DNA from: Candidatus Falkowbacteria bacterium | GTDB lineage: Bacteria > Patescibacteriota > Patescibacteriia > Patescibacteriales > UBA12465 | Assembly: GCA_003554785.1 (NCBI GenBank) | Contig: PWHG01000084.1 | Location: forward strand, 1 to 62,297 | Reading direction: 5' to 3' | Length of the DNA stretch: 62,297 nt | Shown: piece after piece, positions 1 through 62,297 of the stretch | Position numbering within the stretch: position 1 is the first letter of the stretch | Layout: every line of letters begins with the position of its first letter | The notes under the pieces: generated by a model | Database searches by the model: none | What the model saw: only the letters and a program-made list of their open reading frames with translations | What the model was told of the DNA's origin: nothing | Translations under genes and position numbers: made by a program

Positions 1-121
1 CACTACAACAAAGTTAGACCTCATAGTGCTTTAAACTACCAAGCCCCGGCACCTGAAAGCATCATTATTAAAAGGACTTAAAACTCTCATTCAAACTGGA
101 CCAACTAATGGGGGCAGGGCA
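1..121 (+). mobile_element. 3' end of an IS3-family insertion sequence (transposase C-terminus 1..81 plus terminal inverted repeat); continues off the left edge
   Basis: Frame +1 from nt 1 reads HYNKVRPHSALNYQAPAPESIIIKRT-stop (TAA 79..81), the YNxxRPHSxLxYxxP tail typical of DDE/rve IS3-type transposases. The complement of 98..121 reads TGCCCTGCCCCCATTAGTTGGTCC, resembling TG-initiated IS3/IS150-group terminal repeats. Confidence 0.6.
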
Positions 122-399
122 GTTAAATTCCAAGAACTCTCGCTTTTGTTCATCAATATTTTTGAAAATAAACGCTTCATTATTGAGCGATATTCGATGA
201 ACCCAACCATTATTCATGGCACAGGCAAGCTTTTCATAAAAAATAATTCTAATTTTAACACAAAATTCATTTATACTTGCCGATAGCGGTTACAATGCAG
301 AAAACAAGTTCATCTTACATCAGCACGCCATCATTATAAGCGATATCGTTTTTCCTTTCATTTCATTGGATATGGCAAGGACGGATTCCGTCGCAACAT

Positions 400-436
400 A
401 AAAAAATGTTCAACCTGCATTTCCATGCGGTTGAAC
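400..436 (-). terminator. Rho-independent terminator
   Basis: Inverted repeat GTTCAACC (408..415) / GGTTGAAC (429..436) with a 13-nt loop. On the minus strand it is followed by a T7 run (A run 400..406 on the plus strand). Confidence 0.55.
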
Positions 437-769
437 ATTGCTAAAACTCACCGTGTTTGAAGAACCGACAAAGTTATAAGCGATGCGAATGAAAAAGGTC
501 GGTGTCGGTTGAGTGTCAATTAGACAATTAGTTTTACTTATAACGCTAAATAGCAATCTGCTCGATTTCGGTCTTTGCGACACTGCTTTTCGTGCTTGCG
601 AATAGCGTTTCAGCGAACGGTTCTTGTTTCTTGTCGTATTTTGCTTTTTTAACAAATCAATTTTTCGACCTTAAACTTCTGTTATATTTTTGACGTTGAC
701 GGTGGTGCGTCTTTAATGGATTTTTCTTGAAAAACAACAAAATACTTCATACCAACCTTCACTTTATTC

Positions 770-1090
770 CTATATTATAACTCTTATAAAACTTCCCCAA
801 GCACCGAAGGCGAAGGTTGCGAAGAAAGAAAAGCCGACCGTTGAGACGATCACGCTGATCAAGGCGCCCATACCTGCGGCTTTGGCGTCCTCGGGGCGCT
901 CATCGTTCCAGACCAGATAGAGAATCAAGCCGGCGACCGGTACAAAGAAGCCAAGAAGCCCCCAGAGGAAACTCTGTGTGCCTTGGTCTATGTTCGTCGG
1001 ACGGTGTTTGGCGAGGGATTCGCCGCATTGCGGGCAGCGAACCATATTGTCGTTGACCGGACCGCCGCATTGGGGACAATAATTCAGCAT
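770..1090 (-). CDS. zinc-ribbon membrane protein (106 aa)
   Basis: ORF track. N-terminal CPQCG...CPQCG (two CxxC pairs) followed by two hydrophobic helices. AAGGAGA RBS lies just upstream of the ATG. Confidence 0.75.
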   Translation of the reverse strand: MLNYCPQCGGPVNDNMVRCPQCGESLAKHRPTNIDQGTQSFLWGLLGFFVPVAGLILYLVWNDERPEDAKAAGMGALISVIVSTVGFSFFATFAFGAWGSFIRVII

Positions 1091-1123
1091 AGTTTTTCTC
1101 CTTGGAAATTATTATTCACCGGT

Positions 1124-1498
1124 TCAAAGACTGGTGGGTGAAAATATGGCGCCGTTACCCGGCCCCTGGAACATGGCCGCGGTGGCGAGGAAGGAAAACA
1201 TCACGACATAGAAGATGACACCGAGCAGTGCGCCTTTGCCCGCGGAAAGCGAGGCCGCTGGATTTTCCCGCTGCCAGACCAGAAAGAGGATAAGACCGAC
1301 AAGCGGAAACAAAAATCCGATCACGGTCCAGATGAACGATCCGGTTTTGCGGGTGAGGTCGTCTTCTTTCATCGAAGAGATCCGCTTCGCGGGTTCTGAC
1401 GATTTTTTGCCGGTTTTTTTGAGGTCGGCACCACAGCTTTGACAGATCTTCTCGTTGGCCTTGACGGATTGGCCGCATTCGGGACAGAATTTGCTCAT
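1124..1498 (-). CDS. zinc-ribbon membrane protein, paralog of 770..1090 (124 aa)
   Basis: ORF track. CPECG...CQSCG zinc ribbon, then helices with the shared motif LILFLVWQRENP...GKGALLG (compare LILYLVWNDERP...GMGALI in the neighbour). Confidence 0.75.
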   Translation of the reverse strand: MSKFCPECGQSVKANEKICQSCGADLKKTGKKSSEPAKRISSMKEDDLTRKTGSFIWTVIGFLFPLVGLILFLVWQRENPAASLSAGKGALLGVIFYVVMFSFLATAAMFQGPGNGAIFSPTSL

Positions 1499-1980
1499 GT
1501 TTTTATACCTCCTGAGTCTTCGTGGTAGCGTTTCATACGTCTTAAAAGGTGGGTGATAAGACTGTGGTAGGTCTCATTGTCCAGTCTGGAAACGAGCCGG
1601 ATGCCCAGTTCATAGAAAACAATGTAGATGATGATATCGACGACCATGAAATTTCCGGGCATGATAAGCTGAAGGGTCTCGAAAAACAAAAAGGGTATCA
1701 GGATGAAACGGTAGAGCACTTCTTTTTCCGGAAAAGCAAGCCAGTGCAGCAACAGACAAAGACCGAGAAAGACCATGATCACACTGAGCGCGTCGCCGAA
1801 GGTGTGATAGAAGAGATAGGTGAGGGGATTTTCCGCTGTGAAATCACGACCGGCCCCTGGCAGGACGAGGGAAAAAAACTGGTTCAATATGACGTCTTCG
1901 GGTTTGAACAGGTAATAGAAACTGAAGTTGACCAGTGTCACAACCACAAGCATAAGAAGAATGATGAGTGTTTTACGCAT
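1495..1980 (-). CDS. hypothetical polytopic membrane protein (161 aa)
   Basis: ORF track. At least four hydrophobic segments. Its stop overlaps the start of 1124..1498 (ATGA coupling). Confidence 0.6.
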   Translation of the reverse strand: MRKTLIILLMLVVVTLVNFSFYYLFKPEDVILNQFFSLVLPGAGRDFTAENPLTYLFYHTFGDALSVIMVFLGLCLLLHWLAFPEKEVLYRFILIPFLFFETLQLIMPGNFMVVDIIIYIVFYELGIRLVSRLDNETYHSLITHLLRRMKRYHEDSGGIKT

Positions 1981-2110
1981 CGGCCATCCGCCTTTCTTCG
2001 CCGTCTACCCTATGATAGCGCGTAGCGGCGCGAGAATCAAGCAAATGTGTGACCTTTTTGACAATCATCGCTAACGCGCGAGGGCTGTCTTACTCAGTGT
2101 GAAAAAGACG

Positions 2111-2157
2111 AAAAACCGTATGACGCGCCTGTGCTACGCAGACGGAATACGGTTTTT
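2111..2157. terminator. possible bidirectional terminator hairpin
   Basis: Perfect 11-nt arms AAAAACCGTAT (2111..2121) / ATACGGTTTTT (2147..2157), 25-nt loop, with A/T runs on both sides. Confidence 0.35.
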
Positions 2158-2276
2158 CATTTATCAAAATGCATGCGTCATCTCCATGAGCACTCCCATC
2201 CCGGAATTTCTACTTATATTGATTATAGCACGGACGGAAGCGTGGAGACCGGAATCTTTTGAACCTGAAAGACGGT

Positions 2277-2408
2277 TCAAAGCTCGCCTTTCTTCTTCTT
2301 TTCGACAATGGCGTTCACAAGGTCTTCCGCACTGTCGGTGACATAGATCAGTCTGACGATGTTGCCTTTTGTATCCTCTTCATATACAGCATACACTTTT
2401 TCTTCCAC
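2277..2408 (-). CDS. possible small protein (43 aa, GTG start), not in the ORF track
   Basis: My own translation: (V/M)EEKVYAVYEEDTKGNIVRLIYVTDSAEDLVNAIVEKKKKGEL-stop. A GAGGAGGG RBS lies 7-8 nt upstream of the GTG at 2406..2408. Confidence 0.3.
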   Translation of the reverse strand: MEEKVYAVYEEDTKGNIVRLIYVTDSAEDLVNAIVEKKKKGEL

Positions 2409-2540
2409 GGTTCATCCCTCCTCATTCATTTGTTGGTTTCAGCATAAACGATAACCACCGTTTTTCCAAAGGAACAATGTTGAATAATTTTCACGAAAAA
2501 CCAACCGACTGACCTGGTGGCGTCATGAATGGGTTTTGTC

Positions 2541-2576
2541 CGGAAAAGAAAAGACACCGCCTTTGAGGGGGTGTCT
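2541..2576 (-). terminator. Rho-independent terminator ending the long catabolic operon
   Basis: AGACACC (2552..2558) / GGTGTCT (2570..2576) directly after the nagB stop. Followed on the minus strand by TTTCTTTTCC. Confidence 0.6.
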
Positions 2577-2579
2577 GGA

Positions 2580-3302
2580 TTAAAGAAGGCTTGCGGCGGC
2601 CTTGTCGAGCAGGACTGTGCAATCGGGATGTAGCTGAAGGACCGAAGCCGGTAGCGAGGGACTGACCGGACCGCGTATCATCTTGGCGACGGCGCCGGCT
2701 TTGGTGGCGCCTGAGGCGATCAAGACGATGCGTCTCGCATGCATGATGTTTTTGATGCCCATCGTGATCGCATGGGTCGGCACATCCTCGGGTGTGTCGA
2801 AGAAACGGGCGTTGTCGAGACGGGTCTGGGCATCGAGTTCGGTGATGAAGGTTTCCTGGTTGAGCGGGGTGCCGGGTTCATTGAAGCCGATATGGCCGTT
2901 TTGACCGATACCGAGGACCTGCAGGTCGATTCGTTCATTTTTTAGCGCGTCGTTATAATCTTTGACGATGGCTTCTTTACGGGTTTCATCGCTTTTGGGC
3001 AGATGGATGTTCTTTTTGGCGATGTCGACATGGTTGAAAAGATTTCGCTTCATGAAAGAAGCGTAGCTTTGCGGGTGGTCGTGGTCGATGCCCAGATATT
3101 CATCGAGATTGTAGGTTCTGACATGCCTGAACGTGATTTCATCATTACTGTAGGTGTCGATGAGCGCGCGGTAAAGACCGAGCGGCGTCGAGCCGGTCGC
3201 CAGACCCAAGACGGTGGTCGGGTTGGAAAGAATCGTCGTCTTGAAGATTTCCGCCGCCCTTTCAGAAAGGGTCTCATAGTTGTCGTGGATTTCGACTTTC
3301 AT
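2580..3302 (-). CDS. nagB: glucosamine-6-phosphate deaminase
   Basis: 240 aa. Motifs LGLATGSTP, YNLDEY and GIGQNGHIGFNEPG are classical for NagB. Confidence 0.95.
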   Translation of the reverse strand: MKVEIHDNYETLSERAAEIFKTTILSNPTTVLGLATGSTPLGLYRALIDTYSNDEITFRHVRTYNLDEYLGIDHDHPQSYASFMKRNLFNHVDIAKKNIHLPKSDETRKEAIVKDYNDALKNERIDLQVLGIGQNGHIGFNEPGTPLNQETFITELDAQTRLDNARFFDTPEDVPTHAITMGIKNIMHARRIVLIASGATKAGAVAKMIRGPVSPSLPASVLQLHPDCTVLLDKAAASLL

Positions 3303-3306
3303 ATGC

Positions 3307-4206
3307 TCACACCTTTTTGAGGGCTTCTCTGACGTTGCCGTTGGTGGCTTCCAAAAGCGCGGTGATGCGCGCTTGGTCCTCGATGCCTGACATGAGGGCG
3401 AAAATGGCGTACTTCACCGAATCATACCGTTCGAGGTAGGCATCGATCGTCGCTTCGTCGGCTCCGGTGACTTCTTCAACGATGCGGTGCGCCCGGGAAT
3501 GCAGTTTGCCGTTGGACATCTTCACATCGACCATGAGGTTTTCATAGACTTTCCCGATTTTGACCATGCTCGCCGTGGTGATCATGTTCAAGATGAGCTT
3601 CTGTGCGGTGCCGGATTTCATGCGCGTCGAACCGGTGAGCGGTTCGGCGCCGGTGACGGTCTCGATCGGGAAATCGACGGCTTTGGCGATTTCCGAATCC
3701 TCGCTCGTGGTGATGCAGGCCGTCTTACAGCCTTTTTCCTTGGCGTATTCCACGCCGCCGATCGCATAAGGGGTCCGCCCGCTCGCCGCGATGCCGATCA
3801 CAAAATCCTTCTCGGTGAGTTTGTGTTTCTTCAGATCCTTGCGGGCGTTCTTCTTGGAGTCTTCGACATTCTCAATCGCATCACGAAGCGCCTTTTCGCC
3901 GCCGGCGATGATGCCGTTGACGAGTGTTTTGTCGACGCCGAAGGTGGGCGGGCACTCGCTTGCGTCGAGGACGCCGAGGCGGCCGCTGGTGCCGGCGCCG
4001 ATATAGAAAAGACGTCCGCCCTTGTTGAAGGTTTCGGTCACCTCGTCGACCACTTTCTCGATCTGGGGGATGGATTTTTCAACAGCGTAGGGCACCGTTT
4101 TGTCTTCGTTGTTGATGAGTTTCAGTATCGCCTCTGTTTCACACAGGTCGATATTCTTGGTGTTTTCATTTCTTTTCTCCGTGCTGATTTTGCTGATGTC
4201 TACCAT
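3307..4206 (-). CDS. murQ: N-acetylmuramic acid 6-phosphate etherase
   Basis: 299 aa. SIS-type GRLFYIGAGTSGRLGVLDASECPPTFGV and IAASGRTPY match the MurQ signature. Confidence 0.95.
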   Translation of the reverse strand: MVDISKISTEKRNENTKNIDLCETEAILKLINNEDKTVPYAVEKSIPQIEKVVDEVTETFNKGGRLFYIGAGTSGRLGVLDASECPPTFGVDKTLVNGIIAGGEKALRDAIENVEDSKKNARKDLKKHKLTEKDFVIGIAASGRTPYAIGGVEYAKEKGCKTACITTSEDSEIAKAVDFPIETVTGAEPLTGSTRMKSGTAQKLILNMITTASMVKIGKVYENLMVDVKMSNGKLHSRAHRIVEEVTGADEATIDAYLERYDSVKYAIFALMSGIEDQARITALLEATNGNVREALKKV

Positions 4207-4212
4207 GTCTGG

Positions 4213-5124
4213 TCACCTCTGGGTTAGTCTTGAAACGGCTAGGTGATAGGCACCCTTCACTGTTTCTGTGGTATTTTCGATGATGTGATAATCGTTTAGG
4301 TTCTCATCGAGTTCGTCAAGAACGCTTTTTTTCACATATGGTGCATGTTCCACAAAGCCGCCGTGAAGGGCGATTTTGAGGGTGGCTTTGTTGTCGATGG
4401 TCTTGGCGGCGCGGACGAGCTGAACTGCAAGCAGGCGACCTTCTTCTTTGAGAAGACGAATCGCGTCGGCGTCATGTTCGCCTGCGGCTTCACCGATGGT
4501 TTTCGACAGGGCCGCGATCGCATTTTTGTCATTGCCGTATAGGAATGACTTGATGTCGCGGTAGTCATCGGCACCGATGGCGGTGAGAAGCCTTTCTGAC
4601 AAAAGGGAGCGTTCTTGACCGCTTTCTTCTTCACAAACGACCTTCTTCAAGGCTTCGATCACGACATGATAGGCCGAACCGGGGTCGCCGAGCAGATGGC
4701 CGAAGCCACCGCGCATCATGATGTTGGTTCCATCTTTGACCATGACGGCGCTGCCGGTACCACCGATGGCCATGAGCACGGTCTCATCCGTGCCGCCGGC
4801 GACGGCGTGAAGCGCGATGTCCGCATCGCTTACGATGTTGACCGGGGCGTTGAAACGCGCTTCGAGTTCTTTCTCATAGGCGCATGCGGTTTTGAGCTGC
4901 GAGAAACCGGCGATGCCGATCTGGATGATGACGCTTGCGTTATCATCGATGGATTCGATCAGTCGGGCGATGGTTTTTGCGATGTGGGTCCTGCTTAGAT
5001 CCTGGTTGACGGCGAAATTGGAAAACCCCTGTACGGTGCGGGTGATTTCACGACCGTCACTGTCATACAGGACACCCAGTGTCTTCGTCCCGCCGCCGTC
5101 GATGGCGATCACATACTCACGCAT
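4213..5124 (-). CDS. BadF/BadG/BcrA/BcrD-type sugar kinase (GlcNAc and/or MurNAc kinase, NagK/MurK-like)
   Basis: 303 aa. N-terminal IAIDGGGTKT phosphate-1 motif and internal IGGTGS. Overlaps nagZ by 8 nt. Confidence 0.8.
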   Translation of the reverse strand: MREYVIAIDGGGTKTLGVLYDSDGREITRTVQGFSNFAVNQDLSRTHIAKTIARLIESIDDNASVIIQIGIAGFSQLKTACAYEKELEARFNAPVNIVSDADIALHAVAGGTDETVLMAIGGTGSAVMVKDGTNIMMRGGFGHLLGDPGSAYHVVIEALKKVVCEEESGQERSLLSERLLTAIGADDYRDIKSFLYGNDKNAIAALSKTIGEAAGEHDADAIRLLKEEGRLLAVQLVRAAKTIDNKATLKIALHGGFVEHAPYVKKSVLDELDENLNDYHIIENTTETVKGAYHLAVSRLTQR

Positions 5125-6688
5125 GGCTGACGGGGGAGACGCCCTTGAGCGGGCAGGTTCCTTTCAGATATTCGACCAGGACGCCGATGGCGTTGGGGGT
5201 GTATTCATATAGACAGACATAATTCTTTATCCTGTCTGTGAAGAACAAATCGTAGGGATTGCGCATCGCGATGACGTGCACATCCTCGCAGACCTCGCTC
5301 ACCGCTTCGACGAGGTCGATCTGGCCTTTGTTGATGTTGGCGTTGTAGGTCTGGATGATGATCTGCTCATGGGTTTTGGCCGCTTCTTTGATGGTTTTGA
5401 TCGCATCCGCGTCCGGGTTGGTCGCGACGGTGCGGGTTGAGAGAGCGGGCAGGGCGTTTCTTATGGCCTCGATGGCGGTTTTTTCGCCGTCGGTCTCATC
5501 AGCGATGGTGGTCGCTTCCGGTGCGATGCCGATGAAAAGCGCATTGTCTTTGAGGGCGAGCTTGTCGCCTTTGACCAGGGTCGCGGCGTCTCTTACAACG
5601 TTGTAGGCGAAATCCTTCGTCGTTTTCGATTCGACTGTGGCTTTGACCATTTCATAGGTTCTTTCGAGGTCGGGTTGCGCCATATTGGCTTTGGCTTTCA
5701 GGACACGGTTCAGACGCTCATCGATCAGGCTTTCCGCAATAAGGCCTTTTTCGACGGCCTTTTTCACATGAGCCACCGCTTCGATCTGAAGATCGCGGGC
5801 ATGACAGATGAAGACCATGTTCACGCCGGCTTCGATCGCCATGAGGGACGCCTCGACGGTGCCGTAGTTGTCCTGGATCGCCTTCATCTGCATGCCGTCG
5901 GTGACAATCAGTCCCTCGAAACCGAGGGTTTCTCTCAACAGGCCGGTCATGCACTTTTTGGACAGCGTGGTGGGCAGACCGTCCTCGGTGATGGCGGGGA
6001 AATCGATGTGGGCGCTCATGATGGCGCCGACACCGGCGTTGATGGCGTCTTTGAACGGACGTAGCTCGATCGTCTCGAGACGGTCCATCGGATAATCGAC
6101 CTTAGGCAGGGCCAAATGGGAATCGACATGGGTGTCGCCGTGACCGGGGAAATGCTTGGCGGTCGCGAGCACACGTTCACTCATTCCCTTGATGAAGGCG
6201 TTGCCGTAGTCGGATACGGTGCCGGGATCGTCAGAGAAGCTGCGAACGCCGATGACGGGATTTTTGGGGTTGTTGTTGACATCGAGGACGGGCGCGAGGT
6301 TCATGTTGATGCCGAGGGCTTCGAGTTCCTCGCCCATGTGTCTGCCGGCGCGCAAGGCGTTGTCAATGTTGTTGCTCGCGGCCAGGGTCATCGCGCCGGG
6401 GAAGAAGGTGGCGCCCTTGTGGATGCGGGTGACCATGCCGCCTTCCTGGTCGATGGTGATGAATAGCGGGATGCCGGTCGTCTCGTGGGCGAGTTTCTGA
6501 AGGTTCTGGTTGAGTTTGAAAAGTTGTGCCGGGCTTTCGACGTTACGGGTGAAAAGGATCACGTTGCCAACTTTGTGTTTCCTGATCAGTTCGATGGCAT
6601 GGTCGTCGACCTCGGTCGCGTCGAAGCCGAAAACGAACAGTTGACCGATTTTCTCTTCCAGGCTCAGGTTCATTCTGATGTCATTCAT
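5117..6688 (-). CDS. nagZ: GH3 beta-N-acetylglucosaminidase, no signal peptide
   Basis: 523 aa. KHFPGHGDTHVDSH Asp-His motif of the NagZ subgroup and GLIVTDGM nucleophile region. The N-terminus is hydrophilic. Confidence 0.9.
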   Translation of the reverse strand: MNDIRMNLSLEEKIGQLFVFGFDATEVDDHAIELIRKHKVGNVILFTRNVESPAQLFKLNQNLQKLAHETTGIPLFITIDQEGGMVTRIHKGATFFPGAMTLAASNNIDNALRAGRHMGEELEALGINMNLAPVLDVNNNPKNPVIGVRSFSDDPGTVSDYGNAFIKGMSERVLATAKHFPGHGDTHVDSHLALPKVDYPMDRLETIELRPFKDAINAGVGAIMSAHIDFPAITEDGLPTTLSKKCMTGLLRETLGFEGLIVTDGMQMKAIQDNYGTVEASLMAIEAGVNMVFICHARDLQIEAVAHVKKAVEKGLIAESLIDERLNRVLKAKANMAQPDLERTYEMVKATVESKTTKDFAYNVVRDAATLVKGDKLALKDNALFIGIAPEATTIADETDGEKTAIEAIRNALPALSTRTVATNPDADAIKTIKEAAKTHEQIIIQTYNANINKGQIDLVEAVSEVCEDVHVIAMRNPYDLFFTDRIKNYVCLYEYTPNAIGVLVEYLKGTCPLKGVSPVSHA

Positions 6689-7829
6689 AGATATGATAGC
6701 TCACTTTCTCTGCCTTGAAACGTACGGCATCTTCTCTTATTTTCTTTCTCAGTGCTTCGATGTCGATGGTGTGCTTTCGGATACTGTCGGTTCCGGTAAG
6801 CAGATCGATCATCGGATGCATGCCTTCCTTGTAGGGCGCGTTGAACGCGAACGCATCGTTCGTCTCCCGGATCAGATAAAGCAGGATGAAGCCGGTTTCG
6901 ACCGGGTTGAACAGGAATTTGTCGGTGATGTGCAGTTCGATGCCCCGGCAGAGTTCGCCTTTGTGTTTTTGGAAGGTCGGGGTGAAATACAGGGGTCTGA
7001 ACATCACACCGGGCAAATCGTAGGCGTTGATTTTTTTGATGACGGTCTCATGGTCGAGCCACGGAGCACCGATGATGTGAAACGGTCTGGCAGTGCCTCT
7101 GCCTTCGGAGAGGTTGGTCCCTTCGAACACACAGGTGGCCAAAAAGGCATAGAGCGTGTCGGTGGTGGGGATGTTCGGGGAGGGCATCACCCAGGGACGT
7201 TCGAGGATATCGTAATGCATCGCCCGGATATAGCCTTCCATCTCGACAACTTCGAGGTCGCAGCCGATTTCGTATTTTTGGTTGAAGTAATTGGCCAGTT
7301 CCCCGACGGTGAGACCGTGGCGCTGCGGCAGTTCGTAATAACCGACGAAAGAGCGGAAATCAAGATCGAGGATATTGCCTTCGACCACTTCGCCGCCGAC
7401 AGGATTGGGTCGGTCGAAGACGATGAAGCGTTTGCCGTTTTCCTTGGCCGCCATCATGGCATAGGCCATGGTGTAGATGTAGGTATAGAACCTCGCGCCG
7501 ACATCCTGGATATCGAAACAAAGGACATCGATATCGCTCAGCATTTCGGCGGTCGGTTTTTTAGTGGCCCCGTAGAGCGAGTAGACCGGCACGCCGGTTT
7601 TCTCGTCGGTGTAGGTTTCGAGACGCTCACCGGCCTGTAGATCCCCGCGGACGCCGTGTTCAGGGGCGTATAGGGCTCTTAGGTCCGTGTGGTCGGCAAG
7701 GATGTCGATGGTCGATGTGAAATCCTTCAAGACACCGGTCGGGTTGGTGATCAGACCGACGCGTTTGCCTTCGAACAGGGATTTGACTTCCAAAAACCGT
7801 TCAATTCCGACTTTAATCATTGTTTTCAC
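6681..7829 (-). CDS. namZ: DUF1343-family exo-beta-N-acetylmuramidase (NamZ/YbbC-like), no signal peptide
   Basis: 382 aa. GKRVGLITNPTGV near the N-terminus is typical of DUF1343. GTG at 7829; an alternative ATG at 7820 sits behind a GGTGA RBS. Confidence 0.8.
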   Translation of the reverse strand: MKTMIKVGIERFLEVKSLFEGKRVGLITNPTGVLKDFTSTIDILADHTDLRALYAPEHGVRGDLQAGERLETYTDEKTGVPVYSLYGATKKPTAEMLSDIDVLCFDIQDVGARFYTYIYTMAYAMMAAKENGKRFIVFDRPNPVGGEVVEGNILDLDFRSFVGYYELPQRHGLTVGELANYFNQKYEIGCDLEVVEMEGYIRAMHYDILERPWVMPSPNIPTTDTLYAFLATCVFEGTNLSEGRGTARPFHIIGAPWLDHETVIKKINAYDLPGVMFRPLYFTPTFQKHKGELCRGIELHITDKFLFNPVETGFILLYLIRETNDAFAFNAPYKEGMHPMIDLLTGTDSIRKHTIDIEALRKKIREDAVRFKAEKVSYHIYE

Positions 7830-8454
7830 CTATCTTCTCGAGATATTCCACAGCGGGTGTGGTGATGTAGACGTTCAGCATGATGAGCAGGCTCATGCCG
7901 CTGAAGATGAAAAGGACGAGCGTGAACTGTGTCAGGAGGAGTCCGAGCGGCAAGAAGAGACTGAGGACAAGCAGGATGGTTCTGAAGAAGAATTTCCCCG
8001 CCAGCATGAATGACACCTTGAAATGAAGGCTGAGTTTCAGTCTCGGGTAGACCCGTTTCACGCAGAGACTGTAGAGCGTGACAACGCCGAGGGCGACGAG
8101 TAAGATGAGTGAGATGTAGTAGCCGATTAGGTTGAACAGGGTTTCATCGGCTTCCAGACGCCCCATGTAGTAACGGGTGTTCGTAATGCCGAGGATCGCC
8201 AGAAAAATGAGGAAGAGGCTCAGTTTCAGTTTCTTGAGGAAATGTTTGCGCAGATAACCGAAATAGCCCTTGAAGATGGGCGGATCCTCGTAATCGAAAT
8301 AATCTCTGAACATGTTGTAGCCTGCGGAAAGCGCCGGAATGATTGTAATGATGGGAATCATCATGATGATCATCATGATGTTGATCAGGATGATTCTCAG
8401 AATCCAGTCTGCGATGGTGTTGAGAATGGTGATGAGACGGTTGTCGTCTTTCAT
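7813..8454 (-). CDS. DUF624 (YesL-like) membrane protein associated with sugar ABC importers
   Basis: The ORF track starts at 8463 (GTG inside the RBS). I prefer the ATG at 8454 (MKDDNRL...) behind AAAGGAG. Hydrophobic core plus PALSAGYNMFRDYF..PPIFKGYF resembles DUF624. Confidence 0.6.
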   Translation of the reverse strand: MKDDNRLITILNTIADWILRIILINIMMIIMMIPIITIIPALSAGYNMFRDYFDYEDPPIFKGYFGYLRKHFLKKLKLSLFLIFLAILGITNTRYYMGRLEADETLFNLIGYYISLILLVALGVVTLYSLCVKRVYPRLKLSLHFKVSFMLAGKFFFRTILLVLSLFLPLGLLLTQFTLVLFIFSGMSLLIMLNVYITTPAVEYLEKIGENND

Positions 8455-8472
8455 TCCGGACACTCCTTTCTT

Positions 8473-9492
8473 CTAACCGACGATGCCGGTCCGTTCGATG
8501 GATTCGACGAATTGTTTCTGGACGAATAGATACATGATCAGTAGCGGCAGCATCATGAGCAGGGCCGCGACATTGGAGATGAGCGCGAGGAAGACCGGGT
8601 TCTCCCAGACATCCTGACCGATCAGACTCAGTCCGCCCGTATAGAACAAGGCGGCATACATGCCCTCGGCGGCATTGATCAGCCGCATGGTCAGAAGCGG
8701 GAACTCTTCGGTGCTCACCTCGAATATTTTGACGTAGTAGGCATCGTTCCATTGCCAGACGAAGGCGAACAGTCCTACGGTGATCAACGCGCCGCGGGCG
8801 TTCGGCAGCATGACGCTCCAGAAGGTCCTGAAGACACCGGCGCCGTCAATCTGCGCGGATTCCTCGAGTTCCTTGGGCAGTCCTTTGAAGAAACTGCGGA
8901 AGATATAGATGAAGATGCCCGAACGGATGCCCATGCCGAGACCGCTCATCAGATAGATGGTCGTTTCACGGCCGATCAGGCCCAGATCCCTGAAGTAGAG
9001 GTATTGCGCGAGGGATAGCGCCTGCGGCGGCATGACGATGGTGATGATGACGAGGACAAAAAGCAGGTTGGACCCTTTGAAGCGAAGGCGGCTGAACGCA
9101 TAACCTGCCAGAGCGGTCGAGGCGAGCTGAAGTCCCATCGAGATCGAGGAGACCTTGAAGGTATTGAACAGGGCGCTGCGGTAATCAAGGACCAGTGAAG
9201 CGATCCTGAGGTTCATCAAAGACCAGTTCTCCGGAATCCAGACGACCGCGGGATTGTTGACGTCTTCGGGGGCGCGCAGCGCCATGAGGATCTGCTGGAT
9301 GGTCGGAAAGAGGATGACAAAGGAAAGACCGACCAGGAGCACGGCTCTGACCGTGATCAGGATGATCGATTTCGCCTTACGCTGACGGGCGATGTTCTTC
9401 GTGGGATCGGTGAGATTCTCGACCGTCGGATTGATGGCTTTTTTGACTGCTTTCAGCAATCTGTACAGTTTATCGAGGATTTTAGCCTTCAT
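8473..9492 (-). CDS. carbohydrate ABC transporter permease (MalG-type)
   Basis: 339 aa, six TM segments, EAA loop ESAQIDGAGVFRTFWSVMLPNARGAL. Confidence 0.9.
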   Translation of the reverse strand: MKAKILDKLYRLLKAVKKAINPTVENLTDPTKNIARQRKAKSIILITVRAVLLVGLSFVILFPTIQQILMALRAPEDVNNPAVVWIPENWSLMNLRIASLVLDYRSALFNTFKVSSISMGLQLASTALAGYAFSRLRFKGSNLLFVLVIITIVMPPQALSLAQYLYFRDLGLIGRETTIYLMSGLGMGIRSGIFIYIFRSFFKGLPKELEESAQIDGAGVFRTFWSVMLPNARGALITVGLFAFVWQWNDAYYVKIFEVSTEEFPLLTMRLINAAEGMYAALFYTGGLSLIGQDVWENPVFLALISNVAALLMMLPLLIMYLFVQKQFVESIERTGIVG

Positions 9493-10417
9493 AATGGCTC
9501 TCTCCTATCTTGAAGCCTTTCGCGATCAGGGCGATACAGACGAGCATGAAGATGACCGTACCGACATAGATCCAGGCCATGGCGCTGGAAAGACCCCAGT
9601 TCTGGCGGTTGAGCTCATCGGTGATGATGGTGCTCACCGGAGAGGTCAGGAAGGTATTGACAAGGGCGAAGACAGTGACGGTGATGATATGCGGCGTGAC
9701 ATTCGGCAAGGTGATGAGCCAGAACATCTCATAGGCGGTCGCGCCTTCGATTTTCGCGGCTTCATAGAGGTGGCGGGGAATCGATTGGATACTGGCCAAA
9801 AACAATAGAATCGGTACGCCGGCGAGGGCGAGGATCGCATAGATGCGGTCGATCAGACCGACGATGAAGGTGACCAGGAAAGCCGGGACATCGGCTTGCA
9901 AGAGATAGAACTCGAGATCGAAAATCTGGTCGATGCCCTGTTGGGCGAGAATCTCGTTCATGGCTTCGCCGCCGCCCATGGCGGTGGCGACCGCGGCCGA
10001 ATTCAGGATGACCGGGACGAAGAAAATCGCGCGGACGATGGCACGGCCTTTGAACTCCATGTTCAAAAGCACCGCGATGAACAGACTGAAGATCAGCAGG
10101 ACGGGGAGGTTGATGAGGACATCAGTGGTGGTCTCGATCAGTTCGATTCTGAAGCTCGAAGCCGAGGTGACATGGGTGTTCCAGGCGTAAAGATAGTTCC
10201 CGATGCCGCTGAATTCGGTGATGATCTCTCCGGCGCGCGGGGTGAGATCATAGAAACTGTAGCGCAGGGTGTTGACCATTGGAATCATGAACAGAAACAA
10301 AAATCCCGTGATCCAAGGTGCAAGAAAGATGAAGGCCCAGATCAGTTTCTGGGTGCTGTAGGAGAGTTCGAACTTCTTCTTGCGGGGGAAGTTTTTCCCG
10401 TTATTCTCATCAGGCAT
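9482..10417 (-). CDS. carbohydrate ABC transporter permease (MalF-type)
   Basis: 311 aa, EAA loop EAAKIEGATAYEMFWLITLPNVTP, GGGAGGGG RBS. Confidence 0.9.
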   Translation of the reverse strand: MPDENNGKNFPRKKKFELSYSTQKLIWAFIFLAPWITGFLFLFMIPMVNTLRYSFYDLTPRAGEIITEFSGIGNYLYAWNTHVTSASSFRIELIETTTDVLINLPVLLIFSLFIAVLLNMEFKGRAIVRAIFFVPVILNSAAVATAMGGGEAMNEILAQQGIDQIFDLEFYLLQADVPAFLVTFIVGLIDRIYAILALAGVPILLFLASIQSIPRHLYEAAKIEGATAYEMFWLITLPNVTPHIITVTVFALVNTFLTSPVSTIITDELNRQNWGLSSAMAWIYVGTVIFMLVCIALIAKGFKIGESHYEG

Positions 10418-10418
10418 C

Positions 10419-12986
10419 TCAGTTCCCCTCCCAGACGACGTAATCGAGGCCGGCGATGGTCACGCCATCATGCGTGGCCGCGGACAGGCTGTAGTTGATC
10501 ACGAGCGAGAGACCATGCGAGTAGGTGACCTTGTAGAGGTTGCGGCTGAGACGTTCGTGGTCCACAAGCCGGCCCTCGTGAAGGCTGAGGGCGTCAATCT
10601 CGCTCGTCTGTTCGGCGATGGTGTCAAGCCAGTTCTCGTATTGTGTCGACATATAGTGGTTGTAGTCGGTGTTGAGCAATTTGCGTGAGTCGTCATGGCT
10701 CAGAGTGTATTTCAGGTTCGAGCCGGTTTCTAAGTGTTTCAGGAACTGATAGCGAGCGCTTCGTTCGCTGGGGAGGTTGATGCTTTCGGCGGTATAGTCG
10801 ACGAGTCCGGAAAGCACGAGCTGCATGAGCGGAATCTCATAATCGACGATCGCATAGAGCGTGGTGACCGTGGGCAGATCGGTGATGGTGCCGGCATGAG
10901 GCAGGGCGAAACCGAGCGGACCCGAAAGCATCATGTTGAACTCGGAAGCCGAAAGCACGCTTTCTTGGAAACGAAGCGCGTCCTGTCTGTAGATCAGGTT
11001 ATTGCGGTCATAGTGTCCGGCGAGGCTTCCACCGAGATCAACGATCATGATGTTGTCATAATCGAAGTTGCCGCTGAAACGATCGAAAAGGGACGCGTAA
11101 AATGCGGGATTGATCACGAAGTCATCACCACGGTGGAAATAGGAAGTCTCCGAATAGGGCAGTCCCGTCGGGCGGTGATAGTTGAACACCATCGCGTGGT
11201 TACCGCGGATCCGGCTTGCGGTGTAACGGTTCTTATCGAATGGTTTGTTGTAGGATGAGGCCGACATGAAGTTGGTGCCCGCATAAAGTTCCATGCCGTT
11301 TTCACGCAGATAATCCTGGAAATCGTCGAAACCGGATTGTCCGCCCAGGACCCGTTCGATGGACACATTGGAAAGAAGCTGATTTTCAAGGCCGCCGTTG
11401 AGGGCGCCGGTGAAAACAACGTTGGCGTTGGTGACGCCGTTTTCCATCAGGGCATCCATGATGGTCTGGGCCTCTTTGAAGGTGGTCATGGTGTCAAGCG
11501 AATAGTAAGGGACGCCCAGAAAGAAATTGCGACGATCGTAAGCGCCGATGAACTCGACGGTGAGGACGGTCTCGCGGGTGTTGTCTTTCTCAGTCATGTT
11601 CCTTTCCTCGATCAGATGATCCCTGTAGGCGTTCGCGATACCGACATAGCTCGCATCATCGCCGGAAAGAAGCCGGTAATCGACGGTGAAGTCGGTGCGG
11701 ACGATGTCTCTGGTCCAAAGATCGACACCGTAGGTATTGAAGCCGCTGCCGATCACAACCCGCTCTCTTTCGCGAAGATGGAACGTCGTGTAGGCCTTGT
11801 TGAAGGAATCGGTACGGCCGGAGACTTCGGCGTTGATCGCCGCCATGGCGTCACCTTCTGTGATGATGGCCGCGTAGGCGGCGTCATCTTTCACCATGCC
11901 GTAAAGCGGAATATGAATCTTCTGGCGCTGTTCGGGCATCCTGTAGGGAAGGAGGCTCTGATCCAAGCCATAAAGTCGCTGGCGATAGGAATTCTGCAAA
12001 ACTTTACCGTTGTTGAATTCGATGACGGCACCGCTGCCGTCGGGGACAATGATTTTTCCTTCGGTGGCCTCACCGTCAATCTCGGAGACGGCGGTGCCGA
12101 AAAGGGGATAGAGGGTGATGCGCCCGAGGCGGATATCCTCGGTCTCGGTGAGCGATTCGTTGATCACGGAGGTCTTCACGCCTTTGTCGGTCAATAGAAC
12201 CTGAACCCCGATACGGAAGGAAAACTGTTCATACTGTTCGAAATAGCCGAAACTTTCGTTTTCACTGATCGCACGCTCACGCGTATAATCCATCTTTTCG
12301 TAGAAGACATCGAAAAGACGGGCGCGCACCAGTCTCGACATGTTTTCGTAGTTGACGATCTCGTAGGCATTCAGTTCCTCGTTGAAACCGGTGTAGGCGA
12401 TCTGTGAAAGCAGGCCGTAATCTTCCATCGCCTCGAAGGTCTCTTTCTCGATGTATTTTGGAAAATGCAGATAGTCGATTTCGAGGTCGACGATCTCATA
12501 GAGGACCTGGAAGCCGTTTTCGACGTATTTGATCTGGAAGGTCTTCTGCCCGGCCGGGGACAGGATGGTCTGTGGGTGGTGGATGGAACGGTTGTAGTTG
12601 TTGACGCTTGTCATCGAACCGGCCTGGTTGTAGTAGGAGATCTCGAGGGTGGATTTCTGACGGTCCAGAGCCGAGTTGGTGATGGGTTTGGTGATGTCGG
12701 TCTCCCACGGATCGGGAATGGACGGATTCGACTCCCAGACATGGCCGTTGCGTGTGTCGATCACCTTGAAATAGGAGGTGGTTTCGTCGAGATAGAGTTC
12801 GAAATGATCGTTGCTGACGACCAGTTTGTTCGTGTTGTTTAGTGTATCCGCATCGACGAAACCTTCGGTGGAGAACTCGATCAGTTCGGTGGCGGACACA
12901 CTGCTGGCACGCATGTTGAAAAGGGCGATGTAGAGAAAGCCGATCAACAGCAGACATGCGATGATGATGGTTTTTTTCAATGTCAT
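10419..12986 (-). CDS. 855-aa N-terminally anchored extracytoplasmic protein of unknown function (possibly DUF5696-like)
   Basis: ORF track. Single N-terminal TM segment (IIIACLLLIGFLYIALF) and an AGGAGG RBS. I recognise no catalytic motif; the DUF5696 suggestion is from memory only. Confidence 0.6.
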   Translation of the reverse strand: MTLKKTIIIACLLLIGFLYIALFNMRASSVSATELIEFSTEGFVDADTLNNTNKLVVSNDHFELYLDETTSYFKVIDTRNGHVWESNPSIPDPWETDITKPITNSALDRQKSTLEISYYNQAGSMTSVNNYNRSIHHPQTILSPAGQKTFQIKYVENGFQVLYEIVDLEIDYLHFPKYIEKETFEAMEDYGLLSQIAYTGFNEELNAYEIVNYENMSRLVRARLFDVFYEKMDYTRERAISENESFGYFEQYEQFSFRIGVQVLLTDKGVKTSVINESLTETEDIRLGRITLYPLFGTAVSEIDGEATEGKIIVPDGSGAVIEFNNGKVLQNSYRQRLYGLDQSLLPYRMPEQRQKIHIPLYGMVKDDAAYAAIITEGDAMAAINAEVSGRTDSFNKAYTTFHLRERERVVIGSGFNTYGVDLWTRDIVRTDFTVDYRLLSGDDASYVGIANAYRDHLIEERNMTEKDNTRETVLTVEFIGAYDRRNFFLGVPYYSLDTMTTFKEAQTIMDALMENGVTNANVVFTGALNGGLENQLLSNVSIERVLGGQSGFDDFQDYLRENGMELYAGTNFMSASSYNKPFDKNRYTASRIRGNHAMVFNYHRPTGLPYSETSYFHRGDDFVINPAFYASLFDRFSGNFDYDNIMIVDLGGSLAGHYDRNNLIYRQDALRFQESVLSASEFNMMLSGPLGFALPHAGTITDLPTVTTLYAIVDYEIPLMQLVLSGLVDYTAESINLPSERSARYQFLKHLETGSNLKYTLSHDDSRKLLNTDYNHYMSTQYENWLDTIAEQTSEIDALSLHEGRLVDHERLSRNLYKVTYSHGLSLVINYSLSAATHDGVTIAGLDYVVWEGN

Positions 12987-12997
12987 GTGTATCCTCC

Positions 12998-13639
12998 TTA
13001 GTACCTCAGGCTTAATTCCTGATAGATTGCGGAAACAAAAGCGATGAATTGTTGGATGAGATCGAAGAAAAGCAGGCCGAAGAACATCATGACGCTCATC
13101 GCCACGAACGTTGCGAGAAAGGCGATCAGGGTTTTACCGAGACCGTATTCATGGATGTTTAAAATACCCATGAACAGCATCCAGGCCGCTAGAAAATAGC
13201 TGATACCCATCGTCAGGTTGTAAAACCCCATCTCCTCAAGAGTCAGGAAATTGGAGACGAAAACGGCCGGATAGCCGATGATGATGATTGGAAAAAGCGC
13301 GTAGCCGGTGATCATCAGAATTTCTTTGAACGTGCCCTTGCCCTCCATGAGGGTGGTCACCGACCAGTTCCCGACCGCGAACAGCATAATCAGAAGGCCG
13401 GCGGAAAATATCTCTTGCAGACTGTTGAGCATCTGCGGATTGTTCGGGTTGATGGCGAAACTCTCATACTGAAACTGATAGATCCTGAAAAACATGAACA
13501 ATGCGATGAAGACGACGGCGACGGAAAGACGCCCCACGTTGTGGTGTTTGAACTCGTAAAAACCGTCGAAGGGACGCACCAGAAGATATTTCGGAAAGCT
13601 CAGGTAGTTCTGTTTGAAACGGATCAATCTAGTCTTCAT
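12998..13639 (-). CDS. Yip1-like polytopic membrane protein
   Basis: 213 aa, five hydrophobic helices after a roughly 35-aa cytoplasmic head. Overlaps the upstream gene by 11 nt. Confidence 0.65.
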   Translation of the reverse strand: MKTRLIRFKQNYLSFPKYLLVRPFDGFYEFKHHNVGRLSVAVVFIALFMFFRIYQFQYESFAINPNNPQMLNSLQEIFSAGLLIMLFAVGNWSVTTLMEGKGTFKEILMITGYALFPIIIIGYPAVFVSNFLTLEEMGFYNLTMGISYFLAAWMLFMGILNIHEYGLGKTLIAFLATFVAMSVMMFFGLLFFDLIQQFIAFVSAIYQELSLRY

Positions 13640-15101
13640 AGAGAATCGAGCCCCCCGACTTGTGGATTTTTCTCACCTTGAGTGCGATCAGGCCGACCGA
13701 AACAAAGACGAGCCCGCCCATGATGGCGCTGAAATTGGCCTTGATGTATTCGTTTCTATAGTTCTGATAGGCTTTCGAGTAATAGAAGGTGTCGTGGCCG
13801 AGGCGGAAATAGTCGACGGCCTTTTCATACTCGCCGGCGCGAAGATAATATTTCCCGATGCCGTTATAGGCGATTTCATAGTTGGTGTTGAGTCTGAGCA
13901 CTTCGCGCCAGATCTCAGCCGCCTTGTCAAAATCCCCTTCGTCTTCATACATCGTGGCGCGGTTGATCGCCACACCGATTTCGGTGAGCTGATAGACGAT
14001 GACGGTGCGGGTTCTTCTGTCGAGCACCAGCAGGTCGTCGCCGAGATAGTCGATGGCGACACCTTCTCTGAACTTGTCGCTTTGATCACCGGAATCACCG
14101 TTGATATAGAGGAGATTGCCGGATCTGTCATAGGTGAAGAGTCGGGAACGGCGCTGGTCCAAAACCGTGTAGATGCCGTTGTGGGTGTAGGCGATATCCA
14201 TCAGCAGGGAAGGGCCGGTGGTGACGTGGTTGTTCGTGCCTTCGATGAAATGGACATCACCCATCGGCGGATGGTAGCCGTTGCGTCTTAAAACATCGAC
14301 ACCCTTGGGGTTGATCAGCTGGATGGTGTTTTCCGCGCTGCCTTCGGAAGCGCGGCTGGTCGCATAGATGAAGCCGCGTTCGTTGATGGTGACATTGGTG
14401 TATTCCGTGGGAAGATAACGCTGCAGCTGCGCGAGCTGGGCATCGGTCATGAGGGAGCGTCTGAAGACCTCGAGCGGGTTGAGCTGGATGGGGTTGACAC
14501 CGGTGAAGCGGTTGAATGTTCCGTCGCTGTCGAGTTCGATGATGCCCTCATAGACATTGCGTGCGACGACATACATCCGTTCGGCCATGTCGACAGTCAG
14601 CTTGCGGGGTTCGAAGTTCATCTCTTCGAAAGTGAGGTCCTCGACATGGTCGAAAATGCCGATCACTTCGTAGTCATGGTTCAGCTTGATAATCCGGAAG
14701 TTGCCGGTATCGGCGATGTAGATGCCGCTGCGGTGCACATCGATTCCAAGGGGACTATCGAGGGTGATGGGACCATCGACAGGATTCCCTTCCTCATCAG
14801 TGGGTGGTGTTGTATCGGGATGGAGGGGAAAACTATCTTTCTGGTCGATCAGGGTGAAGGTCTTGTCGACGATGGTGAGCGTATCACGGCCCGAGTCGAC
14901 CATGTAGATGGTGTCTTGATAGACGGTGAGGTCTTCTGGCGAGACGAGCGGTACGCCGAGCGTGGTCGCGTTGAAATAGGCGGCGTAGGTCATGCCCGGA
15001 GAGGCATGGAGCACTTCGCCGTAATGTGAATAGTTGTACTGGGTGGCGCCCATCAGCAAAGGCAGCAGCAATCCCATACAGAGTACGTATAATTTTTTCA
15101 T
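13629..15101 (-). CDS. secreted NHL-repeat / TPR protein with a C-terminal membrane anchor
   Basis: Signal-like MKKLYVLCMGLLLPLLMGA (ATG 15101 preferred over 15110 on RBS spacing). NHL-like GIDVHRSGIYIADTGNFRIIKL. TPR-like GDFDKAAEIWREVLRLNTNYEIAYNGIGKYYLRAGEYEKAVDYF. C-terminal TM IMGGLVFVSVGLIAL. Confidence 0.7.
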   Translation of the reverse strand: MKKLYVLCMGLLLPLLMGATQYNYSHYGEVLHASPGMTYAAYFNATTLGVPLVSPEDLTVYQDTIYMVDSGRDTLTIVDKTFTLIDQKDSFPLHPDTTPPTDEEGNPVDGPITLDSPLGIDVHRSGIYIADTGNFRIIKLNHDYEVIGIFDHVEDLTFEEMNFEPRKLTVDMAERMYVVARNVYEGIIELDSDGTFNRFTGVNPIQLNPLEVFRRSLMTDAQLAQLQRYLPTEYTNVTINERGFIYATSRASEGSAENTIQLINPKGVDVLRRNGYHPPMGDVHFIEGTNNHVTTGPSLLMDIAYTHNGIYTVLDQRRSRLFTYDRSGNLLYINGDSGDQSDKFREGVAIDYLGDDLLVLDRRTRTVIVYQLTEIGVAINRATMYEDEGDFDKAAEIWREVLRLNTNYEIAYNGIGKYYLRAGEYEKAVDYFRLGHDTFYYSKAYQNYRNEYIKANFSAIMGGLVFVSVGLIALKVRKIHKSGGSILYED

Positions 15102-15113
15102 TCCATTCACCTC

Positions 15114-16001
15114 TTACTTCATGCCCGACGTACTGAACGTCTCGACGATGCGCGATTGTGAGAAAATGAAGAAGACAACCGGCACGATCATCATGATAAA
15201 GGATACCGCCGCGATGGTACCGGCACGTTCGATGGTGCCCTGGGCGATCTGTCTGAGCGAATAGGATAGGGGTTTGAGTTCCTCGCTGTAGATGAAGACA
15301 CCCCCGTCTTCGATCCAGAGCCTTTGGAACAAAAGGATGATCAATGTCAGCCAGGCCGGCTTGACAAGGGGCATCACAATCTGGAAGAAGATCCGGTATT
15401 CACTCGCGCCGTCGATCTTTGCTGATTCGATGAGATCGTCAGGCACCTGTTGCATGAATTGTTTCATGAGATAAAGTCCGAGGCTCGAGGCGAGCGCCGG
15501 GAAGATGATCGCGGCGTGGGAATCGACGAGCCCGATTCTGGAGATGATGATGTAGTTCGGCGTCGCGGTGACTTGCGGTGCGAACATCAGGGAATAGACC
15601 ACGAGGGTGAAAATCAGGGTCTTGCCCGGGAAATTGTATTTTGCGAGCGGGTAGGCGCACATCGAAGCGATGAGCACGTGTCCGGCCGTTCCCACGGCCG
15701 TGATGATGATGGTGTTGAAGAAATATCGGGAGAAAGGAATCCATGAGTTTCCGATCAGTTCGGAGAGATCCCTGAAGTTGTCGAATGTGATGTTGCGCGG
15801 GAACAGTCTCGGTGGAAAAAGGAAAAGCTCATCAAGCGGTTTGAAGGCGTTCGATACGGTCATGATCAGCGGATAGGCGCTGAAGGAACCGAAGAAAAGG
15901 AGCACGAGAAACAGACCCATGCTGCCCCAGAAAGAGCGGTTCAGCTTCTTTTTCTTCTTGATCTTGTAATGAAGACGGATTTTCTTGTAGAGTTTCATCA
16001 T
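15114..16001 (-). CDS. carbohydrate ABC transporter permease (LplC/YtcP-type)
   Basis: 295 aa, EAA loop ESAKIDGASEYRIFFQIVMPLVKPAW. Confidence 0.9.
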   Translation of the reverse strand: MMKLYKKIRLHYKIKKKKKLNRSFWGSMGLFLVLLFFGSFSAYPLIMTVSNAFKPLDELFLFPPRLFPRNITFDNFRDLSELIGNSWIPFSRYFFNTIIITAVGTAGHVLIASMCAYPLAKYNFPGKTLIFTLVVYSLMFAPQVTATPNYIIISRIGLVDSHAAIIFPALASSLGLYLMKQFMQQVPDDLIESAKIDGASEYRIFFQIVMPLVKPAWLTLIILLFQRLWIEDGGVFIYSEELKPLSYSLRQIAQGTIERAGTIAAVSFIMMIVPVVFFIFSQSRIVETFSTSGMK

Positions 16002-16002
16002 G

Positions 16003-16932
16003 TCAGCTTCCCACCTTTCTGAGCATTGAACGGACGACGAGGTTGGTCGTCATCATGATGAGGAAAAGGATGGTCGCGATCGCGGACGCGTAGCCGAGTT
16101 CGAAACGGAGCGTCCCGTAGTCGACGAGGTGGGTGACGATCGTATGACCGGCGTATTGCACCGAGGGGAACCCGAGCAGGTGCATCGAGACCTCGGCGAT
16201 GGCGAGACTGGTGGTGATCTGCATGACGGCACCGAAAAGAAGCTGCGGTTTCATCGAAGGCAGAGTGATGAACCAAAGTTCCTGCCAGCGGTTGCGGATA
16301 CCGTCGATGGCGCCGGCCTCATAAAGCGTCTTGTCGACACCCTGAAGTCCCGCGATGAATGCGAGGAAACTGACCCCGAGACTGAGCCACAGCTGGACAA
16401 GTATCAGCACCGGAAGCATGTAGGTGGGGTTTCTGAGCCAGATGATGGGGTTGTCGATGAGACCGAGCCGCATGAGATAGGAATTCGCGAACCCGTGCAT
16501 GTCGCCCGAGAAAATCAGAAGCCAGATCAAAAAGGCGTTTCCGGAGATCGATGGCGCATAGAAGATCAAGGTCATCAGCGCCCGCAGTTTCGGTCCGAGC
16601 TCGTTGATGAGCCAGGCGAAGACAAACGCGAGCATATAGCTGACGGGGCCGGTGACCACGGCGAGGATCAGCGTATTCTTGAGCGAGATGATGAAGATTT
16701 CGTCTTCAAGAAAAAGGGTACGGTAGTTGTCAAGACCGATGAAGTGCGGTCTTTCAAGCAGGTTGAAGTAGGTGAAGCTGATGCCTAAGGACATGAAGAC
16801 CGGGACGATGGTGAACGTCATGAACAGAAGGACGAACGGTGACATGAGGATATAGTTGTGTTTGTTTTTCTTCAAGTTTTTCTTGAAACGTTCTTTTCTT
16901 GTGAGTGCGTAGGTATCCGATTTGATCGCCAC
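16003..16932 (-). CDS. carbohydrate ABC transporter permease (LplB-type)
   Basis: 309 aa, basic N-terminal tail, EAA loop EAGAIDGIRNRWQELWFITLPSMKP. Confidence 0.9.
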   Translation of the reverse strand: MAIKSDTYALTRKERFKKNLKKNKHNYILMSPFVLLFMTFTIVPVFMSLGISFTYFNLLERPHFIGLDNYRTLFLEDEIFIISLKNTLILAVVTGPVSYMLAFVFAWLINELGPKLRALMTLIFYAPSISGNAFLIWLLIFSGDMHGFANSYLMRLGLIDNPIIWLRNPTYMLPVLILVQLWLSLGVSFLAFIAGLQGVDKTLYEAGAIDGIRNRWQELWFITLPSMKPQLLFGAVMQITTSLAIAEVSMHLLGFPSVQYAGHTIVTHLVDYGTLRFELGYASAIATILFLIMMTTNLVVRSMLRKVGS

Positions 16933-16943
16933 AATTTATCCTC

Positions 16944-19865
16944 CTATTCCAATCCGAATTCCCGGCGTTTCTTCGCCAGTTCTTCGTTGATGACCTGCAC
17001 GAAATCGTAGATGGTCTCCCGGGGATTCGTACTGTCTTCGAGCACCATTCTCAAGGCATTGTCGAGATGGCGGCCGGTCATGTAGCCTCCCGGTACTTCG
17101 GGGATGCCTCTGACCTGGTTCCATTGTTCTTCGAGTTTCATGTATTCGGCGACGGTCCAGGGCAGCTGCTGCATGGCCTCGACGTTCGCGGTCGGATAAC
17201 GGGCGGCGGCACCGAGGATGCCTTCCATCTCGCGTCCGAAACGGACCTGTGTTTCCGTGCTGGTCCACCATTTCAGATATTCCCAGGCCGCATCCTTGTT
17301 CTCGGCGTTCTCGAGAATCATCGCGGAGGTTCCTGTCGAGACGGTGTCACGGCGGATGACTTGGTTGCCGTTCTCGTCGGTCGAGAGGGTTCCCGGAATC
17401 GGCATGAAGTCCCAGCGGCCGCGGATTTCCGGAGCGAAGACGCTCAGGACGTTGTACATGTTGTAATAATCGATGCCGATCGGCATCTGTCCGCTTCTGA
17501 AACGGTTGACGAAGTTCGCTTCCACCGGGAAGCTGTAATCGGTATAAAACTGCGTCCATGTCTCGAATATCTGTGGGGCGACGCCTTCGTTGAAGCCGCT
17601 TTCGCGGTTGTTGTCGATGTAGAACTCACCGTCATTCTGATAGAACATGGAGGAATAGACGGGGTTCGGCGGGAGGCTGATCACCTGTCCTTGCTGCTGG
17701 ATGGGAATCGGCAGGAAGAACTCCAGGTTGTGTTTCTGAAGATCCGGAATCATCGTGATCATGTCGTCCCAAGTCTCAGGCGGGGTCATGCCGAGTTCCT
17801 CGAAGATATCCTTACGGTAGAACATCATCAGGAAAATCTGTTGTTCGGGCAGGGCGTAATAACCGTCTTCATGGTTGAAGGGGACGATGGCGCTTTCCTT
17901 GAAACGGCTGCTGACGATCTCTTCGAAATCGTCGAACTGGCTCAAATCGTAGACGGCGTTACGCATCGCGTAGTTCACGGGGATGTCGTTTTGCACCATC
18001 ATGGCGACTTCCGGTCCCTCGCCCGCGAGTGTGGCCGGCAACAGGACCGGTCCGCTGACGAGTTTCAAATCGATGTGGATGCCGGTCTCGGGCGTGAAGG
18101 TCTCGTCGATCAGTTTCCTGAGCACGTTGGCCTGGTCGCGGCCGATACTCAGCCAGACTTCGATGGAGACATCCTCGTCGGTGGGTTCGGTCGTCCGGCC
18201 GATGGTGTCGTAGTCGGTGGTATAGGTGGCGATGAAGGAACGGACCGCGAACAGGGTGCGGGCAAAGAAGTTGTCACGGTTGCGCGGCAAATCGCTTTCG
18301 GGGTTGTGGAAAGCGAAATAGTCGATTTCGAGCGGTTGTTGGCTCAAAAGGATGATCAGCGTTCCGAGTGAAGCGATATTCTGGTTGTAGACATTGAGGT
18401 TGCGGTGGATTTCACGGGGGGAGCGGGTGAAATCACGGAGCTGGATCAAGATGGTGTCGAGGATACCGGTCTTCTCACTCTTCGTCCCGGATATCTCGAT
18501 GATCTGGTCACGGATTTCCTGGAGGATTTCGCGTTCGGTCTGAAGGCGGGCGACCAAGTCGGTCACACGGTCTTCAAGCTGATAGTCCCGGAACGGATCG
18601 GGCTCGGGGCCCGTGTAGATCAGAATTTCACGGTAAAGGGCGTTCAGACGGTCGATGGAGGCCTGGAGTTCAGCGATCAGGGCACCGTAGGAACCGAGGG
18701 AGACTTCCATGGAAAGCTCATAGGTTCGTCCCGCCTCGAAATAGAACAAGAAAGCCTCATCCTGGGTGCCGAGCGTCTGGATACGCCAATCCGGCGAATG
18801 CGGGAACTGATAGTCCTTGAGTTCCTCGAAAGGAATCTCCCCGTCGATATAGATGTTTCTACTGACGTTCATGCCGGTGGCGAGCTTCTGCTTGACGCGC
18901 ATGCTGATGGCATAAAGACCACTCTCTTCGACTTCGAAGTCCCAGGCGATGCGGTCGTTGGCGATCCGCCAGTTGTTGCCGCCGATGGTGTTGAGCAGGT
19001 CCTTTGTGGGACTGCTCGGTGTGGTGGCGGAGCTCGTACTGTCGACGAGCGGATAGAGGGTGGGGCTTGTCGTATAGGCGGCGATCTGTGCTTGTCTGAG
19101 CATCAGTTCGCTACCGGTTTCACTGTAGCCGTTAGCCATATAGGTCGCATGGACATCTTCGTAGGATGGAAGGTCGCTTACCGAAAGAATCTCGATACTG
19201 TCGATGACGACCGGTTCGCGGGTCGCTTCGAGGGTGATGGTGTTTTCACCTTTTTCCAAGTAGAACTGATAGGGCTCGTTCACATAACCGATCGAATCGC
19301 GGAAAAACCCTTGTGTCCAAAAGGGTGTTTCGATCTGGGAAGGTCTGATGTCGTTGCCGTGAATGTCTTGCACCACATCGTTCGCGTTGCCCCAGATTCT
19401 CTGGAAAGTCAGATTGCGAGCGCCGTCGAAGGGGACTTCGCCGTTGATATGGAGGATACGCTCGATCATGGAGCTTTTCCCTTCGATCGGGAAGTAGTTG
19501 AGCCGCATGTTGTAAAAGCCGGCTTCATCGACATCGAAAGTCCAGGTCACACTGCCGGTCTCATCGGTAAAAAGGACATCGTCGAGGCCTTCGAAGGTTC
19601 CAAGGACTTCGGCGGTGTCCGACGCTTCAGTGTAGTCGTGACCCGGAATGACAATCCGTGCGTCTTGCGGAAAGTGCGCAGTATTTTTAGTCAAATAATC
19701 ATAATAATCGGTGGACGCTGCAAAATCCAGATCCGCGTGTCTGGTGACATTGTATTTGTCCCTGTTGTAGTAAAGCGGACCGCGGTTGTCCTCGATGATT
19801 CCGTTGATGGCGAGCGCGATGAGCACCACAAGCGCAAGCGACGCCGTTATTATAAGTTTTTTCAC
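16944..19865 (-). CDS. giant membrane-anchored ABC substrate-binding protein with two N-terminal CBM-like repeats
   Basis: The ORF track starts at 19874 (GTG inside the RBS). I prefer the GTG at 19865 (MKKLIITASL...) 8 nt after GGAG. Has an N-terminal TM segment. Two roughly 50-aa repeats sit 200 aa apart (VTWTFDVDEAGFYNMRLNYF...INGEVPF and IAWDFEVEESGLYAISMRVK...IDGEIPF). The C-terminal roughly 420 aa look like a type-1/8 sugar SBP. Confidence 0.8.
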   Translation of the reverse strand: MKKLIITASLALVVLIALAINGIIEDNRGPLYYNRDKYNVTRHADLDFAASTDYYDYLTKNTAHFPQDARIVIPGHDYTEASDTAEVLGTFEGLDDVLFTDETGSVTWTFDVDEAGFYNMRLNYFPIEGKSSMIERILHINGEVPFDGARNLTFQRIWGNANDVVQDIHGNDIRPSQIETPFWTQGFFRDSIGYVNEPYQFYLEKGENTITLEATREPVVIDSIEILSVSDLPSYEDVHATYMANGYSETGSELMLRQAQIAAYTTSPTLYPLVDSTSSATTPSSPTKDLLNTIGGNNWRIANDRIAWDFEVEESGLYAISMRVKQKLATGMNVSRNIYIDGEIPFEELKDYQFPHSPDWRIQTLGTQDEAFLFYFEAGRTYELSMEVSLGSYGALIAELQASIDRLNALYREILIYTGPEPDPFRDYQLEDRVTDLVARLQTEREILQEIRDQIIEISGTKSEKTGILDTILIQLRDFTRSPREIHRNLNVYNQNIASLGTLIILLSQQPLEIDYFAFHNPESDLPRNRDNFFARTLFAVRSFIATYTTDYDTIGRTTEPTDEDVSIEVWLSIGRDQANVLRKLIDETFTPETGIHIDLKLVSGPVLLPATLAGEGPEVAMMVQNDIPVNYAMRNAVYDLSQFDDFEEIVSSRFKESAIVPFNHEDGYYALPEQQIFLMMFYRKDIFEELGMTPPETWDDMITMIPDLQKHNLEFFLPIPIQQQGQVISLPPNPVYSSMFYQNDGEFYIDNNRESGFNEGVAPQIFETWTQFYTDYSFPVEANFVNRFRSGQMPIGIDYYNMYNVLSVFAPEIRGRWDFMPIPGTLSTDENGNQVIRRDTVSTGTSAMILENAENKDAAWEYLKWWTSTETQVRFGREMEGILGAAARYPTANVEAMQQLPWTVAEYMKLEEQWNQVRGIPEVPGGYMTGRHLDNALRMVLEDSTNPRETIYDFVQVINEELAKKRREFGLE

Positions 19866-19896
19866 TAAAAACACTCCTCATTGTCCTTTTGTGATA

Positions 19897-19929
19897 TACA
19901 ATCCCCCTTTTATGCAAAGGGGGATTGTA
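19897..19929 (-). promoter_or_regulatory. intercistronic 14-bp stem-loop between the two SBP genes (no T-tract)
   Basis: TACAATCCCCCTTT (19897..19910) / AAAGGGGGATTGTA (19916..19929), 5-nt loop. Not followed by a U-run on either strand. Confidence 0.5.
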
Positions 19930-19940
19930 CATAAAATGTG

Positions 19941-21563
19941 TTAGTCTTTGAAATATTCTTCCACGGCTGCGTCGTAGATCGGTTTGATCTGGTCGACGGT
20001 CGTACGGGCGGTGCCTTCGCGGATGGCTTCGTTGATGTTGGCGCGCCAGCCGTTTTCGCCGTATGGGCTGATGCCCACGGCGTTGATGAGTTCGAGGTAG
20101 ATTTTGTTGTAGACATCGATGTAGGCCTCGACATACAGTTCATCATCGAAACGAGTGAGCAGGGTCATCTCGAACTCGTTGCGCATTTCTTCTTCTGTTT
20201 TCCAAAGCTGCAGTTCGTTCCACACCTGGAAGACGAGTTCTTCACGTTCGGGGGTCATGCCGCTTGCGATATGGTAAAGGGCGACACCGGAGACGGGAGA
20301 GACGTATTCGCCTTCATAGTCGTCGGCGGCGGGATAGGGGACGAACCCGATCTCAAAGGCGATATTGCCCCAGCGGTTGTCCGCATTGATGAACCAGAAG
20401 TTTCCTGGGTGCATGGCGACTTTGCCCGCCATCCAGTCCGGGCTGCCCGCATCATAGGCGGGATTTTCTTCGAAGAGTCCCTGGGTGTAGAGATTGTTGA
20501 GGAAGGTGTAGGTCTCAAGGGCGGGGTTCTGATGGAACGCCACACGGCCGGCCTGGGCGTTGATGAGGCTTCCGCCGTTCAGAGGAATCATGTTCTCGGC
20601 GTAGAAGGCGAGCACACCGCCGAGTGCGAACATGTCATCGCCCTGGGTGGAAAGGGCGGTCTGAGTGTCAGAGGCCCATTGTTCGAAACGGCTCCAGTTC
20701 CATTCGCCGTCCAAGTAGAGCTCTGTCGGGTTGGCGACACCGAGGCTTCTGACCAGATCGGCGTTATAGTAAAGGCCGTTCGAGATGGTCAGGTTGCCCG
20801 GGTTGAACCCATAGACCTTGCCACCGAAAGAACCGATGGTATGAAAGTCGGCGTGGATGTTTTCGCCGTGAGTGAAAAGATACTGGTCGATCGGTGCGAT
20901 CGCATCGCCGTTGGCGAGTTGCTGGATCCAGTCGCTGGTGGACCAGTAGATATCCGCGAGGGGGTCTCCTGAAACGGAAGCCTGGATGATCGCGGTGACA
21001 CGGCTCGGTCCCCATGCCGCGCTTGCGGGATAGTTCACATAACGCACTTCGACATTGAGGCGTTGTTCAACTTCACGTTGACGTTCTTGACGTTGGATCT
21101 GTTCGGTGCCGCTGAAATTCTCATGGAACGGGTCGACCTCATGGGGCGCGCCATGCATGATGCGGATGACTTCCGGGGCAATATCCACGCAGTCTCCGTT
21201 TTTCAGCTCCTGATTCGGTGCACAACCGTCTTCCGTCAGGACAATGACCGTACGGGTCCTTGTGACCGCTTCGTTGTTGCTGCCGGTCACGGTGTAGGTC
21301 AGGGTGTAGGTTCCGGGTGTGTCGGTATCGACGGTACCGCTCACATTGACGCGGTCGGTGATGTCACCGTCTTCGCTATCGATGGCTTCGACAGCGGCCA
21401 TCGGGTCATAGTCTTCGCCGATGCCGATCTGCAATTCTGTCAGACCGGAGAAAGTGACGGTGCCGTTGTCACCGTTTTCCTCGTTCGGTTCTTCGCCGTT
21501 GCCGCACGCGGTGAGTGTGACGACGGTTAGTGCGAGTAGGAAAAAGCTCAATATTTTTTTCAT
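19941..21563 (-). CDS. ABC substrate-binding lipoprotein with an N-terminal Ig-like (DUF5011-type) domain
   Basis: I prefer the ATG at 21563 (MKKILSFFLLALTVVTLTAC, lipobox LTAC). The Ig-like segment reads EDGDITDRVNVSGTVDTDTPGTYTLTYTV. The remainder is SBP-like. Confidence 0.85.
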   Translation of the reverse strand: MKKILSFFLLALTVVTLTACGNGEEPNEENGDNGTVTFSGLTELQIGIGEDYDPMAAVEAIDSEDGDITDRVNVSGTVDTDTPGTYTLTYTVTGSNNEAVTRTRTVIVLTEDGCAPNQELKNGDCVDIAPEVIRIMHGAPHEVDPFHENFSGTEQIQRQERQREVEQRLNVEVRYVNYPASAAWGPSRVTAIIQASVSGDPLADIYWSTSDWIQQLANGDAIAPIDQYLFTHGENIHADFHTIGSFGGKVYGFNPGNLTISNGLYYNADLVRSLGVANPTELYLDGEWNWSRFEQWASDTQTALSTQGDDMFALGGVLAFYAENMIPLNGGSLINAQAGRVAFHQNPALETYTFLNNLYTQGLFEENPAYDAGSPDWMAGKVAMHPGNFWFINADNRWGNIAFEIGFVPYPAADDYEGEYVSPVSGVALYHIASGMTPEREELVFQVWNELQLWKTEEEMRNEFEMTLLTRFDDELYVEAYIDVYNKIYLELINAVGISPYGENGWRANINEAIREGTARTTVDQIKPIYDAAVEEYFKD

Positions 21564-21708
21564 ATTCATACCCTCTCTTTTTTCTATAAAAGCGATTTCA
21601 TTTGCTATTATACTACCTTTGTCCATAAGAAAATACCCTTGAAGCGTTATTTTCAGTTTTGTTTATTTTTTTTCAGTGCCGTCGGATTTTCGGCCTTAAA
21701 TGGCATAA

Positions 21709-21734
21709 AAAGTACCCGCGAAAACGGGTACTTT
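21709..21734 (-). terminator. Rho-independent terminator after the 804-aa gene
   Basis: AAAGTACCCG (21709..21718) / CGGGTACTTT (21725..21734), 6-nt loop, minus-strand tail TTATG after the stem's UUU. Confidence 0.55.
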
Positions 21735-21754
21735 CTATGACAGGTGCGTGACTT

Positions 21755-24169
21755 CTAGAAAGGTTTCTTGATCATGAGGCCAACGGCGCCGGTGAGGGCG
21801 ACAAGGGCACTGACGGCGCCGGTGATGACAACGGCACCCATTGATGCGCCGGTTTCGTCTTCCGGTAGGTTGTCAATTGCTTCTTGAACCGCGCTGTCGA
21901 TCATCGCCTGGATGGTTTCCTCTGTGAGGAGACGGGCATCCAGCATGTCTTCGACATCTTGAGTGTTGGCTTTGTTGTTCATATCGTCTTCAGTGAATAA
22001 AGGCGCGACGACGTTGACGTCGAAGCTTGCGGTCGCCATGTTACCCGCACGGTCCTCGACAGTCACTTCGACTGTGTAGGTACCTTCTTCTTGCAGGTTC
22101 AATCCACCGTTGTTTGAAACATAGATGGCGAGTTGGTCAGGCGTGTCGAAATTATCGACCGCGACCACGTTGGAAAGAATCGCATTGTTGATGTTGGTGA
22201 ATTGGCCGCTTTCGATGGTGTAATCGCTGTTGACGATCAGTGGTGTCGGTGGGGTGACATCATCGATGGTCAGGACGTAAGAGGTTTCGGTGAGGATGTC
22301 GTAACTGAAGTCCTCAGTACCGATTTCCACAGCGACAGGATCGCCATAATCGAGGTTGGCCGCACGCAGTGGTGGTGTTTCAACACTACCGTGAGCTCCG
22401 ATGATGAAGCCGCCTTCATCGAGTTCGACAGTCGCTTGCCAATTGGCGAAATGATCTGCGTCGCCGACAATGGTGCCGTTTTCATCAGTGTATTCCCAGT
22501 TGTAGCGGTCATAACGCTCGCTCATGTTGCCATCGCCGTCGACGACGATCATGACAGAGCCCCAGGCACTTCCGATGTCGCGGAATAATTCAGCGTCATC
22601 CCATACCTGTTTTTTCGCATAGACATTGATGTCTAGGTCTGTGTTGAACGCATCAGGTCCTTCCCAGGCTTGCTCCTCACCATTGATGGTGAGTGTCCAA
22701 GGGTCGCCGGGGAAGAAAACGTTGTGGATGAAAGAAAGATCGATGGTGTAGCTGCCTGGTTCTGGTGAATATCTGTTGAAGCCCGCAGGCAGGACGACTT
22801 CGATGGATGAAGTCAGATCATTGCCGTAACCGTCGTCGGCAGTGATGCCTTCAAGCGGGTCGACAGGCGTCTTCTCGTTGACAAAGCGTGGGTCGACGCC
22901 TACGAAAGTCGGAGGCATGACACCGATGACGATGTCGATCGGATATTCGGTGATATCACCGAGCGGGGTTTCAGCGACGAAAGTCGCGGTGTAGCCGCTA
23001 CCGAACTCAGAAGCGTCGATGACGTTCACGGACTCGCTGGCGGTATAGGTTGCTGTTCCCTCATCATAGGTGAAATCGATGGTCTGCAGGATATCGCCGT
23101 CTTGCTCGATGACGATCTGGTAGTCGAGGAATTCCGTTTGATTGATGATGTTGCCCTCTTCATCGAACATGTTGAGCCAAGAGGCATTGACGAGACTCGG
23201 GTCGAAATCGAAGGTGCCGTTGTATTCGACAACCGCGGTGACGCCAGGGGTGTTGGCATCGTCATCCAATAAAGCGATGCCGAAGAAGGTGGCGGGTTGG
23301 TCCTCATAGCTCATGGTGAATGGTTCGACACTGTCATCAAGAATCGCGTCAGCGAGGGTCGGGATGAATTCGGTGGTGGCTTTATTGCTGTTGTCCCGGT
23401 CGAGTGTACCGAAGGTTACAACCGTCCAACCGGCGTGGATGTGGACATATTCAGGGTCACCGTCCATGATGAGCGACCATTCTTCGACAGGGTCTTCATT
23501 GATGTCGATGCCGGGGGCTCTCCAAGAAAGCCAACCGATTGGTTCGACCTCATAGCCTTGTGCATTGTCCGAAACGGCGATACGGATAGGCGAGGTGATG
23601 GTGTTCGGCGTGTCTGTCTCAGGTTCATCGGATGCGTCATACGCATCGATCTCGCCTTCGGTGGCCATGCGCCATTCGGGGTTCTCGGCGTCACCATCGT
23701 TGTGGATATAATACATGTTCAGGTGGTCTTCGAACATGGCGAGTTGGCCGTTTTCATCGAAGTAGGCGTACATTCTGTCGACAACACCACCGGTGAGGTC
23801 GGTACGGGCGTTTTCGGTTTTCAGGATCACGCCTTCGTCGGTATCATTGATGAAAGCACTACCGAATGATGGCCAGGAAATCGCAGGCATCTCGGTGGCG
23901 TCGATGTAGCCATCGGCGTTTTCATCTTCGAAGTCGACGACATAACGCACGGAGCTACTCACGTAATGATAGCGGTGCCCGAAGTATTCAAACGTCCAGT
24001 TGGCCGCTCCGACACGGGTTCTTGTACATGGTTCGCTCACGGTCATACAACCGGGCTGGTCGTAAGGGTAGAGATCGACGATTCCATCATTCTCATCCGC
24101 GCTCAGATTGATGGCCGCAGCGGTGAAAAACAGAAGCGTCAGGCTGAAGATTAAAGCTAATTTTTTCAA
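21755..24169 (-). CDS. 804-aa surface protein of unknown function with Ig-like (DUF5011-type) domains and a C-terminal TM anchor; TTG start
   Basis: ORF track. TTG at 24167..24169 lies 8 nt after GGAGG. Signal peptide MKKLALIFSLTLLFFTAAA. Ig-like stretch GTYTVEVTVEDRAGNMATASFDVNVV. C-terminal MGAVVITGAVSALVALTGAVGLMIKKPF. Confidence 0.75.
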   Translation of the reverse strand: MKKLALIFSLTLLFFTAAAINLSADENDGIVDLYPYDQPGCMTVSEPCTRTRVGAANWTFEYFGHRYHYVSSSVRYVVDFEDENADGYIDATEMPAISWPSFGSAFINDTDEGVILKTENARTDLTGGVVDRMYAYFDENGQLAMFEDHLNMYYIHNDGDAENPEWRMATEGEIDAYDASDEPETDTPNTITSPIRIAVSDNAQGYEVEPIGWLSWRAPGIDINEDPVEEWSLIMDGDPEYVHIHAGWTVVTFGTLDRDNSNKATTEFIPTLADAILDDSVEPFTMSYEDQPATFFGIALLDDDANTPGVTAVVEYNGTFDFDPSLVNASWLNMFDEEGNIINQTEFLDYQIVIEQDGDILQTIDFTYDEGTATYTASESVNVIDASEFGSGYTATFVAETPLGDITEYPIDIVIGVMPPTFVGVDPRFVNEKTPVDPLEGITADDGYGNDLTSSIEVVLPAGFNRYSPEPGSYTIDLSFIHNVFFPGDPWTLTINGEEQAWEGPDAFNTDLDINVYAKKQVWDDAELFRDIGSAWGSVMIVVDGDGNMSERYDRYNWEYTDENGTIVGDADHFANWQATVELDEGGFIIGAHGSVETPPLRAANLDYGDPVAVEIGTEDFSYDILTETSYVLTIDDVTPPTPLIVNSDYTIESGQFTNINNAILSNVVAVDNFDTPDQLAIYVSNNGGLNLQEEGTYTVEVTVEDRAGNMATASFDVNVVAPLFTEDDMNNKANTQDVEDMLDARLLTEETIQAMIDSAVQEAIDNLPEDETGASMGAVVITGAVSALVALTGAVGLMIKKPF

Positions 24170-24226
24170 TTTTGGTTCCTCCCTAAATTTTTATTGTTTT
24201 GGATTTTGGAAAGCCTTTCATGAAAC

Positions 24227-24255
24227 ATTCTACCTAGAGGTGAAAACGCTGTCAA
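24227..24255 (-). promoter_or_regulatory. sigma-A-type promoter for the 804-aa gene
   Basis: The minus strand reads TTGACA (24250..24255), a 17-nt spacer, then TAGAAT (24227..24232), about 55 nt upstream of the TTG start. Confidence 0.6.
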
Positions 24256-24335
24256 TGTGAAGTTGTGTTTATTCAATCAATCAGGCGGTTTTTCCGTCTT
24301 TTGGATAAAATTTTCAAGTTTCTGTAACTTTATGA

Positions 24336-27300
24336 TCAGTGGATCGTGCCGGGCAGATAGACATTGAACGTCCGGCTTCTTTCAACGCCGTTTTGGACGA
24401 CGGTGACGGTGTAGCTCGCGGTCATCGCGCGATCCGGCATGGCGACCACACGGCCGTGTTGATCGATATAATCAGGATTGTGAGACTCGAAAGAGATGCT
24501 TGCATCCTGGAAATTATGACGGATGAAGTATTCGATCTCGACCATCTCTTCGAAAACAGGAATCAAACCGGCTCTGATCAGGGTCTGCGGACAGATCTTG
24601 CCGCTGAAATCGATGTGATAGGTCAGATGATCCAGGGGAAGATTGTAGCGGTAGAGAATATCCGCGGAAAGCTGGGCGGTCCGCTGCCAGGTGCGATACA
24701 TGTCGCCGTCTTGGTTGGGGGACATCTCGATGCCGATGCCGTTGCGGTTACCGCCGCCTAGATAACTGTCGCTTCTTTGATGGGGAAGCGACGAGCCGTC
24801 GCCGGCGTGGAAGCCTCTTTCATTCTCGGGAAGATGCTGATAGATCAGGGTGTCGTCGATGGTATAGTGCCAGGATACCCACAACTCATGCCCGTTGACG
24901 GCGGCGTTATAGAGATAGTTCGCGTGAGAAAGCGCGCCGGCGCCCGGAGCGGTGTTGGCGGTATCGTGGATGACCACCCAGTAGACATTGTCATCGTTAT
25001 ATGCCTCGACGCCTTCCGGATGCGGTGTCATCGGTTCACCGGGACGGACGCCATGGCTGACGGGCACGATTTTTTGGTTGATTTCAAGCGGGTCCGAGAA
25101 ATAGAAGCGGGAGACGCTCTCATAACGGAAATCCTGGTAATTGAAGCTGAAGCCGTAGGCGGTCCAGCGGTGCGGGGTCGAATAACTGACCGAATACTTG
25201 GTCAGCAGGTCGAGCAGGTCGTTCTCATCGAGTGACTCGTGAATCTCGATGGTGAACTCCTGAGTGACATCGGGATTATTCTCAAGGCGGGCTGTGAAAG
25301 TGACGATACCGGGTGCGTATGCTTCAACATGGCCGTCTTCGGCGATGGTCGCAAGGGCGGGATCGCTGCTTTCAAACAGAACATTCGCATCGCGGATATC
25401 ATAAGGGAACGGCTTGGCTTCGAGAATGAAGTAGTCATCAGGAGTGATGGTGTTCATCACGTGACTCGGCGTGAGCTCGATGCCGGGTGTCGTGGTGACG
25501 TCGATCGCAATGCGTGCGTTGACCGTCAAGTCGAGACGCGAGCGGATGGTGATGGTGACAGGGCCGCTTCCCACAGGGGTAAGTACGCCGCTTTGGGTGG
25601 TCATCAGGACATCGGGGTTCGAGGTAATGAATTGGATCCGGTCGGTATGGAAATCAAGTGGCAGGAACTCATATTCGAGCGTATGGCTGTCGCCGATGAT
25701 GAGCTCCTCGACCGGGTTGGTGATGATGATCTGCGCCGGAATGTCGGGGTTGTAGTCGGCTTCGTTGGGAATATCCGATACTGAAAGATAATAGCCGCGA
25801 AGATAATAATCCGTCACGTTGTCGAACTTGTCGGATGCCGGTGTGTCGCCGTTCCAGTAGTTCAAAGTGAAATCGATGCTGTTTTGTTCGGCGACGGTGA
25901 CAAACTTGTCCACTTCATGGAAATCATTGAAACGGACGTAGGCGGACATCGCCTGTTCGTCCAGGTCGATATAAAGCGCAAGTGTGGTCTCATCGATGGT
26001 GTTTCGCTCGATCTGGAGCGCGTTCATGACGTCAGTTTGGGGTTTGATTGTCACATGGACACCGCGGTCGAGATCCGTCATGGTGTTTTTTTCGATTCGG
26101 ATCAGCCCTTCTGCGTCCGTGATGGTGATTCCGGTTGCGGTCCGGTTGGTGCCGGTGAAGCTGTTACCTGATATCAGAATGTCTTTGGAACCGGAAACAA
26201 CCAGGAAATCCCGGTTGTCCAATGTGACGGTGTTACCGGTGAAAGCGAAACCGGTGATTGGGCCTTCATTGGTGATGGTGGCGCCGTCTTGCCAGATGAA
26301 ACCTTCAATGGTGACATCATTGGCGGAAACAGTGACATCGCCACTGATGAAGACGCCTTCTAAAGCACTGAGGGTCGCACCGTCGACATTGACGGTGAAG
26401 CCGTTGGTGAAGGTGCCTTCGAGAATGTGGATATGGACACCGTCAGCCGAATTTTCAAGCGCATCTTCGATGCAGTCGAACAGTGTCGAACCGTGCGCGA
26501 AGACGAAGTCGCCGACTTCACGGGTGTCGCCGTCGCTGCTGGTCGTATCGACAGCGAGATGGTGGACGATTTCGACTGTCTTGGAGGCTTCGACAGGCTT
26601 GTCGTTGCCGGTGAACTGCGATGTCGCCGTGATGGTGACGGTTCCGGTCGAAAGGGGAGTCAGCACACCGTTGTCGTCGATAACGGCGACCGAGTCGTCG
26701 GAAGTGGTGAAGGTGACAACCGGATAGCCTTCCTCGGGTGCGACCTCGATCGCATAAAAGCCTTCGGTGCCGAGATTGACGGTCTCATCACCGGTGATGA
26801 AAATCAACTCGGTACCGAGATAGACACCGACGGTGATTTCATGGGTGATGGCCGCGTTGTGATGGGCGGTGATGGTGATGATCGCCTCTCCGGTGGCGAG
26901 ACCGGTCAGGGTCCCATCCTGGGTGACTCTCACGACATCCGTGTCGGAAGAGACGTAAGTGAGCGTGTCGTTGGTAACGATATCAAGCGCAAGCGTCCCG
27001 TCGACCCAGAGTTTCGCCGAATCGGGGCCTTCAAGAATGATCAGACGCGCGACACGCACGGTGATGGTTTCCTGGACATCGGGATCGTCTTTTGCGGTAA
27101 TCGTCAATGTTGCGGTCCCTTCGCCGATCGCACTGACAGCACCGGTCTCATCCACGGTGAATACCGATTCGTCCGAAGATGTGAAAACGACATGCGTGTT
27201 GGCAGTGTAATCGATGACCGCTGTCTCGCCTTCGGTCAAATCGATCGTGTCCGCATTGACATCGAGATTGATGACTTTGAGGACGGTGATGGTGATTTCG

Positions 27301-27584
27301 ACCGGATCGAAATCAGTGTCGGTGGCGATGATCACGACACCGGCTTCACCCGGTGAGACGGCGGTGATCAGACCGTTGCTGTCGACGGTGAGCACCGAGG
27401 TGTCCGATGATTCGAAATGCAGTTCAGTGTTGCTGAAGGTGACGTCGAGTTCATGGGACTCACCCTCGTTCATGGTCAGATCGGACTCATTCACTTCAAA
27501 CACCGTTTCGTTTCCTTCGCCGTTGCAAGCAGCGACGACGAAGCCAAGCACAAACAACAATACAATTAACCCTGCTTTTTTCAT
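24336..27584 (-). CDS. surface lipoprotein: Big_2-type Ig repeats, beta-helix-like segment and C-terminal Amidase_2 (N-acetylmuramoyl-L-alanine amidase) domain
   Basis: 1082 aa, lipobox VVAAC. Repeated ...VDxxGxVTAxxxGxAxITA... Ig motifs. C-terminal VVIHDTANTAPGAGALSHANYL, GIGIE and HIDFSGKICP match Amidase_2/PGRP zinc-amidase motifs. Confidence 0.8.
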   Translation of the reverse strand: MKKAGLIVLLFVLGFVVAACNGEGNETVFEVNESDLTMNEGESHELDVTFSNTELHFESSDTSVLTVDSNGLITAVSPGEAGVVIIATDTDFDPVEITITVLKVINLDVNADTIDLTEGETAVIDYTANTHVVFTSSDESVFTVDETGAVSAIGEGTATLTITAKDDPDVQETITVRVARLIILEGPDSAKLWVDGTLALDIVTNDTLTYVSSDTDVVRVTQDGTLTGLATGEAIITITAHHNAAITHEITVGVYLGTELIFITGDETVNLGTEGFYAIEVAPEEGYPVVTFTTSDDSVAVIDDNGVLTPLSTGTVTITATSQFTGNDKPVEASKTVEIVHHLAVDTTSSDGDTREVGDFVFAHGSTLFDCIEDALENSADGVHIHILEGTFTNGFTVNVDGATLSALEGVFISGDVTVSANDVTIEGFIWQDGATITNEGPITGFAFTGNTVTLDNRDFLVVSGSKDILISGNSFTGTNRTATGITITDAEGLIRIEKNTMTDLDRGVHVTIKPQTDVMNALQIERNTIDETTLALYIDLDEQAMSAYVRFNDFHEVDKFVTVAEQNSIDFTLNYWNGDTPASDKFDNVTDYYLRGYYLSVSDIPNEADYNPDIPAQIIITNPVEELIIGDSHTLEYEFLPLDFHTDRIQFITSNPDVLMTTQSGVLTPVGSGPVTITIRSRLDLTVNARIAIDVTTTPGIELTPSHVMNTITPDDYFILEAKPFPYDIRDANVLFESSDPALATIAEDGHVEAYAPGIVTFTARLENNPDVTQEFTIEIHESLDENDLLDLLTKYSVSYSTPHRWTAYGFSFNYQDFRYESVSRFYFSDPLEINQKIVPVSHGVRPGEPMTPHPEGVEAYNDDNVYWVVIHDTANTAPGAGALSHANYLYNAAVNGHELWVSWHYTIDDTLIYQHLPENERGFHAGDGSSLPHQRSDSYLGGGNRNGIGIEMSPNQDGDMYRTWQRTAQLSADILYRYNLPLDHLTYHIDFSGKICPQTLIRAGLIPVFEEMVEIEYFIRHNFQDASISFESHNPDYIDQHGRVVAMPDRAMTASYTVTVVQNGVERSRTFNVYLPGTIH

Positions 27585-28633
27585 CTGTTTCCTCCTGGTT
27601 TGCTATAGATTACATCGGCGACAAGTCGCCGGTAGGGATTCATCCCGTTTTTCTCGCGGTCAGGATGCACACCGTTGCTCAGTATGACGATACCGGTACC
27701 GGCCTTGCGGTCGATAACGATGCTGCAACCGGTAAAACCGGTATGAAGAATGGTGTCGTTCACACTGACATGATCGCCACCGATGCCGCCCGGGGTCGGC
27801 TTGTCCCAGCCGAGCGAACGTCTCAACATCCTGCCCTGACGGTCAGGCAGGGCGACTGTTTCTTGAAACAGCGTATCGACTGTGCGTTTTTCAAGTACTG
27901 TGTCATTTCTCAATATCGACAGGACGAACCGTCCGAGATCCGAGGCGGTGGAAAAAAGGCCGGCGTGGCCGGAAAGACCGTCCATTGCGAAACTTTTCTC
28001 ATCGTGGACCTTCCCCTTGAGCAGTCCTTGGTGGGTCTCGTCATTCCTGATTTCCGTGGGGGCGGTCCGTGAGACATCGGGGTGATACCCCGTGTCGTTC
28101 ATGCCAAGCGGTGTGAAGATGGTCTCACGGGCGAAAACGTCGAGGCTTTTTCCGGTGATTTTTTCGATGATCTCGCCCAAGAGGATGAACCCGACATCGG
28201 AGTAGACGATACGGGTTTCGGGCTCATAGATGAGATCCATCGCGTAGATACGGCCGAGCACATCCTCTTTGGTCTTGAGCGTCCTCGGCGAGGGGATATC
28301 CGCGGGAAGACCGGAAGTGTGCGTGAGCAGCTCGGCGATGGTGGTGTTCTTGTGCCCATAACGCGGAAGGACGGTGCAGACGCGGGTATCTAGTCCGGCT
28401 TTTCCGGTATCGAAAAGACGCATGATCATGGTCGTTGTCGCGACGACCTTGGTCAGGGACGCGACATCGTAGATGGTCTTTTCCGTGTTCTTCTCCTTCT
28501 TTGGGACAAGGGACTTATGACCGGTCGCACCCACTTCGGTGCGTCCGTCGTGGTGGACGAGACAGAAGGTCGCGCCGGGAAACGCGCCTTCTTCCACCCC
28601 TTTTTCCAGAATCGCTTTCACTTGCTCGGTCAT
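27581..28633 (-). CDS. beta-lactamase-fold serine hydrolase, no signal peptide (AmiE/YbbE-like candidate MurNAc-L-Ala amidase)
   Basis: 350 aa, SxxK motif in YDVASLTKVV. Hydrophilic N-terminus. ATGA-coupled on both sides. Confidence 0.65.
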   Translation of the reverse strand: MTEQVKAILEKGVEEGAFPGATFCLVHHDGRTEVGATGHKSLVPKKEKNTEKTIYDVASLTKVVATTTMIMRLFDTGKAGLDTRVCTVLPRYGHKNTTIAELLTHTSGLPADIPSPRTLKTKEDVLGRIYAMDLIYEPETRIVYSDVGFILLGEIIEKITGKSLDVFARETIFTPLGMNDTGYHPDVSRTAPTEIRNDETHQGLLKGKVHDEKSFAMDGLSGHAGLFSTASDLGRFVLSILRNDTVLEKRTVDTLFQETVALPDRQGRMLRRSLGWDKPTPGGIGGDHVSVNDTILHTGFTGCSIVIDRKAGTGIVILSNGVHPDREKNGMNPYRRLVADVIYSKPGGNR

Positions 28634-31600
28634 GTTTTGAGGATATGCTTTCTGATGACGAACACGAGACCGAACGTCCAGACGCCGATGACGCCGGCGA
28701 TGATACCGACAAGCGCGCCGCTCACACCGTCGTTGTCCGGTGCTTCATCGTCATCGCCGCCATTGTCACCGTTGCCGCCGTTGTCGCCGTTGTCGTTGCC
28801 GCCGCTGCCATCGATGGGGACGCATTCACCATTTTCTTCGTAATAACCTTCGTCGCAATCGAGCCGGTCTTGAGGTTCGACGGTGCTCTCCCACGGGAAT
28901 CCGACATAATCGGTCCAGTAGTGGGTGAGCAGCCTGTCGATGGACCCGGTGACATTGGTGTGTTGGCTCAGAAGGGTGTTATAGGTGAAAAACGCGCTGC
29001 CGACGATGCTGTCGAACTGGTTGTTGTAGCGCAGTTGTTCGAGGAGTTCGCTCGGGTCGCTCCAAGAGCCGTCGGCGTAGCGATAGAAGCCGTGGCCGAT
29101 AATCAGGTCGACACCGTGTTCCTCGGTCAGTTGCGCCCACCAAAGTGCGAGGTCGGCGTAGGGGGCCACGCTGTGGTCGAACTCCCAGTAGAGCTGCGGG
29201 TTGATATAGTGGAGCCAGCCTTCTTCCACCCATTTCTTGGTGTCAGCGTATTGGGCGCGGTAGGATGAGAGTGCGCCGGGGGAAGTGTTCGAGCCGCCGT
29301 CTTCCTGCTGGTTGCTCGCCCAGATGCCGAAGGGGCTGATGCCGAACTTGACATGGGCGCCGGTGGTGGTGTTGTGGTCCTCAATCTGATAGAAAAGGTC
29401 CCGGACCAATATATCCACATTCTCACGGCGCCAGTCATGAAGATCGAGATTGTTGTGGTTTTCGCGGCTGTAGGCGCCGGAATCCTGTGCATTGGACATG
29501 CCGCCGTAACTATAGAAATAGTCGTCGAAATGGATGCCGTCGATATCGTAGTTGTCCATCAGTTCCTGGACGATGTTGTAGATATGTTCGCGGACTTCGG
29601 GTTCGCCTGGATTGAGGATGAGTCTGTCGTTATGATCCTGAATGACCAGGTGGGGATTCAGTTTCGCGAAGTTGTCATCATGAAGCGCGGAAAGCTGGCT
29701 TGCCTTGGAACCGGTTCCCGAGGAGACACGATAAGGGTTCAACCAGGCATGGAGCTCGATGCCTCGAAGATGGGCCTGTTCGATGATGAAGGCAAGGACA
29801 TCCCAGCCCGGATCTTCGCCCTCGGTACCGGTCAGATACCTTGAGAAGGGGGCGTACTCGGAATCATAGAACGCATCGTTCATCGGTCTGACCTGGAAGA
29901 AGATGGTGTTGAAATTGTGGGCGGCGATCCGATCGAGCATGGTGATGATCTCTTCTTTGTAGCCCGCTTCGTCCTGATGCAGGCCGATATCGATATTGAA
30001 GACGGTCGCGACCCAGATGGCGCGGATCTCCGCATCGCGTTCGGCATAGGTCGGCAAGGCGATTGGAACATCGGAATTGTAGTAGGTGACCTGTTCGCCG
30101 TTGCGGATGACCCAGGGGATATCCTCGGAGACCGGAAGGTTCATCCGAATCCGTTCGGTGTAGACTTCTGTCTCGTTGCCGGCCTTATCGGCGGCGTAAT
30201 ATTCCAGGGTGAAGGTGACGCTGGTCGCTAGGAATATCGGTTCGTCGTAGACGGCCCACGAACTCCAGGTGCGACCGTTGTGCAACCGGTAATAAACGGT
30301 GTCGTCGCTTTCGATTTCCAGATCGAACGCCTCGGTATAATACCAGCCGTCAAAATCGGCGTCGGTGATGATCAGGGGTTGTTCGGGCGGGGTCTGGTCG
30401 ATGGTGATGGTCTCACTCACGGTATTCTCACAGCCGGTGGCGTTTCTCACGGTGATGGTATGGGTGCCCTCCTGGTCGAAGACGAGCGGGGATGTATAGC
30501 TCACCCAGGCGCCATCGTCGATACGGAACTCGACAGCGGGGGCCTCATGGTCGATGCTGAGTGTGAGCGACTTGTAGTAAGGATGGGTGCCGTCGCCGTC
30601 GAAGAGGAAAGTGGCCGGCGCATAACACTCCTCGACGATTTTGAACCCGTAGGTCACGGTTTCACTCTCGACACCCTCGTCGTCGATGGTCTTCGCACGG
30701 ATGAAATAGCTGCCGAGTGAATCAAGGACGATCGGTCCGGTGTAAGGTTGGAACTCGCCGATTGAGCCATGGTTGATGGCGACAAGGATGGTGTCGATGT
30801 CGGCGCTCAAAGTCAGCGAGGAGCCGATGACATAATCGTCGCCGACACTGTTGCCGACGACTTCGATATGGGGGACGGCCGTGTTTTGTTTGTCGATGTC
30901 GATGGTGGCGCTTCGGATGAGACTTTGTTCGCCCTCGCTGTCGGTCGCCCGCACATAAAGAACGTAACTGCCGTTTTCGGTGATTTCGAACGGCTCGTCA
31001 TAAAGGTGCCAGTCGCCCGAACCGAGACGGTAGTGGATGGTGTGTTCGGAATGGAGGGTCACGGTCACGTTGCTGTGATAGCTGCCATTGACAAGGTCCC
31101 CGTCCAGGCTGACTGTCGGCGCTTCGACCGAACTTTCCTGCCACACGCTCAAGGGACGCTCCGTCCAGTAGGAACCTGAGACGGTGTTCATGTTGGTGCC
31201 GTTCAGGAAAGACGCCGAGTACATGATTGACCCGGTGATTTCAGGATATTTCTGGTTGTAAAGAAGCTGTGTGGCGATTTCATCGTCGAGCCAGTTGTGC
31301 GCATTGGCGATCGAATGCCCGATGATCAGGTCGACATCGGTGCCCCGGGTGATATCGGCCCACCAGTCGACCACGTCCGCATAGGGTGCGAGACTGTGGT
31401 TCATCGGCCAATAGACCTGTGGATTGATGTAGTGGACCCATTCTTCTTCCACCCAGCGCTTGGAATCCGCATACTGCGAAAGCAGACTCGACAAGGCGAA
31501 CTGCGAGGTGTTCGACCCGCCGTCCACTTGACTATCGCTGGCCCAAAGACCGAAGGGACTGATGCCGAAACGCACCATCACATCATGAAGGTTGTTATGG

Positions 31601-32445
31601 GCATCAACCGCTTCTTTGACGCCTCTGACGACGTCGTTAACCTGCTCGACACGGAATTCGGCGAGCGTCTGTCCGTCTTCTTTGTAGGTATCATAGGTAT
31701 CGTGGTCGGAATCGATGCCCGAGTACGGATAGAAGTAATCATCGAAATGGATGCCGTCGACCGAGTACTTATCCATCAGTTCCTCGACCACATCAACGAT
31801 GTATTGTTTGACCGCCGGTTCGCCAGGGTTCAGGATATAGGAATAGATGCCGTCATTGTTCGGTTTGCTCGGAACGACGAGGTCGGGATTCTGCACGGCG
31901 AAATTGTCATTGTGAAGGGTGTTGAGGTAATCGTTTTTGTTCATGGATGAGTTGCCGACACGGTAGGGATTCATCCAGGCATGGAACTCGATGCCGTTTT
32001 GATGGGCGGTCTCGATCATGTATTCCATCACGTCCCATCCGGGATCCTGGCCTTCGGTACCGGTCAGCCAGCGGCTCCAGGTCGCATAGTCCGATTCGTA
32101 GAATGCGTCGTTTTGCGGACGCACCTGGAACAAGATCGCGTTCATGTTGTTGGCGAGCATGTCGGCGATCACCTGGTCATAGGCGTCTTTGTATTGTACC
32201 TCGGAGGTGTGTTGCGGCATGTTGATGTTCCAGACGGTCGCGACCCATACGCCGCGCATCTCGGAATCCTGTTCCTCATAGGCCTTTGGAATCATCACCG
32301 GGTCGCTGCTATTAAAGTGATAGATGTTTTGATCGTTTCTGACAAGTGGTTCGAGGGTGCTGCCCGCATCCAGGTTCGCCGCGCCGACGATGAGGGTGGC
32401 GATGAAGATGAGCAGGGCGGCGATCATGATTGTATATTTCTTCAT
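28630..32445 (-). CDS. 1271-aa surface protein with two GHL10 (DUF187, YddW/DigH/YngK-like) glycosidase-like modules
   Basis: Signal-like N-terminus. Module 1: MRGVWVATVWNINMP...FQVRPQNDAFYES...IEFHAWMNPYRV. Ig-like middle region. Module 2: IRAIWVATVFNIDIG...FQVRPMNDAFYDS...IELHAWLNPYRV. Then a G/D/N-rich linker and a C-terminal TM anchor. Confidence 0.8.
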   Translation of the reverse strand: MKKYTIMIAALLIFIATLIVGAANLDAGSTLEPLVRNDQNIYHFNSSDPVMIPKAYEEQDSEMRGVWVATVWNINMPQHTSEVQYKDAYDQVIADMLANNMNAILFQVRPQNDAFYESDYATWSRWLTGTEGQDPGWDVMEYMIETAHQNGIEFHAWMNPYRVGNSSMNKNDYLNTLHNDNFAVQNPDLVVPSKPNNDGIYSYILNPGEPAVKQYIVDVVEELMDKYSVDGIHFDDYFYPYSGIDSDHDTYDTYKEDGQTLAEFRVEQVNDVVRGVKEAVDAHNNLHDVMVRFGISPFGLWASDSQVDGGSNTSQFALSSLLSQYADSKRWVEEEWVHYINPQVYWPMNHSLAPYADVVDWWADITRGTDVDLIIGHSIANAHNWLDDEIATQLLYNQKYPEITGSIMYSASFLNGTNMNTVSGSYWTERPLSVWQESSVEAPTVSLDGDLVNGSYHSNVTVTLHSEHTIHYRLGSGDWHLYDEPFEITENGSYVLYVRATDSEGEQSLIRSATIDIDKQNTAVPHIEVVGNSVGDDYVIGSSLTLSADIDTILVAINHGSIGEFQPYTGPIVLDSLGSYFIRAKTIDDEGVESETVTYGFKIVEECYAPATFLFDGDGTHPYYKSLTLSIDHEAPAVEFRIDDGAWVSYTSPLVFDQEGTHTITVRNATGCENTVSETITIDQTPPEQPLIITDADFDGWYYTEAFDLEIESDDTVYYRLHNGRTWSSWAVYDEPIFLATSVTFTLEYYAADKAGNETEVYTERIRMNLPVSEDIPWVIRNGEQVTYYNSDVPIALPTYAERDAEIRAIWVATVFNIDIGLHQDEAGYKEEIITMLDRIAAHNFNTIFFQVRPMNDAFYDSEYAPFSRYLTGTEGEDPGWDVLAFIIEQAHLRGIELHAWLNPYRVSSGTGSKASQLSALHDDNFAKLNPHLVIQDHNDRLILNPGEPEVREHIYNIVQELMDNYDIDGIHFDDYFYSYGGMSNAQDSGAYSRENHNNLDLHDWRRENVDILVRDLFYQIEDHNTTTGAHVKFGISPFGIWASNQQEDGGSNTSPGALSSYRAQYADTKKWVEEGWLHYINPQLYWEFDHSVAPYADLALWWAQLTEEHGVDLIIGHGFYRYADGSWSDPSELLEQLRYNNQFDSIVGSAFFTYNTLLSQHTNVTGSIDRLLTHYWTDYVGFPWESTVEPQDRLDCDEGYYEENGECVPIDGSGGNDNGDNGGNGDNGGDDDEAPDNDGVSGALVGIIAGVIGVWTFGLVFVIRKHILKT

Positions 32446-33662
32446 TTTATTTCACCTTTTGTAAGCAGTTTTTTGATGTTGGAAAGGCCGGGTTTGGGTG
32501 CGCCTTCATCGACGAAGGTCTTGAAGGTGAAAAACACGTTGCCTTTCACGGTGTCGTGCGCGTTGGTGAATTTGAGCTGGTTGACGACCTCGCGCGGATT
32601 TTCGAACTCACCTTCTTGGCCCTGTCGGTAGGCCGCATGGCCGATATAAAGATCGACGGGACTGTCTTCACAGACGTCCACCCAGAATTTGAGGATGTCG
32701 GCGAAGGGCGCGATCGGGTGACCGAATTCCCAGTAGATCTGCGGCACGATATAGTCGACCATGCCCGCTTTCACCCACCGGTAGGAATCGGCATACTGAT
32801 TGTCATAGCTCTCCGAACACTTCGGATCGGTATTCGACCCTTTCTCATCATTCACGCGGTTGCGCCAGATACCGAAGGGGCTGACACCGAAACGCAGGTT
32901 CTTGTCGACATTCTTGATGGCCTTGTGGACACGGTCGATGACGTCAGTGACGTGCATGCGTCTGAAATCCCCGAGGGTTTGCGTCTCGTCATCGCGGGCT
33001 GCGTAATCCGCGCTGTCATCGGCGGCGGGGTCGAGGCCGGCGTAAGGATAGAAGTAATCATCCCAGTGGATGGCATCGATGTCATAGTTCTCGGCGATTT
33101 CGACCATGGAATCAACGATGAACTGCTTGACGGCTTCACGCGCCGGATTCATGATGATCTGGCCCTTGGTGTCGAGCAGGAGGTGTTCTGGATGACGCTT
33201 GGCGAAATTCAGGTCGTCACAGGCTTTCAGATAGTCTTCCATGTCCAGTTGGCTTTGCATCGATACACGGTAGGGATTGCACCAGGCATGGAACTCGAGA
33301 TTACGGCGGCGCGCTTCGCTGATGACGAAGTTCATCGCGTCGAAGGGCGGCTCTTTACCCTCTTCGCCCGTGAGGTAACGACTGTAAGGATTCAGTTTTG
33401 ATGCGTAGAATGCGTCATTGGTGGTCCGCACATGGAAAATCACGGCATTCAGGTTGAACTCGACGCAGGTATCAAGCATTCTGATGACGGCGGCCTTGTA
33501 TTTTTCGGGGTCCTCGGTCGTGGGCATATCGATGTTGACGACATTCGAGACCCACATGGCCCGGAAGGGTTTTTCACTGTATTTCCCGGGAATTTCGACT
33601 TGTTTGCCGGTACCGTAGTAGACGACCGGTTCGGTTTCGTTTTTGTACTTGTAAAGTTTCAT
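32442..33662 (-). CDS. GHL10 (DUF187) glycosidase-like protein, no signal peptide
   Basis: The ORF track starts at 33674 (GTG abutting the RBS). I prefer the ATG at 33662 (MKLYKYK...). Motifs FRAMWVSNVVNIDMP, FHVRTTNDAFYAS and LEFHAWCNPYRV. Confidence 0.8.
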   Translation of the reverse strand: MKLYKYKNETEPVVYYGTGKQVEIPGKYSEKPFRAMWVSNVVNIDMPTTEDPEKYKAAVIRMLDTCVEFNLNAVIFHVRTTNDAFYASKLNPYSRYLTGEEGKEPPFDAMNFVISEARRRNLEFHAWCNPYRVSMQSQLDMEDYLKACDDLNFAKRHPEHLLLDTKGQIIMNPAREAVKQFIVDSMVEIAENYDIDAIHWDDYFYPYAGLDPAADDSADYAARDDETQTLGDFRRMHVTDVIDRVHKAIKNVDKNLRFGVSPFGIWRNRVNDEKGSNTDPKCSESYDNQYADSYRWVKAGMVDYIVPQIYWEFGHPIAPFADILKFWVDVCEDSPVDLYIGHAAYRQGQEGEFENPREVVNQLKFTNAHDTVKGNVFFTFKTFVDEGAPKPGLSNIKKLLTKGEIK

Positions 33663-33677
33663 GATCGCATGCACTCC

Positions 33678-34988
33678 TTATTCGTAGTAGTAGGATAGGT
33701 AAGGTTTATGGGCGTCTTTCAGTTTTTCGAAAACGGTTTTCGCGGTTTCGATGGATCTTGTCAGGGGATGGATTTGCAAGGCGAGCAGGGCTTTGTCGAG
33801 ATCGCGTTCATGGATCGCATCACAAAGCAGTTCCTCGAAATCCTTCATCGAGCGCACAAGGCCACGGATGGAAGGTGGAAGGCCGCCGATATGGACCGGA
33901 AGCGGCCCGTGTCTGGTGATGCGGGCGGTGACTTCGATGGCGCATCCGTTGGGAAGGTCGGTGATATGGCCGTTGTTGATGGTGTTGATCACCTGATAAT
34001 CCCGCTTGTCGTTATGGATGGAATCGATGATGTTGCATGCGGCGTCACTATAATAGGCGCCGCCCCGTTGTTCGAGTTCTTTCGGTTTCGTATCGAGGGT
34101 CAGATCCTTGTATTTCTCGAAAAGACTCTTTTCAAGCCGCATGACGGTCTCGGCGCGGGTCTCGCCTTTGCCGTAGTGCGCCATCGCTTTTTCGAACATC
34201 TCGTCATAGCGGTAGAAATACTTGTGATAGGGACTCGGATAGACAGACAGCGCGGTGAGGAACTCGTGTGACCAGGCGAGCGGATCGATGTTGTTCATCG
34301 TCATCTGTTTGTCTTTCACGTTGTCGATGAGCTTTTTCAGCTGATCCTTGCTGCGCTTATAGACATGGAAAACGTAGGAAAGGTGGTTCAGTCCGCCGAA
34401 ATAAGGAATCAGCTGGTGCGGTTTCGTGTTCAGCACTTCGGCGAAATGGGTGGTCATGTTGATGGGCACGTTGCATACGCCGATGTAGCGTTCGAAATCG
34501 GTGTGGCGGAACACCGCTTCGCTGACGATGCCGGCGGGGTTGGTGAAATTGATCAGCCACGCCTGGGGACAAAGGGTCTTCATCTGTTCGATGATTTCAT
34601 AGATGACCGGCACGGTTCTAAGCGCTTTGAAGACGCCGCCGGCGCCATTGGTTTCCTGACCGAGCATGCCGTGTTCGAAGGGGATGCGTTCATCATGGAC
34701 ACGCGCGGCAAGCTGGCCGACCCGAAACTGGGTGGTCACGAAGTCCGCATCTTCGAGGGCTTTTCGCCTGTTTAAAGTCATATGGACCTCGATCGGGACC
34801 CCCGCTTTTTCGACCATGCGCTTCGCGAGATTGCCGACGATGTCCAGTTTTTCCTTGCCTTCTTCGATGTCGACAAGCCAGATTTCGCTGACAGGAAGTT
34901 CCTTATGACGCTTGATGAATCCTTCGATCAGTTCGGGCGTATAGCTCGAACCGCCACCGATTGTCGCAATTTTCAATCCTTTTTTCAT
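33678..34988 (-). CDS. GH4 family glycosidase (6-phospho-beta-glucosidase/ChbF-CelF-like)
   Basis: N-terminal KIATIGGGSSYTPELI Rossmann motif and NFTNPAG. The ATG at 34988 overlaps the upstream stop (ATGA). Confidence 0.8.
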   Translation of the reverse strand: MKKGLKIATIGGGSSYTPELIEGFIKRHKELPVSEIWLVDIEEGKEKLDIVGNLAKRMVEKAGVPIEVHMTLNRRKALEDADFVTTQFRVGQLAARVHDERIPFEHGMLGQETNGAGGVFKALRTVPVIYEIIEQMKTLCPQAWLINFTNPAGIVSEAVFRHTDFERYIGVCNVPINMTTHFAEVLNTKPHQLIPYFGGLNHLSYVFHVYKRSKDQLKKLIDNVKDKQMTMNNIDPLAWSHEFLTALSVYPSPYHKYFYRYDEMFEKAMAHYGKGETRAETVMRLEKSLFEKYKDLTLDTKPKELEQRGGAYYSDAACNIIDSIHNDKRDYQVINTINNGHITDLPNGCAIEVTARITRHGPLPVHIGGLPPSIRGLVRSMKDFEELLCDAIHERDLDKALLALQIHPLTRSIETAKTVFEKLKDAHKPYLSYYYE

Positions 34989-35965
34989 AAACCACAACCA
35001 CTTTCCATTAGGTTTTTTTCTATTGTCTTATCCTGCTTGATGCCGAGTTCGTCAAGGCCGCTCAGATAGGCACCGGTCATCGGGTTGAATTTCGGTCTCA
35101 CCACATGGGCGGCGGGACATTCTTCCTTGAGTATTTTTCTGAAGGTGTTCATCAGGGGTGTCTTTTCATCACCGAAGACCCTTCCGCCGACGACGACGGG
35201 GGCGTTTTCGGTATCGATGCCGACTTGACGCATCACACCTGCGGTCTGTCTGGCGATGAAGGTCGCGATCCGTGTCAGAATCTCCACCGAAACCGGATCG
35301 CCTTTCGCCGCCGCCTCATACACTAGGCCAGTGATGCTTCCGTAGGTCTTTTTGTCTATCTTCTGCTTCGGATAAAGCAGGTCGACGACCGCTTCCATCG
35401 ATGATACCCCGAGCAATGCGGGGATGGTTGTTTTGAGCACGGTGTCCCGGTAGGTCAGTTCATCGGCCCTGAAGGCGTAATGGAGGCCTTCTCTGGCGAT
35501 GTCGAGGCCGCCGCCGTAGATGCCGAGGGTGTAGCCCAAAGAACGTAGGATGGCGCGTTTTCCTTCTTTGTTGATGGCGGCGGCGTTGGTGCCGGTACCG
35601 CTGATCGCCACCGCGCCATAGGGTTTTGAAAGCCCGCTTCTTAGAACCAGCCAGGCATCGTTGACCACCCTGAAGGGGATGGTGCCGAACATAGTCTCAC
35701 AAGCGGCTTCAAGCTTGATGAAGTCCGATTCGAGATCGGCCCCCGAAAGCCCCAGGAAGACATAGTCGATATCCCCGGCGACGAGTCCGAGTGTCTCAAG
35801 TGCGTCATCGAACAATCCTTTCAGCACACGATCGAAATGTCTGCCGTCCGAAGAAGCGTGATTGCTTCCTTTTCCGAGCGTCTCATAAAGCAGGCGGCCC
35901 CGGTCGTCGAACACGCCGAGGTGGGTCTTGGTACCGCCGCCGTCTATCGCGATAATTCTTTTCAT
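34985..35965 (-). CDS. BadF-type sugar kinase (second copy)
   Basis: 326 aa, IAIDGGGTKT and ISGTGTNA motifs. Overlaps anmK by 4 nt. Confidence 0.8.
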   Translation of the reverse strand: MKRIIAIDGGGTKTHLGVFDDRGRLLYETLGKGSNHASSDGRHFDRVLKGLFDDALETLGLVAGDIDYVFLGLSGADLESDFIKLEAACETMFGTIPFRVVNDAWLVLRSGLSKPYGAVAISGTGTNAAAINKEGKRAILRSLGYTLGIYGGGLDIAREGLHYAFRADELTYRDTVLKTTIPALLGVSSMEAVVDLLYPKQKIDKKTYGSITGLVYEAAAKGDPVSVEILTRIATFIARQTAGVMRQVGIDTENAPVVVGGRVFGDEKTPLMNTFRKILKEECPAAHVVRPKFNPMTGAYLSGLDELGIKQDKTIEKNLMESGCGL

Positions 35966-37125
35966 AATGTCTCCTTTTCATCAAAGTAGTGATGGATTGT
36001 GCCGAGAATCACTGCCTGTTTCGCGCCGGTCGCACGCGTCACATTGCTCGGCAGGCCCGAAAGAGTCTCATTGGCGAGGATGATGAAGGCGGCCGCTTCC
36101 TTGTTGTCTTTGTCGATACCGTTTTTATCGAATGTCTTCACGCGGACCGAAGGCATCATCGTTTTCAGCGTCTCCATCAGGAAGCGGTTGGATGCGCCGC
36201 CGCCGGAGAAGAGGATTTCTTTGATGTCATAATATGGGAAAACGTATTGTTCATAAGCGTCGCGGATGCTGCACGCGGTGAACATGGTGAGCGTCCTGAT
36301 GATGTCATCGGGATAATGGTTTTCGAGGTAGGGGGTGATGATCCTGCGGGTTGCGTCATCGCCGAAAAGCTCGCGCCCGGTGGATTTCGGGGGTTTTTGG
36401 AGGAGGTAGGGATGATGCATCAGTGCCCCCATGAGCGTATCGATCATCATACCTTTTGCAGCGTGGGCACCGTCATTGTCATAAGGTTTCCCATAAAGCA
36501 TCCCCATGGCCTGATCGATCATCATGTTCGCGGGACCGGTGTCGAAGGCCAGCACATCGTCTAAGCGATTCGAGCCGGGGACGACGGTCAGATTGGAGAT
36601 TCCGCCGAGATTGTGAAGGGCGATGTCCCTGCCCTCGTGGGCGAAAAGGACGAAATCGGCATAGGGAACAAGCGGTGCGCCCTGCCCGCCCTGAGCGACG
36701 TCGGCCGCTCTGAAGTTCGCGACCACGGTCTTTTTCAGCCGGTTGGCGATGACGGCGCTTTCTCCGATTTGCAGTGTCGAAGGTACGCCTTCCTTTTCGT
36801 CGCCGATGTGATAGAGCGTCTGACCGTGAGAGGCGACGAAGTCAACCGAATCAAGTGCGATGCCGGCGATTTCGCACAATCGTACGCAGGCGGCGGCGAA
36901 CGCTTCACCGAGTTCCACGTTTATTGAACAGATTTCATTCAGGGCCGCGGTCTTTTTTTCAATCATCGAGCGCAGCCGTTTTTCAAGATTTTTTTCAAAA
37001 GGAACGGTCGTCGAGCAGAGGATTTCCATTGACGTACCGGTGAAGTTGCCCTCGATATCGGCCATCACAACGTCGATTCCATCAAGTGATGTGCCACTCA
37101 TGATTCCAATACCGCGTCGTTTCAT
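35962..37125 (-). CDS. anmK: anhydro-N-acetylmuramic acid kinase
   Basis: 387 aa. GIMSGTSLDGIDV N-terminus and the overall UPF0075/AnmK pattern. AAGGAGG RBS. Confidence 0.9.
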   Translation of the reverse strand: MKRRGIGIMSGTSLDGIDVVMADIEGNFTGTSMEILCSTTVPFEKNLEKRLRSMIEKKTAALNEICSINVELGEAFAAACVRLCEIAGIALDSVDFVASHGQTLYHIGDEKEGVPSTLQIGESAVIANRLKKTVVANFRAADVAQGGQGAPLVPYADFVLFAHEGRDIALHNLGGISNLTVVPGSNRLDDVLAFDTGPANMMIDQAMGMLYGKPYDNDGAHAAKGMMIDTLMGALMHHPYLLQKPPKSTGRELFGDDATRRIITPYLENHYPDDIIRTLTMFTACSIRDAYEQYVFPYYDIKEILFSGGGASNRFLMETLKTMMPSVRVKTFDKNGIDKDNKEAAAFIILANETLSGLPSNVTRATGAKQAVILGTIHHYFDEKETL

Positions 37126-37154
37126 AGGTCGCCTCCTTCTTGCAATTCTTTCCC

Positions 37155-37198
37155 ATTATATATGATAAAATCATAAAATTGACAGAATGTAAGCGTTT
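37155..37198 (-). promoter_or_regulatory. candidate promoter/operator region of the anmK operon
   Basis: Minus-strand TATAAT (37155..37160) about 30 nt upstream of the anmK ATG, with a poor -35. The 15-bp palindrome TATGATAAAATCATA (37161..37175) fills the spacer. The motif TGTAAGCGTTT (37188..37198) matches the arms of the murR-promoter inverted repeat. Confidence 0.35.
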
Positions 37199-37218
37199 AG
37201 GTTGTTTTTTTCAGTTTC

Positions 37219-37249
37219 AAAAAAAAGCGGCGCTTTCACGTCGCTTTTT
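37219..37249 (-). terminator. terminator after murR
   Basis: AGCGGCG (37226..37232) / CGTCGCT (37239..37245), with one mismatch on the minus strand, followed there by a T8 run. Confidence 0.5.
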
Positions 37250-37252
37250 CGT

Positions 37253-38107
37253 TTATTTCTTGTATTTCTTGAAATTCCTGAAAGTGGTTTCGAGTTTCTT
37301 GATCGACCGGTCGATGTCCGTGTAGGCGCATTTGGCGAATAGAGCGTCGACCATCGCGAGCTGGGAGATCCGGCTGGTCATGGCGGCGCTTCTGAATTCA
37401 CCCTCGAGTGAGGATGTGTAGAGCACGACATCGGAAATGTCCGCGAGCAGCGAGGTGCCAAGCTTGACGATGCTGATGATCTTGGCGTTGTTTTCTTTCG
37501 CAAGCAGGGCGGCGCTGATGATTTCTTTCGTCTTGCCCGAGTTCGAGATGAAGACGATGACATCCTTGTGGTTGATGAACGACGCATCGATGAGCTGATC
37601 GTGTGACTCGCCCTGGGCGATACAGAATTTGTTGATGCGACGCAGTTTCATCTGCAAATCATTACAGACGAGGAATGAGGAACCTTTGCCGAAAATGAGG
37701 ACTTTGCGGGCACGCATGATGATTTCAGCGGCTTCCTGGATCTTTTCCTCATCGAGCAGTTTCATTGTGTCTTCAAGGACACGGATATTGTTTTCAATGA
37801 CCGATTTTCCGGAATCGAGGGCTTTGTTCAAAATCACATCGTGATATTCCTGGCTTTCGGGGATATCGACCTTGGCATTGGCGAGGATGAAATCGATCTT
37901 GAAGTCCTTGAAACCCTTATATCCGAGTTTCTTGCACATACGTACGACCGAAGCCGGCGAGGTATAGGCCGCTTTGGCGATTTTTTCAACACTGAAATCG
38001 CTGATGATGGATTTATTCTCGATAAGATAATCGAGGACAACGCGCTCAGCCATGCTCAGGTCTTCTTTGTGCTTGAGCATGTTCAACATAACGCTGATAG
38101 GAATCAC
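37253..38107 (-). CDS. murR: MurR/RpiR-family transcriptional regulator (HTH_6 + SIS)
   Basis: 284 aa. N-terminal LSMAERVVLDYLIEN...AKAAYTSPASVVRMCKKLGYKGF HTH and a SIS domain with VLIFGKGSS and FISNSGKT. The start is uncertain (GTG 38107, or ATG 38089 giving MLNMLK...). Confidence 0.85.
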   Translation of the reverse strand: MIPISVMLNMLKHKEDLSMAERVVLDYLIENKSIISDFSVEKIAKAAYTSPASVVRMCKKLGYKGFKDFKIDFILANAKVDIPESQEYHDVILNKALDSGKSVIENNIRVLEDTMKLLDEEKIQEAAEIIMRARKVLIFGKGSSFLVCNDLQMKLRRINKFCIAQGESHDQLIDASFINHKDVIVFISNSGKTKEIISAALLAKENNAKIISIVKLGTSLLADISDVVLYTSSLEGEFRSAAMTSRISQLAMVDALFAKCAYTDIDRSIKKLETTFRNFKKYKK

Positions 38108-38128
38108 CTCATAATTTCTAAATAGGAA

Positions 38129-38180
38129 TTGTAACCGTTTTACGTCAACATATTATAGCACTTAAGCAAAACGTTTACAA
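38129..38180 (-). promoter_or_regulatory. murR promoter flanked by a 13-nt inverted repeat (candidate operator)
   Basis: Minus strand: TTGTAA (38175..38180), 17-nt spacer, TGcTATAAT (extended -10; TATAAT at 38152..38157). Arms TTGTAACCGTTTT (38129..38141, plus strand) and TTGTAAACGTTTT (complement of 38168..38180) differ at one position. Confidence 0.55.
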
Positions 38181-38204
38181 TACCCCCGTTTTTCAAAAGG
38201 TCGC

Positions 38205-39599
38205 TCAGATGATTTTATCAGGATTCAAAATGTTGTTAGGGTCGAATGTCGCCTTGATACCGCGCATGAGCGTCATCTGTGCTTCGCCGAGTTGTCGGGC
38301 CATATACCGTCTTTTCGCGTACCCGATACCATGTTCGCCGGTCACCAGTCCGCCGTGGGCGGCCGCCTTGTCATAAAGAAGTCCAAAGGCTTCATCACGT
38401 CGTTTCAACCATGTCTTCTCATCGAGGTCGTCCTTGCAGAGATAGATATGCAGATTGCCATCCCCGACATGTCCGAAATACGGAATTCGCATACTGAGTT
38501 TCTCTGCGAGGTCGCGTGTGTATTCCAAAAAGGCGCCGATTTCTTTTCTCGGAAGGACGACATCACACTCGTCGATGGCGCTCGAGGAGGCCTTGATGGC
38601 TTCTAAGAAGCCGCCTCTGACCGTCCAGACACTGCTTTTTCTTTCCTCCGTGTCAATCAGATAGGCGTCGATGGCGCCGTATTGTTCGACGCAAAGCGCG
38701 CTCGCCGCATCGATGTCATTGTCGACTTCCGCCTTGCTGTTGCCGTCGTAGGTGACAAGCAGATAGGATTCATGGTTGTTGTGGGGGAGTTTCTTGCCGA
38801 GAAAGGACTCACTGTGCCGCAATGCTTCTTTTTCAAGGTATTCCACCGCGGTCGGAATCACGTGGTCCATGATCAGCCGCGGTGCGGCGTCGATCGCGGC
38901 CGCTCTTGTTTCAAAGGGCACCAGCAGACTGACGGTATATTTGGGTTTCGGCATCAGTTTAAGGGTCGCCTCGGTGATGATCGCCAGTGTTCCCTCGCTG
39001 CCGATGATCAGATCCTTGAGGGCGTAACCGGTCGAGTTCTTGACGACTTTTCCGCCGAACGTCGCGGTCTCACCGTTTGGAAGCACCACTTCGAGGCCGC
39101 GGACCCAGTCTCTTGTCACCCCGTACTTGACAGCCCGCATGCCGCCGGCGTTCGTGGAGATGTTGCCGCCGATGGTGGCGGTCTTCTCTCCGGGGTCCGG
39201 GGCATAGAAAAGACCTTCTTTTTCAACATGTTCATAGATATCGAGTAAAAGCACGCCTGGTTCAACGCGAAGGGTGAGATTGGTCTTGTCGAGCTCGATG
39301 ATGCGGTTCATTTTGGACATATCGAGCAGGATACCGCCTTTGACGGCGACACAGGCGCCGACGAGCCCGGTGCCCGCGCCGCGGACGGTCACGGGAATCT
39401 TTCTATCGTTCGCATAGCGCATGATCTTTGCGACCATGGCTTTTTCAGTGACGGTAAGATGGACCTCAGGGCTGTTGGCGACGGTGCCGAGTTCATCATG
39501 GAAAAGATCGGGCTCGATCGTGTCGCCGGTTTTCAGATTGGCTTCGCCCACGATCGCTCTCAGTGCGTCATGGTCCTGTTCTGTCATTGTGCGCTTCAT
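38205..39599 (-). CDS. FAD-linked oxidase (GlcD/LctD-like lactate dehydrogenase)
   Basis: 464 aa. PCMH-type FAD-binding N-terminal half (VTVRGAGTGLVG) and C-terminal GEHGIGYAKR. Overlaps etfA by 4 nt. Confidence 0.8.
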   Translation of the reverse strand: MKRTMTEQDHDALRAIVGEANLKTGDTIEPDLFHDELGTVANSPEVHLTVTEKAMVAKIMRYANDRKIPVTVRGAGTGLVGACVAVKGGILLDMSKMNRIIELDKTNLTLRVEPGVLLLDIYEHVEKEGLFYAPDPGEKTATIGGNISTNAGGMRAVKYGVTRDWVRGLEVVLPNGETATFGGKVVKNSTGYALKDLIIGSEGTLAIITEATLKLMPKPKYTVSLLVPFETRAAAIDAAPRLIMDHVIPTAVEYLEKEALRHSESFLGKKLPHNNHESYLLVTYDGNSKAEVDNDIDAASALCVEQYGAIDAYLIDTEERKSSVWTVRGGFLEAIKASSSAIDECDVVLPRKEIGAFLEYTRDLAEKLSMRIPYFGHVGDGNLHIYLCKDDLDEKTWLKRRDEAFGLLYDKAAAHGGLVTGEHGIGYAKRRYMARQLGEAQMTLMRGIKATFDPNNILNPDKII

Positions 39600-40795
39600 T
39601 TCAATTCCTCCAATAATGCGTCGACCAGGGTGTTCAGTTCCGGTAGAATCTCATAGATATCGCCGACGATCGAGTAGTGGCTGATGTCGAAGAGTTTGTT
39701 GTTTTCGTCTTTGTTGATGGAGATGATCAGTTCGGAGTCCTTCATGCCTTCAATGAACTGCACCGCACCGCTCACACCGAGATTGATGATGAGTTTCGGT
39801 TTCACCGTGCGTCCGGAGAGTCCGATCTGTTTTCTGGGGTCGAACCATCCGTTTTCAATCAGCGGTCTCGTGCAGGCGATTTGCGCGTTCAGTTTCTTAC
39901 GAAGCGGTTCGATCAACTCGAGGTCGGCCTGCTTCTTGAAGGCGCGCCCGACCGCGATGATGATATCCGCGTCGCTGATGTCGTTCACTTTCGGCTGATG
40001 GATGGTTTCCATGAGCCGGATGGTGCTTTCTTTCGCGATATCGGCTGTGTTCTCGCGGATGACTTCGCCCTTTTTCTCACCTTGAGGCGGCTTGTCGAAC
40101 ATCTTATAGCGGATGGTCGCGAGTTGAGGACGGTGGTTCGGGGGGTGGATCTTGGCCATGATGTTGCCGCCGAAAGCGGGTCTGATCTGCAAAAGGTCGC
40201 CATCCTTTGTGATATCGAGCATGGTGCAGTCGGCGGTGAGTCCGGTCTTGAGGCGGGCGGCCACTTTCGGAGCGAAGCTTCTTCCTTGAGTCGTGCCGCC
40301 CATCAGGATGATGTTGTTGCTGTATTTTTTATAGAAGGCTTCGATTGCGTTGGTGTAGCGTTCGACATTGAAATCACGGTACCATTCGTCCTCATAGACG
40401 AAGACCTTATCGACACCGTAGGAAAGGGCCTCATCGACGATATCACCTGTATCGTCTCCGATGACGAGCGCATAGACTTCCTCACCGGTTGTTTTTGCCA
40501 GCTCGCGAGCCTTGCCAATCAGTTCCCAGGCGACCGGATGGGCGATGTTGTCTCTTTGTTCGACATAGACGGCGATGCCTTGGTAAGCGGTCTTGTCGAT
40601 CTTCGGTCGGTCGTCCTCGATGAATTCGCAGACACCTTCCGGTCCTTTGGTGACACAGAGCTTGCAGACCTTGCAGGCGGCGTTGATGGACAGATAGGCA
40701 TCGTTATAGTCGAAGGCGTCGAATGGACAGACCCGCTTCAGTTTTTCAGCGATTTCATCGTTGACTTTGTCTTGGTTCACTTTGATGTATGCCAT
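39596..40795 (-). CDS. etfA: electron transfer flavoprotein alpha subunit with an N-terminal ferredoxin-like Cys cluster (LctC-like)
   Basis: 399 aa. N-terminal CPFDAF...CKVCKLCVTKGPEGVC, followed by an EtfA body (IIAVGRA, GLSGRTVKPKLIINLGVSGAVQ). Confidence 0.85.
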   Translation of the reverse strand: MAYIKVNQDKVNDEIAEKLKRVCPFDAFDYNDAYLSINAACKVCKLCVTKGPEGVCEFIEDDRPKIDKTAYQGIAVYVEQRDNIAHPVAWELIGKARELAKTTGEEVYALVIGDDTGDIVDEALSYGVDKVFVYEDEWYRDFNVERYTNAIEAFYKKYSNNIILMGGTTQGRSFAPKVAARLKTGLTADCTMLDITKDGDLLQIRPAFGGNIMAKIHPPNHRPQLATIRYKMFDKPPQGEKKGEVIRENTADIAKESTIRLMETIHQPKVNDISDADIIIAVGRAFKKQADLELIEPLRKKLNAQIACTRPLIENGWFDPRKQIGLSGRTVKPKLIINLGVSGAVQFIEGMKDSELIISINKDENNKLFDISHYSIVGDIYEILPELNTLVDALLEELK

Positions 40796-40803
40796 ATTAT
40801 CAC

Positions 40804-41595
40804 CTACAGAAAACGACTTTCTTTGAGAATGTCCACAAGTTTCTTGCCTGATTCTTCTGGCGTGGTGCTGATGCGTACGGTTTCACTTGTCGAGCTCGGC
40901 GGGAAAATCTCCTCGACCTGCGTCGGCGATCCGTTCAGACCGTAGTTGTCCGGGTTCTTATCATTGAAATCTTTCAGGCTCACCACGGGAATCTTGTAAT
41001 CTTTGAAGGAAAGGCGTCGCCGGTAGGAAGGCAGACGCGGGACGAAGGCGCCTTTGTCCACGGTGATCAGGACGGGAAAGGAAACCTCGACAATCTCATC
41101 GCAGGAATCATAAGCGCTTCTTAAGATGATGCTTCCGTCCTTGACTTCCATGAATTCCTTCACATAAGGCACATGCGGAATGCCTAAGAACTCGGCGATC
41201 TCGGGACCGACCTGCGCCGTGTCACCATCGGTGGTCTGCTTGCCGCAGACGATCACATCATAGCCGCCGATGTGACGGATCATCTGTGATAAAGTGTAGG
41301 CGGTCGCGAGGACGTCCGCGCCGGCAAAGCGGCGGTCACTGACCAAAGACGCCTCGTCAGAACCCATCTGAAGCGCTTCAACAAGCACATCGCTCGCGCT
41401 CGGCGGACCCATGGTGATTGAATGGACGCTGACGTCTTTTCTCTGTTCTTTCATATGATAGGCCGCTTCTAGCGCGTAAAGGTCATAAGGGTTCATCTTC
41501 ACGTTGTTGCCATCGCGGATAAGTACGCCCGTCTCGGGGTCGACCTCGACGTCCGATGAAGCCGGAACCTGTTTGATACATGTGATTATTTTCAT
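40804..41595 (-). CDS. etfB: electron transfer flavoprotein beta subunit (LctB-like)
   Basis: The ORF track starts at 41643. I prefer the ATG at 41595 (MKIITCIKQVPAS...), 7 nt after GAGG. Confidence 0.85.
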   Translation of the reverse strand: MKIITCIKQVPASSDVEVDPETGVLIRDGNNVKMNPYDLYALEAAYHMKEQRKDVSVHSITMGPPSASDVLVEALQMGSDEASLVSDRRFAGADVLATAYTLSQMIRHIGGYDVIVCGKQTTDGDTAQVGPEIAEFLGIPHVPYVKEFMEVKDGSIILRSAYDSCDEIVEVSFPVLITVDKGAFVPRLPSYRRRLSFKDYKIPVVSLKDFNDKNPDNYGLNGSPTQVEEIFPPSSTSETVRISTTPEESGKKLVDILKESRFL

Positions 41596-41707
41596 CATTT
41601 CACCTCGTACAATAGAGATAATTTGCCATTCTAAAGATACCATAGTTTATGCGCCATAAAAAGGTTTTCATGGGCTTTTTCAGGAATGGGAAATTCCATT
41701 CAATAAA

Positions 41708-41734
41708 AGAAACACCGCATGAGGCGGTGTTTCT
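41708..41734. terminator. strong hairpin (11-bp stem) between divergent genes; terminator or attenuator
   Basis: AGAAACACCGC (41708..41718) / GCGGTGTTTCT (41724..41734), 5-nt loop, T-rich tails on both strands. Lies about 110 nt upstream of the etfB start. Confidence 0.5.
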
Positions 41735-41863
41735 TTTGAAGGAGATAACGCTTATCCGTTAAAGGTCTTAATCTGTCAGTCACTTACAGACTCAAGACGT
41801 TTCAAAATCACTCATATGGTCTTAATACCTTCTCATCCTACATCCAAAAGAGTTATAATTCAA
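41735..41863 (-). promoter_or_regulatory. candidate promoter plus structured leader (or short sRNA) reading into the 41708..41734 hairpin
   Basis: Minus strand: TTGAAT (41858..41863), 17-nt spacer, TAGGAT (41835..41840). Downstream are the hairpins GTCTT..TCTGT..ACAGA..AAGAC and GGATAAgcgTTATCC. Confidence 0.3.
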
Positions 41864-42115
41864 CCGCTTTCATGACATTTCCCGCTTTTTACGGATTTTA
41901 AAAATTTTATTCAGCAACGCGCTTTTTAAACGGGTTTTATTTTTTCCGTTTTTGGAAATAGCATTCTTTTTCTCACCGTGACATAATGTGATATACGTCT
42001 CAACAAAGCCTTAGTTCATCCGTTTTAATCTTATTTTTCATAATTGTAAATAATAGCGTTTTCATATACAGTATTCATGAAAAGCAAGGCATCAAACCCA
42101 ACTAGGAGGCAACCG

Positions 42116-42769
42116 ATGAAAAAATTCCTGTTACTTTCGTTATTCGTCCCATTGCTCATCATCACCGCTTGCGACCGTGACCCCGTTCCTGAAGACGACT
42201 TGCTCTGTGAAGACGGTCAGATTCCGGTCGACGGCGAATGCATCGCCTTGAACCATATTGAGCAACGTCTTCATGGTGCGCTTGAAAACACGGCCGCCCT
42301 TGATCATTACGCCATCACGGTGGTCGCCAGCGACCACGAAGTGATTTATGATTTCACCATGCGCTTCGATGAAGGCAAATCGATGTTCCAAGACGCCAAC
42401 ACAACAACCTTTTATACCAGAGATGACGATGTCTGCACCCTTATCGATATCACCCTTGACACTAAAACCCATGAGCTGATCGACTGTCCCGACCAGGAGG
42501 CCGGTTATCAGTTCTACCGGGCCTTCGATTACAGCTGGTTCACGGTCGAACAGGACCGCTATGTGCTTGATGACGAACACCTCGCCCATGTCGGCAGTCT
42601 GTTCGAAACCGTTGAAAGCGGCATCAGCCTCGACAGGCTTTCTCTCGATGTCGCACTGGACCATATCCACACCATTGATATGATATTCGTCGACGGTGAT
42701 ACGACCATCGACATCACCATGACATTCACGGAAGTCGGCAGTGCCACCATCACACTGCCCGAAGAATAG
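42116..42769 (+). CDS. lipoprotein of unknown function
   Basis: The ATG at 42116 lies behind AGGAGG (the ORF track starts at 42077). MKKFLLLSLFVPLLIITAC lipobox. Confidence 0.7.
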   Translation: MKKFLLLSLFVPLLIITACDRDPVPEDDLLCEDGQIPVDGECIALNHIEQRLHGALENTAALDHYAITVVASDHEVIYDFTMRFDEGKSMFQDANTTTFYTRDDDVCTLIDITLDTKTHELIDCPDQEAGYQFYRAFDYSWFTVEQDRYVLDDEHLAHVGSLFETVESGISLDRLSLDVALDHIHTIDMIFVDGDTTIDITMTFTEVGSATITLPEE

Positions 42770-42778
42770 GAGGCGCTC

Positions 42779-44329
42779 ATGAAAAAAATCATCCTTTTGA
42801 TTCTATTGTTTGTGACGACAATCACCATTCCGTCGACCAGTGCCGGAACGATTTTCAGATTCGATTACGACCAGCGAGTGACCGAATACTACCACAACGC
42901 ACTAAGACATACCCACATCATCGGCGAAATCAACTATAACGGCACCGTCACCTCCCAGAAAGTCAACTACCTTTCGGGCAATCCGACCACGTCCGACAAC
43001 CTCCACGTCATTGTCGGCGACAATTACCTCGACCATGGTTGGGGAAGAGGCACACTCGAGACTCAGAAAGACAATATCCATGAGCGTTACCAGGACTATG
43101 AGGTTCTAGGCGGGGTGAACGGTGATTTCTACGGCACCAACGGCATCCCCATTGAAGCCTATGTCCGCGATTTCGAGGTGCTCTCGATGGGCCTTGGCGT
43201 CAACCGGACCGTCGTCGGTTTCAAAGACAACGGCGAGGTGGTCTTCGGCCGCCCCGGTTTCGAAGGCTATGAGACCATCGTCTTCGATGAGGACGGCAAC
43301 ATCAAACACCGTATGCCGATCGAAGGCATCAACACCATGCCCGCGACCGAAGGCGGCCTCACCGTCTTTTTTGAAAATCATGAACAGACCATTCCCGAAG
43401 GTCCGAACAAAGTTGTTATCGGTGCGACAAATTCCAAGTTCGACGATTATGACCGTACCTTCTTCAGCAAGGGACACATGGTCGATGAGACGAGTGATGC
43501 CATCGATGTGAACCTCCAACGATTCATCCTCGTCGGTGATTCCCTCAATGCGGACGGACTGTTCACCGCAACCGACACCGTCATCGTACAACAGCGCATG
43601 AGCGGCGATTTCGAAGATGTGCGTTTCGCCGTGGGCGCCTGGGAACAGCTCGTCAAAGACGGCGTCACCACCGAATACCACAGCGAGGGCGCCGGACCGA
43701 ACTTCCGTCATCCGAGAACCGCGATCGGCGTCAAGGAAGACGGCACCGTCTTCTTCCTGACTGTCGACGGTCGTGATTTTTCCAACGGTTTCCATGGGGT
43801 GACCGCCTATGAACTTTCCGAGATCATGGCCCACTTCGGCGCCGTCGACGCCTACAACCTCGATGGCGGCGGCAGTACCGCGATGCTGCTCATGGACCAT
43901 GATGGTGATTATCACTACAAAAACACACCGTCAGACGGTCAACCCCGTGCGGTGACCAACGGTCTTTTCTTCGTGAGGGGCGCCCATGACCCCGCCCCTG
44001 CTGAACTCCCCTACCCCGATACCAGACAAACGTTGCCTACCCCGGAAAACGTCCGTATCACAGAAGATGAAGCGATTGTCTTCGACGCGGTCGACAATGC
44101 TTCGGGCTACGAAATTGAAATCAATGGCATACGTTACTTCAACGAGCAAAACAGCGTCAGCCTCCCACTCAGCCCCGGTGAGAACCAGATTCGCATTCGC
44201 GCCAGCGGCGACACCGTAGATTACAAAAACTCGGATTTCACCCAAACCATCTCCTACACGTTCTACAATGAACCCATGCGCGATATCCTCGAAGCCTTCA
44301 GACGCTTTACCAAAAACAGACTTGATTGA
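42779..44329 (+). CDS. secreted phosphodiester glycosidase family protein (DUF2233/NAGPA-like) with a C-terminal Fn3-like domain
   Basis: 516 aa with a signal peptide. AYNLDGGGSTAMLL and RTAIGVKEDGTVFFLTVDGR motifs typical of DUF2233. Confidence 0.75.
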   Translation: MKKIILLILLFVTTITIPSTSAGTIFRFDYDQRVTEYYHNALRHTHIIGEINYNGTVTSQKVNYLSGNPTTSDNLHVIVGDNYLDHGWGRGTLETQKDNIHERYQDYEVLGGVNGDFYGTNGIPIEAYVRDFEVLSMGLGVNRTVVGFKDNGEVVFGRPGFEGYETIVFDEDGNIKHRMPIEGINTMPATEGGLTVFFENHEQTIPEGPNKVVIGATNSKFDDYDRTFFSKGHMVDETSDAIDVNLQRFILVGDSLNADGLFTATDTVIVQQRMSGDFEDVRFAVGAWEQLVKDGVTTEYHSEGAGPNFRHPRTAIGVKEDGTVFFLTVDGRDFSNGFHGVTAYELSEIMAHFGAVDAYNLDGGGSTAMLLMDHDGDYHYKNTPSDGQPRAVTNGLFFVRGAHDPAPAELPYPDTRQTLPTPENVRITEDEAIVFDAVDNASGYEIEINGIRYFNEQNSVSLPLSPGENQIRIRASGDTVDYKNSDFTQTISYTFYNEPMRDILEAFRRFTKNRLD

Positions 44330-44348
44330 CCGATATGGTCATTAAATG

Positions 44349-44384
44349 AAAAAATCATGCCGACTTATGTGGGCATGATTTTTT
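44349..44384. terminator. bidirectional terminator between convergent genes
   Basis: AAAAAATCATGCC / GGCATGATTTTTT arms (13 bp), 10-nt loop. Confidence 0.7.
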
Positions 44385-44388
44385 CATT

Positions 44389-44889
44389 TCAGTCTATGAT
44401 CTTCTTCCAGTGTTCGACAAGGTCTTCGAGCCTGTACTGCGCATTCGCAGGCGAAGTCGATGGCAAGGTTGCGGCCATTGCGTTCAAAGCGGGGTTGTAT
44501 TTTTTGAAAAGCGACGCGGCCTTCTTTCCGTTCAAAGCGATAAACCGGATCTTCGTCCCGGCGATGAGCGTTTCGATATCGGCGGGTTTCACATTGGTGA
44601 TCGACGAATCTTTCGATCCGGTGATGTCACAGCTTTCAATCACATCATAGAGTGCGATGCGATGTTTTTTCAGGGCCCGCTTCTTTTCTGTAATGCAGTC
44701 AGCTTCGAATGCCCCGTCATCGAAGATTCTGGCAAGAACCGCCCAAAAGCGGTTCTGCGGATGCATATAGAAAAAGTCCTGTTCCCGGGATTTCACCGAA
44801 GGGAAGCTACCGAGGATCAGAATCTCGCTATCTCCATTGATGAAGGGCGGAAAGCCGTGGTCGGGTATGTGGGTCTTCTTCTCGGTCAT
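44389..44889 (-). CDS. DNA-deoxyinosine (hypoxanthine) glycosylase, UDG superfamily
   Basis: 166 aa. ILILGSFPSVKSREQDFFYMHPQNRFW matches the family signature. Confidence 0.8.
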   Translation of the reverse strand: MTEKKTHIPDHGFPPFINGDSEILILGSFPSVKSREQDFFYMHPQNRFWAVLARIFDDGAFEADCITEKKRALKKHRIALYDVIESCDITGSKDSSITNVKPADIETLIAGTKIRFIALNGKKAASLFKKYNPALNAMAATLPSTSPANAQYRLEDLVEHWKKIID

Positions 44890-44950
44890 GAGCGTCTCCT
44901 TTCATGATCACGTTGGTGATGAAAGCAAAATTGCCGGGATAAGAGTTAGG

Positions 44951-45499
44951 CTAGGACGACTGGTTGTCATGATAGTCTTTTCTGAGCAGACCATAATATC
45001 TGAGGTCGTGATGGATGCCATCCCGCTGCACGTGTTCCCGCAAGGTCCCTTCGTATTTGAGACCGATTTTCTCCATGAGGCGCCATGAACCGGGGTTCTG
45101 TTCGAAGGCGGCCGCATAGATGCGGTTGAGACCGAGCGTCCCAAAACCGTACCTGATGAGGGCTTTCGCGGCTTCGGAACCGTAGCCCTTGTTCCAGTAG
45201 GGCTTACCGATCCAATAGCCGAGTTCCCCGCGGTCGAAATCCTTTTTCAGATTGAAGCTCACCGAACCGATCAGGACGTTTTCATCCTTTTCGATGATGG
45301 CGAAACTGAGCATCTTGCCTTGTTTCTCCATGTCGAGGGCGAACGTGACGAAATCCTTCGCGGAATTCTCGGGATAGGGATGCGGGATGTTGAGTGTGCT
45401 CTTGGCGATGTCTTTCTCACTGACCAGTTTTTCGATGCGCGGGGCATCGTCAATCCGGTAGGGTCTCAGAATCAGTCGTTTGGTTGTGATCGTTTTCAT
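44951..45499 (-). CDS. GNAT N-acetyltransferase (RimJ/RimL-like)
   Basis: 182 aa. LILRPYRIDDA start and WNKGYGSEAAKALIRYGF acetyl-CoA motif. Confidence 0.85.
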   Translation of the reverse strand: MKTITTKRLILRPYRIDDAPRIEKLVSEKDIAKSTLNIPHPYPENSAKDFVTFALDMEKQGKMLSFAIIEKDENVLIGSVSFNLKKDFDRGELGYWIGKPYWNKGYGSEAAKALIRYGFGTLGLNRIYAAAFEQNPGSWRLMEKIGLKYEGTLREHVQRDGIHHDLRYYGLLRKDYHDNQSS

Positions 45500-45683
45500 T
45501 TCAGCGCCTCCTTCAGGCTCGGTTCAATCGGCGAACATGCTCGTTTCAAGCATGCACCACCCATTACCCTATGTCAATCACGGAATCAGTGACGGCGTTT
45601 AGTGAACGATGTGCGGGGTTTGGTCCGTTTCATCGTTATCGGGCCTTTGACCGTTATCACGTGTGTTTGTTTTCCGGTTCATT

Positions 45684-46154
45684 TCATTGGGCGAGCGCTT
45701 TTTCGATCAGTGCGATCTTGTCGGCATCCTTGTTGTTATGTTTTTCGCGCCGGTAGCCATCCTCATGTGAGGCCTTGTAGACACTGAGATACTGCCTGAG
45801 ATCAAGCAGGCGGTAAGCGCCGTCGTTTTCATACACGTTCGGGATGGCGTCGCCGGGGACGCCTGCGAAAGGCGTCAGGCTCTCAACCAAGGCAAAAGCC
45901 AGCACATCACCGTCTTTTTCGAACGCGTGTTCCGCCGCAACGACCAAAGTGAACCCAGAGTCTTCCATCAACCTTTTCAGCGCGTGCCAACGGCTTTCAA
46001 TGTGGACCGCCGGGACCAGCATATCGATATCATCCGGATCGAGTGGGACACCGAGTCTTCTTTCCAGTCCGAGCGAACCGAAAAGCACCGGCCTGATTCC
46101 CAGGTCGCGGTTCATTTTTGTCGCCATGGTTCTGAACAGATCGATCTTCTTCAT
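45684..46154 (-). CDS. nucleotidyltransferase-fold protein (hypothetical)
   Basis: FGSLGLERRLGVPLDPDDIDMLV fits the Pol-beta NTase pattern G[GS]x(9-14)DxD. The ATG at 46154 lies behind GAGGTG. Confidence 0.5.
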   Translation of the reverse strand: MKKIDLFRTMATKMNRDLGIRPVLFGSLGLERRLGVPLDPDDIDMLVPAVHIESRWHALKRLMEDSGFTLVVAAEHAFEKDGDVLAFALVESLTPFAGVPGDAIPNVYENDGAYRLLDLRQYLSVYKASHEDGYRREKHNNKDADKIALIEKALAQ

Positions 46155-46211
46155 GGTAATCACACCTCGTCGGCAGCGTGAAGACGCCGGAAATCTATTG
46201 TGAATGACCGG

Positions 46212-46622
46212 TCAAATAACCAGATTTCCAAGAATTAACCAGAAAAAGATATTGTAGACGAGCGTACAGATCCCGACGACTAAAGAGGCGGTCGCGATGC
46301 CTTCTTTCGTGAGATTCTCATCATTCTTCGCCTGTGATCCGAGCACGATGCCGGCCACGGACATCGCCATATCCAAAAAAGGAACCGGCATGAAAAATGA
46401 GACGACCGCCAGGATGAACCCGGTAATCGCCTTGTTGTCGGCGGCGCTACTTCCCTGTTTTGAAGAGGGGGTTGCGGATTGGTCCCATTCAGTCTCATAC
46501 GCATCATAGGCACCCGATTCCGTCCCGGTTTTCTCTTTGCTCTGTGAAGCGCCGCAGTGCGGACAGAAGCGTACATCTTTGGAAACGTCGGCGCCACATT
46601 CTTTACATTGTCTGATTGCCAT
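46212..46622 (-). CDS. zinc-ribbon membrane protein (third copy of this architecture)
   Basis: I prefer the ATG at 46622 (MAIRQCKECGADVSKDVRFCPHCG) behind AAGGAG. Two C-terminal helices. The ORF track extends to 46853 without support. Confidence 0.7.
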   Translation of the reverse strand: MAIRQCKECGADVSKDVRFCPHCGASQSKEKTGTESGAYDAYETEWDQSATPSSKQGSSAADNKAITGFILAVVSFFMPVPFLDMAMSVAGIVLGSQAKNDENLTKEGIATASLVVGICTLVYNIFFWLILGNLVI

Positions 46623-46873
46623 GGAGTTCTCCTTCTCATCTTGGGTCGATGTACAAAATGATGCCGGCCGCATTCGGATGCGCGCCGGAGGTTTCATACA
46701 TCTAAGATTATACCCCGAACCGGCCATCAAGGCAATAGCCGCCCTTGGTTTCTTGTACGATGGTATTTTGGCGCCCAAGCAGGTTTTTACGGGTCCGGTT
46801 CCCATCAACCCTTTATTTGTGGGGGTGATTGCGATATAATGGATGTGACGCACTGTTTGAGCTGGAGGTTCTT

Positions 46874-47809
46874 ATGAAGTCATGCGAAAATGCCAGATGC
46901 GAACTGGATTACTGGGAGAAGGTCTACCCGATCCGCACCGGCTGGACCGATGATGAGAAATACAAGGTATGCGATGCGGACGGCCGCACCTTTTTTCTAC
47001 GTAAAGCCGTTCTCGGACGCTACGCCGATCTGAAGGGTGAAGCGCAGCTCATAAGGATGCTGAGGAAAAAGGGGATGCCCGTTGCGAAGGTCGAGGAAGT
47101 CGACACTTGTCCGGAGGCGGACAAGTGTTATCTTCTTTTGGAATGGATCGACGGCATCACGCTGGATAACGCCTTACCCCTGATGACCGAACAGGACCAG
47201 TATGAATCAGGTATCAAGGCCGGAAGACAGCTTCGCGAGCTGCACCGGATTCCACCTGAGATCGAAGCTTTCCCGCACCGCAACCTGAAAAAGAAAAAAA
47301 TGAACGAACTGAACGCCTATCTCGATTCTTCTGTTCGCATCGAGGGCGATGAAACCATTGTGAAACACATCAAGGACAATATCGATATCATCGGCAACGG
47401 CCCGGCGGTGATCGAACACAGCGACTACCATCCGGGAAACATGATTCTGAGACCTGATATGAGTCTGGCCATCATCGATTTCAACGGTTCCCATCTTGGC
47501 GATGCGTACGAGGAATTCTATAAACTCGAACTCTTCGTGATCCGCTTGAGCCGCCCTTATTGTCTCGGACAGATCCACGGTTATTTCAACGGTGATCCCC
47601 CGAAGGATTTCTGGCACGCCCACAGCGTCTATACCGCGCATGCGGCCCTTTATGGTTTCAAGTGGGCCGAGGACCACGGTAAGAAGGGCGCATGGGAGGA
47701 AGAAAGACGTAGATTGCGGCGAATCCTCAAAGACTACGACCATTTCCGCAGAATCATACCGGCCTGGTACATCCTCTTCGAGGACTACCGTAAACCAAAT
47801 GATGAATGA
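46874..47809 (+). CDS. APH/choline-kinase-family phosphotransferase
   Basis: The ATG at 46874 lies behind GGAGG. Catalytic loop HSDYHPGNMIL and IDFNGSHLGDAYEEF. Confidence 0.8.
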   Translation: MKSCENARCELDYWEKVYPIRTGWTDDEKYKVCDADGRTFFLRKAVLGRYADLKGEAQLIRMLRKKGMPVAKVEEVDTCPEADKCYLLLEWIDGITLDNALPLMTEQDQYESGIKAGRQLRELHRIPPEIEAFPHRNLKKKKMNELNAYLDSSVRIEGDETIVKHIKDNIDIIGNGPAVIEHSDYHPGNMILRPDMSLAIIDFNGSHLGDAYEEFYKLELFVIRLSRPYCLGQIHGYFNGDPPKDFWHAHSVYTAHAALYGFKWAEDHGKKGAWEEERRRLRRILKDYDHFRRIIPAWYILFEDYRKPNDE

Positions 47810-47831
47810 CAAAGCGGAATCTCAGTCCAAC

Positions 47832-47860
47832 AAAAACGCAGTTCGACGAACTGCGTTTTT
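47832..47860. terminator. bidirectional terminator
   Basis: AAAAACGCAGTTC / GAACTGCGTTTTT arms between convergent genes. Confidence 0.7.
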
Positions 47861-47862
47861 GT

Positions 47863-48648
47863 TTACTGCAAGGGCTTGGTGTGCTCCGCGAAACGGGAAA
47901 GAACTTCGAATCCATGGCGCCGGTAGAGTCTTAGGGCCCGCTCGTTGTCCGCTTCGACGCGCAGAAAGATCGTGTCATGGGTCTTGAAAAGGGCGGTTTT
48001 CGCTTCACTAAGGACCGAATCGCCAAAACCGAAGCCCTGATGCGACGGGTCGACGATCATATCGTGGATATAGGCGTCTTTCAGCAGATAGGCCGCGACA
48101 AGCCGGCCGGCCTTGGTGAAAAGACCTAGTTCGCCGGCATCCGAGGCTTTCCGGAAAAAAAGCGCATAGGCATCCTTGTTTGTGGAATAATGTTTTGTCC
48201 GGTAGGCGGCATCGAAAAGGGCGATAAGTCCTGCAAGGTTCTTTTCCTCATAGTCTTTGCGGGAAAGGATGGACCGCTTTTTATTGTGACGCTCCTTTTT
48301 CATCGTGAGAATGTAGCCTGTCATATCCGAGATAAACCCGTGGTCGGCCACGAGAGCGATGATTTCTTTGTTTTCACCGTACACATTGAAACAGATGGTC
48401 TCAGCGCTTGCATCAGAGTTTTCAAGCACACGCACGACTTGTTTGACGTCGGTGGGTCTTGTCTCGTTTGAATAGTAGAAGTGAATCGTGGTCCGCCCTT
48501 GTACGGCGGTGAGGAAGGTGGTGATGGAATCATCGATGATGACATCGACCATCCCATCCTCATAAGCACCGCGAACGAAGTCTTTCGCTCCCGGTGATAT
48601 TTTCATCATTCTTTTTAGAATGTCCGTATCTTTCATCTCGCACCTCAT
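47863..48648 (-). CDS. GNAT acetyltransferase with an N-terminal extension
   Basis: 261 aa. C-terminal DPSHQGFGFGDSVL...RALRLYRRHGF acetyl-CoA-binding pattern. Confidence 0.75.
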   Translation of the reverse strand: MRCEMKDTDILKRMMKISPGAKDFVRGAYEDGMVDVIIDDSITTFLTAVQGRTTIHFYYSNETRPTDVKQVVRVLENSDASAETICFNVYGENKEIIALVADHGFISDMTGYILTMKKERHNKKRSILSRKDYEEKNLAGLIALFDAAYRTKHYSTNKDAYALFFRKASDAGELGLFTKAGRLVAAYLLKDAYIHDMIVDPSHQGFGFGDSVLSEAKTALFKTHDTIFLRVEADNERALRLYRRHGFEVLSRFAEHTKPLQ

Positions 48649-48961
48649 CGGGACTGTGTCGGTTTTCGCATCCGGGGAGCGCTGATCATTTCAGGGCGCA
48701 GAGCGCTATCGGGAGCAGGAAGTCCACTACCTGTCTATCTTATCAAAGATTCGTCTTAAAAACCACTGAATTGTCGCACGTAAAAGGATGAGACGTAGAC
48801 CCGGCTCATGTCACACCGGTGATCAAGCGCAAAGTGGCGATCTGATCAACATGGACCCCGTTTCGCCGTTGTCTTTTTATAACACTTCAATAAGATTGAC
48901 TTATGAAGCGTTATCCTGTACACTTACGCTATGCATCCATGTCATAAAACCGAGGGTTCCC

Positions 48962-49582
48962 ATGCAAAAAGTTTTGACGATTCCCAACAGTCTGAGTCTT
49001 TCACGGCTTGTGTTTCTTCCGCTGCTTTATTTTTTCCTGTGGCGCGAACAGTTTTTGCTTTTTTTCGCTTCGTTCTCGGTTCTCGGATCCACCGATTTCC
49101 TGGATGGCTATCTCGCGCGAAAATGGAACCAGGTCAGCCGGGTCGGAAAAGCGCTTGATACCGTGGCCGATATGTTTTTCTATATATCCATCGCCTATTT
49201 CATCCATTATCTTCACCCCCAGGCGATTGTCTGGAACCGTTTCTTTCTGATGGCGGCTTTCGGCGCTTACGCACTCAGTTTCCTGATTCCGATCATCCTG
49301 TTCAAAAGACCCTACACCCTACACACCCGCATCCTTAGAAGCAATGCGGTCATGGTCTACTTCATGATGTTGTTTTCTTTCCTCATCAATCCCACCGCCT
49401 TGTTGAGTATTGTGCTGATCGTCTTTGTCATCGGCTTCATCGAAGAAATTTTCATCTTCCTTCGTTTCGGGGCGGTCGATCAGGACACAAGTTCATATTT
49501 CGTTTTGAGTCTCGAACGCAAACTCGAGCATTGGTTCATCGACAGACCGGTTTTCGGACGGATGAATGCGAAACGGAAGTAA
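48962..49582 (+). CDS. CDP-alcohol phosphatidyltransferase family protein
   Basis: I prefer the ATG at 48962 (MQKVLTIPNSLSLSRL). Contains the DGx2ARx8Gx3Dx3D motif in DFLDGYLARKWNQVSRVGKALDTVAD. Confidence 0.8.
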   Translation: MQKVLTIPNSLSLSRLVFLPLLYFFLWREQFLLFFASFSVLGSTDFLDGYLARKWNQVSRVGKALDTVADMFFYISIAYFIHYLHPQAIVWNRFFLMAAFGAYALSFLIPIILFKRPYTLHTRILRSNAVMVYFMMLFSFLINPTALLSIVLIVFVIGFIEEIFIFLRFGAVDQDTSSYFVLSLERKLEHWFIDRPVFGRMNAKRK

Positions 49583-49623
49583 CAGGTTCGTTCTTTCAAG
49601 ATACACATCCATCTGATGACTGA

Positions 49624-49680
49624 TTCCCCTTAAGATGTGCGGATAAGTTTTTTCGGCATCTTCAAGGGGATTTTCTTATG
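49624..49680 (+). terminator. terminator after the phosphatidyltransferase gene
   Basis: Imperfect 13-bp stem TCCCCTTAAGATG / CATCTTCAAGGGGA (one bulge), followed by TTTTCTT. Confidence 0.5.
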
Positions 49681-49756
49681 AAGACAGTGCACAATCGAAA
49701 AAAAACGGGCGACTTTGCGGAGTTCCTGTTTCCTTTGTCTTTTGGGTGAATGAAAA

Positions 49757-49782
49757 AAACAACTTCCCGCGGGAAGTTGTTT
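49757..49782. terminator. strong palindromic terminator
   Basis: AAACAACTTCCCG / CGGGAAGTTGTTT. An A7 run precedes it and T-rich sequence follows, so it has a U7 tail on the minus strand. Confidence 0.6.
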
Positions 49783-50012
49783 TCAGTTTCGATAAAGACG
49801 ATGAAGAAATACGGTTATTGTAACGAGGCGGGCACAGACGTCATTCTACATCGGACACCGAAGATAAACCACTCAAAGATCCGGACAGAATGCTTGAAAA
49901 GCCGGGTCCACCGCCTTGTTTGTAATCAACGGGGCGTCTTTCATGATCTCATCCAGTGTGCGCGCTTATTGGGTGATAGGGATTATATAGGTCCATGGCT
50001 GCGTACGGCTGG

Positions 50013-50765
50013 TCAGTCCTCGTCGAGGATGAAATTCACCATGTGTGCTTTTATCAAGGCATGTTGTTCATGGACACGGATGGTGGCTTCCTTATCACCG
50101 CGTTGGCTGCCATAGTAACCGAACTGCGCGTGGTTGCCGCCTTCAATGACACGGTGCAGGGCCGTAGACGGAAGCTGCGTCTTTCTTTCCTCAAAAGCCT
50201 GCCGGTCGATGACGCCATCACGGCTGGCGGTGATGGTCAGCACGGGAAGCGACGTTTCCGAAAGATCGACACCGGCTGGGACGTAAGCCGCAAGCAAGAT
50301 GAGACCGCTCAGTTCACCGGGGTGATTTTCTGCCACATAGGCGGCGCTCGCGCCGCCGAGTGAGTGACCGGCCAGATACCAGGGAAGCCCGTCTTCCTTC
50401 TCGTATTCCAAAAAGGCATGGCGGTTTAAAATCGCCAGATTGAAAGGCATCCTTTGGATATGGACATTCACACCGTGTCTTGCGATGCGATCGGCGAGAT
50501 AAAGATAGCTCTCAGCCTCCACAAGCGCACCGGGGTAGATGACAAGATTGGCCTTCGGGTCATCCGCGGCGACAAGTAGATAGCCGTCTTCTTCACGCAC
50601 GTCCATGGTGAGAAGGTCCTTCATGTTATCTTCTGGGCCTCTTGCAAGAAGACGGAGGGTAATCGGAACGAGCAACAGAAGCAAACCGAGCAAAACCCCG
50701 GCGATGATCAACACTCTTTTTACCGCGACACCCTTTTCTTTGTTCGAGGGCCGGGCGGAATCCAT
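50013..50765 (-). CDS. membrane-anchored alpha/beta hydrolase
   Basis: I prefer the ATG at 50765 (MDSARPSNKEK...) behind AGGTGAGG. N-terminal TM segment. GHSLGGASAAY nucleophile elbow. Confidence 0.75.
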   Translation of the reverse strand: MDSARPSNKEKGVAVKRVLIIAGVLLGLLLLLVPITLRLLARGPEDNMKDLLTMDVREEDGYLLVAADDPKANLVIYPGALVEAESYLYLADRIARHGVNVHIQRMPFNLAILNRHAFLEYEKEDGLPWYLAGHSLGGASAAYVAENHPGELSGLILLAAYVPAGVDLSETSLPVLTITASRDGVIDRQAFEERKTQLPSTALHRVIEGGNHAQFGYYGSQRGDKEATIRVHEQHALIKAHMVNFILDED

Positions 50766-50772
50766 AGGCACC

Positions 50773-51549
50773 TCACCTTTTTTCTGTGACATAAAGCAGA
50801 TGATGGCTCGCACCGAGGAATTCCGGTTTTTCCCGCAGATAGCGGTGGAAATTGAACCATGCATCGAACTTTTCAGGCGTGAGGCCGTCTATTTCCGTGC
50901 GCAGGAGTTCGGCGAAACCGTCGGTGGCCACATGCCTTATCGCCTCGAGACCGAGCGATGTGAACATTGCCGTCACGTGGTCGGTACTCATGACGGTGAA
51001 GGGCTCATCGACGACTTTGAAGCTTTCCTTGTCATAAAACCTTTTCTCATCACCGAGAAGAAACGCCGGGGTGTATTTCAGCGCTTCGGTGATGAAGACC
51101 ATGTCGTTGTTGATATAGGCGAAAAAGGCATGACCGCCTTTTTTGAGGACACGCATGCTTTCTTTGATCGCTTTGATGCGGTCCTTCTCATCGGGCAGAT
51201 GATAAAGCGGACCCAGATTCAATACGAGATCGAAGCGGTTGTCTTCGAACATCGAAAGGTCGAGCGCGTTCCCTAAAACAGGCGTGAGTGTCATCTTGTC
51301 CGTCATTTTTGATTCGAGGGTCCGCAGATTCTTCTTCACAAGCTCCACCGCGGTCACCTTGTGACCGAGTTCGGCCAGCGCCAGAGAATAGATTCCGGTT
51401 CCCGCACCGACTTCGAGAATCTCCGAGGAATCATGCAGATAATCGCCGATCACTTCCATCGTGCTCAGAAATTCGACCTTGCTCGAATGGGAATGATTGA
51501 GTCTTCTGTACTCATCGAATACGTCTGTGTAGAGTTTCTTGATATCCAT
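50773..51549 (-). CDS. class I SAM-dependent methyltransferase
   Basis: ILEVGAGTGIYSLALAELGHKVTAVE motif I/II. The ATG at 51549 lies 8 nt after GGAG. Confidence 0.8.
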   Translation of the reverse strand: MDIKKLYTDVFDEYRRLNHSHSSKVEFLSTMEVIGDYLHDSSEILEVGAGTGIYSLALAELGHKVTAVELVKKNLRTLESKMTDKMTLTPVLGNALDLSMFEDNRFDLVLNLGPLYHLPDEKDRIKAIKESMRVLKKGGHAFFAYINNDMVFITEALKYTPAFLLGDEKRFYDKESFKVVDEPFTVMSTDHVTAMFTSLGLEAIRHVATDGFAELLRTEIDGLTPEKFDAWFNFHRYLREKPEFLGASHHLLYVTEKR

Positions 51550-51717
51550 ATCACACACTCCATCCTTTTTATCATAAGACCCATCATATCACAGGCGGGT
51601 GTGGATTCTACCTTGTGAAAGAAATCATGAACCCTCGATCAGACGCTTTGTCGCGTAACGGAATCACTTTGTGATAAAGGCTTTCGAGCTGGTCCTATGA
51701 AGATTGTGTTTTTGATC

Positions 51718-52713
51718 CTATGCGTTTAAAATCCTGTCGATCGCATCCAGTTCGTCTTTTGAAAACGACAGGTTCTCAAGCGCCTCGAGATTGTTTTCAA
51801 GCTGTGAAAGTTTCGAAACACCGATCAGGACCGAGGTGATTCCTTTTTGGACGCAGGTCCAGGCGATGGCCATCTGCGCAAGGGATTGACCCCGTTTTTC
51901 CGCGATGGTCTGAAGTTTCTTCAGTTTGTCGCGAAGATCCTCGGTGATGTTGTCTTCGCTCAAAAACCAGACATCGGGATCGGCGACACGGGAGTCCTCA
52001 GGAATTTTGTCGATGTATTTACCGGTCAAAAGACCTTGCGAGAGGATGCTGAAAGGGATGATGCCAACGCCCTCATCAATCATCGCATCCGCGAGTCCTT
52101 CGGTCTGGACCCAGCGGTCGAGCATGCTGAAATGCGGCTGGGTAATGAGCATCTTTACACCGTGACCGCGCAGGATTTTGATGGCCCTTCTCGCGCGTTC
52201 GGCGGGATAGTTGCTGATGCCGACATAAAGGGCTTTGCCTTGTTTCACGATGTCGGCGAGCGCCTTCATGGTCTCTTCAAGCGGGGTGTCGTAATCGGGA
52301 CGGTGATGATAGAAGATATCCACATAATCAAGGTTTAGTCGCTCAAGGGACTGATCGATCGAAGCCATGAGGTGCTTGCGGCTCCCGAGATCGCCGTAGG
52401 GGCCTTCCCACATGCCGAAGCCCGCTTTGGTCGAGATGATCAGCTCATCTCGGTAAGGCGCGAGGTCCTCGCGCATGATTCTACCGAAATTGCGCTCCGC
52501 GCTGCCGGCGGGGCGGCCATAGTTGTTCGCGAGGTCGAAATGGGTGATGCCGTTGTCGAACGCTTTCAGGATGATTTTTCTGACTTCCTCATACGGTTTT
52601 TCCTCACCGAAGTTCTGCCACAGACCCAGTGACAGCTGCGGGAGTTTGAGGCCGCTTCTGCCCACGCGGTTGTAGGGCATTTTTTCATAACGGTCTTTTG
52701 CGGGTTTATCCAT
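51718..52713 (-). CDS. aldo/keto reductase (YghZ/Kv-beta-like)
   Basis: 331 aa. LGLWQNFG, HFDLANNYG and ISTKAG motifs. Confidence 0.85.
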   Translation of the reverse strand: MDKPAKDRYEKMPYNRVGRSGLKLPQLSLGLWQNFGEEKPYEEVRKIILKAFDNGITHFDLANNYGRPAGSAERNFGRIMREDLAPYRDELIISTKAGFGMWEGPYGDLGSRKHLMASIDQSLERLNLDYVDIFYHHRPDYDTPLEETMKALADIVKQGKALYVGISNYPAERARRAIKILRGHGVKMLITQPHFSMLDRWVQTEGLADAMIDEGVGIIPFSILSQGLLTGKYIDKIPEDSRVADPDVWFLSEDNITEDLRDKLKKLQTIAEKRGQSLAQMAIAWTCVQKGITSVLIGVSKLSQLENNLEALENLSFSKDELDAIDRILNA

Positions 52714-54913
52714 TGAAATCCTCCTTCAATTTGCTGATGATGGCTTGCATATCCTCTTCACTGATGGCCTTGTGACGCTTGTAGCGATCAAGGATCCGCC
52801 AGATGGGTTCTTCCGTCTCGTGCCAGCGTAGCGGTCTATAATTTTTTTCGATATACTCGTGCCACTGCGGGAGATATAGTTCCAGAAACTTGACGGGGTA
52901 ATCAAGCGTGATCGGCGGACGGTAGGTGTCTTGTTTCGTGATGGAAACCGTCTTCGTGCCGTGGATTTCCCGGCTGTGGCGCGCGACGCTTATCTCGTAG
53001 TCGCCGTTATAGACCACGAAGTCGTGCCTGGTTTCGTCATAGGTCTCAAACGCTTCAAGCGGCAAGGTGATCCGGACTTTCTCGGTCTTTTTCGCGGCCA
53101 CCAGAACCTTCTCGAACGCTCTTAGTTCCTTGAGCGGTTTGACCAATGTCTCGATGCGGGTTGTGACATAGACCTGGACGGTCTCGTAGGCATCGATATC
53201 GCTTTTGTTTTCCAAGACGACCTCGATGCGTACGAACGCTTGAGCATCCGGTTCGTTGATTTTCCAGTCGATGGTCTTATAGGCGATATCGGCATAGCTC
53301 AGACCGTAGCCGAAGGGATAGAGCACTTCGTAATCATGGGTGTCGTAGTGACGGTAGCCGTTCATGATTAAATCCTTGTGATAATCGACGCTGATGAGCG
53401 GCGGGAAGGTGGCGTAGTGCGGCGTGTTTTTCAGTTTCAAAGGGAAGGTTTCCTGCAGGCGGCCGCTCGGACTTGTTTTGCCGGTGATGATATCCAAAAC
53501 CGCGTTGGCGGCCGCCCCGCCCAAGAACCATGTCTCGAGCATCGCCCGGCTGTGCGCTCTTAGTTCGCGCAGATCGAGCGCACTGCCGTTGCTTAAGATG
53601 ACCACGATGTTCCTGTTGGCTTTTCTGATCGCATCGAAGACCTCGAGATGCCCTTGCGGCAACATCATGTGGTCGCGGTCCTTGCCTTCGGTCTCGATCG
53701 TTTCGGTGGTGCCGGTGAAGAAAAAGACGGTGTCGCTCTCGCGTGCCACATCGACCGCTTCGTCAATGAGCGTTTCGGATGTGTCATTTTCGTGATAGCC
53801 GTCCGCATACGCATGATTTTCAAAGATTTTCGAGAATTCGATCAGCGGCACTTCCTGTTTGTAGGGTTGCACGGTGGAACTGCCGCCGCCGTTGATTCTC
53901 GGTTCCTTGGCGAATTTGCCGATGATGCCGATTTTCTGTTCCTTATCCTTCACAGGGAGGATGCCGTCGTTTTCAAGCAGGACGATGGCCTCGCTTGCGA
54001 CTTGGCGGGCAAACGCATGGTGTTCGTCCAGGTCGATCGTCTTCAACCGCTTGATCGGCTTCACTTTCTCGTGCAGAGCGAACAGGGGTTCCAAACTCTT
54101 GTCGAGGGCTTCTTCTGTCAGCGTGCCTTCCTGCAAAGCGTCTTTCACCTGGTCTTCAAAGTGCGACGGCCCGGGCATTTCGATGTTCATGCCGTTTTTG
54201 ATCGATTTGACCTTGTCCTGGACCGCGCCCCAGTCCGACACCACGACGCCGCGATAGCCCCACCGCTCGCGCAGCACATCCTGAAGCAGATAGGCCGATT
54301 CCGAGGCGTAATCGCCGTTTAGTTTATTATAGCTGCTCATCACCATCCAGGGGTTTTCCTTTTTGATGACATGATAAAACGGATAGAGATACATCTCATG
54401 CATCGTCCGTTCATCGATTCTGACGTCCACGAAACGGCGCATGGTCTCTTGTTCATTCAGACCGTAATGCTTGATGCAGGCACCGACGTTCTCACTTTGT
54501 ACGCCTCTGACGAAGGCCTGTCCCATTTCGCTGGTCAGGAAAGGGTCTTCACTGTAGTATTCGAAATTACGACCGCCTAGCGGGCTTCGTTTCAGGTTCA
54601 TCCCCGGCGCGAGCAGGACATCGACCTGATGATGGCGGCATTCCTTTCCGATGGTGCGCCCGACATTTTCAATCAGGCGCCGGTTCCAAGTCGAGCCCAT
54701 GGCCGAGGCGCAGGGGAAAAGGGTCGCCGGTTCCAAGTAGCGCTTGCTCAGAAAATCGCCATCCTTCACAGGCTTCGCATAGACACGCACACCATGTGGG
54801 CCGTCCGCCACATTGATGCGCCGCCCTTCCACATGCTCACTTTCAAAAAAATGCCAGTTGCCCTGACCACTCGTCAGTTTTACTTTTTCTTCCAACGGTA
54901 TCTTCTTCATCAT
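52706..54913 (-). CDS. GH3 beta-glucosidase (BglX-like), cytoplasmic
   Basis: 735 aa. GVVVSDWGA nucleophile motif and KHYGLNEQE. Overlaps the AKR gene by 8 nt. Confidence 0.85.
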   Translation of the reverse strand: MMKKIPLEEKVKLTSGQGNWHFFESEHVEGRRINVADGPHGVRVYAKPVKDGDFLSKRYLEPATLFPCASAMGSTWNRRLIENVGRTIGKECRHHQVDVLLAPGMNLKRSPLGGRNFEYYSEDPFLTSEMGQAFVRGVQSENVGACIKHYGLNEQETMRRFVDVRIDERTMHEMYLYPFYHVIKKENPWMVMSSYNKLNGDYASESAYLLQDVLRERWGYRGVVVSDWGAVQDKVKSIKNGMNIEMPGPSHFEDQVKDALQEGTLTEEALDKSLEPLFALHEKVKPIKRLKTIDLDEHHAFARQVASEAIVLLENDGILPVKDKEQKIGIIGKFAKEPRINGGGSSTVQPYKQEVPLIEFSKIFENHAYADGYHENDTSETLIDEAVDVARESDTVFFFTGTTETIETEGKDRDHMMLPQGHLEVFDAIRKANRNIVVILSNGSALDLRELRAHSRAMLETWFLGGAAANAVLDIITGKTSPSGRLQETFPLKLKNTPHYATFPPLISVDYHKDLIMNGYRHYDTHDYEVLYPFGYGLSYADIAYKTIDWKINEPDAQAFVRIEVVLENKSDIDAYETVQVYVTTRIETLVKPLKELRAFEKVLVAAKKTEKVRITLPLEAFETYDETRHDFVVYNGDYEISVARHSREIHGTKTVSITKQDTYRPPITLDYPVKFLELYLPQWHEYIEKNYRPLRWHETEEPIWRILDRYKRHKAISEEDMQAIISKLKEDFNG

Positions 54914-55063
54914 TACCTCACCTTTCGAGTTACTAAAACGATTTCGTTCTTATTATATCACAGAAATGTTTAATAAATAATCCCCACATTGGCTTTTGTC
55001 GGGTTTCTTTCTGTTGATATACAATACATGTAAAACCTCCTCTCAATACCTTTATATAACAAA

Positions 55064-55100
55064 AGTAGAGCTATGCAAATACATAACTCTACTCTTTTTT
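55064..55100. terminator. possible terminator downstream of the GLUG-repeat gene
   Basis: AGTAGAG / CTCTACT arms (7 bp), 16-nt loop, T6 on the plus side and TTTGTT on the minus side. Confidence 0.3.
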
Positions 55101-55151
55101 ATTATACTGTCCGTTTTAATCAAATACTTTCTTTAATCAGCCCTTTTATTT

Positions 55152-58100
55152 TTAATCTTCAATATAATCAAAGACGTTCCCAAAACCTTCTGAATCAAAA
55201 ATTCTCCCGCTATTAGAACCAACAAGGGATCCTTTAGAGGTAGTGCCATACACATTTCCTCTCGCCTCGCTATCACGGACAATCGCACTGATACTGTAGG
55301 ATGTCCCATGATTTAAAGCAACAAGTCCTCCGGCGGTGTTACTTGAAGCGTAGACATCAACATCGGCAAAGACTTTATCTAATTCTCCCGGTAAGATGCC
55401 ACCACGATTTTGAGCGACAAAGCCACCGATATAGTGGTTTCCTTCAACGACACCGATTGCTGAACTATCGTAAATGTAGCCCCCACCAATATTTTCAGAG
55501 ACAAAGCCACCGATATTACCGACTCGATAGGCACCCAACATGCGTATTTCAACATTAACACCACTTGAATAGATGCCGGCTTGAACTTGATCATCGTGTG
55601 TCGATGTTCCACTATTTGAAAAAGCAAAACCACCAATATCCAACCCGGAATCTCCGCTTACCGAATCAAGATCGATTTGAATTAAAACAGTAGCGTTTAC
55701 GTTTGATATATGACCATCGCTTATTTCTCCAAAAATGTGAGATTGCGTTGTATTAGAACCGACGACACCAGCGATACGACCAATATTTTGCTTCGTGATT
55801 AAGGTGGATATCGTTACGGTACTGTTTGTTAAAGTGCCATGATTAATGTATGCTATTCCGGCATTGGCGTTTTTCATTGTCATATCAACAATGACATTAT
55901 CGATGAGTCCTGCATTTTGTCCAACCAAACCATTGCCTTTACCTTCACGGTAGCCTGTTACGGTCACGTTGCGAATTGTACCACCGTTAAAACGCGTAAC
56001 AATACCATCGTATGAACTATTACTTTCGATTATATGATAAACATCTTCAAAAATGATGTTTTCAATCGTACCATAACTACGATCGATAAAACTTGAATAG
56101 TTAAAGCCCGTGGGTTGATCGTTTACAACACGATACCCGATGATTTTATGCCCTTGTCCATTGAAGGAGCCACTGAACGGTTTATATGGATTTGGCGTAC
56201 TCATCGGTTCAAAGTCAAAATCTTCTGGGATGATAATATCATTTCCTAAGATAAAATGTCGATTGCCATCCAGATAATACTTCATGTTTTGAAGTTCTTC
56301 ATGGTTTGTAATCACAAAAGGATTGCTTATTGTTCCGGTACCACTACTGTAAATATCACCAAACTCTGGGCGTTCCAATTTTGTAGCTCGTACAATAATC
56401 TCTAGAGGTGTTGTACTTGTAGTGCTTCGGTTAAACTGGTGCGTTGGTAGATCTGCGGTAACTTGATACCCTGTTTGATAATACTCTAAAGCATCAATGC
56501 GGTAATCTTCATTGACATCAAATGTAACGTAAATATGTCTTGTATGCTCAACCACTTCTTCTTCGATTGTCCACGTAATCGCATCAGGATACTGAGTTTG
56601 GATATGAATATCGCCATAAGGTTCTTCAACCCAATAATCTTCATCACGCTCTAAAATCGTTACGGTTACTTCTATTGGTACTGCGTCTAAAATATGATAC
56701 CCTTCTGGTGCTTCAGTGACCATACCGCTAAAGACCAATACCGTTTCATCGAACGTTTCAGGGTCGAACGTACCACTTACCAAGGTCCATTCTGCCTCAA
56801 TGCTTGCCCAGTTCCAACCGCCGTTTAAGCTTACCCAGAGCATACTGGGTAAATGGTCATCTATGATCGCTTCAAGACCATCAACTTCTCCATATTCAAA
56901 CTCGATATCATTCTCATCATAAATGAAATCGATGGGGCTAAAGGAATCTCGAACACTGCGTATTTCAATGGTAATCTCTGGCACTAAAAACTTCGCATTG
57001 ATCACTTCTTCTGGTATGTCTAGTATCAGTTCAAATACCATTAGTTGTGTTTCGATGGTATCTTCATCAAAGGCACTCATTAAGTTATAGCCTTCCACAG
57101 TAACAATGAACGAATCACCATCAAGTGTTGTGATGGTAATTTCAGTTGGCAAGTTGTTTTCCAACGTTTCCAATGTTGCGCCATAGGGTAACGCATCTAA
57201 TGAGGGCAGCATAATTGAATCCATGATTGGTTTATCAAAAATCGGTAAAAAGTCCCCTTCTAAAGCTCCCGGAAGACCATCCATAGAAACGGTTTCACTC
57301 ATGATGATTGCTTGCTGAATGTATTGAGCTCCGATAATTGTTACATCCGTAAGGTTACTTGACGTTTCAACCATACTTACTGGCGCATTTAGTACTAAGC
57401 TAATGTTGGATGCTTTTATAAAGACTTTAGTCGCTTCATTATTAATTTCAATAAGACTCATGTCCGCAAAGACAATGATTGTATTGCCTGTTGCTTCCTC
57501 ATAAAAACTTTGCGTTGCTACAGCGTTAATGAAGATATCTCCAGAAACAGTTAAATAATTAGTGAAGGTGATATTTTCACCATCAACAACCAAATCACCA
57601 TCAAGATACCCGTTCTCAAACACAACCGTCCCTTTTTCTTGGGTAGCGATTTCAAGATCTCCATTATGGGTGAACCCGCCTAGATCAAGATTGATGGCAC
57701 CATGAAGAGTAATGTTGCCGGAAAGATCGTTTGTATATACAATCGTTCCGGTCGATATTTCATCAAGCGCCGCTTCCAGTTCATTCACTGTAGCGACCGA
57801 GACGGTTTGTGAACGATCGTCAAAAAGATCTTCTTCGTCATCCGTAGTATCATCATCCGTAGCGTCATCATCTATAAAATCGTCATCTATAGGGTCTTCA
57901 TCGATAGAATCATCGTCTATAGGATCGTCATCCGCAGGGTCTTCATCAATGTTATCACCGGCGTCATCAGTGTCGGTTTCCGTGAGACCTTCATCCACTG
58001 TTGACCAGATAACCGTTATATGTACTGTCTCTAAGTCTTTTCCAACATTGAAAACAGCTGGATCAAACGTTGCCACGCTGTGTAAAAGACTTATCTCCTG

Positions 58101-58298
58101 GTTTACTGCTAAGCCACTTATACGAACCTCTGTATCACTTAACCATGTTTCTTCGAGTTGTAAATCGCTTTCTAATACCACATCTTGCACTGGCTCGTTA
58201 AATACGAGAGTCACCTCAACTAAACTAGTATTGCTCCCACAGGCATAGGTAGTCAATAACAATAAAAACAAAATACCAATTCCAGTAATCTTATTCAT
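55152..58298 (-). CDS. 1048-aa surface lipoprotein with an Asp-rich linker and C-terminal GLUG-type repeats
   Basis: Lipobox LLLTTYAC. Acidic tract at aa 107..161. C-terminal repeats include GNGLVGQNAGLIDN, IGGFVSENIGGGYIYDSS, IGGFVAQNRGG and AGGLVALNHG. AT-rich codon usage. Confidence 0.75.
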   Translation of the reverse strand: MNKITGIGILFLLLLTTYACGSNTSLVEVTLVFNEPVQDVVLESDLQLEETWLSDTEVRISGLAVNQEISLLHSVATFDPAVFNVGKDLETVHITVIWSTVDEGLTETDTDDAGDNIDEDPADDDPIDDDSIDEDPIDDDFIDDDATDDDTTDDEEDLFDDRSQTVSVATVNELEAALDEISTGTIVYTNDLSGNITLHGAINLDLGGFTHNGDLEIATQEKGTVVFENGYLDGDLVVDGENITFTNYLTVSGDIFINAVATQSFYEEATGNTIIVFADMSLIEINNEATKVFIKASNISLVLNAPVSMVETSSNLTDVTIIGAQYIQQAIIMSETVSMDGLPGALEGDFLPIFDKPIMDSIMLPSLDALPYGATLETLENNLPTEITITTLDGDSFIVTVEGYNLMSAFDEDTIETQLMVFELILDIPEEVINAKFLVPEITIEIRSVRDSFSPIDFIYDENDIEFEYGEVDGLEAIIDDHLPSMLWVSLNGGWNWASIEAEWTLVSGTFDPETFDETVLVFSGMVTEAPEGYHILDAVPIEVTVTILERDEDYWVEEPYGDIHIQTQYPDAITWTIEEEVVEHTRHIYVTFDVNEDYRIDALEYYQTGYQVTADLPTHQFNRSTTSTTPLEIIVRATKLERPEFGDIYSSGTGTISNPFVITNHEELQNMKYYLDGNRHFILGNDIIIPEDFDFEPMSTPNPYKPFSGSFNGQGHKIIGYRVVNDQPTGFNYSSFIDRSYGTIENIIFEDVYHIIESNSSYDGIVTRFNGGTIRNVTVTGYREGKGNGLVGQNAGLIDNVIVDMTMKNANAGIAYINHGTLTNSTVTISTLITKQNIGRIAGVVGSNTTQSHIFGEISDGHISNVNATVLIQIDLDSVSGDSGLDIGGFAFSNSGTSTHDDQVQAGIYSSGVNVEIRMLGAYRVGNIGGFVSENIGGGYIYDSSAIGVVEGNHYIGGFVAQNRGGILPGELDKVFADVDVYASSNTAGGLVALNHGTSYSISAIVRDSEARGNVYGTTSKGSLVGSNSGRIFDSEGFGNVFDYIED
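57816..57980 (-). repeat. imperfect short coding repeats specifying DDDPIDDDSIDEDPIDDDFIDDD...
   Basis: Reiterated GTCATC/ATCATC-TATAGG-like units on the plus strand. The translated tract is more than 60% Asp/Glu. Confidence 0.6.
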
Positions 58299-58435
58299 TT
58301 ACTCATTCCCTTTCTTAATGGATCCTCTTTAGTTTATATTTAAGAATAGTTTATAGATAAACATAGTACTTTTCCAAACTTATGCATTTTTTTGTTTGAA
58401 TTTCAAAGTTTTTAGAATCCATTACACTTGGACAC

Positions 58436-58466
58436 AATAAAAAAGACGACCAAATCGTCTTGTTTC
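58436..58466 (-). terminator. Rho-independent terminator upstream of the GLUG gene promoter region
   Basis: The minus strand reads AAGACGA-tttgg-TCGTCTT followed by TTTATTG. Confidence 0.6.
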
Positions 58467-58540
58467 AGTTCATAGATTGTTATTCCCGACACTGAGACAC
58501 CAATATATTATCCAACTCAAAATTCAGACATACCAAAACA

Positions 58541-58639
58541 CTATAATCCTACTATTAGCAAACAGCCGTTAACAGCGATGATAAAAACTCTAATAGCCAA
58601 AGCGATTAGAATAGATAGGCCTCCTTTATAACCGGTCAT
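58541..58639 (-). CDS. candidate 32-aa hydrophobic peptide (not in the ORF track)
   Basis: My own translation: MTGYKGGLSILIALAIRVFIIAVNGCLLIVGL-stop. There is no good SD before the ATG. An internal AAAGGAGG (58620..58627) lies 7 nt before an in-frame ATT. The terminator sits 75 nt downstream. Confidence 0.3.
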   Translation of the reverse strand: MTGYKGGLSILIALAIRVFIIAVNGCLLIVGL

Positions 58640-58734
58640 TCACTTGCTGCGGCTAAATGGTAATATAACGGTGGGTAATACTCTGGTTTCATAGTATAAT
58701 ACAATTAGAGACAAATTAGATAAGGAGAGATTGG

Positions 58735-59049
58735 ATGGGACTATTACAATGGTTGTTTGGCAAAAAAGACAAGCCGAAAAGTGCAGACACAGCCGCACCG
58801 ACAGATACAGACAAAAAACCGCAAAAGCAAAAAGTTCAAAAGTACCACATTTCTTTAAACAATGATAAGGAAAGTGAACATTATAAAATGTGGCGCGTGC
58901 GCAAAGAGAACTCATCAAAAACGATTAAGTTCTTCAAAACCCAACAAGAAGCCGTGGATTACGCCGAAGGTCTTGCTGAAGCAAGTGGTTCATCTGTCGT
59001 CATACATAAAGTGGACGGATCGATTAGAAAACAAAATTACCGTGATTAA
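58735..59049 (+). CDS. DUF2188-like small protein
   Basis: 104 aa, AAGGAGAG RBS. C-terminal WRVRKENSSKTIKFFKTQQEAVDYAEGLAE...VVIHKVDGSIRK resembles DUF2188. Confidence 0.6.
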   Translation: MGLLQWLFGKKDKPKSADTAAPTDTDKKPQKQKVQKYHISLNNDKESEHYKMWRVRKENSSKTIKFFKTQQEAVDYAEGLAEASGSSVVIHKVDGSIRKQNYRD

Positions 59050-59050
59050 T

Positions 59051-59090
59051 AAAACAACCGTAATCAATGTTGATTGCGGTTGTTTTTATT
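59051..59090 (+). terminator. Rho-independent terminator
   Basis: 16-bp stem AAAACAACCGTAATCA / TGATTGCGGTTGTTTT (one G-U pair), followed by TATT. Confidence 0.7.
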
Positions 59091-59264
59091 GTCGACTATA
59101 CATGTTAATCCTGAAATGCAACAGTTCATTTTCAGAACGGATTGTTTTGTTGATTTAGTTTTATGACCATCACAAAGAACATGAAGCCGATTTTATTCAA
59201 TCCGATATTTTAAATCAAGTGCACGATGAACCGGCCATCTTCCTCAAATGACATCGATGCAAAG

Positions 59265-61099
59265 CTATTTGTTTTCAACTTTTCGATATAAGAAATCATC
59301 GAGTAATTTAAGCGAACGGATGGCACCGGACATATCGCCTGAGGCGCCGTGGCCTTCATCCCCATACTCAACATATTCAAAACCTTGTCCTTCTTTGAAC
59401 CCGTATTGTTTCAGTTTATCAACAACGATGTGTGATTGCGATACCGGACAACGTGGATCGTTCTTTCCATGTACCAATAATAGCGGTGCTTGCATGTTTT
59501 GAATATGCGTGAGTGGTGAGCGTTCTATCCATAAAGCTTTGTCTTTGACCGGATCGCCCATTTGTTGGCGAAGGAAAAACTTGAAATGTTCCATGCTTAG
59601 TTCATACATGGAATGTAAATCACTGACTGGTACCCAGGCAACACCGGCCGCCCATAGGTCCGGGGAGTTCCCCATCGCCCATAAGGTCGCATAGCCGCCA
59701 TAAGACCCACCATAAATAACAACCTTTTCTGGATCAACGGCTGCGTTCTCGATTAACCATTCTCTACCGGCAATCCAATCTTCATGGTCTTTTCCACCCC
59801 AATCTTTGATGCATGCATCACGGAATTCAGAACCGTATCCGGTAGACCCACGGACATTTGGATGGAGAATCACATAACCAAGATCTGTGAAATATTGGAC
59901 ACTCGGTGTAAAGTATAAGAAGTACTGTGCCGTCGGTCCGCCATGAGGCATGATGATTGCAGGTTTTTTTTGTTTGGATCAAAGTCTCTTGGTTTGTAGA
60001 CGATGCCTGGAATTTCTGTGCCATCTAAAGACGGATAGAAGATATGTTCCCCATCAACGAATAACGACTTGTCAATCGTCCCCATATCTGTTTCTAGTAG
60101 GATTTCACTTTCTTGTGTGTTCAGATTAAAACGCATCAATGTCGATGGTGATAGTGGACGATTAATCGTCATAATGATTTCATCATCATTGATCAGTTCT
60201 GAGCCAATCGAAATGCCCGGTGGAAACTCAAGTGTCGTCTTCTCGCCCGTTTTCACGTCGTAAAGGATCGGGGATAAGGAGGCGTTTTTATTGGAATCGC
60301 CAGAATTTTATCGTTTCCGATGACTTTGGATGCGCTTTCTGCTTGCGATCCATCGCCATACAGTTTGATTGCATCGGTTTCTAGATGATATATGGCCACT
60401 TGGTTGTTTCCGTTGACATCTGTTGTAAAAGCAAAGAAACTGCCATCTTCAGACCAATCAGCGAAACTATCTTGTGATCCCACTTCAAGTTGTACAACAC
60501 GCCTTTGTTCACTTCCATCTGGTTTAATAAGATAGATGTCTGCGTTTACCAGGTTTTCTTCTTCATTGGTTCCGTAGGCAAGCATCGATCCATCTTTAGA
60601 ATACATGCCACCCATGGCCGGGTTTGCATGATCGGTCAGTTGTTTGACTGCTTTTGTTTCGAGATTCATCCGAAACAGATTCATTTGCCTGTGATTCCGG
60701 TTCGCGTTAAAGATCATCCATTTACCATCCAGTGATACATCAATAGGCATATCCTGCGCTTCTTTTGTTTTCGTCAGTTGCGTGACTGCTTTAGTATGAA
60801 TGTCAATGCTGTAAATATCGTGTTTTTCATCACCATCATTGTCTTTTGTGAAAAAGATGGTTCTGTCGTCTTTACCCCATAAGTACCCTGCACGGATGCC
60901 TTTAGGTAATTCTCCATCAGAGATCTGCGTAATTTCTTTGGTATTGTGTTTCATCGTATAGAGTCAAAACGACCGGTTTTGTTCCAGTAGAATGCAAGTG
61001 TGTCTTTTGCATAGTTCAACGTTGCCATGGCAAACGCCGGTATTGAGGCAAGTTCCTCAATTTTGAAATTCCCTCTTTTTTCTTATCTTTTAGTCCCAT
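59265..61099 (-). pseudogene. S9 prolyl-oligopeptidase/acylaminoacyl-peptidase family gene disrupted by four frameshifts
   Basis: Three track ORFs (59265..59951, 59870..60256, 60253..60954) plus a 5' piece join into one beta-propeller plus alpha/beta-hydrolase protein (GGSYGGYATLW nucleophile, EYGDEGHG His). An intact AGGAGG RBS and an ATG at 61097..61099 are retained. Confidence 0.8.
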
Positions 61100-61476
61100 G
61101 TTTTCCTCCTTATTTTAGATAAAAAATTCATCAAAGAATCTGGCATTCACTGATGAAATAGTGTGTTTACTCAACTGAATTATAACATGGTTTTATCGTC
61201 TATTGGGTCATTGTTCATGATTTGTATTTCTGATTTCCGAGAATTGTATTTTTGAATTGCCAAGAAAAAAAAACATCGCTGAAACCGTTAAACACATTGA
61301 AGTTAACGAAGCAATCTGCTATAAATGACGCTGTGAGCATGCAATTTTAAAAATTCTTAACTCAGGAAAGTTCTAAGTCAGACAAGACAATCTGAAATGA
61401 ACCGTTGTCTAGAAAACTCCAAGGTAATGTTCACATCCGTAAACGCTTATTCCATTACAAATAGTCTTCAAATAAT

Positions 61477-61911
61477 CTAATCGTGTTGGATAATGAGAAT
61501 GTATTTCCCTTTTTTCAAATGTGTCTCTACCCAAAGAATAACATCCTTCAGAAACTGTTGAATATCATGTTTATGCTCAAACATGAGCTCTTTTTCTGAC
61601 AATAGGTGGTTTGGCGTATAAAGTATCTTTGTTAAGTGATTCGAATCTTCGCAAGATTCTAACGCACCCACCGCATCCTTAAGTCCTTTTAAACAACGCA
61701 CCCAGTCCTCATTGCTTATTTGATTAATCTTCTTTTGATGACTGAATTCGCGATGTTTGTTCCAAATGATACCGCGAATGCAATCAAACGCAGTACTTTC
61801 GACATAAATTGATGGCTGGTTCTTCTTTCCTTTCCCCACTTGTAACTGGACCGATGCTTTTTCCGGATCGGGCAATGGGTTTTCATACAGTTTAAAATTT
61901 AAACCGTTCAT
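61477..61911 (-). CDS. hypothetical protein (144 aa)
   Basis: ORF track. GAAGAGG RBS-like sequence upstream. No recognisable motif. Confidence 0.45.
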   Translation of the reverse strand: MNGLNFKLYENPLPDPEKASVQLQVGKGKKNQPSIYVESTAFDCIRGIIWNKHREFSHQKKINQISNEDWVRCLKGLKDAVGALESCEDSNHLTKILYTPNHLLSEKELMFEHKHDIQQFLKDVILWVETHLKKGKYILIIQHD

Positions 61912-62297
61912 GGTTAGCCTCTTCTCTTTAAACTTATCACACAGGATATATACTCCATTATACTACACCTAAACATTCAAACACATTTTTAGTATCAATA
62001 TCTTTTTATTATAGCCTTTTTCTCTTGATTGAGACAATCGCCATGACAATAGTTGCTATTTATCATATAGCTTGTAAACCATTTCTCATTTGTGAGTTTC
62101 AGTGAATCCAAGGCATAAAACGGCTATATAATCGACGCATATATTTCTTTGAATCATGACTTTCATGAAATTGCAGATGAACGGTAGAATTTCACGGTAT
62201 AATGATTGAAAAAAACAAAAAGGCTTTGATAGAGGGTTTATATGAAGATTTGTGTTTAAAAATCACATAATGAAAACTCCTAAAAAATTAGGAGTTA

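Follow-up and report, generated by a model that had tools for sequence, protein, structure and literature searches.

ORF listing of the window (the whole stretch of 62,297 nucleotides analysed here) gave 23 non-overlapping minus-strand ORFs of 213-1271 aa between positions 2580 and 37125. Adjacent locus genes are spaced by 1-12 nt or overlap by 4-17 nt, three larger gaps excepted (19875-19940; about 21570/21627-21754, varying with the start of the solute-binding protein gene; 24170-24335). An earlier sequence-only reading had described the co-directional packing and three sizeable gaps, both of which were borne out; its count of 26 genes was reduced to 23, the gaps being too small for three extra genes. 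Every family that it named was confirmed by HMM search, curated-model matches being judged against each model's own bit-score cut-off. Localisation was assigned by inspecting N- and C-termini by eye for signal peptides, lipoboxes and TM segments, not with a trained predictor. The peptidoglycan gene set is real, but the unit is larger than the approximately 35 kb proposed and reaches window position ~44.3 kb: murR (37253-38107) lies just beyond the end previously set at 37125, followed upstream on the same strand by genes for an FAD D-lactate dehydrogenase (D-LDH) and EtfAB, and genes for a secreted NAGPA-type phosphodiester glycosidase and a lipoprotein adjoin this end. The whole unit spans roughly 42 kb (about window positions 2540-44330). 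The enzymes without a recognised export signal, and the putative lactate-oxidising proteins, are encoded as follows:

2580-3302, minus strand: NagB, glucosamine-6-P deaminase, cytoplasmic (TIGR00502, 269.5 bits; cut-off 236.9)
3307-4206, minus strand: MurQ, MurNAc-6-P etherase (TIGR00274, 377.9 bits; cut-off 302)
4213-5124, minus strand: BadF-type sugar kinase 1, MurK/NagK-like (HMM)
5117-6688, minus strand: NagZ, GH3 beta-N-acetylglucosaminidase without signal peptide (NF003740, 227; cut-off 207)
6681-7829, minus strand: NamZ (GH171) without signal peptide (NamZ_N E=3e-87, NamZ_C E=2e-46), a family of exo-beta-N-acetylmuramidases (PMC8054146)
27581-28633, minus strand: beta-lactamase/PBP-fold serine hydrolase, cytoplasmic, with SLTK and HTG motifs (E=9e-64)
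32442-33674, minus strand: single-domain GHL10 protein, cytoplasmic (HMM, E=3e-59)
33678-34988, minus strand: GH4 NAD-dependent glycosidase, 6-phospho-beta-glycosidase branch (HMM, N- and C-terminal domains)
34985-35965, minus strand: BadF-type sugar kinase 2, overlapping the genes on both sides (HMM)
35962-37125, minus strand: AnmK, anhydro-MurNAc kinase (NF007142, 461 bits; cut-off 435)
38205-39599, minus strand: FAD-linked D-2-hydroxyacid (D-lactate) dehydrogenase, GlcD/LctD-like (HMM)
39596-41643, minus strand: EtfA, with an N-terminal Cys-rich extension, and EtfB (HMM and termini)

No N-terminal hydrophobic segment was seen in NagB, MurQ, both kinases, NagZ, NamZ, the beta-lactamase-fold protein, the single GHL10, GH4 or AnmK, in agreement with the cytoplasmic location predicted earlier. 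MurQ yields D-lactate and GlcNAc-6-P. Kinase 1 matched a MurNAc/GlcNAc kinase (PDB 8zo3, E=2e-20), and the single-domain GHL10 matched Cwp19 (PDB 5oq2, E=4e-80) with DDYFYP, NPYR and PQxYW conserved. For the beta-lactamase-fold protein, previously called AmiE, fold and lack of an export signal stand, but AmiE identity is unproven: the best curated match was PBP4B/YfeW, with a score below the model cut-off. The protein may be a muropeptide amidase or a peptidase. In E. coli murQP-yfeW, murQ is likewise accompanied by a PBP4B/YfeW-like gene. The D-LDH gene lies directly upstream of murR in every locus extending that far, and EtfAB could be the electron-transfer partners with which it oxidises MurQ-derived D-lactate. 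In Acetobacterium woodii-type LctBCD, too, genes for EtfA and EtfB accompany that of an FAD-dependent GlcD-like dehydrogenase, and EtfA has an N-terminal Cys-rich extension; what differs here is the linkage with murR and MurNAc catabolism, presumably as an outlet for the D-lactate that MurQ releases.

Surface and membrane proteins are encoded at these positions:

10419-12986, minus strand: DUF5696 protein, 855 aa, N-terminal membrane anchor; putative extracellular GH129/GH101-like (beta/alpha)8 glycosidase
12998-13639, minus strand: Yip1-family polytopic membrane protein (HMM and termini)
13629-15110, minus strand: 493-aa protein with signal peptide, NHL/PknD-like beta-propeller, TPR and C-terminal TM anchor
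21755-24169, minus strand: very acidic 804-aa surface protein with signal peptide, a string of Ig-like beta-sandwiches and C-terminal TM anchor
24336-27584, minus strand: 1082-aa lipoprotein with four Big_2 domains, right-handed beta-helix and Amidase_2 (MurNAc-L-Ala amidase) (HMM and termini)
28630-32445, minus strand: 1271-aa surface protein with two GHL10 domains, signal peptide and C-terminal TM anchor (HMM and termini)
42077-42769, plus strand: acidic lipoprotein, 230 aa, lipobox ITAC
42779-44329, plus strand: NAGPA-family phosphodiester glycosidase, secreted

The Amidase_2 lipoprotein (lipobox VAAC) and the double-GHL10 protein (signal peptide and C-terminal TM helix, no LPXTG at the termini inspected) are predicted to be extracellular, as had been proposed; the latter matched GHL10 with E=3e-118 and conserves the active-site motifs. 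Anchoring of the surface proteins is by lipid or TM helix only, LPXTG occurs in none of them, and no wall-binding domain was found with Pfam. Three proteins could be resolved in part. For DUF5696, a structure model (pLDDT 89) compared by Foldseek with GH129 (E~1e-29) and GH101 (E~1e-14), together with a profile match to 8rzk (E=5e-4), points to a glycosidase fold like that of GH129/GH101; the protein of 804 aa is a clade-restricted Ig-like surface protein, its family being found only under names of wall-less lineages; and the 493-aa "TPR" protein bears an NHL beta-propeller. The NAGPA gene is adjacent and co-directional in Acholeplasma oculi and in Mariniplasma/Tenericutes MAGs, and the 230-aa lipoprotein has a weak homologue in one locus (L005) of a Tenericutes MAG.

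Import is represented by four BPD_transp_1-type permeases and two SBP_bac_1 binding proteins (HMM), that is, the two ABC importers of the earlier claim; they stand in place of the usual MurP PTS, which is not present.

7813-8463, minus strand: DUF624/MusI-like membrane protein with six TM segments, ABC accessory
8473-10417, minus strand: permease pair A, two BPD_transp_1 proteins (8473-9492 and 9482-10417)
15114-16932, minus strand: permease pair B (15114-16001 and 16003-16932)
16944-19874, minus strand: 976-aa membrane-anchored protein, N-terminal ~580 aa of no assigned fold joined to SBP_bac_1
19941-21569, minus strand: lipoprotein solute-binding protein with Ig-like domain (Ig-SBP), lipobox LTAC

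The 976-aa fusion has an N-terminal TM anchor and, in its ~580-aa N-terminal part, a weak CBM35-like signal; the true start of Ig-SBP is probably MNMKK or MKK. Permease pair B shows 63-72% identity in gut Bacilli MAG cassettes. Neither an ABC ATPase nor NagA was found within the window.

Regulatory elements were read from the sequence:

2543-2576, minus strand: hairpin and T-run after nagB, AGACACC...GGTGTCTTTTCTTTT
19903-19922, minus strand: G+C-rich stem-loop after the Ig-SBP gene, arms CCCCCTTT...AAAGGGGG
21705-21731, minus strand: hairpin and T-run after the 804-aa gene, GTACCCGTTTTCGCGGGTACTTTTT
24227-24255, minus strand: predicted sigma-70-type promoter, TTGACA-17-TAGAAT
37126-37252, minus strand: murR-anmK intergenic elements, including a predicted anmK promoter (-10 TATAAT)
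37188-37198, minus strand: AAACGCTTACA site
37205-37214, minus strand: CTGAAAAAAA box
37222-37249, minus strand: murR terminator hairpin
37253-38107, minus strand: MurR/RpiR-family regulator, HTH_6 and SIS (HMM)
38130-38180, minus strand: predicted murR promoter, TTGTAA-17-TATAAT with upstream TG

The nagB-downstream hairpin, which a pattern scan did not flag, is likely the terminator closing the locus. The arms CCCCCTTT...AAAGGGGG recur in loci of Mariniplasma anaerobium (L084) and the Tenericutes MAG (L085), and this conserved stem-loop may be an attenuator or mRNA stabiliser. A cre-like palindrome, TGACAGCGTTTTCA (24241-24254), encloses the -35 box of the promoter at 24227-24255; TTGACAGCGYTTTCA is kept in 11 of 12 orthologous loci, with one mismatch in the other. 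Between murR and anmK, TGAAAAAAACAACC is shared by most orthologous loci. The murR promoter is flanked on both sides by AAACGNTTACA sites in inverted orientation. MurR, 71-83% identical across relatives, would act as a repressor, probably sensing MurNAc-6-P, and the conserved palindromes at three promoters would link the transcription units of the locus.

Judged from its sequence, the gene content supports peptidoglycan rather than chitin as substrate, as first proposed. Another amino-sugar polymer (chitin or chito-oligosaccharides, capsules, teichoic acids), with the MurNAc enzymes as a side branch, is highly improbable. NagZ, NagB, GH4 and BadF kinases are also used in GlcNAc and chitobiose catabolism, E. 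coli ChbF is a relative of the GH4 enzyme, the modelled DUF5696 fold resembles alpha-GalNAc-ases, and NAGPA acts on GlcNAc-1-P diesters. Against this, no GH18, GH19, GH20 or LPMO domain was found, and five MurNAc/murein-specific families (MurQ, AnmK, NamZ, Amidase_2, GHL10/Cwp19) are kept in every complete orthologous locus.

The enzyme steps of the pathway are proposed from family knowledge, the gene content being observed. Outside the cell, membrane-tethered enzymes would attack murein: the Amidase_2 lipoprotein would strip stem peptides and the double-GHL10 protein cleave the glycan. GHL10 relatives include the lytic transglycosylase Cwp19 (PMC6016235), so some products would end in 1,6-anhydro-MurNAc. 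The NAGPA-type glycosidase may release GlcNAc-1-P-linked wall polymers and the DUF5696 protein may act as a further glycosidase, while the Ig-like 804-aa protein and the CBM-like and NHL domains probably hold substrate. Oligosaccharides and muropeptides would enter unphosphorylated through the two binding-protein-dependent ABC systems, the ATPase for both being presumably encoded elsewhere. In the cytoplasm, the third GHL10, NagZ and NamZ would dismantle glycan chains from the non-reducing end, and the beta-lactamase-fold hydrolase would process peptide-bearing MurNAc. AnmK and the two BadF-type kinases would give MurNAc-6-P and GlcNAc-6-P, with GH4 providing a bypass in which phosphorylation precedes cleavage, probably of GlcNAc-6P-beta-1,4-(anh)MurNAc; MurQ would convert MurNAc-6-P to GlcNAc-6-P and D-lactate, the latter oxidised by the adjacent D-LDH/EtfAB. 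For GH4, DUF5696, NAGPA and the beta-lactamase-fold protein, the substrates named here are conjectural. Degradation to fructose-6-P and lactate, as previously suggested, fits MurQ and NagB, but would require NagA encoded outside the window.

The B. subtilis operon murQ-murR-murP-amiE-nagZ-namZ likewise co-encodes MurQ, an RpiR-type MurR, NagZ, NamZ and a beta-lactamase-fold protein, and there too glycan is degraded sequentially from the non-reducing end. In B. subtilis NagZ, AmiE and NamZ are secreted (PMC8054146); here the three counterparts lack export signals and would act after import, a shift already noted in the sequence-only reading. Two ABC systems replace the MurP PTS, and kinases and AnmK are therefore needed. 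The locus further has endo-acting enzymes at the surface (the Amidase_2 and double-GHL10 proteins), a GHL10 in the cytoplasm, GH4, D-LDH/Etf, NAGPA and five accessory proteins; it covers ~42 kb against six genes, and its host clade is without a wall that could be recycled. As in the E. coli/Pseudomonas AmpG-NagZ-AmpD-AnmK-MurQ route, cytoplasmic AnmK, NagZ and MurQ would act on imported unphosphorylated fragments ending in anhydro-MurNAc; unlike it, the locus lacks AmpG, AmpD, LdcA and Mpl and relies for import on ABC systems whose binding proteins are large and tethered, and the genes, scattered there, are clustered with a catabolic outcome only. All three GHL10 domains share fold family (PF02638) and proposed active-site residues with Cwp19 and with DigH, which specifically cleaves denuded glycan strands (PMC12288456). 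Those two carry wall- or septum-targeting modules and serve walled cells in autolysis or division; of the copies encoded in the present catabolic operon, one is cytoplasmic and the other two form part of a single membrane-tethered protein. The architecture resembles Gram-positive polysaccharide utilisation loci (surface glycanase, CUT1-type ABC importer, cytoplasmic exo-glycosidases, local regulator) in its tethered endo-enzyme, SBP-dependent oligosaccharide import, intracellular exo-digestion and ATPase elsewhere; it differs in murein as substrate, in unusual size, and in DUF5696, NHL-TPR, Yip1, DUF624 and a CBM-like SBP fusion between the permease genes. Spiroplasma murP/murQ provide a precedent for MurNAc catabolic genes in wall-less Mollicutes (PMC3563533, PMC4607517), but as a genome-inferred two-gene PTS route for the monosaccharide only, without polymer-degrading machinery.

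The whole gene order recurs in Acholeplasmataceae (M. anaerobium, A. oculi) and Izemoplasmatales, and was found only in lineages described as wall-less. The complete unit is present in one Tenericutes MAG contig (L005 and L085), the stretch from GH4 to NagB in cultured M. anaerobium (complete genome; L084 and L088), NAGPA-LDH-MurR-AnmK-GH4-GHL10-GHL10x2-Blac-amidase-p804 in cultured A. oculi (L010), and the right half in several Izemoplasmatales MAGs; BadF2 is missing from some loci, and A. oculi keeps the dehydrogenase without Etf. A tree of LDH, MurR, AnmK and GHL10 splits Izemoplasmatales from Acholeplasmataceae, which indicates vertical inheritance; the window branches on the Mariniplasma side. 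The best named relatives of a non-locus CDP-alcohol phosphatidyltransferase are Liberiplasma (described as cell-wall-less), Acholeplasmatales and Izemoplasmataceae. GC3 of the locus genes equals that of both flanks; window G+C (51-54%) is about 20 points higher than in all relatives found. Wall-lessness of the organism itself is inferred: the 62-kb window holds neither a marker gene nor a peptidoglycan-synthesis gene, and does not show that the latter are missing from the genome. These orders are described as wall-less (PMC10868615, PMC8397711); peptidoglycan-synthesis genes are reported in at least one Izemoplasmatales MAG (PMC7761423).

That some relatives of wall-less clades keep such genes, that 62 kb do not prove this organism wall-less, and that the core enzymes (MurQ, NagZ, AnmK) are all classical recycling enzymes would fit a walled Firmicute that reuses material from turnover of its own wall, in the manner of B. 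subtilis and E. coli. We consider this quite improbable: full synteny is confined to lineages described as peptidoglycan-less, two cultured Mollicutes included (PMC10868615), the non-locus gene and flank composition place the window in the wall-less clade, the large surface-tethered endo-acting enzymes lack wall-anchoring motifs, and NagB and lactate oxidation are the end points of the pathway, AmgK/MurU-type MurNAc-salvage genes not being found in the window. Of the "foreign or shed wall" named previously, foreign peptidoglycan is retained; shed wall is unlikely as substrate.

A murein-free cell would also be immune to its own lysins, and the surface amidase and GHL10 could lyse living neighbours, the importers and cytoplasmic enzymes then harvesting the debris. 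The endo-acting enzymes are tethered beside adhesin-like Ig, NHL and CBM-like proteins, and Cwp19-type GHL10 enzymes drive C. difficile autolysis (PMC6016235). By RNA-SIP, Acholeplasma were the first and fastest assimilators of 13C-labelled E. coli biomass, a result that also fits feeding on foreign peptidoglycan, but the cells were heat-killed (PMC4628116); toxin, secretion-system and outer-membrane-breaching genes are absent from the locus, and the MurR-type repressor and cre-like site resemble catabolite control. Predation of this kind is unlikely as the primary role, and does not exclude feeding on foreign peptidoglycan.

The searchable literature yielded no account of a locus like this from wall-less bacteria. 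Closest relatives, synteny, the non-locus gene and matching codon composition all indicate a wall-less lineage, which makes recycling of an own wall unlikely. We put at roughly three in four the probability that this ~42-kb unit is a catabolic locus for foreign peptidoglycan in a bacterium most likely of the wall-less Acholeplasmatales/Izemoplasmatales type. The host is most likely a free-living member of that radiation in soda-lake sediment, for which the locus would most likely be a feeding system and not a recycling system.

Between 2580 and 37125, 23 contiguous minus-strand ORFs were counted; the 26 genes reported for this block by the sequence-only reading could not be upheld, because the intergenic space is too small for three extra genes. 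The three gaps listed in that reading were borne out as the sole real ones (19875-19940, about 21570-21754 and 24170-24335), and most neighbouring ORFs overlap or lie less than 13 nt apart. The block itself is real, but the unit is larger than first delimited and continues upstream with MurR, a D-lactate dehydrogenase (LDH) and EtfA/EtfB. The three minus-strand features below were assigned by using Pfam and NCBIfam:

37253-38107, minus strand (as the locus): MurR/RpiR regulator
38205-39599, minus strand (as the locus): FAD-linked GlcD-type D-2-hydroxyacid dehydrogenase (LDH)
39596-41643, minus strand (as the locus): EtfA and EtfB
42077-42769, plus strand (divergent from the locus): lipoprotein
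42779-44329, plus strand (divergent from the locus): secreted NAGPA-family phosphodiester glycosidase

The LDH gene lies directly upstream of murR in every orthologous locus whose sequence extends that far, and the NAGPA gene adjoins the block in the same orientation in Acholeplasma oculi and in the Mariniplasma and Tenericutes MAGs; both were counted as parts of the locus because this adjacency is kept. The locus of A. oculi ATCC 27350 retains LDH next to murR, without EtfAB and the kinase BadF2, and has NAGPA as the first gene of a co-directional block.

Every family that had been named from motifs was confirmed by HMM searches with Pfam and NCBIfam. The inventory comprises three GHL10 domains in two proteins, one GH4, two BadF-type kinases (BadF1, 4213-5124; BadF2, 34985-35965), an Amidase_2 domain within a 1082-aa multidomain protein, a beta-lactamase-fold protein, four ABC permeases and two solute-binding proteins (SBPs). 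Export signals and anchors were judged by eye from the N- and C-termini. No export signal was found in any of the ten enzymes that had been placed in the cytoplasm, and for the NagZ-, NamZ- and AmiE-type proteins a hydrophobic N-terminal segment is absent from the maximal ORFs. Lipoboxes were seen in the amidase and in the Ig-like SBP (19941-21569), a signal peptide with a C-terminal transmembrane anchor in the 1271-aa double-GHL10 protein, the 804-aa Ig-like protein and a 493-aa protein, and an N-terminal anchor in the DUF5696 protein and the 976-aa SBP (16944-19874). Neither an LPXTG motif nor a wall-binding domain was found at the termini or by domain searches of the locus proteins.

Four enzymes of MurNAc and GlcNAc metabolism were assigned at equivalog level. 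MurQ scored 377.9 bits with TIGR00274 (cut-off 302) and 404.8 with NF003915 (cut-off 168), and has SIS and GKRP domains, the SIS-domain architecture expected of a MurNAc-6-P etherase. AnmK (NF007142, 461.4 bits, cut-off 435) matches PF03702 over positions 3-365 of 367 (E=8e-97); NagZ, a GH3 beta-N-acetylglucosaminidase, scored 227.1 bits with NF003740 (cut-off 207), and NagB 269.5 bits with TIGR00502 (cut-off 236.9). Both domains of NamZ (GH171) were recovered (NamZ_N, E=2.8e-87; NamZ_C, E=1.8e-46), and from these matches it is a putative exo-beta-N-acetylmuramidase. NagA is absent from the window; one relative carries a NagA-like amidohydrolase two genes after nagB. The beta-lactamase-fold protein, with the motifs SLTK (59) and HTG (297), is closest to PBP4B/YfeW, yet reaches only 139 bits against the PBP4B cut-off of 385. 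BadF1 resembles a structurally solved MurNAc/GlcNAc kinase and shares only 24% identity with BadF2. The explanation that the locus serves a substrate other than peptidoglycan was considered very improbable.

GHL10 (PF02638) was matched with E=3e-118 and 3e-59, and the cytoplasmic GHL10 protein aligned to PDB 5oq2 (Cwp19) with E=4e-80. DigH is a GHL10 member as well. The active site proposed for Cwp19 comprises Trp36, Arg132, Asp195-Asp196-Tyr197, Gln295/Tyr297 and Gly328 (PMC5765458), and these residues correspond to the motifs WV(S/A), NPYR, DDYFY, PQxYW and IGH, which are kept in all three GHL10 domains. Cwp19 acts as a lytic transglycosylase, with some reducing ends among its products (PMC6016235), and E. 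coli DigH degrades denuded glycans (PMC12288456). The three domains are predicted to be glycan-cleaving enzymes of the Cwp19/DigH type, of lytic or hydrolytic chemistry.

Both GH4 domains were found in the GH4 protein, the real start of which lies three codons downstream of a TTG start. Its best PDB matches are Geobacillus 6-phospho-beta-glucosidases (E~1e-156, near full length), and every NCBIfam equivalog model stayed below its cut-off. GH4 chemistry requires oxidation at C3 of the glycon, so that MurNAc, which bears a 3-O-lactyl ether, cannot be the glycon. By this argument GlcNAc-6P-beta-1,4-(anh)MurNAc, as would be formed by the product of the adjacent, overlapping BadF2 gene, is the more likely substrate. 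Among orthologous loci (L005, L006, L010, L011, L016 and L017), two GH4 subtypes were distinguished, which are 66-73% and 40-48% identical to the GH4 of the window. Wherever BadF2 was found, the GH4 is of the 66-73% subtype; constant co-occurrence of the two was rejected, as L011 has this subtype and lacks BadF2.

The import genes comprise two permease pairs and two SBPs of putative CUT1-type ABC sugar importers. No ABC ATPase gene was found in the window or in the locus of Mariniplasma anaerobium; in Firmicutes, a shared ABC ATPase encoded elsewhere is usual. The earlier proposal that import bypasses the MurP PTS held up, no PTS domain being found in any locus ORF by domain searches. LDH is a FAD_binding_4/FAD-oxidase_C dehydrogenase that adjoins EtfA and EtfB, as in the LctBCD type, and this adjacency is kept in about 10 orthologous loci. 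Since MurQ frees D-lactate from MurNAc-6-P, the predicted D-lactate dehydrogenase/Etf module would complete the pathway. EtfA (39596-40795) has a Cys-rich N-terminal extension of ~70 aa (CPFD...CKVCKLC...C), which may be a ferredoxin-like Fe-S domain, as in bifurcating Etf complexes.

An AlphaFold model of the DUF5696 protein was built from 57 homologues (pLDDT 89, pTM 0.87). Foldseek placed it closest to GH129 (3,6-anhydro-D-galactosidase, alpha-GalNAc-ase; E about 1e-29 to 1e-21, TM about 0.5-0.7), followed by GH101 and then GH36, GH31 and GH13. Its profile matched ZgGH129 marginally and over the N-terminal domain only (E=5e-4), and the single sequence gave no significant match in the PDB (best E=0.38). 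The fold and profile matches describe a protein that has a glycosidase fold, is anchored in the membrane and faces outward; on this model it is a putative glycosidase that may work like GH129/GH101, and it is not counted as a member of either family. A search of the open-access literature for DUF5696 returned nothing. The model of the 804-aa protein (pLDDT 86) shows Ig-like sandwiches arranged in a row and gave no catalytic match, only generic Ig arrays (cadherins, S-layer proteins) with TM about 0.1; such matches make a catalytic assignment impossible, and the modelled protein is probably an adhesin or substrate holder. The 493-aa "TPR" protein contains an NHL/PknD-like six-bladed propeller. 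Searches of the N-terminal half of the 976-aa SBP against PDB sequences yielded nothing significant, with weak CBM35-like matches (E about 0.25-0.5). By analogy with the known reaction of its family, NAGPA is proposed to cleave the GlcNAc-1-P-6-MurNAc linkage units of wall polymers.

MurR has the HTH_6 and SIS architecture of its family, and all MurR/RpiR equivalog models were below cut-off (for example, 160 bits against 378). Its promoter (TTGTAA-17-TATAAT) is flanked by two AAACGNTTACA sites in inverted orientation, and anmK has a third exact copy upstream; no other exact match occurs in the 62 kb. Sequence reading also located a hairpin with a T-run 3' of murR and a TATAAT promoter 5' of anmK; further hairpins lie 3' of the genes for the 804-aa protein and the Ig-like SBP and of nagB. 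At the promoter of the 804-aa protein gene (TTGACA-17-TAGAAT) the -35 box falls within a cre-like palindrome; 11 of 12 orthologous loci keep TTGACAGCGYTTTCA unchanged, and the remaining one has it with a single mismatch. As evidence, the loose cre consensus (TGWNANCGNTNWCA, at most 1 mismatch) was rejected, with many matches in coding sequence (24 found, 7.8 expected); only the exact site conserved across genomes at this promoter was used. A TGAAAAAAACAACC box was found upstream of anmK (37205-37214), and similar CTGAAAAAAA boxes at other promoters of the locus. From these signals, the locus was read as four or five predicted transcription units under shared control.

Boxes of the CTGAAAAAAA and TGAAAAAAACAACC types (21667-21676 and 37205-37214 in the window) recur 60-100 nt upstream of several locus promoters in many genomes. 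Between the two binding-protein genes, a stem-loop (19903-19922; arms CCCCCTTT/AAAGGGGG) recurs at the equivalent place in M. anaerobium (L084) and in a Tenericutes MAG contig (L085), and is thus kept in three genomes despite a G+C difference of about 20 points.

Relatives were sought by scanning GTDB genomes with the cytoplasmic GHL10 protein. All those at 55-66% identity are Mariniplasma, Acholeplasmataceae, "Tenericutes", Izemoplasmatales and A. oculi ATCC 27350; gut Bacilli MAGs follow at about 40%, then walled Actinomycetes, Bacillus and Bacteroidota at 35-41%. An identical AnmK was found in metagenome contigs only; the sample of one contig bears the label SL_8KL_010_SED. Gene order was compared by tblastn of all window proteins against the loci of the relatives. 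The right half shares the order EtfB-EtfA-LDH-MurR-AnmK-(BadF2)-GH4-GHL10-double GHL10-beta-lactamase fold-amidase-804-aa protein. The order of the left half (804-aa protein-SBP-SBP-permeases-NHL/TPR-Yip1-DUF5696-permeases-DUF624-NamZ-NagZ-BadF-MurQ-NagB) is identical in the complete genome of cultured M. anaerobium (AP024412.1), and in a Tenericutes MAG contig the two halves form one continuous stretch. The locus is a real and coherent unit and is well conserved.

A shorter variant cassette occurs in L020-L034 (gut and other "Bacilli bacterium" MAGs, ~30% GC), with a beta-lactamase-fold gene, two or three GHL10 genes, a CBM-like SBP, a permease pair (permeases 63-72% identical), the NHL/TPR protein and Yip1; its recurrence suggests that the GHL10 enzymes move as one set with the import module outside Acholeplasmatales and Izemoplasmatales as well. 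A contig labelled as a Prevotella sp. MAG (L027, 33% GC) carries the Bacilli-type cassette (GHL10, a protein like the 976-aa SBP, permeases at 67-69% identity) and is probably mis-binned.

Four locus proteins were concatenated (1494 sites) for a neighbour-joining tree, in which Izemoplasmatales stand apart from Acholeplasmataceae and the window forms a long branch on the side of Mariniplasma. The tree follows taxonomy and fits vertical inheritance of the locus since before the Izemoplasmatales/Acholeplasmatales split. GC3 of the locus genes (0.64-0.77) matches both flanks, which makes recent import unlikely; on this ground, recent horizontal transfer from low-GC Acholeplasma was ruled out. Window G+C is about 20 points above that of any relative found. 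Rfam and tRNA scans of the window gave no marker RNA.

Outside the locus, two adjoining small proteins (770-1498) each have an N-terminal zinc ribbon (CPxCG...CxxCG) and C-terminal transmembrane helices. A second GH3 of 735 aa (51718-54913; N- and C-terminal domains plus an Fn3-like one), the gene of which overlaps an aldo/keto reductase gene, has no obvious tie to the locus. The right end (55152-62297), encoding a 1048-aa protein with a GLUG motif and a PD40/beta-propeller protein, has GC3 of 0.34-0.42 against 0.6-0.77 elsewhere in the window; it may represent a foreign island or else a join made during assembly.

For a CDP-alcohol phosphatidyltransferase outside the locus (about 48962-49582), the best relatives with a name are Liberiplasma polymorphum, Acholeplasmatales and Izemoplasmataceae; Liberiplasma has been described as an anaerobe that lacks a cell wall. 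Nearly all named homologues of DUF5696 and the 804-aa protein belong to this clade, one DUF5696 match being labelled Bacteroidetes. These two sets of matches and the agreement in GC3 between locus and flanks link the window to the clade, and the orders Acholeplasmatales and Izemoplasmatales are described as peptidoglycan-less (PMC10868615, PMC8397711). We infer that the window organism is wall-less. The pathway core is shared with known systems, being the classical MurNAc and anhydro-muropeptide route. Recycling of the organism's own wall by the locus is improbable.

The favoured reading, with a probability of 0.75, is that the locus serves a wall-less lineage to catabolise foreign peptidoglycan. 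Peptides would be stripped at the cell surface and the glycan cut, in part to anhydro ends; unphosphorylated oligosaccharides and muropeptides would be imported by the ABC systems and digested from their chain ends in the cytoplasm by GHL10, NagZ and NamZ. AnmK and the BadF kinases would phosphorylate the products, MurQ and then NagB would follow, and D-lactate would be oxidised. Offensive, bacteriolytic use, which is compatible with this catabolic reading, was rated as rather unlikely.

Relative to B. subtilis, E. coli and Spiroplasma, the new traits are a PUL-like architecture devoted to murein, the cytoplasmic placement of NagZ, NamZ and one GHL10, ABC import that involves unusual accessory proteins, the pairing of GH4 with a kinase, the linkage of D-LDH/Etf and NAGPA to the locus, and conservation across lineages without a wall of their own. 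B. subtilis NamZ has an N-terminal signal peptide (PMC8054146), and for Spiroplasma a two-gene murP/murQ set was noted (PMC3563533, PMC4607517). The locus was not described in the open-access literature searched (peptidoglycan utilization loci; MurNAc and peptidoglycan catabolism in Izemoplasma, Acholeplasma and Tenericutes), which is not proof of novelty.

A farther-reaching reading, that free-living wall-less Acholeplasmatales, Izemoplasmatales and the soda-lake lineage are specialised murein eaters with a biochemistry undescribed so far, is tentative, at somewhat less than even odds. A surface-to-cytoplasm machine of ~40 kb would have been kept over order-level divergence after loss of their own peptidoglycan and displayed without self-harm, so that the cells could grow on dead bacteria and possibly lyse living ones. 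Its parts would include a new glycosidase family (DUF5696, with a modelled GH129/GH101-like fold), a GHL10 that works in the cytoplasm on glycan oligomers after their import, a kinase-plus-GH4 route cleaving GlcNAc-6P-beta-1,4-(anh)MurNAc, a NAGPA-type enzyme removing teichoic-acid linkage units, and a dedicated D-lactate dehydrogenase/Etf module capturing the lactyl group of MurNAc.

In an RNA-SIP study, dead E. coli cells labelled with 13C were assimilated first by Acholeplasma, and the reason was asked there (PMC4628116); the locus is a candidate for part of the answer and would give a mechanistic lead for this stable-isotope result. Testable roles are offered for DUF5696, the clade-specific surface protein, the cytoplasmic GHL10 and GH4 in a MurNAc context, and the idea is directly testable because two cultured species, M. 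anaerobium and A. oculi, carry the locus. Peptidoglycan is among the largest pools of bacterial necromass, and dedicated machinery for degrading the polymer is poorly described beyond recycling pathways. The locus suggests a large, conserved system for murein breakdown in free-living wall-less relatives of the Mollicutes, discussed until now mainly as DNA or sugar fermenters, and would define an ecological niche for them.

What the first reader, a model, noticed from the sequence alone, without database searches (positions are those of the whole stretch)
10419..19865. Uncharacterised six-gene extracytoplasmic module nested inside a MurNAc/GlcNAc catabolic operon
Seen in the sequence:
- Six co-directional genes are tightly coupled, with gaps of 1-12 nt or overlaps.
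- The 976-aa SBP has an N-terminal TM helix, two CBM-like repeats exactly 200 aa apart (nt 19401..19553 and 18801..18953), and then a sugar-SBP domain.
- Two LplB/LplC-type permeases follow.
- Next is a secreted NHL plus TPR protein with a C-terminal anchor.
- Then a five-helix Yip1-like membrane protein.
- Last is an 855-aa N-terminally anchored protein in which I recognise no catalytic motif.

Recollection: I believe a giant SBP, Yip1 and a DUF5696-type protein recur next to LplABC-like transporters in Firmicutes genomes. This is from memory and unverified. I know of no biochemical function for the three non-transporter proteins.

Inference: here the module is embedded between genes of clear peptidoglycan-sugar function. 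It may therefore be a membrane-tethered machine that captures or processes polymeric glycan before ABC import. This is my best candidate for an undescribed system in the window.
Basis: partly seen in the sequence, partly recalled or inferred. Interest (0 to 1): 0.8.

Follow-up and report, generated by a model that had tools for sequence, protein, structure and literature searches.

The report
Conserved nine-gene glycan capture and import cassette
The six genes are real, but they are the centre of a nine-gene membrane cassette found in many Firmicutes, wall-less Mollicutes and some spirochaetes: two sugar ABC importers, a giant binding protein carrying carbohydrate-binding modules, a glycosidase-like protein of unknown activity and a propeller/Yip1 membrane scaffold; here it sits in a locus for eating other bacteria's cell walls, and I found no paper describing it.

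Summary
All six genes and their stated features are present at the stated coordinates.

- **Extent.** In 80 related loci the 855-aa DUF5696 gene is followed by a second permease pair in 75 of 75 cases. It is preceded by Yip1, NHL/TPR, two permeases and the ~970-aa binding protein (SBP) in 60-64 of 65. A second, small SBP lies at one end. The conserved unit is therefore nine genes, window 8473-21626.
- **DUF5696.** It folds confidently (pLDDT 93.7) into a GH129/GH101-like three-domain glycosidase architecture. The position mapped approximately to the GH129 nucleophile is not conserved, while another set of polar residues is invariant.
- **Giant SBP.** Its two repeats are CBM6/CBM35-like beta-sandwiches.
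- **NHL/TPR and Yip1.** They are fused into one protein in 17 loci.
- **Neighbours elsewhere.** These are GH26, GH30, GH53, GH38 and GH2 enzymes with LacI or AraC regulators, so the cassette is not tied to one glycan. Here it serves peptidoglycan-glycan import in a probable Acholeplasmatales bacterium.
- **Variable and constant parts.** The small SBP changes most with glycan type (71% versus 31% identity). The giant SBP's C-terminal domain and its two permeases stay highly conserved, which I cannot explain.

Full-text searches of the paper library found nothing on this cassette. Verdict: real, widespread, uncharacterised; a new variant of ABC-based glycan utilisation loci.

The parts
19941..21626 (-). 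Small SBP: lipoprotein (lipobox LTAC after an internal Met) with an Ig-like domain and SBP_bac_1. It is the variable, specificity-determining SBP of the cassette.
   Evidence: Pfam. Homologs lie directly upstream of the giant SBP or directly downstream of the second permease pair in most loci. Identity between GH26-linked and GH30-linked cassettes falls to 31%, against 71% within a type.
16944..19874 (-). Giant membrane-tethered SBP (976 aa; the likely true start is the GTG at 19865, giving 973 aa).
   Evidence: An N-terminal TM segment is present in 60 of 63 orthologs.
19182..19658 (-). Giant SBP, beta-sandwich 1 (aa 73-231), CBM6/CBM35-like.
   Evidence: AF2 model with pLDDT about 80-90 in this part. 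Foldseek matches to CBM6/CBM35 with TM-score 0.6-0.76 normalised to the target. Internal repeat E=3e-7. Pfam CBM_35 is recorded in some orthologs.
18699..19103 (-). Giant SBP, beta-sandwich 2 (aa 258-392), CBM6/CBM35-like.
   Evidence: Weak Golvesin_C hit.
18342..18689 (-). Giant SBP, bundle of three long helices (aa 396-511) between the CBM-like modules and the SBP domain.
   Evidence: DSSP of the AF2 model. Function unknown.
16947..18179 (-). Giant SBP, C-terminal class-1 sugar SBP domain (aa ~566-976). Unusually conserved: median 49% identity to non-Acholeplasmatales orthologs.
   Evidence: Pfam. PDB sugar SBPs at E~1e-6. Conservation. This part of the AF2 model has low confidence.
16003..16932 (-). 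Permease T of transporter 1 (MalF/UgpA-like), with the EAA-type motif EAGAIDG.
   Evidence: NCBIfam. Sequence. Median 60% identity across phyla.
15114..16001 (-). Permease U of transporter 1 (MalG/UgpE-like), with an EAA motif.
   Evidence: Median 57% identity across phyla.
13629..15110 (-). Secreted six-bladed NHL beta-propeller (aa ~60-375), TPR (aa ~380-455) and C-terminal TM anchor (aa 461-479).
   Evidence: Ortholog profile against PDB NHL domains, E=5e-42. C-terminal TM in 47 of 48 orthologs. Fused to Yip1 in 17 loci.
12998..13639 (-). Yip1-domain membrane protein with about 5 TM segments. Its start overlaps the NHL/TPR stop by 11 nt.
   Evidence: Pfam. Hydropathy. Overlap. Present in 61 of 65 loci.
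10419..12986 (-). DUF5696 protein: N-terminal TM anchor (aa 7-25), beta-sandwich domain with a helical insert (aa ~54-441), (beta/alpha)8 barrel (aa ~475-800) and C-terminal beta-sandwich (aa 807-853). The fold is GH129/GH101-like.
   Evidence: Pfam. AF2 pLDDT 93.7 and pTM 0.91. Foldseek to GH129, E=1.7e-29. Family profile against GH129 sequences, E=5.4e-11. Residue conservation.
9482..10417 (-). Permease 2a of transporter 2, with EAA motif EAAKIEG. It starts 1 nt after the DUF5696 stop.
   Evidence: Present after DUF5696 in 75 of 75 loci.
8473..9492 (-). Permease 2b of transporter 2, with an EAA motif.
   Evidence: Present in 75 of 75 loci.
7813..8463 (-). DUF624 / MusI-family membrane protein, a lineage-variable accessory of CUT1 importers.
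   Evidence: Pfam. NCBIfam MusI_fam, E=1.4e-14 but below the curated cutoff. It follows the cassette in the Acholeplasmatales loci and a few others.
2580..7829 (-). Local cargo-specific catabolic genes: NamZ, GH3 NagZ, BadF-type sugar kinase, MurQ-like SIS etherase and NagB. NamZ and NagZ have no signal peptide.
   Evidence: Pfam. N-termini read. Same order in Mariniplasma anaerobium.

Best explanation
The finding is the core of a conserved nine-gene, membrane-anchored cassette for capturing and importing glycans. The gene order is small SBP, giant CBM-bearing SBP, permease pair 1, NHL/TPR anchor, Yip1, DUF5696, permease pair 2. It is used as a portable module in glycan-utilisation loci of monoderm and wall-less bacteria.

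**Proposed working (inferred unless stated)**
- The giant SBP is tethered by an N-terminal helix. Its two CBM6/35-like modules hold glycan chains or large fragments at the membrane surface.
- DUF5696 is tethered in the same way. It offers a GH129/GH101-like cleft that trims the captured glycan or passes it on.
- The NHL propeller, TPR, TM helix and Yip1 act as a membrane scaffold holding the parts together.
- Oligosaccharides enter through two type-I (CUT1) ABC translocons. Both are powered by an MsmX-type ATPase encoded elsewhere.
- The fast-evolving small SBP with permease pair 2 sets substrate specificity. The giant SBP's C-domain with permease pair 1 is a constant core.

**In this window** the cargo is peptidoglycan glycan.
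- Surface enzymes would strip peptides from foreign murein and cut the glycan: an Amidase_2 lipoprotein, anchored GHL10 proteins and a beta-lactamase-fold protein.
- The cassette imports GlcNAc-MurNAc oligomers.
- Cytoplasmic NamZ and NagZ cleave them, kinases phosphorylate the sugars, and MurQ and NagB feed them into glycolysis.
- An adjacent FAD-oxidase/EtfAB system probably oxidises the D-lactate released by MurQ.

**Shown:** gene content, folds, synteny, fusions, membrane anchors and conservation patterns. **Inferred:** physical complex formation, the role of each part, and the transported species.
For: **Synteny**
Eighty loci were fetched.
- A permease pair follows DUF5696 in 75 of 75 loci. 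Upstream: NHL 64 of 65, Yip1 61 of 65, permease pair 1 in 62 of 65, giant SBP C-domain 62 of 65 and N-domain 60 of 65.
- A homolog of the small SBP lies upstream of the giant SBP or just after permease pair 2 in most loci.
- Genes are separated by gaps of -11 to 11 nt.

**Physical linkage**
- NHL/TPR and Yip1 are one polypeptide in 17 loci, with 5-7 predicted TM segments after residue 400.
- Membrane anchors are conserved: DUF5696 72 of 73, giant SBP 60 of 63, NHL C-terminal TM 47 of 48.

**Import direction**
- Two SBP_bac_1 proteins and four BPD_transp_1-type permeases, all with EAA motifs.
- No ATPase motif anywhere in the window, and in only 2 of 81 loci within 10 kb.

**Folds**
- DUF5696: pLDDT 93.7; best Foldseek matches are GH129 (E=1.7e-29), then GH101, GH36, GH31 and GH13. 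The family profile finds GH129 sequences at E=5.4e-11.
- Giant SBP N-terminal part: CBM6/35-like.
- NHL propeller: E=5e-42.

**Link to glycan use**
- Downstream neighbours among 89 ORFs: GH26 in 10, GH30 in 7, GH2 in 3-4, GH53 in 3, GH38 in 3, GHL10 in 3.
- LacI or AraC regulators lie upstream.

**Specificity pattern** (GH26-linked versus GH30-linked cassettes)
- Small SBP 71% within a type, 31% between types.
- DUF5696 56% and 38%.
- Permease pair 2: 74% and about 52%.
- Permease pair 1: about 80% and about 70%.

**Local pathway**
-.
- The same locus is present in Mariniplasma anaerobium.
- NamZ and NagZ here lack signal peptides. In B. subtilis they are secreted and monosaccharides enter by PTS (PMC8054146).
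Against: - No experiment bears on any component. Complex formation rests only on synteny, translational coupling and one fusion.
- The position I map to the GH129 nucleophile (650) is Asp in the window protein, but Met, Leu, Tyr, Asn, Phe or Gly in nearly all of its 120 closest orthologs. It is Thr, Ser or Gly in several Clostridia.
- The position mapped to the acid/base is Asn in the family and Leu here. DUF5696 may therefore not be a hydrolase of the known type.
- That mapping rests on secondary structure and a weak HMM alignment, not on a structural superposition.
- The strong conservation of the giant SBP's C-domain and permease pair 1 across cassettes linked to different glycans is unexpected for a substrate-specific importer. 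The model does not explain it.
- The SBP domain of the giant protein was modelled poorly (pLDDT 25-50).
- The wall-less nature of the host is inferred only from the taxonomic labels of its closest homologs.
Confidence: 0.55

Rival explanations
1. DUF5696 is a true extracellular glycoside hydrolase, founding a new GH family distantly related to GH129/GH101. It makes the final surface cut that produces the oligosaccharide taken up by the permease pair encoded directly after it. Its catalytic centre uses the invariant acidic residues (D/E242, D316, D342, D715) rather than the classical beta-4 Asp.
For: - GH129/GH101-like fold and remote sequence homology.
- The pattern of invariant polar residues plus variable cleft residues is what an enzyme family with changing specificity shows.
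- The GH129-like enzyme DagB also needs an Asp from its N-terminal domain, Asp202 (PMC5698469).
- DUF5696 diverges with the linked GH type (56% versus 38%).
- It always precedes a permease pair.
Against: - The nucleophile position is not conserved, and the acid/base position is Asn or Leu.
- All close structural relatives act on alpha-linkages, whereas the linked glycans are mostly beta-1,4.
- No informative domain fusions were found.
- The spatial clustering of the invariant residues could not be checked because no coordinates were available.
Confidence: 0.4
2. DUF5696 is a non-catalytic pseudo-glycosidase. It acts as a surface glycan-binding protein or docking platform, comparable to SusE/F-type surface glycan-binding proteins. 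Its invariant residues form a metal site or a protein-protein interface.
For: - In the window's own clade the classical pocket residues are lost: position 650 is Met/Leu/Tyr/Asn, 691 is Leu, 528 is a small hydrophobic residue, and 658 is His/Ser/Asn.
- The protein nevertheless stays under constraint at 49-63% identity.
- The nucleophile position also varies in the GH53-linked Lachnospiraceae copies.
Against: - About ten polar residues are invariant across more than 270 sequences at around 25% identity. That is unusual for a pure binding protein whose ligand changes.
- In most Paenibacillus copies the cleft keeps several Asp residues and aromatics.
Confidence: 0.35
3. The genes are two unrelated ABC importers and some surface proteins that merely lie next to each other in this operon, which is the reader's 'nested module' picture.
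For: - Two complete SBP-plus-permease sets can in principle work independently.
- There is a 66-nt gap with a hairpin after the small SBP gene.
Against: - The same order of nine genes recurs across Acholeplasmatales, Paenibacillus, Clostridia and Treponema.
- The second permease pair is present in 75 of 75 loci.
Confidence: 0.03
4. The cassette is a sensing or regulatory device, or an export/assembly machine for a surface glycan, rather than a nutrient importer. The highly conserved transporter 1 would act as a transceptor or mechanotransducer.
For: - The giant SBP's C-domain and permease pair 1 are unexpectedly conserved regardless of the linked glycan.
- TPR and propeller proteins occur in polysaccharide secretion systems (general knowledge).
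- ABC systems that signal rather than transport exist, for example FtsEX.
Against: - SBP-dependent type-I permeases with EAA loops are importers.
- No signalling domain is present in any component.
- Neighbours are catabolic GHs with LacI or AraC regulators.
- No glycosyltransferases are present.
Confidence: 0.07

Closest known systems
Gram-positive polysaccharide utilisation loci built on CUT1 ABC importers (e.g. the beta-mannan loci of Roseburia and Faecalibacterium, PMC8262883)
   Same: - A lipoprotein or tethered SBP plus two BPD_transp_1 permeases.
- The ATPase is supplied in trans.
- LacI/AraC regulation, with glycoside hydrolases in the same locus.
   Different: - Two SBPs and two permease pairs in a fixed order.
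- One SBP of about 970 aa carries two CBM6/35-like modules and a helical bundle.
- Three extra conserved membrane-anchored proteins: NHL/TPR, Yip1 and DUF5696.
- I know of no described locus that contains these.
Bacteroidota Sus-like systems / utilisomes (SusC/D with surface glycan-binding proteins and a surface GH)
   Same: Same functional logic: surface capture, limited surface processing, import of oligosaccharides, and breakdown inside the cell. The core is portable and recombines with different GHs.
   Different: - No TonB-dependent transporter and no SusD.
- Transport is across a single membrane by ABC systems.
- None of the components is homologous.
- Complex formation is not shown here.
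CAZy GH129 (NagBb alpha-N-acetylgalactosaminidase, 5wzn) and the GH129-like DagB/ZgGH129 (5opq, 8rzk); more distantly GH101
   Same: - Same three-domain architecture: N-terminal beta-sandwich, (beta/alpha)8 barrel, C-terminal beta-sandwich.
- Foldseek E=1e-22 to 1.7e-29.
- Family profile E=2e-6 to 5e-11.
   Different: - About 12% sequence identity.
- About 110 extra residues in the N-terminal domain.
- An N-terminal membrane anchor.
- The nucleophile Asp is not conserved and there is no acidic residue at the mapped acid/base position.
- A different set of residues is invariant.
- It is always encoded inside an ABC transporter cassette.
Bacillus YknWXYZ, in which the Yip1-family protein YknW accompanies an ABC transporter (PMC4887032)
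   Same: A bacterial Yip1-domain membrane protein encoded with, and thought to work with, an ABC transporter.
   Different: - YknXYZ is an exporter of a different ABC class.
- It has no NHL/TPR partner and no link to glycans.
- Homology beyond the shared Pfam domain was not tested.
B. subtilis murQ-murR-murP-amiE-nagZ-namZ peptidoglycan recycling operon (PMC8054146)
   Same: The downstream enzymes are the same kinds: NamZ, NagZ, MurQ, an amidase and an RpiR-type regulator.
   Different: - In B. subtilis NamZ, NagZ and AmiE are secreted, and monosaccharides enter through PTS transporters.
- Here NamZ and NagZ lack signal peptides, no PTS is present, and kinases plus ABC importers replace it.
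- The probable host makes no wall of its own, so this is foraging rather than recycling.

Membership tests
Pfam DUF5696 (PF18952) | Match to the family HMM above the gathering score | tested here: met
   528.7 bits against a cutoff of 25.6, covering profile positions 6-612 of 612.
CAZy GH129 | Three-domain fold: beta-sandwich, (beta/alpha)8 barrel, beta-sandwich | tested here: met
   AF2 model with pLDDT 93.7. Foldseek to 5opq, 8rzk and 5wzn at E=1e-22 to 1.7e-29, with TM-score 0.64-0.70 normalised to the target.
CAZy GH129 | Family-level sequence similarity | tested here: not met
   Only DUF5696 is reported by Pfam at E<=0.01. The single sequence against PDB gives E=0.38. Only a family profile reaches GH129 chains, at E=5.4e-11 and 2e-6, in short segments. 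Identity is about 12%.
CAZy GH129 | Conserved catalytic nucleophile Asp at the end of barrel strand 4 (NagBb Asp435 = DagB Asp486) | tested here: not met
   The mapped position is 650. It is Asp in the window protein but is not among the six commonest residues (Met, Leu, Tyr, Asn, Phe, Gly) in its 120 closest orthologs. It is Asp in 72% of an 83-sequence family alignment. It is Leu, Asn, Phe and Leu in four Acholeplasmatales loci with the same operon layout. The mapping is approximate.
CAZy GH129 | Acid/base Glu after barrel strand 5 (NagBb Glu478) | tested here: inconclusive
   The mapped region 689-691 has Asn in most family members and Leu here. The alignment in this region is weak, and no structural superposition was possible.
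CAZy GH129 | alpha-GalNAc-ase or alpha-3,6-anhydrogalactosidase activity | not testable with these tools
   Needs an enzyme assay.
CUT1-type (type I) ABC sugar importer | Class-1 extracellular SBP | tested here: met
   SBP_bac_1 and SBP_bac_8 in both SBPs. Solved sugar SBPs match at E~1e-6.
CUT1-type (type I) ABC sugar importer | Two MalF/MalG-type permeases with an EAA coupling motif | tested here: met
   BPD_transp_1 or NCBIfam UgpA/UgpE-type hits for all four permeases. EAA motifs seen in the sequences.
CUT1-type (type I) ABC sugar importer | Cognate ABC ATPase | tested here: not met
   No Walker A plus LSGGQ ORF in the 62-kb window, nor inside any cassette. An ATPase supplied in trans, like MsmX, is assumed from what is known of Firmicutes CUT1 systems.
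CBM6 / CBM35 carbohydrate-binding modules | Beta-sandwich fold of the family | tested here: met
   Foldseek to 2w1w, 2vzr, 2w46 and 2cdp with TM-score 0.6-0.76 normalised to the target, on the well-modelled part of the SBP.
CBM6 / CBM35 carbohydrate-binding modules | Family HMM match and ligand-binding residues | tested here: inconclusive
   The window protein has only a sub-threshold Golvesin_C hit. Some orthologs carry a recorded CBM_35 (PF16990) hit. Binding-site residues were not examined.
NHL-repeat beta-propeller | Repeated NHL blades forming a six-bladed propeller | tested here: met
   The single-sequence Pfam NHL hit is below cutoff. The ortholog profile matches PknD, TRIM71 and Pizza NHL domains at E=5e-42 to 1e-28, with 4-6 matched stretches.
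Yip1 domain (PF04893) | HMM match above the gathering score and about five TM helices | tested here: met
   37.5 bits against 28.6, covering profile positions 2-170 of 173. Hydropathy.
Sus-like PUL | SusC TonB-dependent transporter with SusD | tested here: not met
   No such domains in any of the roughly 40 proteins of the window that were scanned. The resemblance is one of functional logic only.
MurNAc/GlcNAc catabolic pathway (local context) | NamZ, NagZ, sugar kinase, MurQ-type SIS etherase, NagB, AnmK and an RpiR regulator | tested here: met
   Pfam hits well above cutoffs.

The most novel reading that the evidence does not exclude
The nine proteins assemble into one membrane supercomplex, a 'utilisome' of single-membrane bacteria.
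- A tethered SBP carrying CBMs and a glycosidase-fold protein with a non-classical active site thread linear glycan chains into two coupled ABC translocons.
- The NHL-TPR-Yip1 unit is the organising scaffold.
- The near-invariant transporter 1 does a job that does not depend on the substrate, for example handling any beta-1,4-linked backbone. The small SBP with transporter 2 confers specificity.

If true, this would give DUF5696 and bacterial Yip1 proteins their first function, and would define a new GH-like family.
Probability: 0.3. Interest if true: 0.8.

Novelty: new variant of a known kind. Interest (0 to 1): 0.62.

Why it matters
- ABC-based glycan utilisation in Firmicutes is much less understood than the Sus paradigm of Bacteroidota.
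- This cassette is widespread. DUF5696 has 4128 clusters at 50% identity. Some Paenibacillus genomes carry more than one copy, next to different GH families.
- It contains two families with no assigned function (DUF5696 and bacterial Yip1) and an unusual giant SBP.
- Working out how it operates would explain how many soil, gut and rumen Firmicutes, and wall-less Mollicutes, take up large glycans.
- It may reveal a new glycosidase mechanism or a new kind of accessory for ABC importers.
- Locally, it points to probably wall-less Acholeplasmatales feeding on other bacteria's peptidoglycan through oligosaccharide import.

Tried and rejected
**Searches that failed or found nothing**
- The genome scan with the single DUF5696 protein found nothing. 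The 83-sequence alignment was too diverse to give a search pattern. A 20-sequence alignment worked.
- Literature searches on DUF5696, 'YIP1 family protein', Yip1+NHL+ABC, SBP+CBM35 and Acholeplasma+MurQ found nothing on this cassette.
- Rfam found nothing in the window.

**Structure prediction limits**
- The permitted alignment (60-70% identical) gave a good N-terminal half but a poor SBP domain. No statement is made about its ligand site.
- I could not obtain model coordinates. The mapping of GH129 catalytic residues onto DUF5696 therefore rests on secondary-structure order and partial HMM alignments.

**Leads that gave nothing**
- Longer DUF5696 variants (1000-1270 aa) were scanned for informative fused domains. 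None was found beyond an atrophied Ig domain.

**Ideas considered and rejected**
- Position 650 as an essential nucleophile: rejected because orthologs lack it.
- The cassette as specific to amino sugars: rejected because of the GH26, GH30, GH53 and GH38 neighbours.
- The promoter and terminator scan gave counts close to those of shuffled sequence, so it is not used as evidence.

Full report
**1. What is there**

The gaps between them are 11, 1, 3, -11 and 11 nt. Pfam and NCBIfam confirm each assignment:
- a 976-aa protein whose last ~400 residues are a class-1 sugar SBP;
- two MalF/MalG-type permeases;
- a 493-aa protein with TPR and a weak NHL signal;
- a Yip1-domain protein;
- an 855-aa DUF5696 protein (E=2.7e-158).

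Hydropathy gives one N-terminal TM helix in the SBP and in DUF5696. It gives a C-terminal TM helix in the NHL/TPR protein and about five TM helices in Yip1. The two SBP repeats lie 200 residues apart and align at BLASTP E=3e-7. The public gene call for the SBP starts three codons later, at 19865, giving 973 aa.

**2. Host and local context**

The nearest homologs of DUF5696 and of the giant SBP come from Acholeplasmataceae, Izemoplasmatales and 'Tenericutes' MAGs, and from Mariniplasma anaerobium. The host is therefore probably a wall-less member of the Acholeplasmatales. This is an inference from taxonomic labels only.

The long minus-strand array from 41.6 kb down to 2.6 kb encodes the following:
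- EtfAB and an FAD-linked oxidase;
- an RpiR regulator;
- AnmK and two BadF-type kinases;
- GH4;
- three GHL10 domains, two of them in a 1271-aa doubly anchored protein;
- a beta-lactamase-fold protein;
- a lipoprotein with Big_2 repeats, a beta-helix and Amidase_2;
- an anchored 804-aa Ig-like protein;
- then the cassette, followed by DUF624, NamZ, GH3 NagZ, a kinase, a MurQ-like etherase and NagB.

Mariniplasma has the same order. From my own knowledge, GHL10 is the family of E. coli DigH. DigH cleaves peptide-free ('denuded') glycan strands (PMC12288456). The family assignment of DigH was not tested here.

NamZ and NagZ lack signal peptides here and no PTS is present. In B. subtilis both enzymes are secreted and the monosaccharides enter by PTS (PMC8054146). 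This argues that oligosaccharides are imported here and cleaved inside the cell.

**3. The real unit is nine genes**

Eighty loci were kept. They come from Acholeplasma, Izemoplasmatales, Paenibacillus, Cohnella, Clostridia, Lachnospiraceae, Oscillospiraceae and Treponema/Spirochaetaceae.

I searched these loci with the window proteins by phmmer on ORFs and by tblastn on DNA:
- a permease pair directly after DUF5696: 75 of 75 loci;
- NHL upstream: 64 of 65;
- Yip1: 61 of 65;
- permeases T and U: 62 of 65;
- giant SBP C-domain 62 of 65 and N-domain 60 of 65.

A homolog of the 561-aa small SBP lies either just upstream of the giant SBP or just downstream of the second permease pair.

NHL/TPR and Yip1 are a single polypeptide in 17 loci, with 5-7 TM segments after the propeller. 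This is Rosetta-stone evidence that they work together.

Membrane anchors are conserved: DUF5696 in 72 of 73, giant SBP in 60 of 63, and the NHL C-terminal TM in 47 of 48. No ABC ATPase is encoded in the window, and only 2 of 81 loci have one within 10 kb. All four permeases carry EAA motifs.

**4. DUF5696**

With an 83-sequence alignment drawn from 4128 family clusters, AlphaFold2 gave pLDDT 93.7 and pTM 0.91. The model has four parts:
- a TM helix;
- a large beta-sandwich with a helical insert;
- a (beta/alpha)8 barrel;
- a C-terminal beta-sandwich.

The best Foldseek matches are GH129 enzymes. DagB/ZgGH129 scores E=1.7e-29 and NagBb about 1e-22. GH101, GH36, GH31 and GH13 follow. The family profile also detects GH129 sequences, at E=5.4e-11 and 2e-6. 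The relationship is therefore homology, not only shape.

*Catalytic residues.* I mapped them using three things: the strand order in the model, the partial HMM alignments, and the published residues. The published residues are NagBb Asp435 = DagB Asp486, together with DagB Asp202, Glu517 and Glu531 (PMC5698469).
- The nucleophile falls at or near Asp650, at the end of strand 4.
- The acid/base falls near 689-691.
- Position 650 is Asp in only 72% of the family alignment.
- It is Leu, Asn, Phe and Leu in four Acholeplasmatales loci with the same layout.
- In the 120 closest orthologs it is mostly Met, Leu, Tyr, Asn, Phe or Gly.
- It is Thr, Ser or Gly in several Clostridia, including the GH53-linked copies.
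- Position 691 is Asn in the family and Leu here.

*Other cleft positions.* The window's clade has also replaced Trp528, Asp570, Asp658 and Tyr693.

*Invariant residues.* D316 and S318 (in the GYxVPDGSG motif), N325, D342, N396, D715, N737, E753, H810 and N831 are essentially invariant. This holds across all alignments, more than 270 sequences down to about 25% identity. Position 242, in an N-domain helix, is always acidic.

DUF5696 therefore fails membership of GH129. It remains either a hydrolase with a different catalytic centre or a conserved non-catalytic platform. I could not decide between these without model coordinates.

**5. Giant SBP and NHL/TPR**

Only close homologs could be used for the SBP model, and overall pLDDT is 61. 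Residues 60-560 are modelled at about 80-90. They show two beta-sandwiches (73-231 and 258-392) followed by three long helices (396-511). Foldseek matches the sandwiches to CBM6 and CBM35 modules with TM-score 0.6-0.76 normalised to the target. Some orthologs carry a recorded Pfam CBM_35 hit.

The NHL/TPR ortholog profile matches solved six-bladed NHL propellers at E=5e-42, and also TPR proteins. No enzyme family appears.

**6. What the cassette travels with, and which parts change**

Downstream neighbours among 89 ORFs from 60 loci:

| Family | ORFs |
|---|---|
| GH26 | 10 |
| further SBPs | 10 |
| GH30 | 7 |
| DUF624 | 5 |
| GH2 | 3-4 |
| GH53 | 3 |
| GH38 | 3 |
| GHL10 | 3 |
| GH106 | 2 |
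| NAGPA | 2 |

Upstream regulators are LacI (18 loci) or AraC. Single genomes carry more than one cassette: Paenibacillus alkaliterrae has L009 (GH30-linked) and L028 (GH38-linked), and Pristimantibacillus has L019 and L059.

Median identity of the window proteins to orthologs outside the Acholeplasmatales:

| Component | Median identity (%) |
|---|---|
| Permease T | 60 |
| Permease U | 57 |
| Giant SBP C-domain | 49 |
| Permease 2b | 40 |
| Yip1 | 38 |
| Giant SBP N-domain | 36 |
| Permease 2a | 36 |
| NHL/TPR | 35 |
| DUF5696 | 28 |
| Small SBP | 26 |

Identity between GH26-linked and GH30-linked cassettes:

| Component | Within a type (%) | Between types (%) |
|---|---|---|
| Small SBP | 71 | 31 |
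| DUF5696 | 56 | 38 |
| Permease 2a / 2b | 74 / 74 | 52 / 51 |
| NHL/TPR | 67 | 47 |
| Yip1 | 73 | 55 |
| Giant SBP N-domain | 61 | 46 |
| Giant SBP C-domain | 76 | 59 |
| Permease T | 79 | 70 |
| Permease U | 83 | 72 |

The small SBP is thus the main determinant of specificity. DUF5696 and transporter 2 follow the substrate to a lesser degree. The giant SBP's C-domain with transporter 1 forms a near-constant core. I cannot explain why one importer should be indifferent to the substrate. One speculation is that most of the linked glycans (mannan, galactan, xylan, peptidoglycan) share beta-1,4 backbones.

**7. Mechanism I commit to**

*Confidence 0.55 for the overall picture; less for the individual roles.*

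The cassette is a portable surface apparatus for glycan capture and import.
- The CBM modules on the tethered giant SBP hold glycan at the membrane.
- The DUF5696 cleft trims it or passes it on.
- NHL-TPR-Yip1 scaffolds the assembly.
- Two CUT1 translocons, driven by an ATPase encoded elsewhere, import the oligosaccharides.

Here the cargo is peptidoglycan glycan. It would be released by the surface amidase and the GHL10 enzymes, then broken down in the cytoplasm by NamZ, NagZ, the kinases, MurQ and NagB. The D-lactate from MurQ would be oxidised by the adjacent FAD-oxidase/EtfAB genes.

Rivals: two independent transporters lying together by chance (contradicted by synteny), a sensor or export machine (weak), and, for DUF5696 alone, active enzyme versus pseudo-enzyme (open).

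**8. Novelty**

No paper in the searchable library mentions DUF5696 or this gene combination. The closest known things are:
- ABC-based Gram-positive PULs (same transport principle, none of the accessory proteins);
- Sus-type utilisomes (same logic, no homology);
- GH129/DagB (same fold, different catalytic residues);
- YknW, a Yip1-family protein that accompanies an ABC exporter.

I rate it a new variant of a known kind. It is widespread, and three of its components are functionally unassigned.

Noticed in passing
window 38205-41643 (-): An FAD-linked oxidase (FAD_binding_4 and FAD-oxidase_C) with EtfA and EtfB lies at the head of the array. This looks like an electron-transfer-flavoprotein-linked D-lactate dehydrogenase, which fits oxidation of the D-lactate released by the MurQ etherase downstream.
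   Followed up: partly
window 28630-32445 and 32442-33674 (-): Three GHL10 domains. Two are in a 1271-aa protein with both an N-terminal and a C-terminal hydrophobic anchor; one is in a 410-aa protein without a signal peptide. From memory, GHL10 is the family of E. coli DigH, a hydrolase specific for denuded glycan. GHL10 genes also follow DUF5696 cassettes in three other loci.
   Followed up: partly
window 24336-27584 (-): A 1082-aa lipoprotein with four Big_2 repeats, a right-handed beta-helix and an Amidase_2 domain. It is a candidate surface enzyme for stripping stem peptides from foreign peptidoglycan.
   Followed up: no
window 21755-24169 (-): An 804-aa protein with a signal peptide and a C-terminal anchor, and only weak Ig/HYR-like hits. 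An ~820-aa protein with no Pfam hit sits at the same position upstream of the small SBP in Mariniplasma (L001).
   Followed up: no
window 5117-7829 (-): NamZ and GH3 NagZ have no signal peptide, unlike their secreted B. subtilis counterparts. No PTS gene is present, which implies cytoplasmic cleavage of imported GlcNAc-MurNAc oligomers.
   Followed up: partly
window 42779-44329 (+); L008, L014, L041: A NAGPA-domain (phosphodiester glycosidase) protein lies just beyond the array on the other strand. NAGPA proteins also lie directly downstream of DUF5696 cassettes in three Bacilli MAG loci.
   Followed up: no
window 19903-19922 (-): A G+C-rich hairpin (CCCCTTTGCATAAAAGGGGG) lies in the 66-nt gap between the small SBP gene and the giant SBP gene. 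It could be an mRNA-stabilising or attenuating element of the kind often found after SBP genes.
   Followed up: no
window 54000-62297: G+C content falls from about 0.54 to about 0.39. The region encodes a 1048-aa protein with a GLUG motif and may be a foreign or differently evolving segment.
   Followed up: no
window 770-1498 (-): Two adjacent small paralogous proteins (106 and 124 aa). Each has an N-terminal CxxC...CxxC zinc-ribbon and two C-terminal hydrophobic segments.
   Followed up: no
L009/L028 and L019/L059: Single genomes (Paenibacillus alkaliterrae, Candidatus Pristimantibacillus) carry two paralogous nine-gene cassettes. In P. alkaliterrae one copy sits next to GH30 and the other next to GH38, which shows duplication and re-targeting of the whole unit.
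   Followed up: partly
L003 (Halieaceae MAG, 2.3-kb contig); P0103 (labelled Bacteroidetes MAG): Close Acholeplasmatales-type DUF5696 genes appear in bins labelled as Gram-negative taxa, on very short contigs. This is probably mis-binning rather than true distribution.
   Followed up: no

Follow-up and report, generated by a model that had tools for sequence, protein, structure and literature searches.

Among bacterial sugars MurNAc is both universal and abundant, and the textbook pathway for its breakdown ends at GlcNAc-6-P and D-lactate, the lactate being left to an unlinked respiratory enzyme. To our knowledge, strict fermenters are unable to oxidize lactate with NAD+ unaided. The locus described here raises the question of whether some anaerobes have built a lactate-oxidizing step into the MurNAc pathway itself. 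In the window, by which we mean the whole 62,297-nt stretch of DNA analyzed, three genes resembling lctBCD stand at the head of a co-directional locus of about 39-40 kb. The initial annotation had placed this trio directly beside the MurQ pathway; the genes do belong to the same co-directional block, but murQ itself lies at its far end, 34 kb downstream.

The order etfB, etfA, FAD oxidase, with one 8-nt and one 4-nt junction, is as first read, and all three genes are on the minus strand. etfB (lctB, 40804..41595; Pfam ETF) encodes a 263-aa protein when read from the ATG at 41595, with a second in-frame ATG at 41598 and the stop codon at 40804-40806. After a gap of 8 nt (40796-40803) comes etfA (lctC, 39596..40795), which encodes the large Etf subunit (Pfam ETF and ETF_alpha) with an N-terminal ferredoxin-like domain. 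This gene overlaps by 4 nt (ATGA) the start, at 39599, of lctD (38205..39599), the gene for the predicted FAD-dependent D-lactate dehydrogenase subunit (464 aa; Pfam FAD_binding_4 and FAD-oxidase_C).

For all three proteins the best PDB match is the corresponding subunit of the Acetobacterium woodii LctBCD complex (PDB 7QH2), whose genes, part of lctABCDEF, are these three and in this order. The homology is full-length: LctD matches 7qh2_C with 570 bits (E 3e-170), the runner-up being a glycolate oxidase with 243 bits; EtfA matches LctC (7qh2_A) with 432 bits over residues 1-392; and EtfB matches LctB (7qh2_B) with 286 bits. The next PDB matches of EtfB are all bifurcating Etfs (4kpu_B, 6fah_B, 5ol2_B), and its whole-sequence scores in the PDB are 176-286 bits against bifurcating Etf beta subunits and 50-72 bits against canonical ETF beta, so that on overall score it resembles the bifurcating class. 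Residues R328, L332, E344, D346, H377, H384, Y386, E422 and H423 of LctD are invariant in 10 orthologues and identical to the nine named for the lactate/metal site of the A. woodii enzyme, in which H423 is catalytic (PMC9232219). Judged on these alignments, the resemblance of the trio to A. woodii LctB, LctC and LctD is not due to chance. The LctD family has been described as D-specific d-iLDH, and Anaerostipes hadrus, which is without a racemase, consumes only D-lactate (PMC8914356).

EtfA had also been noted to carry an extra N-terminal cysteine cluster. A regular-expression check located the pattern C23-x17-C41xxC44xxC47-x8-C56 at codons 40628..40729 (minus strand), so all five cysteines are present with the spacing given. 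Four of them (C23, C41, C44 and C47) align with C(x)17CxxCxxC, the signature of the ferredoxin domain, with its one [4Fe-4S] cluster, in A. woodii LctC (PMC9232219), but the fifth, C56, lies outside the published motif, opposite a valine. The four-cysteine motif is found in 55 of the 57 EtfA proteins of the Mollicute clade defined below; the fifth cysteine, which A. woodii lacks, is clade-specific (48/57 within the clade, 0/60 outside).

An Etf beside a lactate dehydrogenase may be non-bifurcating, as in Fusobacterium nucleatum, where a D-lactate dehydrogenase gene likewise adjoins Etf genes in an Ldh-ETF-Bcd cluster, and where the Etf is reported to be canonical and to pass its electrons to butyryl-CoA dehydrogenase (PMC12630350). 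Unlike that cluster, the window has an EtfA with a ferredoxin domain, an EtfB like those of bifurcating Etfs and no adjacent acyl-CoA dehydrogenase.

Downstream of the trio, on the same strand, the block is given over to MurNAc and peptidoglycan catabolism and its regulation, a neighborhood different from that in A. woodii. The adjoining gene (37253..38107, though the listed GTG is probably too far 5' and the true start near 38089-38098) had been called murR. It does encode an RpiR/MurR-family regulator with HTH_6 and SIS domains, but it scores 99-160 bits against the NCBIfam MurR models, far under their equivalog cut-offs of 378-408. This regulator is the best-conserved protein of the locus, with 75-83% identity to its relatives. 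A terminator-like hairpin (37222..37249, minus strand) stands 3' of its gene, followed by a promoter region belonging to the anmK operon. The operon opens with the anhydro-MurNAc kinase gene anmK (35962..37125; NCBIfam NF007142, 461 bits, cut-off 435); a BadF-type sugar kinase (34985-35965) and a GH4 glycosidase (33678-34997), both assigned by Pfam, come next. Wall-degrading enzymes occupy 24336..33674: two GHL10 genes (three modules), a PBP4B/AmpH-like protein of beta-lactamase fold and a surface Amidase_2 protein, by annotation a MurNAc-L-Ala amidase. Farther along is an uptake cassette (7813..21626) of binding proteins, two ABC permease pairs and TPR/Yip1/DUF5696 and DUF624 proteins, whose gene order is kept in genome G063. 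The block ends with namZ (6681-7829, both NamZ Pfam domains), nagZ (5117-6688; NF003740, 227 bits, cut-off 207), a MurK-like BadF kinase (4213-5124), the murQ etherase gene (3307-4206; TIGR00274, 378 bits, cut-off 302) and nagB (2580-3302; TIGR00502, 270 bits, cut-off 237), all on the minus strand. A NagA-type deacetylase was not found in the window.

The organism that carries this locus is almost certainly not the one to which the assembly assigns it. The contig has a GC content of 51%, whereas the bin (about 30% GC overall) has 28-34% in its other contigs over 10 kb, so it is foreign to the bin and almost certainly mis-binned; LctD was found in none of 60 taxonomic relatives of the bin. Relatives for comparison were thus chosen by sequence match and not by the taxonomy of the bin. 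The host is a wall-less bacterium of the Acholeplasmatales type, and SEDS and PBP transpeptidase domains were detected in none of the five genomes tested. As the host makes no wall, the locus feeds on foreign wall material and does not serve recycling.

In this the locus departs from the classical MurQ systems, murR-murQP of Escherichia coli and murQ-murR-murP-amiE-nagZ-namZ of Bacillus subtilis. With those it shares MurQ, AnmK, NagZ, NamZ, an amidase and an RpiR/SIS regulator; unlike them, it has ABC uptake and cytoplasmic kinases in place of the PTS MurP, and a D-lactate dehydrogenase of its own, whereas the D-lactate of the classical systems is left to the unlinked respiratory Dld. In an engineered Corynebacterium glutamicum, lactate builds up on MurNAc.

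How firmly the trio is tied to MurNAc genes was examined in 301 Acholeplasmatales genomes. MurQ is present in 50 of the 53 genomes that bear LctD, and nine genomes have MurQ without LctD. The adjacency is conserved: etfB-etfA-lctD-rpiR, in some cases followed by anmK, recurs in 27 of 30 species-level genomes, the best of the order; the whole gene order of about 40 kb is common to the window and G063; and in at least 20 genomes murQ and lctD share a contig and a strand, 32-40 kb apart. The linkage has also survived rearrangement, the lct genes being found beside MurNAc genes in at least four different gene orders. Besides that of the window these include a compact murQ-small hydrolase-etfB-etfA-lctD operon with 4-nt overlaps or gaps, the order nagZ-murK-murQ-lipoprotein-NAGPA-lctBCD, and lctD-rpiR-anmK without etfAB. 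In a tree of LctD, the MurNAc-linked sequences all fall within one Mollicute clade (SH-aLRT 99). In the survey of other genomes that the initial annotation had called for, 56 of the 64 members of this clade are linked and, in the sample taken, 0 of the 62 sequences outside it. Because no linked case lies outside this clade, the conservation is in part due to common descent and not to repeated selection. Among 67 Clostridia-type loci no MurNAc linkage was seen; stray homologues of namZ, nagB or GHL10 occur at about 9-10 kb from lct in three of them only (L013, L122 and L086).

This pattern could mean that the complex is a general oxidizer of lactate excreted by neighbors, as in A. woodii or the gut butyrate producers, and that its place beside MurNAc genes is merely an inherited gene order. 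The confinement of all linked LctD to one clade fits such a reading, as do two genomes in which lctBCD stands apart from MurNAc genes (G064, where it adjoins ornithine-fermentation genes, and G095), and the nine genomes with MurQ and no LctD argue against a dedicated MurNAc role. The predicted transcription units point the same way: in the window, and in all loci with that gene order, lctBCD is its own transcription unit, outside the murQ operon, and in relatives a terminator follows lctD. Motif and k-mer searches, moreover, gave no convincing operator common to the etfB and the anmK and rpiR promoters. The cre-like TGTAANCGTTT occurs in exactly three copies in the window, all in the rpiR/anmK intergenic regions, with only a degenerate copy upstream of etfB; a k-mer screen of orthologous etfB, rpiR and anmK promoters (21-22) returned only the low-complexity TGAAAAAA; and CTGAAAAA has 13 occurrences in the window, mostly intragenic.

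Against a general oxidizer stands the absence of the classical lactate-utilization genes. The LctP permease (PF02652) is found in 0 of the 301 genomes, although other lactate transporters are possible, and tblastn searches of the window, the bin and the 43 linked loci with LctP, the LarA racemase and GntR-LctA as queries gave no match. The locus thus differs from that of A. woodii, which has LctA (GntR), the LctE permease and the LctF racemase, and its presumed substrate would be made in the cell and not imported. Of the 67 unlinked Clostridia-type loci, five have LctP, nine LarA and nine GntR-LctA. The near confinement of LctD to MurQ genomes, and a linkage kept through four gene orders including an operon fusion with murQ, likewise speak against this reading, which we consider unlikely.

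The complex might instead run in reverse, as a bifurcating pyruvate reductase that converts NADH, pyruvate and oxidized ferredoxin to D-lactate and reduced ferredoxin and so serves as a sink for the reductant of amino-sugar fermentation. In principle a flavin-based bifurcating enzyme can run either way, bifurcation and confurcation being treated as one machinery (PMC9232219), and the hosts are fermenters with pyruvate:ferredoxin oxidoreductase (PFOR), which was found in 47 of the 48 LctD genomes outside the lineage without etfAB, etfAB adjacency having been checked only at the fetched loci. But the adjoining pathway already yields D-lactate, and making more would waste lactyl carbon. Further, five genomes have lctD without adjacent etfAB; all five are without PFOR and four are without any EtfA. 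That this lineage kept lctD in place suits an oxidizing D-lactate dehydrogenase and not an Etf-dependent reductase, and we regard reverse operation as very improbable. There is only the slightest chance that LctD acts on another 2-hydroxy acid from wall material, such as the glycolate of N-glycolyl-muramic acid, or on D-2-hydroxyglutarate: the protein is of the GlcD superfamily and its top NCBIfam model is glcD (368 bits, under the cut-off of 568), but its score to LctD far exceeds that to the best glycolate oxidase structure and all nine lactate/metal-site residues are invariant.

We therefore favor oxidation of D-lactate from MurNAc. Judged by comparative genomics, the trio is probably an LctBCD-type (Ldh-EtfAB) confurcating D-lactate dehydrogenase that catalyzes the last catabolic step of a peptidoglycan-scavenging locus of about 39 kb. 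That the complex oxidizes the lactyl moiety released by MurQ had been proposed from the window; the co-occurrence with MurQ, the linkage across gene orders and the missing LctP support the proposal. The distribution of PFOR counts in its favor too, since it is nearly constant in the other LctD genomes and missing from the five that kept lctD without etfAB. Beyond the gene identities, the conserved catalytic and cluster residues and the linkage that survives rearrangement, we infer the source of the substrate, the direction of the reaction and the co-regulation. Wall fragments would be cut outside the cell by the amidase, GHL10, NamZ and NagZ, imported via the ABC systems and phosphorylated by AnmK and the MurK-like kinases. 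MurQ, whose products are D-lactate and GlcNAc-6-P (PMC6165865), would then split MurNAc-6-P, and GlcNAc-6-P would be taken to fructose-6-P with the nagB of the locus. LctD would oxidize D-lactate to pyruvate; because electron transfer from lactate to NAD+ is uphill, EtfAB would add an electron from reduced ferredoxin, taken through the [4Fe-4S] domain of EtfA, with an output of 2 NADH. PFOR would convert pyruvate to acetyl-CoA and re-form reduced ferredoxin, so that ferredoxin would cycle and the lactyl group would end as acetate plus ATP.

A broader reading, to which we give an even chance, is that the Acholeplasmatales, which have no wall, and Mollicute-like lineages related to them specialize in consuming the peptidoglycan of other bacteria. 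Their locus of about 40 kb would have captured Ldh-EtfAB, with its clade-specific fifth EtfA cysteine, as a dedicated, co-regulated sink for the D-lactate of MurQ, and would have dropped Etf exactly where ferredoxin-based pyruvate oxidation was given up. The initial annotation knew of no described link between MurNAc catabolism and Ldh/Etf, and our literature searches found no paper on one. If the reading is right, electron confurcation would be an integral step of the anaerobic mineralization of cell walls (necromass). The locus makes it probable that free-living Mollicutes recycle the walls of dead cells in anoxic habitats. With a confurcating dehydrogenase built into the pathway, the use by anaerobes of all eleven carbons of MurNAc would be explained, and LctBCD would gain a second physiological role besides cross-feeding on free lactate. 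The lineage that has no PFOR and lost etfAB while keeping lctD amounts to a natural experiment on the need for confurcation.

Upstream of the trio, a hairpin with a T-run and a strong predicted fold (41705..41737, minus strand) lies about 110 nt from etfB. It was considered as an attenuator or leader, a reading that we rejected: an Rfam search of the hairpin gave no match, and its counterpart in relatives is the terminator of a co-directional gene upstream, so the hairpin of the window is probably a relic or an insulator. Beyond it, on the plus strand, is a divergent pair of genes (42077..44329), for a protein of 230 aa that matches no Pfam family and a NAGPA-family phosphodiester glycosidase, and every architecture that was examined has this pair together with the lct genes.

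The three genes had been described in the initial annotation as etfB, etfA and an FAD oxidase with 4-nt and 8-nt junctions, and both the coordinates and the Pfam matches bear this out. On the minus strand, etfB (41595-40804; ETF) is followed after an 8-nt gap by etfA (40795-39596; ETF and ETF_alpha), which overlaps the FAD-linked oxidase gene lctD (39599-38205; FAD_binding_4 and FAD-oxidase_C) by 4 nt (ATGA). When each protein was searched against all PDB sequences, the best structural match always came from the Ldh-EtfAB complex of Acetobacterium woodii (7QH2): 570 bits for LctD (E 3e-170; the second match, a glycolate oxidase, scored 243 bits), 432 bits for the etfA product (LctC) and 286 bits for the etfB product (LctB). 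The nine lactate/metal-site residues named for the A. woodii structure (R328, L332, E344, D346, H377, H384, Y386, E422 and H423; PMC9232219) are invariant in the window LctD and the nine orthologues aligned, with matching numbering. By all sequence criteria tested, the enzyme belongs to the LctBCD family. All five cysteines reported at the EtfA N-terminus are present (C23-x17-C41xxC44xxC47-x8-C56), but only the spacing of the first four, C23/C41/C44/C47, is the published one-cluster signature; in A. woodii, mutating C41, C44 and C47 abolished iron binding (PMC9232219). The fifth, encoded at 40628-40630, is a clade marker: 48 of the 57 EtfA sequences from the Mollicute LctD clade have it, and none of the 60 from elsewhere, A. 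woodii included. An Etf next to an Ldh may be canonical, not bifurcating (PMC12630350); here, the bifurcating type is favoured by the ferredoxin domain and by the similarity profile of EtfB.

The contig has a GC content of 51% (52-56% in the locus), while every other contig above 10 kb in the bin labelled Candidatus Falkowbacteria has 28-34%, and no LctD homologue was found in 60 taxonomic relatives of the bin (genomes of 0.6-1.4 Mb). The contig is therefore almost certainly mis-binned, which makes taxonomy-based context misleading for it. Its relatives by sequence are Acholeplasmataceae, Tenericutes and Izemoplasmatales MAGs. In a tree of 128 LctD sequences the window groups with genome G088 and with G124, G333 and G221, and since the loci of these last three have 50-56% GC, a high-GC member of the Acholeplasmatales is a plausible source. 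SEDS and PBP transpeptidase domains were absent from all five carrier genomes searched and present in 10 of 14 control genomes, which fits wall-less Mollicutes. Two other loci (L091 and L093), from MAGs labelled Prevotella and Bacteroidales, have 31-33% GC, Mollicute-like gene content and a Mollicute-like LctD phylogeny, and are probably further mis-binned contigs.

All genes from 41595 to 2580 share the minus direction. In order of transcription, lctBCD is followed by an RpiR/SIS regulator; anmK, a BadF kinase, a GH4 glycosidase and two GHL10 genes; a PBP4B/AmpH-like protein, a large surface Amidase_2 protein and a surface Ig protein; two binding proteins and two ABC permease pairs around a TPR/Yip1/DUF5696 block, then DUF624; and finally namZ, nagZ, a MurK-like kinase, murQ and nagB. 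AnmK, NagZ, MurQ and NagB exceed curated NCBIfam cut-offs, and from its gene content the block, of about 39 kb, is a peptidoglycan-utilisation locus. The complex had been placed directly upstream of murR and the MurQ pathway. An RpiR-family regulator does lie directly downstream of lctD, but it scores well under the NCBIfam MurR equivalog cut-offs, and murQ is 34 kb from lctD, so there is no adjacency. A promoter-like site before the regulator, a terminator after it, a separate upstream region for anmK and, in relatives, a terminator 3' of lctD together mark lctBCD as a predicted transcription unit of its own. At the regulator start (38086-38107), relatives read ATG-AGC-GTC-ATG after GAGGTG and the window ATC-AGC-GTT-ATG; the usual start codon is thus altered and translation probably begins at the next ATG, around 38089. 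The listed GTG start (38107) falls within the ribosome-binding site. The 62 kb contain three copies of TGTAANCGTTT and no more (37188-37198, 38130-38140 and 38169-38179), all of them in the rpiR/anmK intergenic regions. The sequence is similar to half a cre (CcpA) site and may serve catabolite control or be the operator of the regulator itself. The promoters of etfB and of rpiR/anmK yielded no convincing common operator.

Is this arrangement conserved? Of 301 genomes of the order around genome G061, 53 encode an LctD orthologue (identity of 56% or more), 59 MurQ and 50 both; LctD occurred without MurQ in three, one of which carries a murQ cut short at the end of a contig, and MurQ without LctD in nine. 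The order etfB-etfA-lctD-rpiR(-anmK) (Type I) was seen in 27 of the 30 best loci. The window and genome G063 agree in gene order over the whole 40 kb, and at least 20 genomes carry murQ and lctD 32-40 kb apart on a single contig, on the same strand. The link also holds in other architectures. Type II loci (L069, L083, L085, L091, L093, L102 and L138) read namZ-nagZ::mupG-murK-anmK-murQ-alpha/beta-hydrolase-etfB-etfA-lctD with 4-nt overlaps or gaps; in them, one 872-aa protein (L093, 1688-4306) combines NagZ (GH3) with a MupG 6-phospho-N-acetylmuramidase domain. Type III loci (L055, L059 and L061) read nagZ-murK-murQ-lipoprotein-NAGPA-etfB-etfA-lctD, and Type Ic loci lipoprotein-NAGPA-lctD-rpiR-anmK, without etfAB; elsewhere lctD is followed by nagB (L070) or directly by anmK (L063). 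As to whether lctBCD neighbours murR or murQ in other genomes, all LctD genes lying beside MurNAc genes fall in one clade (SH-aLRT 99), in which 56 of 64 members are linked and most of the unlinked ones are on short contigs, but none of the 62 Clostridia-type LctD outside it is linked. A single linked clade with several gene orders indicates that the link belongs to the clade and has outlasted several rearrangements, and the 128-sequence tree showed no independent origins of the link. Unlinked lctBCD occurs in G064 and G095; in G064, an Acholeplasmataceae MAG, it precedes genes for 2,4-diaminopentanoate dehydrogenase, a PLP enzyme and D-ornithine aminomutase (ornithine fermentation; L012, 11563-16855), with MurQ elsewhere in the genome. 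Genome G115, which lacks PFOR, has a MurQ at 61% identity but nothing closer to LctD than a GlcD-like paralogue (38% identity) at a distance of about 148 kb, so the order also contains MurQ with no D-lactate dehydrogenase linked to it.

MurQ releases D-lactate, and in Corynebacterium engineered to grow on MurNAc lactate accumulates, its use requiring dld (PMC6165865). In anaerobes, NAD-independent D-lactate dehydrogenase is represented by the LctD family. Anaerostipes hadrus, which has no racemase, uses D-lactate only (PMC8914356). Among 67 unlinked loci the classical lctBCD partners were a GntR/FCD regulator (9), LarA (9) and LctP (5); none of these was found in the window, the 43 linked loci or the bin, and LctP was absent from all 301 genomes searched, with 6 of 14 control genomes positive. 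Genomics thus gives good support to the predicted role of the complex, the oxidation of MurQ-derived D-lactate.

Confurcation requires reduced ferredoxin. PFOR-type POR_N domains are present in 201 of the 301 genomes and in 47 of the 48 LctD genomes outside the Type Ic lineage. The five Type Ic genomes (L060/G185, L062/G097, L064/G341, L067/G217 and L068/G076), in which NAGPA abuts lctD directly, all lack them. Four of these five lack any EtfA homologue; the sole one in the fifth is 32% identical and aligns from residue 71 on, leaving no match to the ferredoxin domain. In the Type Ic genomes, which lack ferredoxin-based pyruvate oxidation, the Etf module is thus gone and lctD has kept its place among the MurNAc genes. 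This pattern fits D-lactate oxidation as the selected function, with EtfAB as a thermodynamic adaptor needed by strict fermenters, in which ferredoxin would cycle between PFOR and Ldh-EtfAB.

By sequence, the window complex shares its enzyme family with A. woodii LctBCD, but the operon is not of the lctABCDEF lactate-utilisation type, since it lacks the regulator LctA, a permease and a racemase. Its pathway context is a MurQ-type MurNAc locus, but without a PTS and in a host without a wall. The claim that no link between MurNAc catabolism and Ldh/Etf had been described agrees with the full-text searches: no paper was found joining MurQ, D-lactate and electron transfer flavoprotein, nothing relevant on Tenericutes, MurQ and lactate, and nothing relevant among the matches listed for Acholeplasma with MurNAc or etherase. 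What appears well supported by the genomics is a new physiological context for a known enzyme system; new are also the split Type I architecture heading the 39-kb locus, the order-wide statistics, the missing lactate permease, the co-loss of etfAB and PFOR, the clade-specific fifth cysteine and the mis-binning of the contig.

A small lipoprotein-like protein (no Pfam match) and a NAGPA phosphodiester glycosidase accompany the lct genes in every architecture examined (window 42077-44329, plus strand, inverted; L004 3310-5515; L059 3780-5974; L060 9403-11597), and the pair may remove phosphodiester-linked wall polymers from MurNAc. At 54000-62297, GC falls to 39-46%; this stretch holds a 1048-aa GLUG-motif protein and an S9 peptidase that seems to be divided between two ORFs, one for the propeller (60253-60954) and one for the catalytic part (59265-59951). 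A foreign segment, an assembly join and a pseudogene are possible readings of it.
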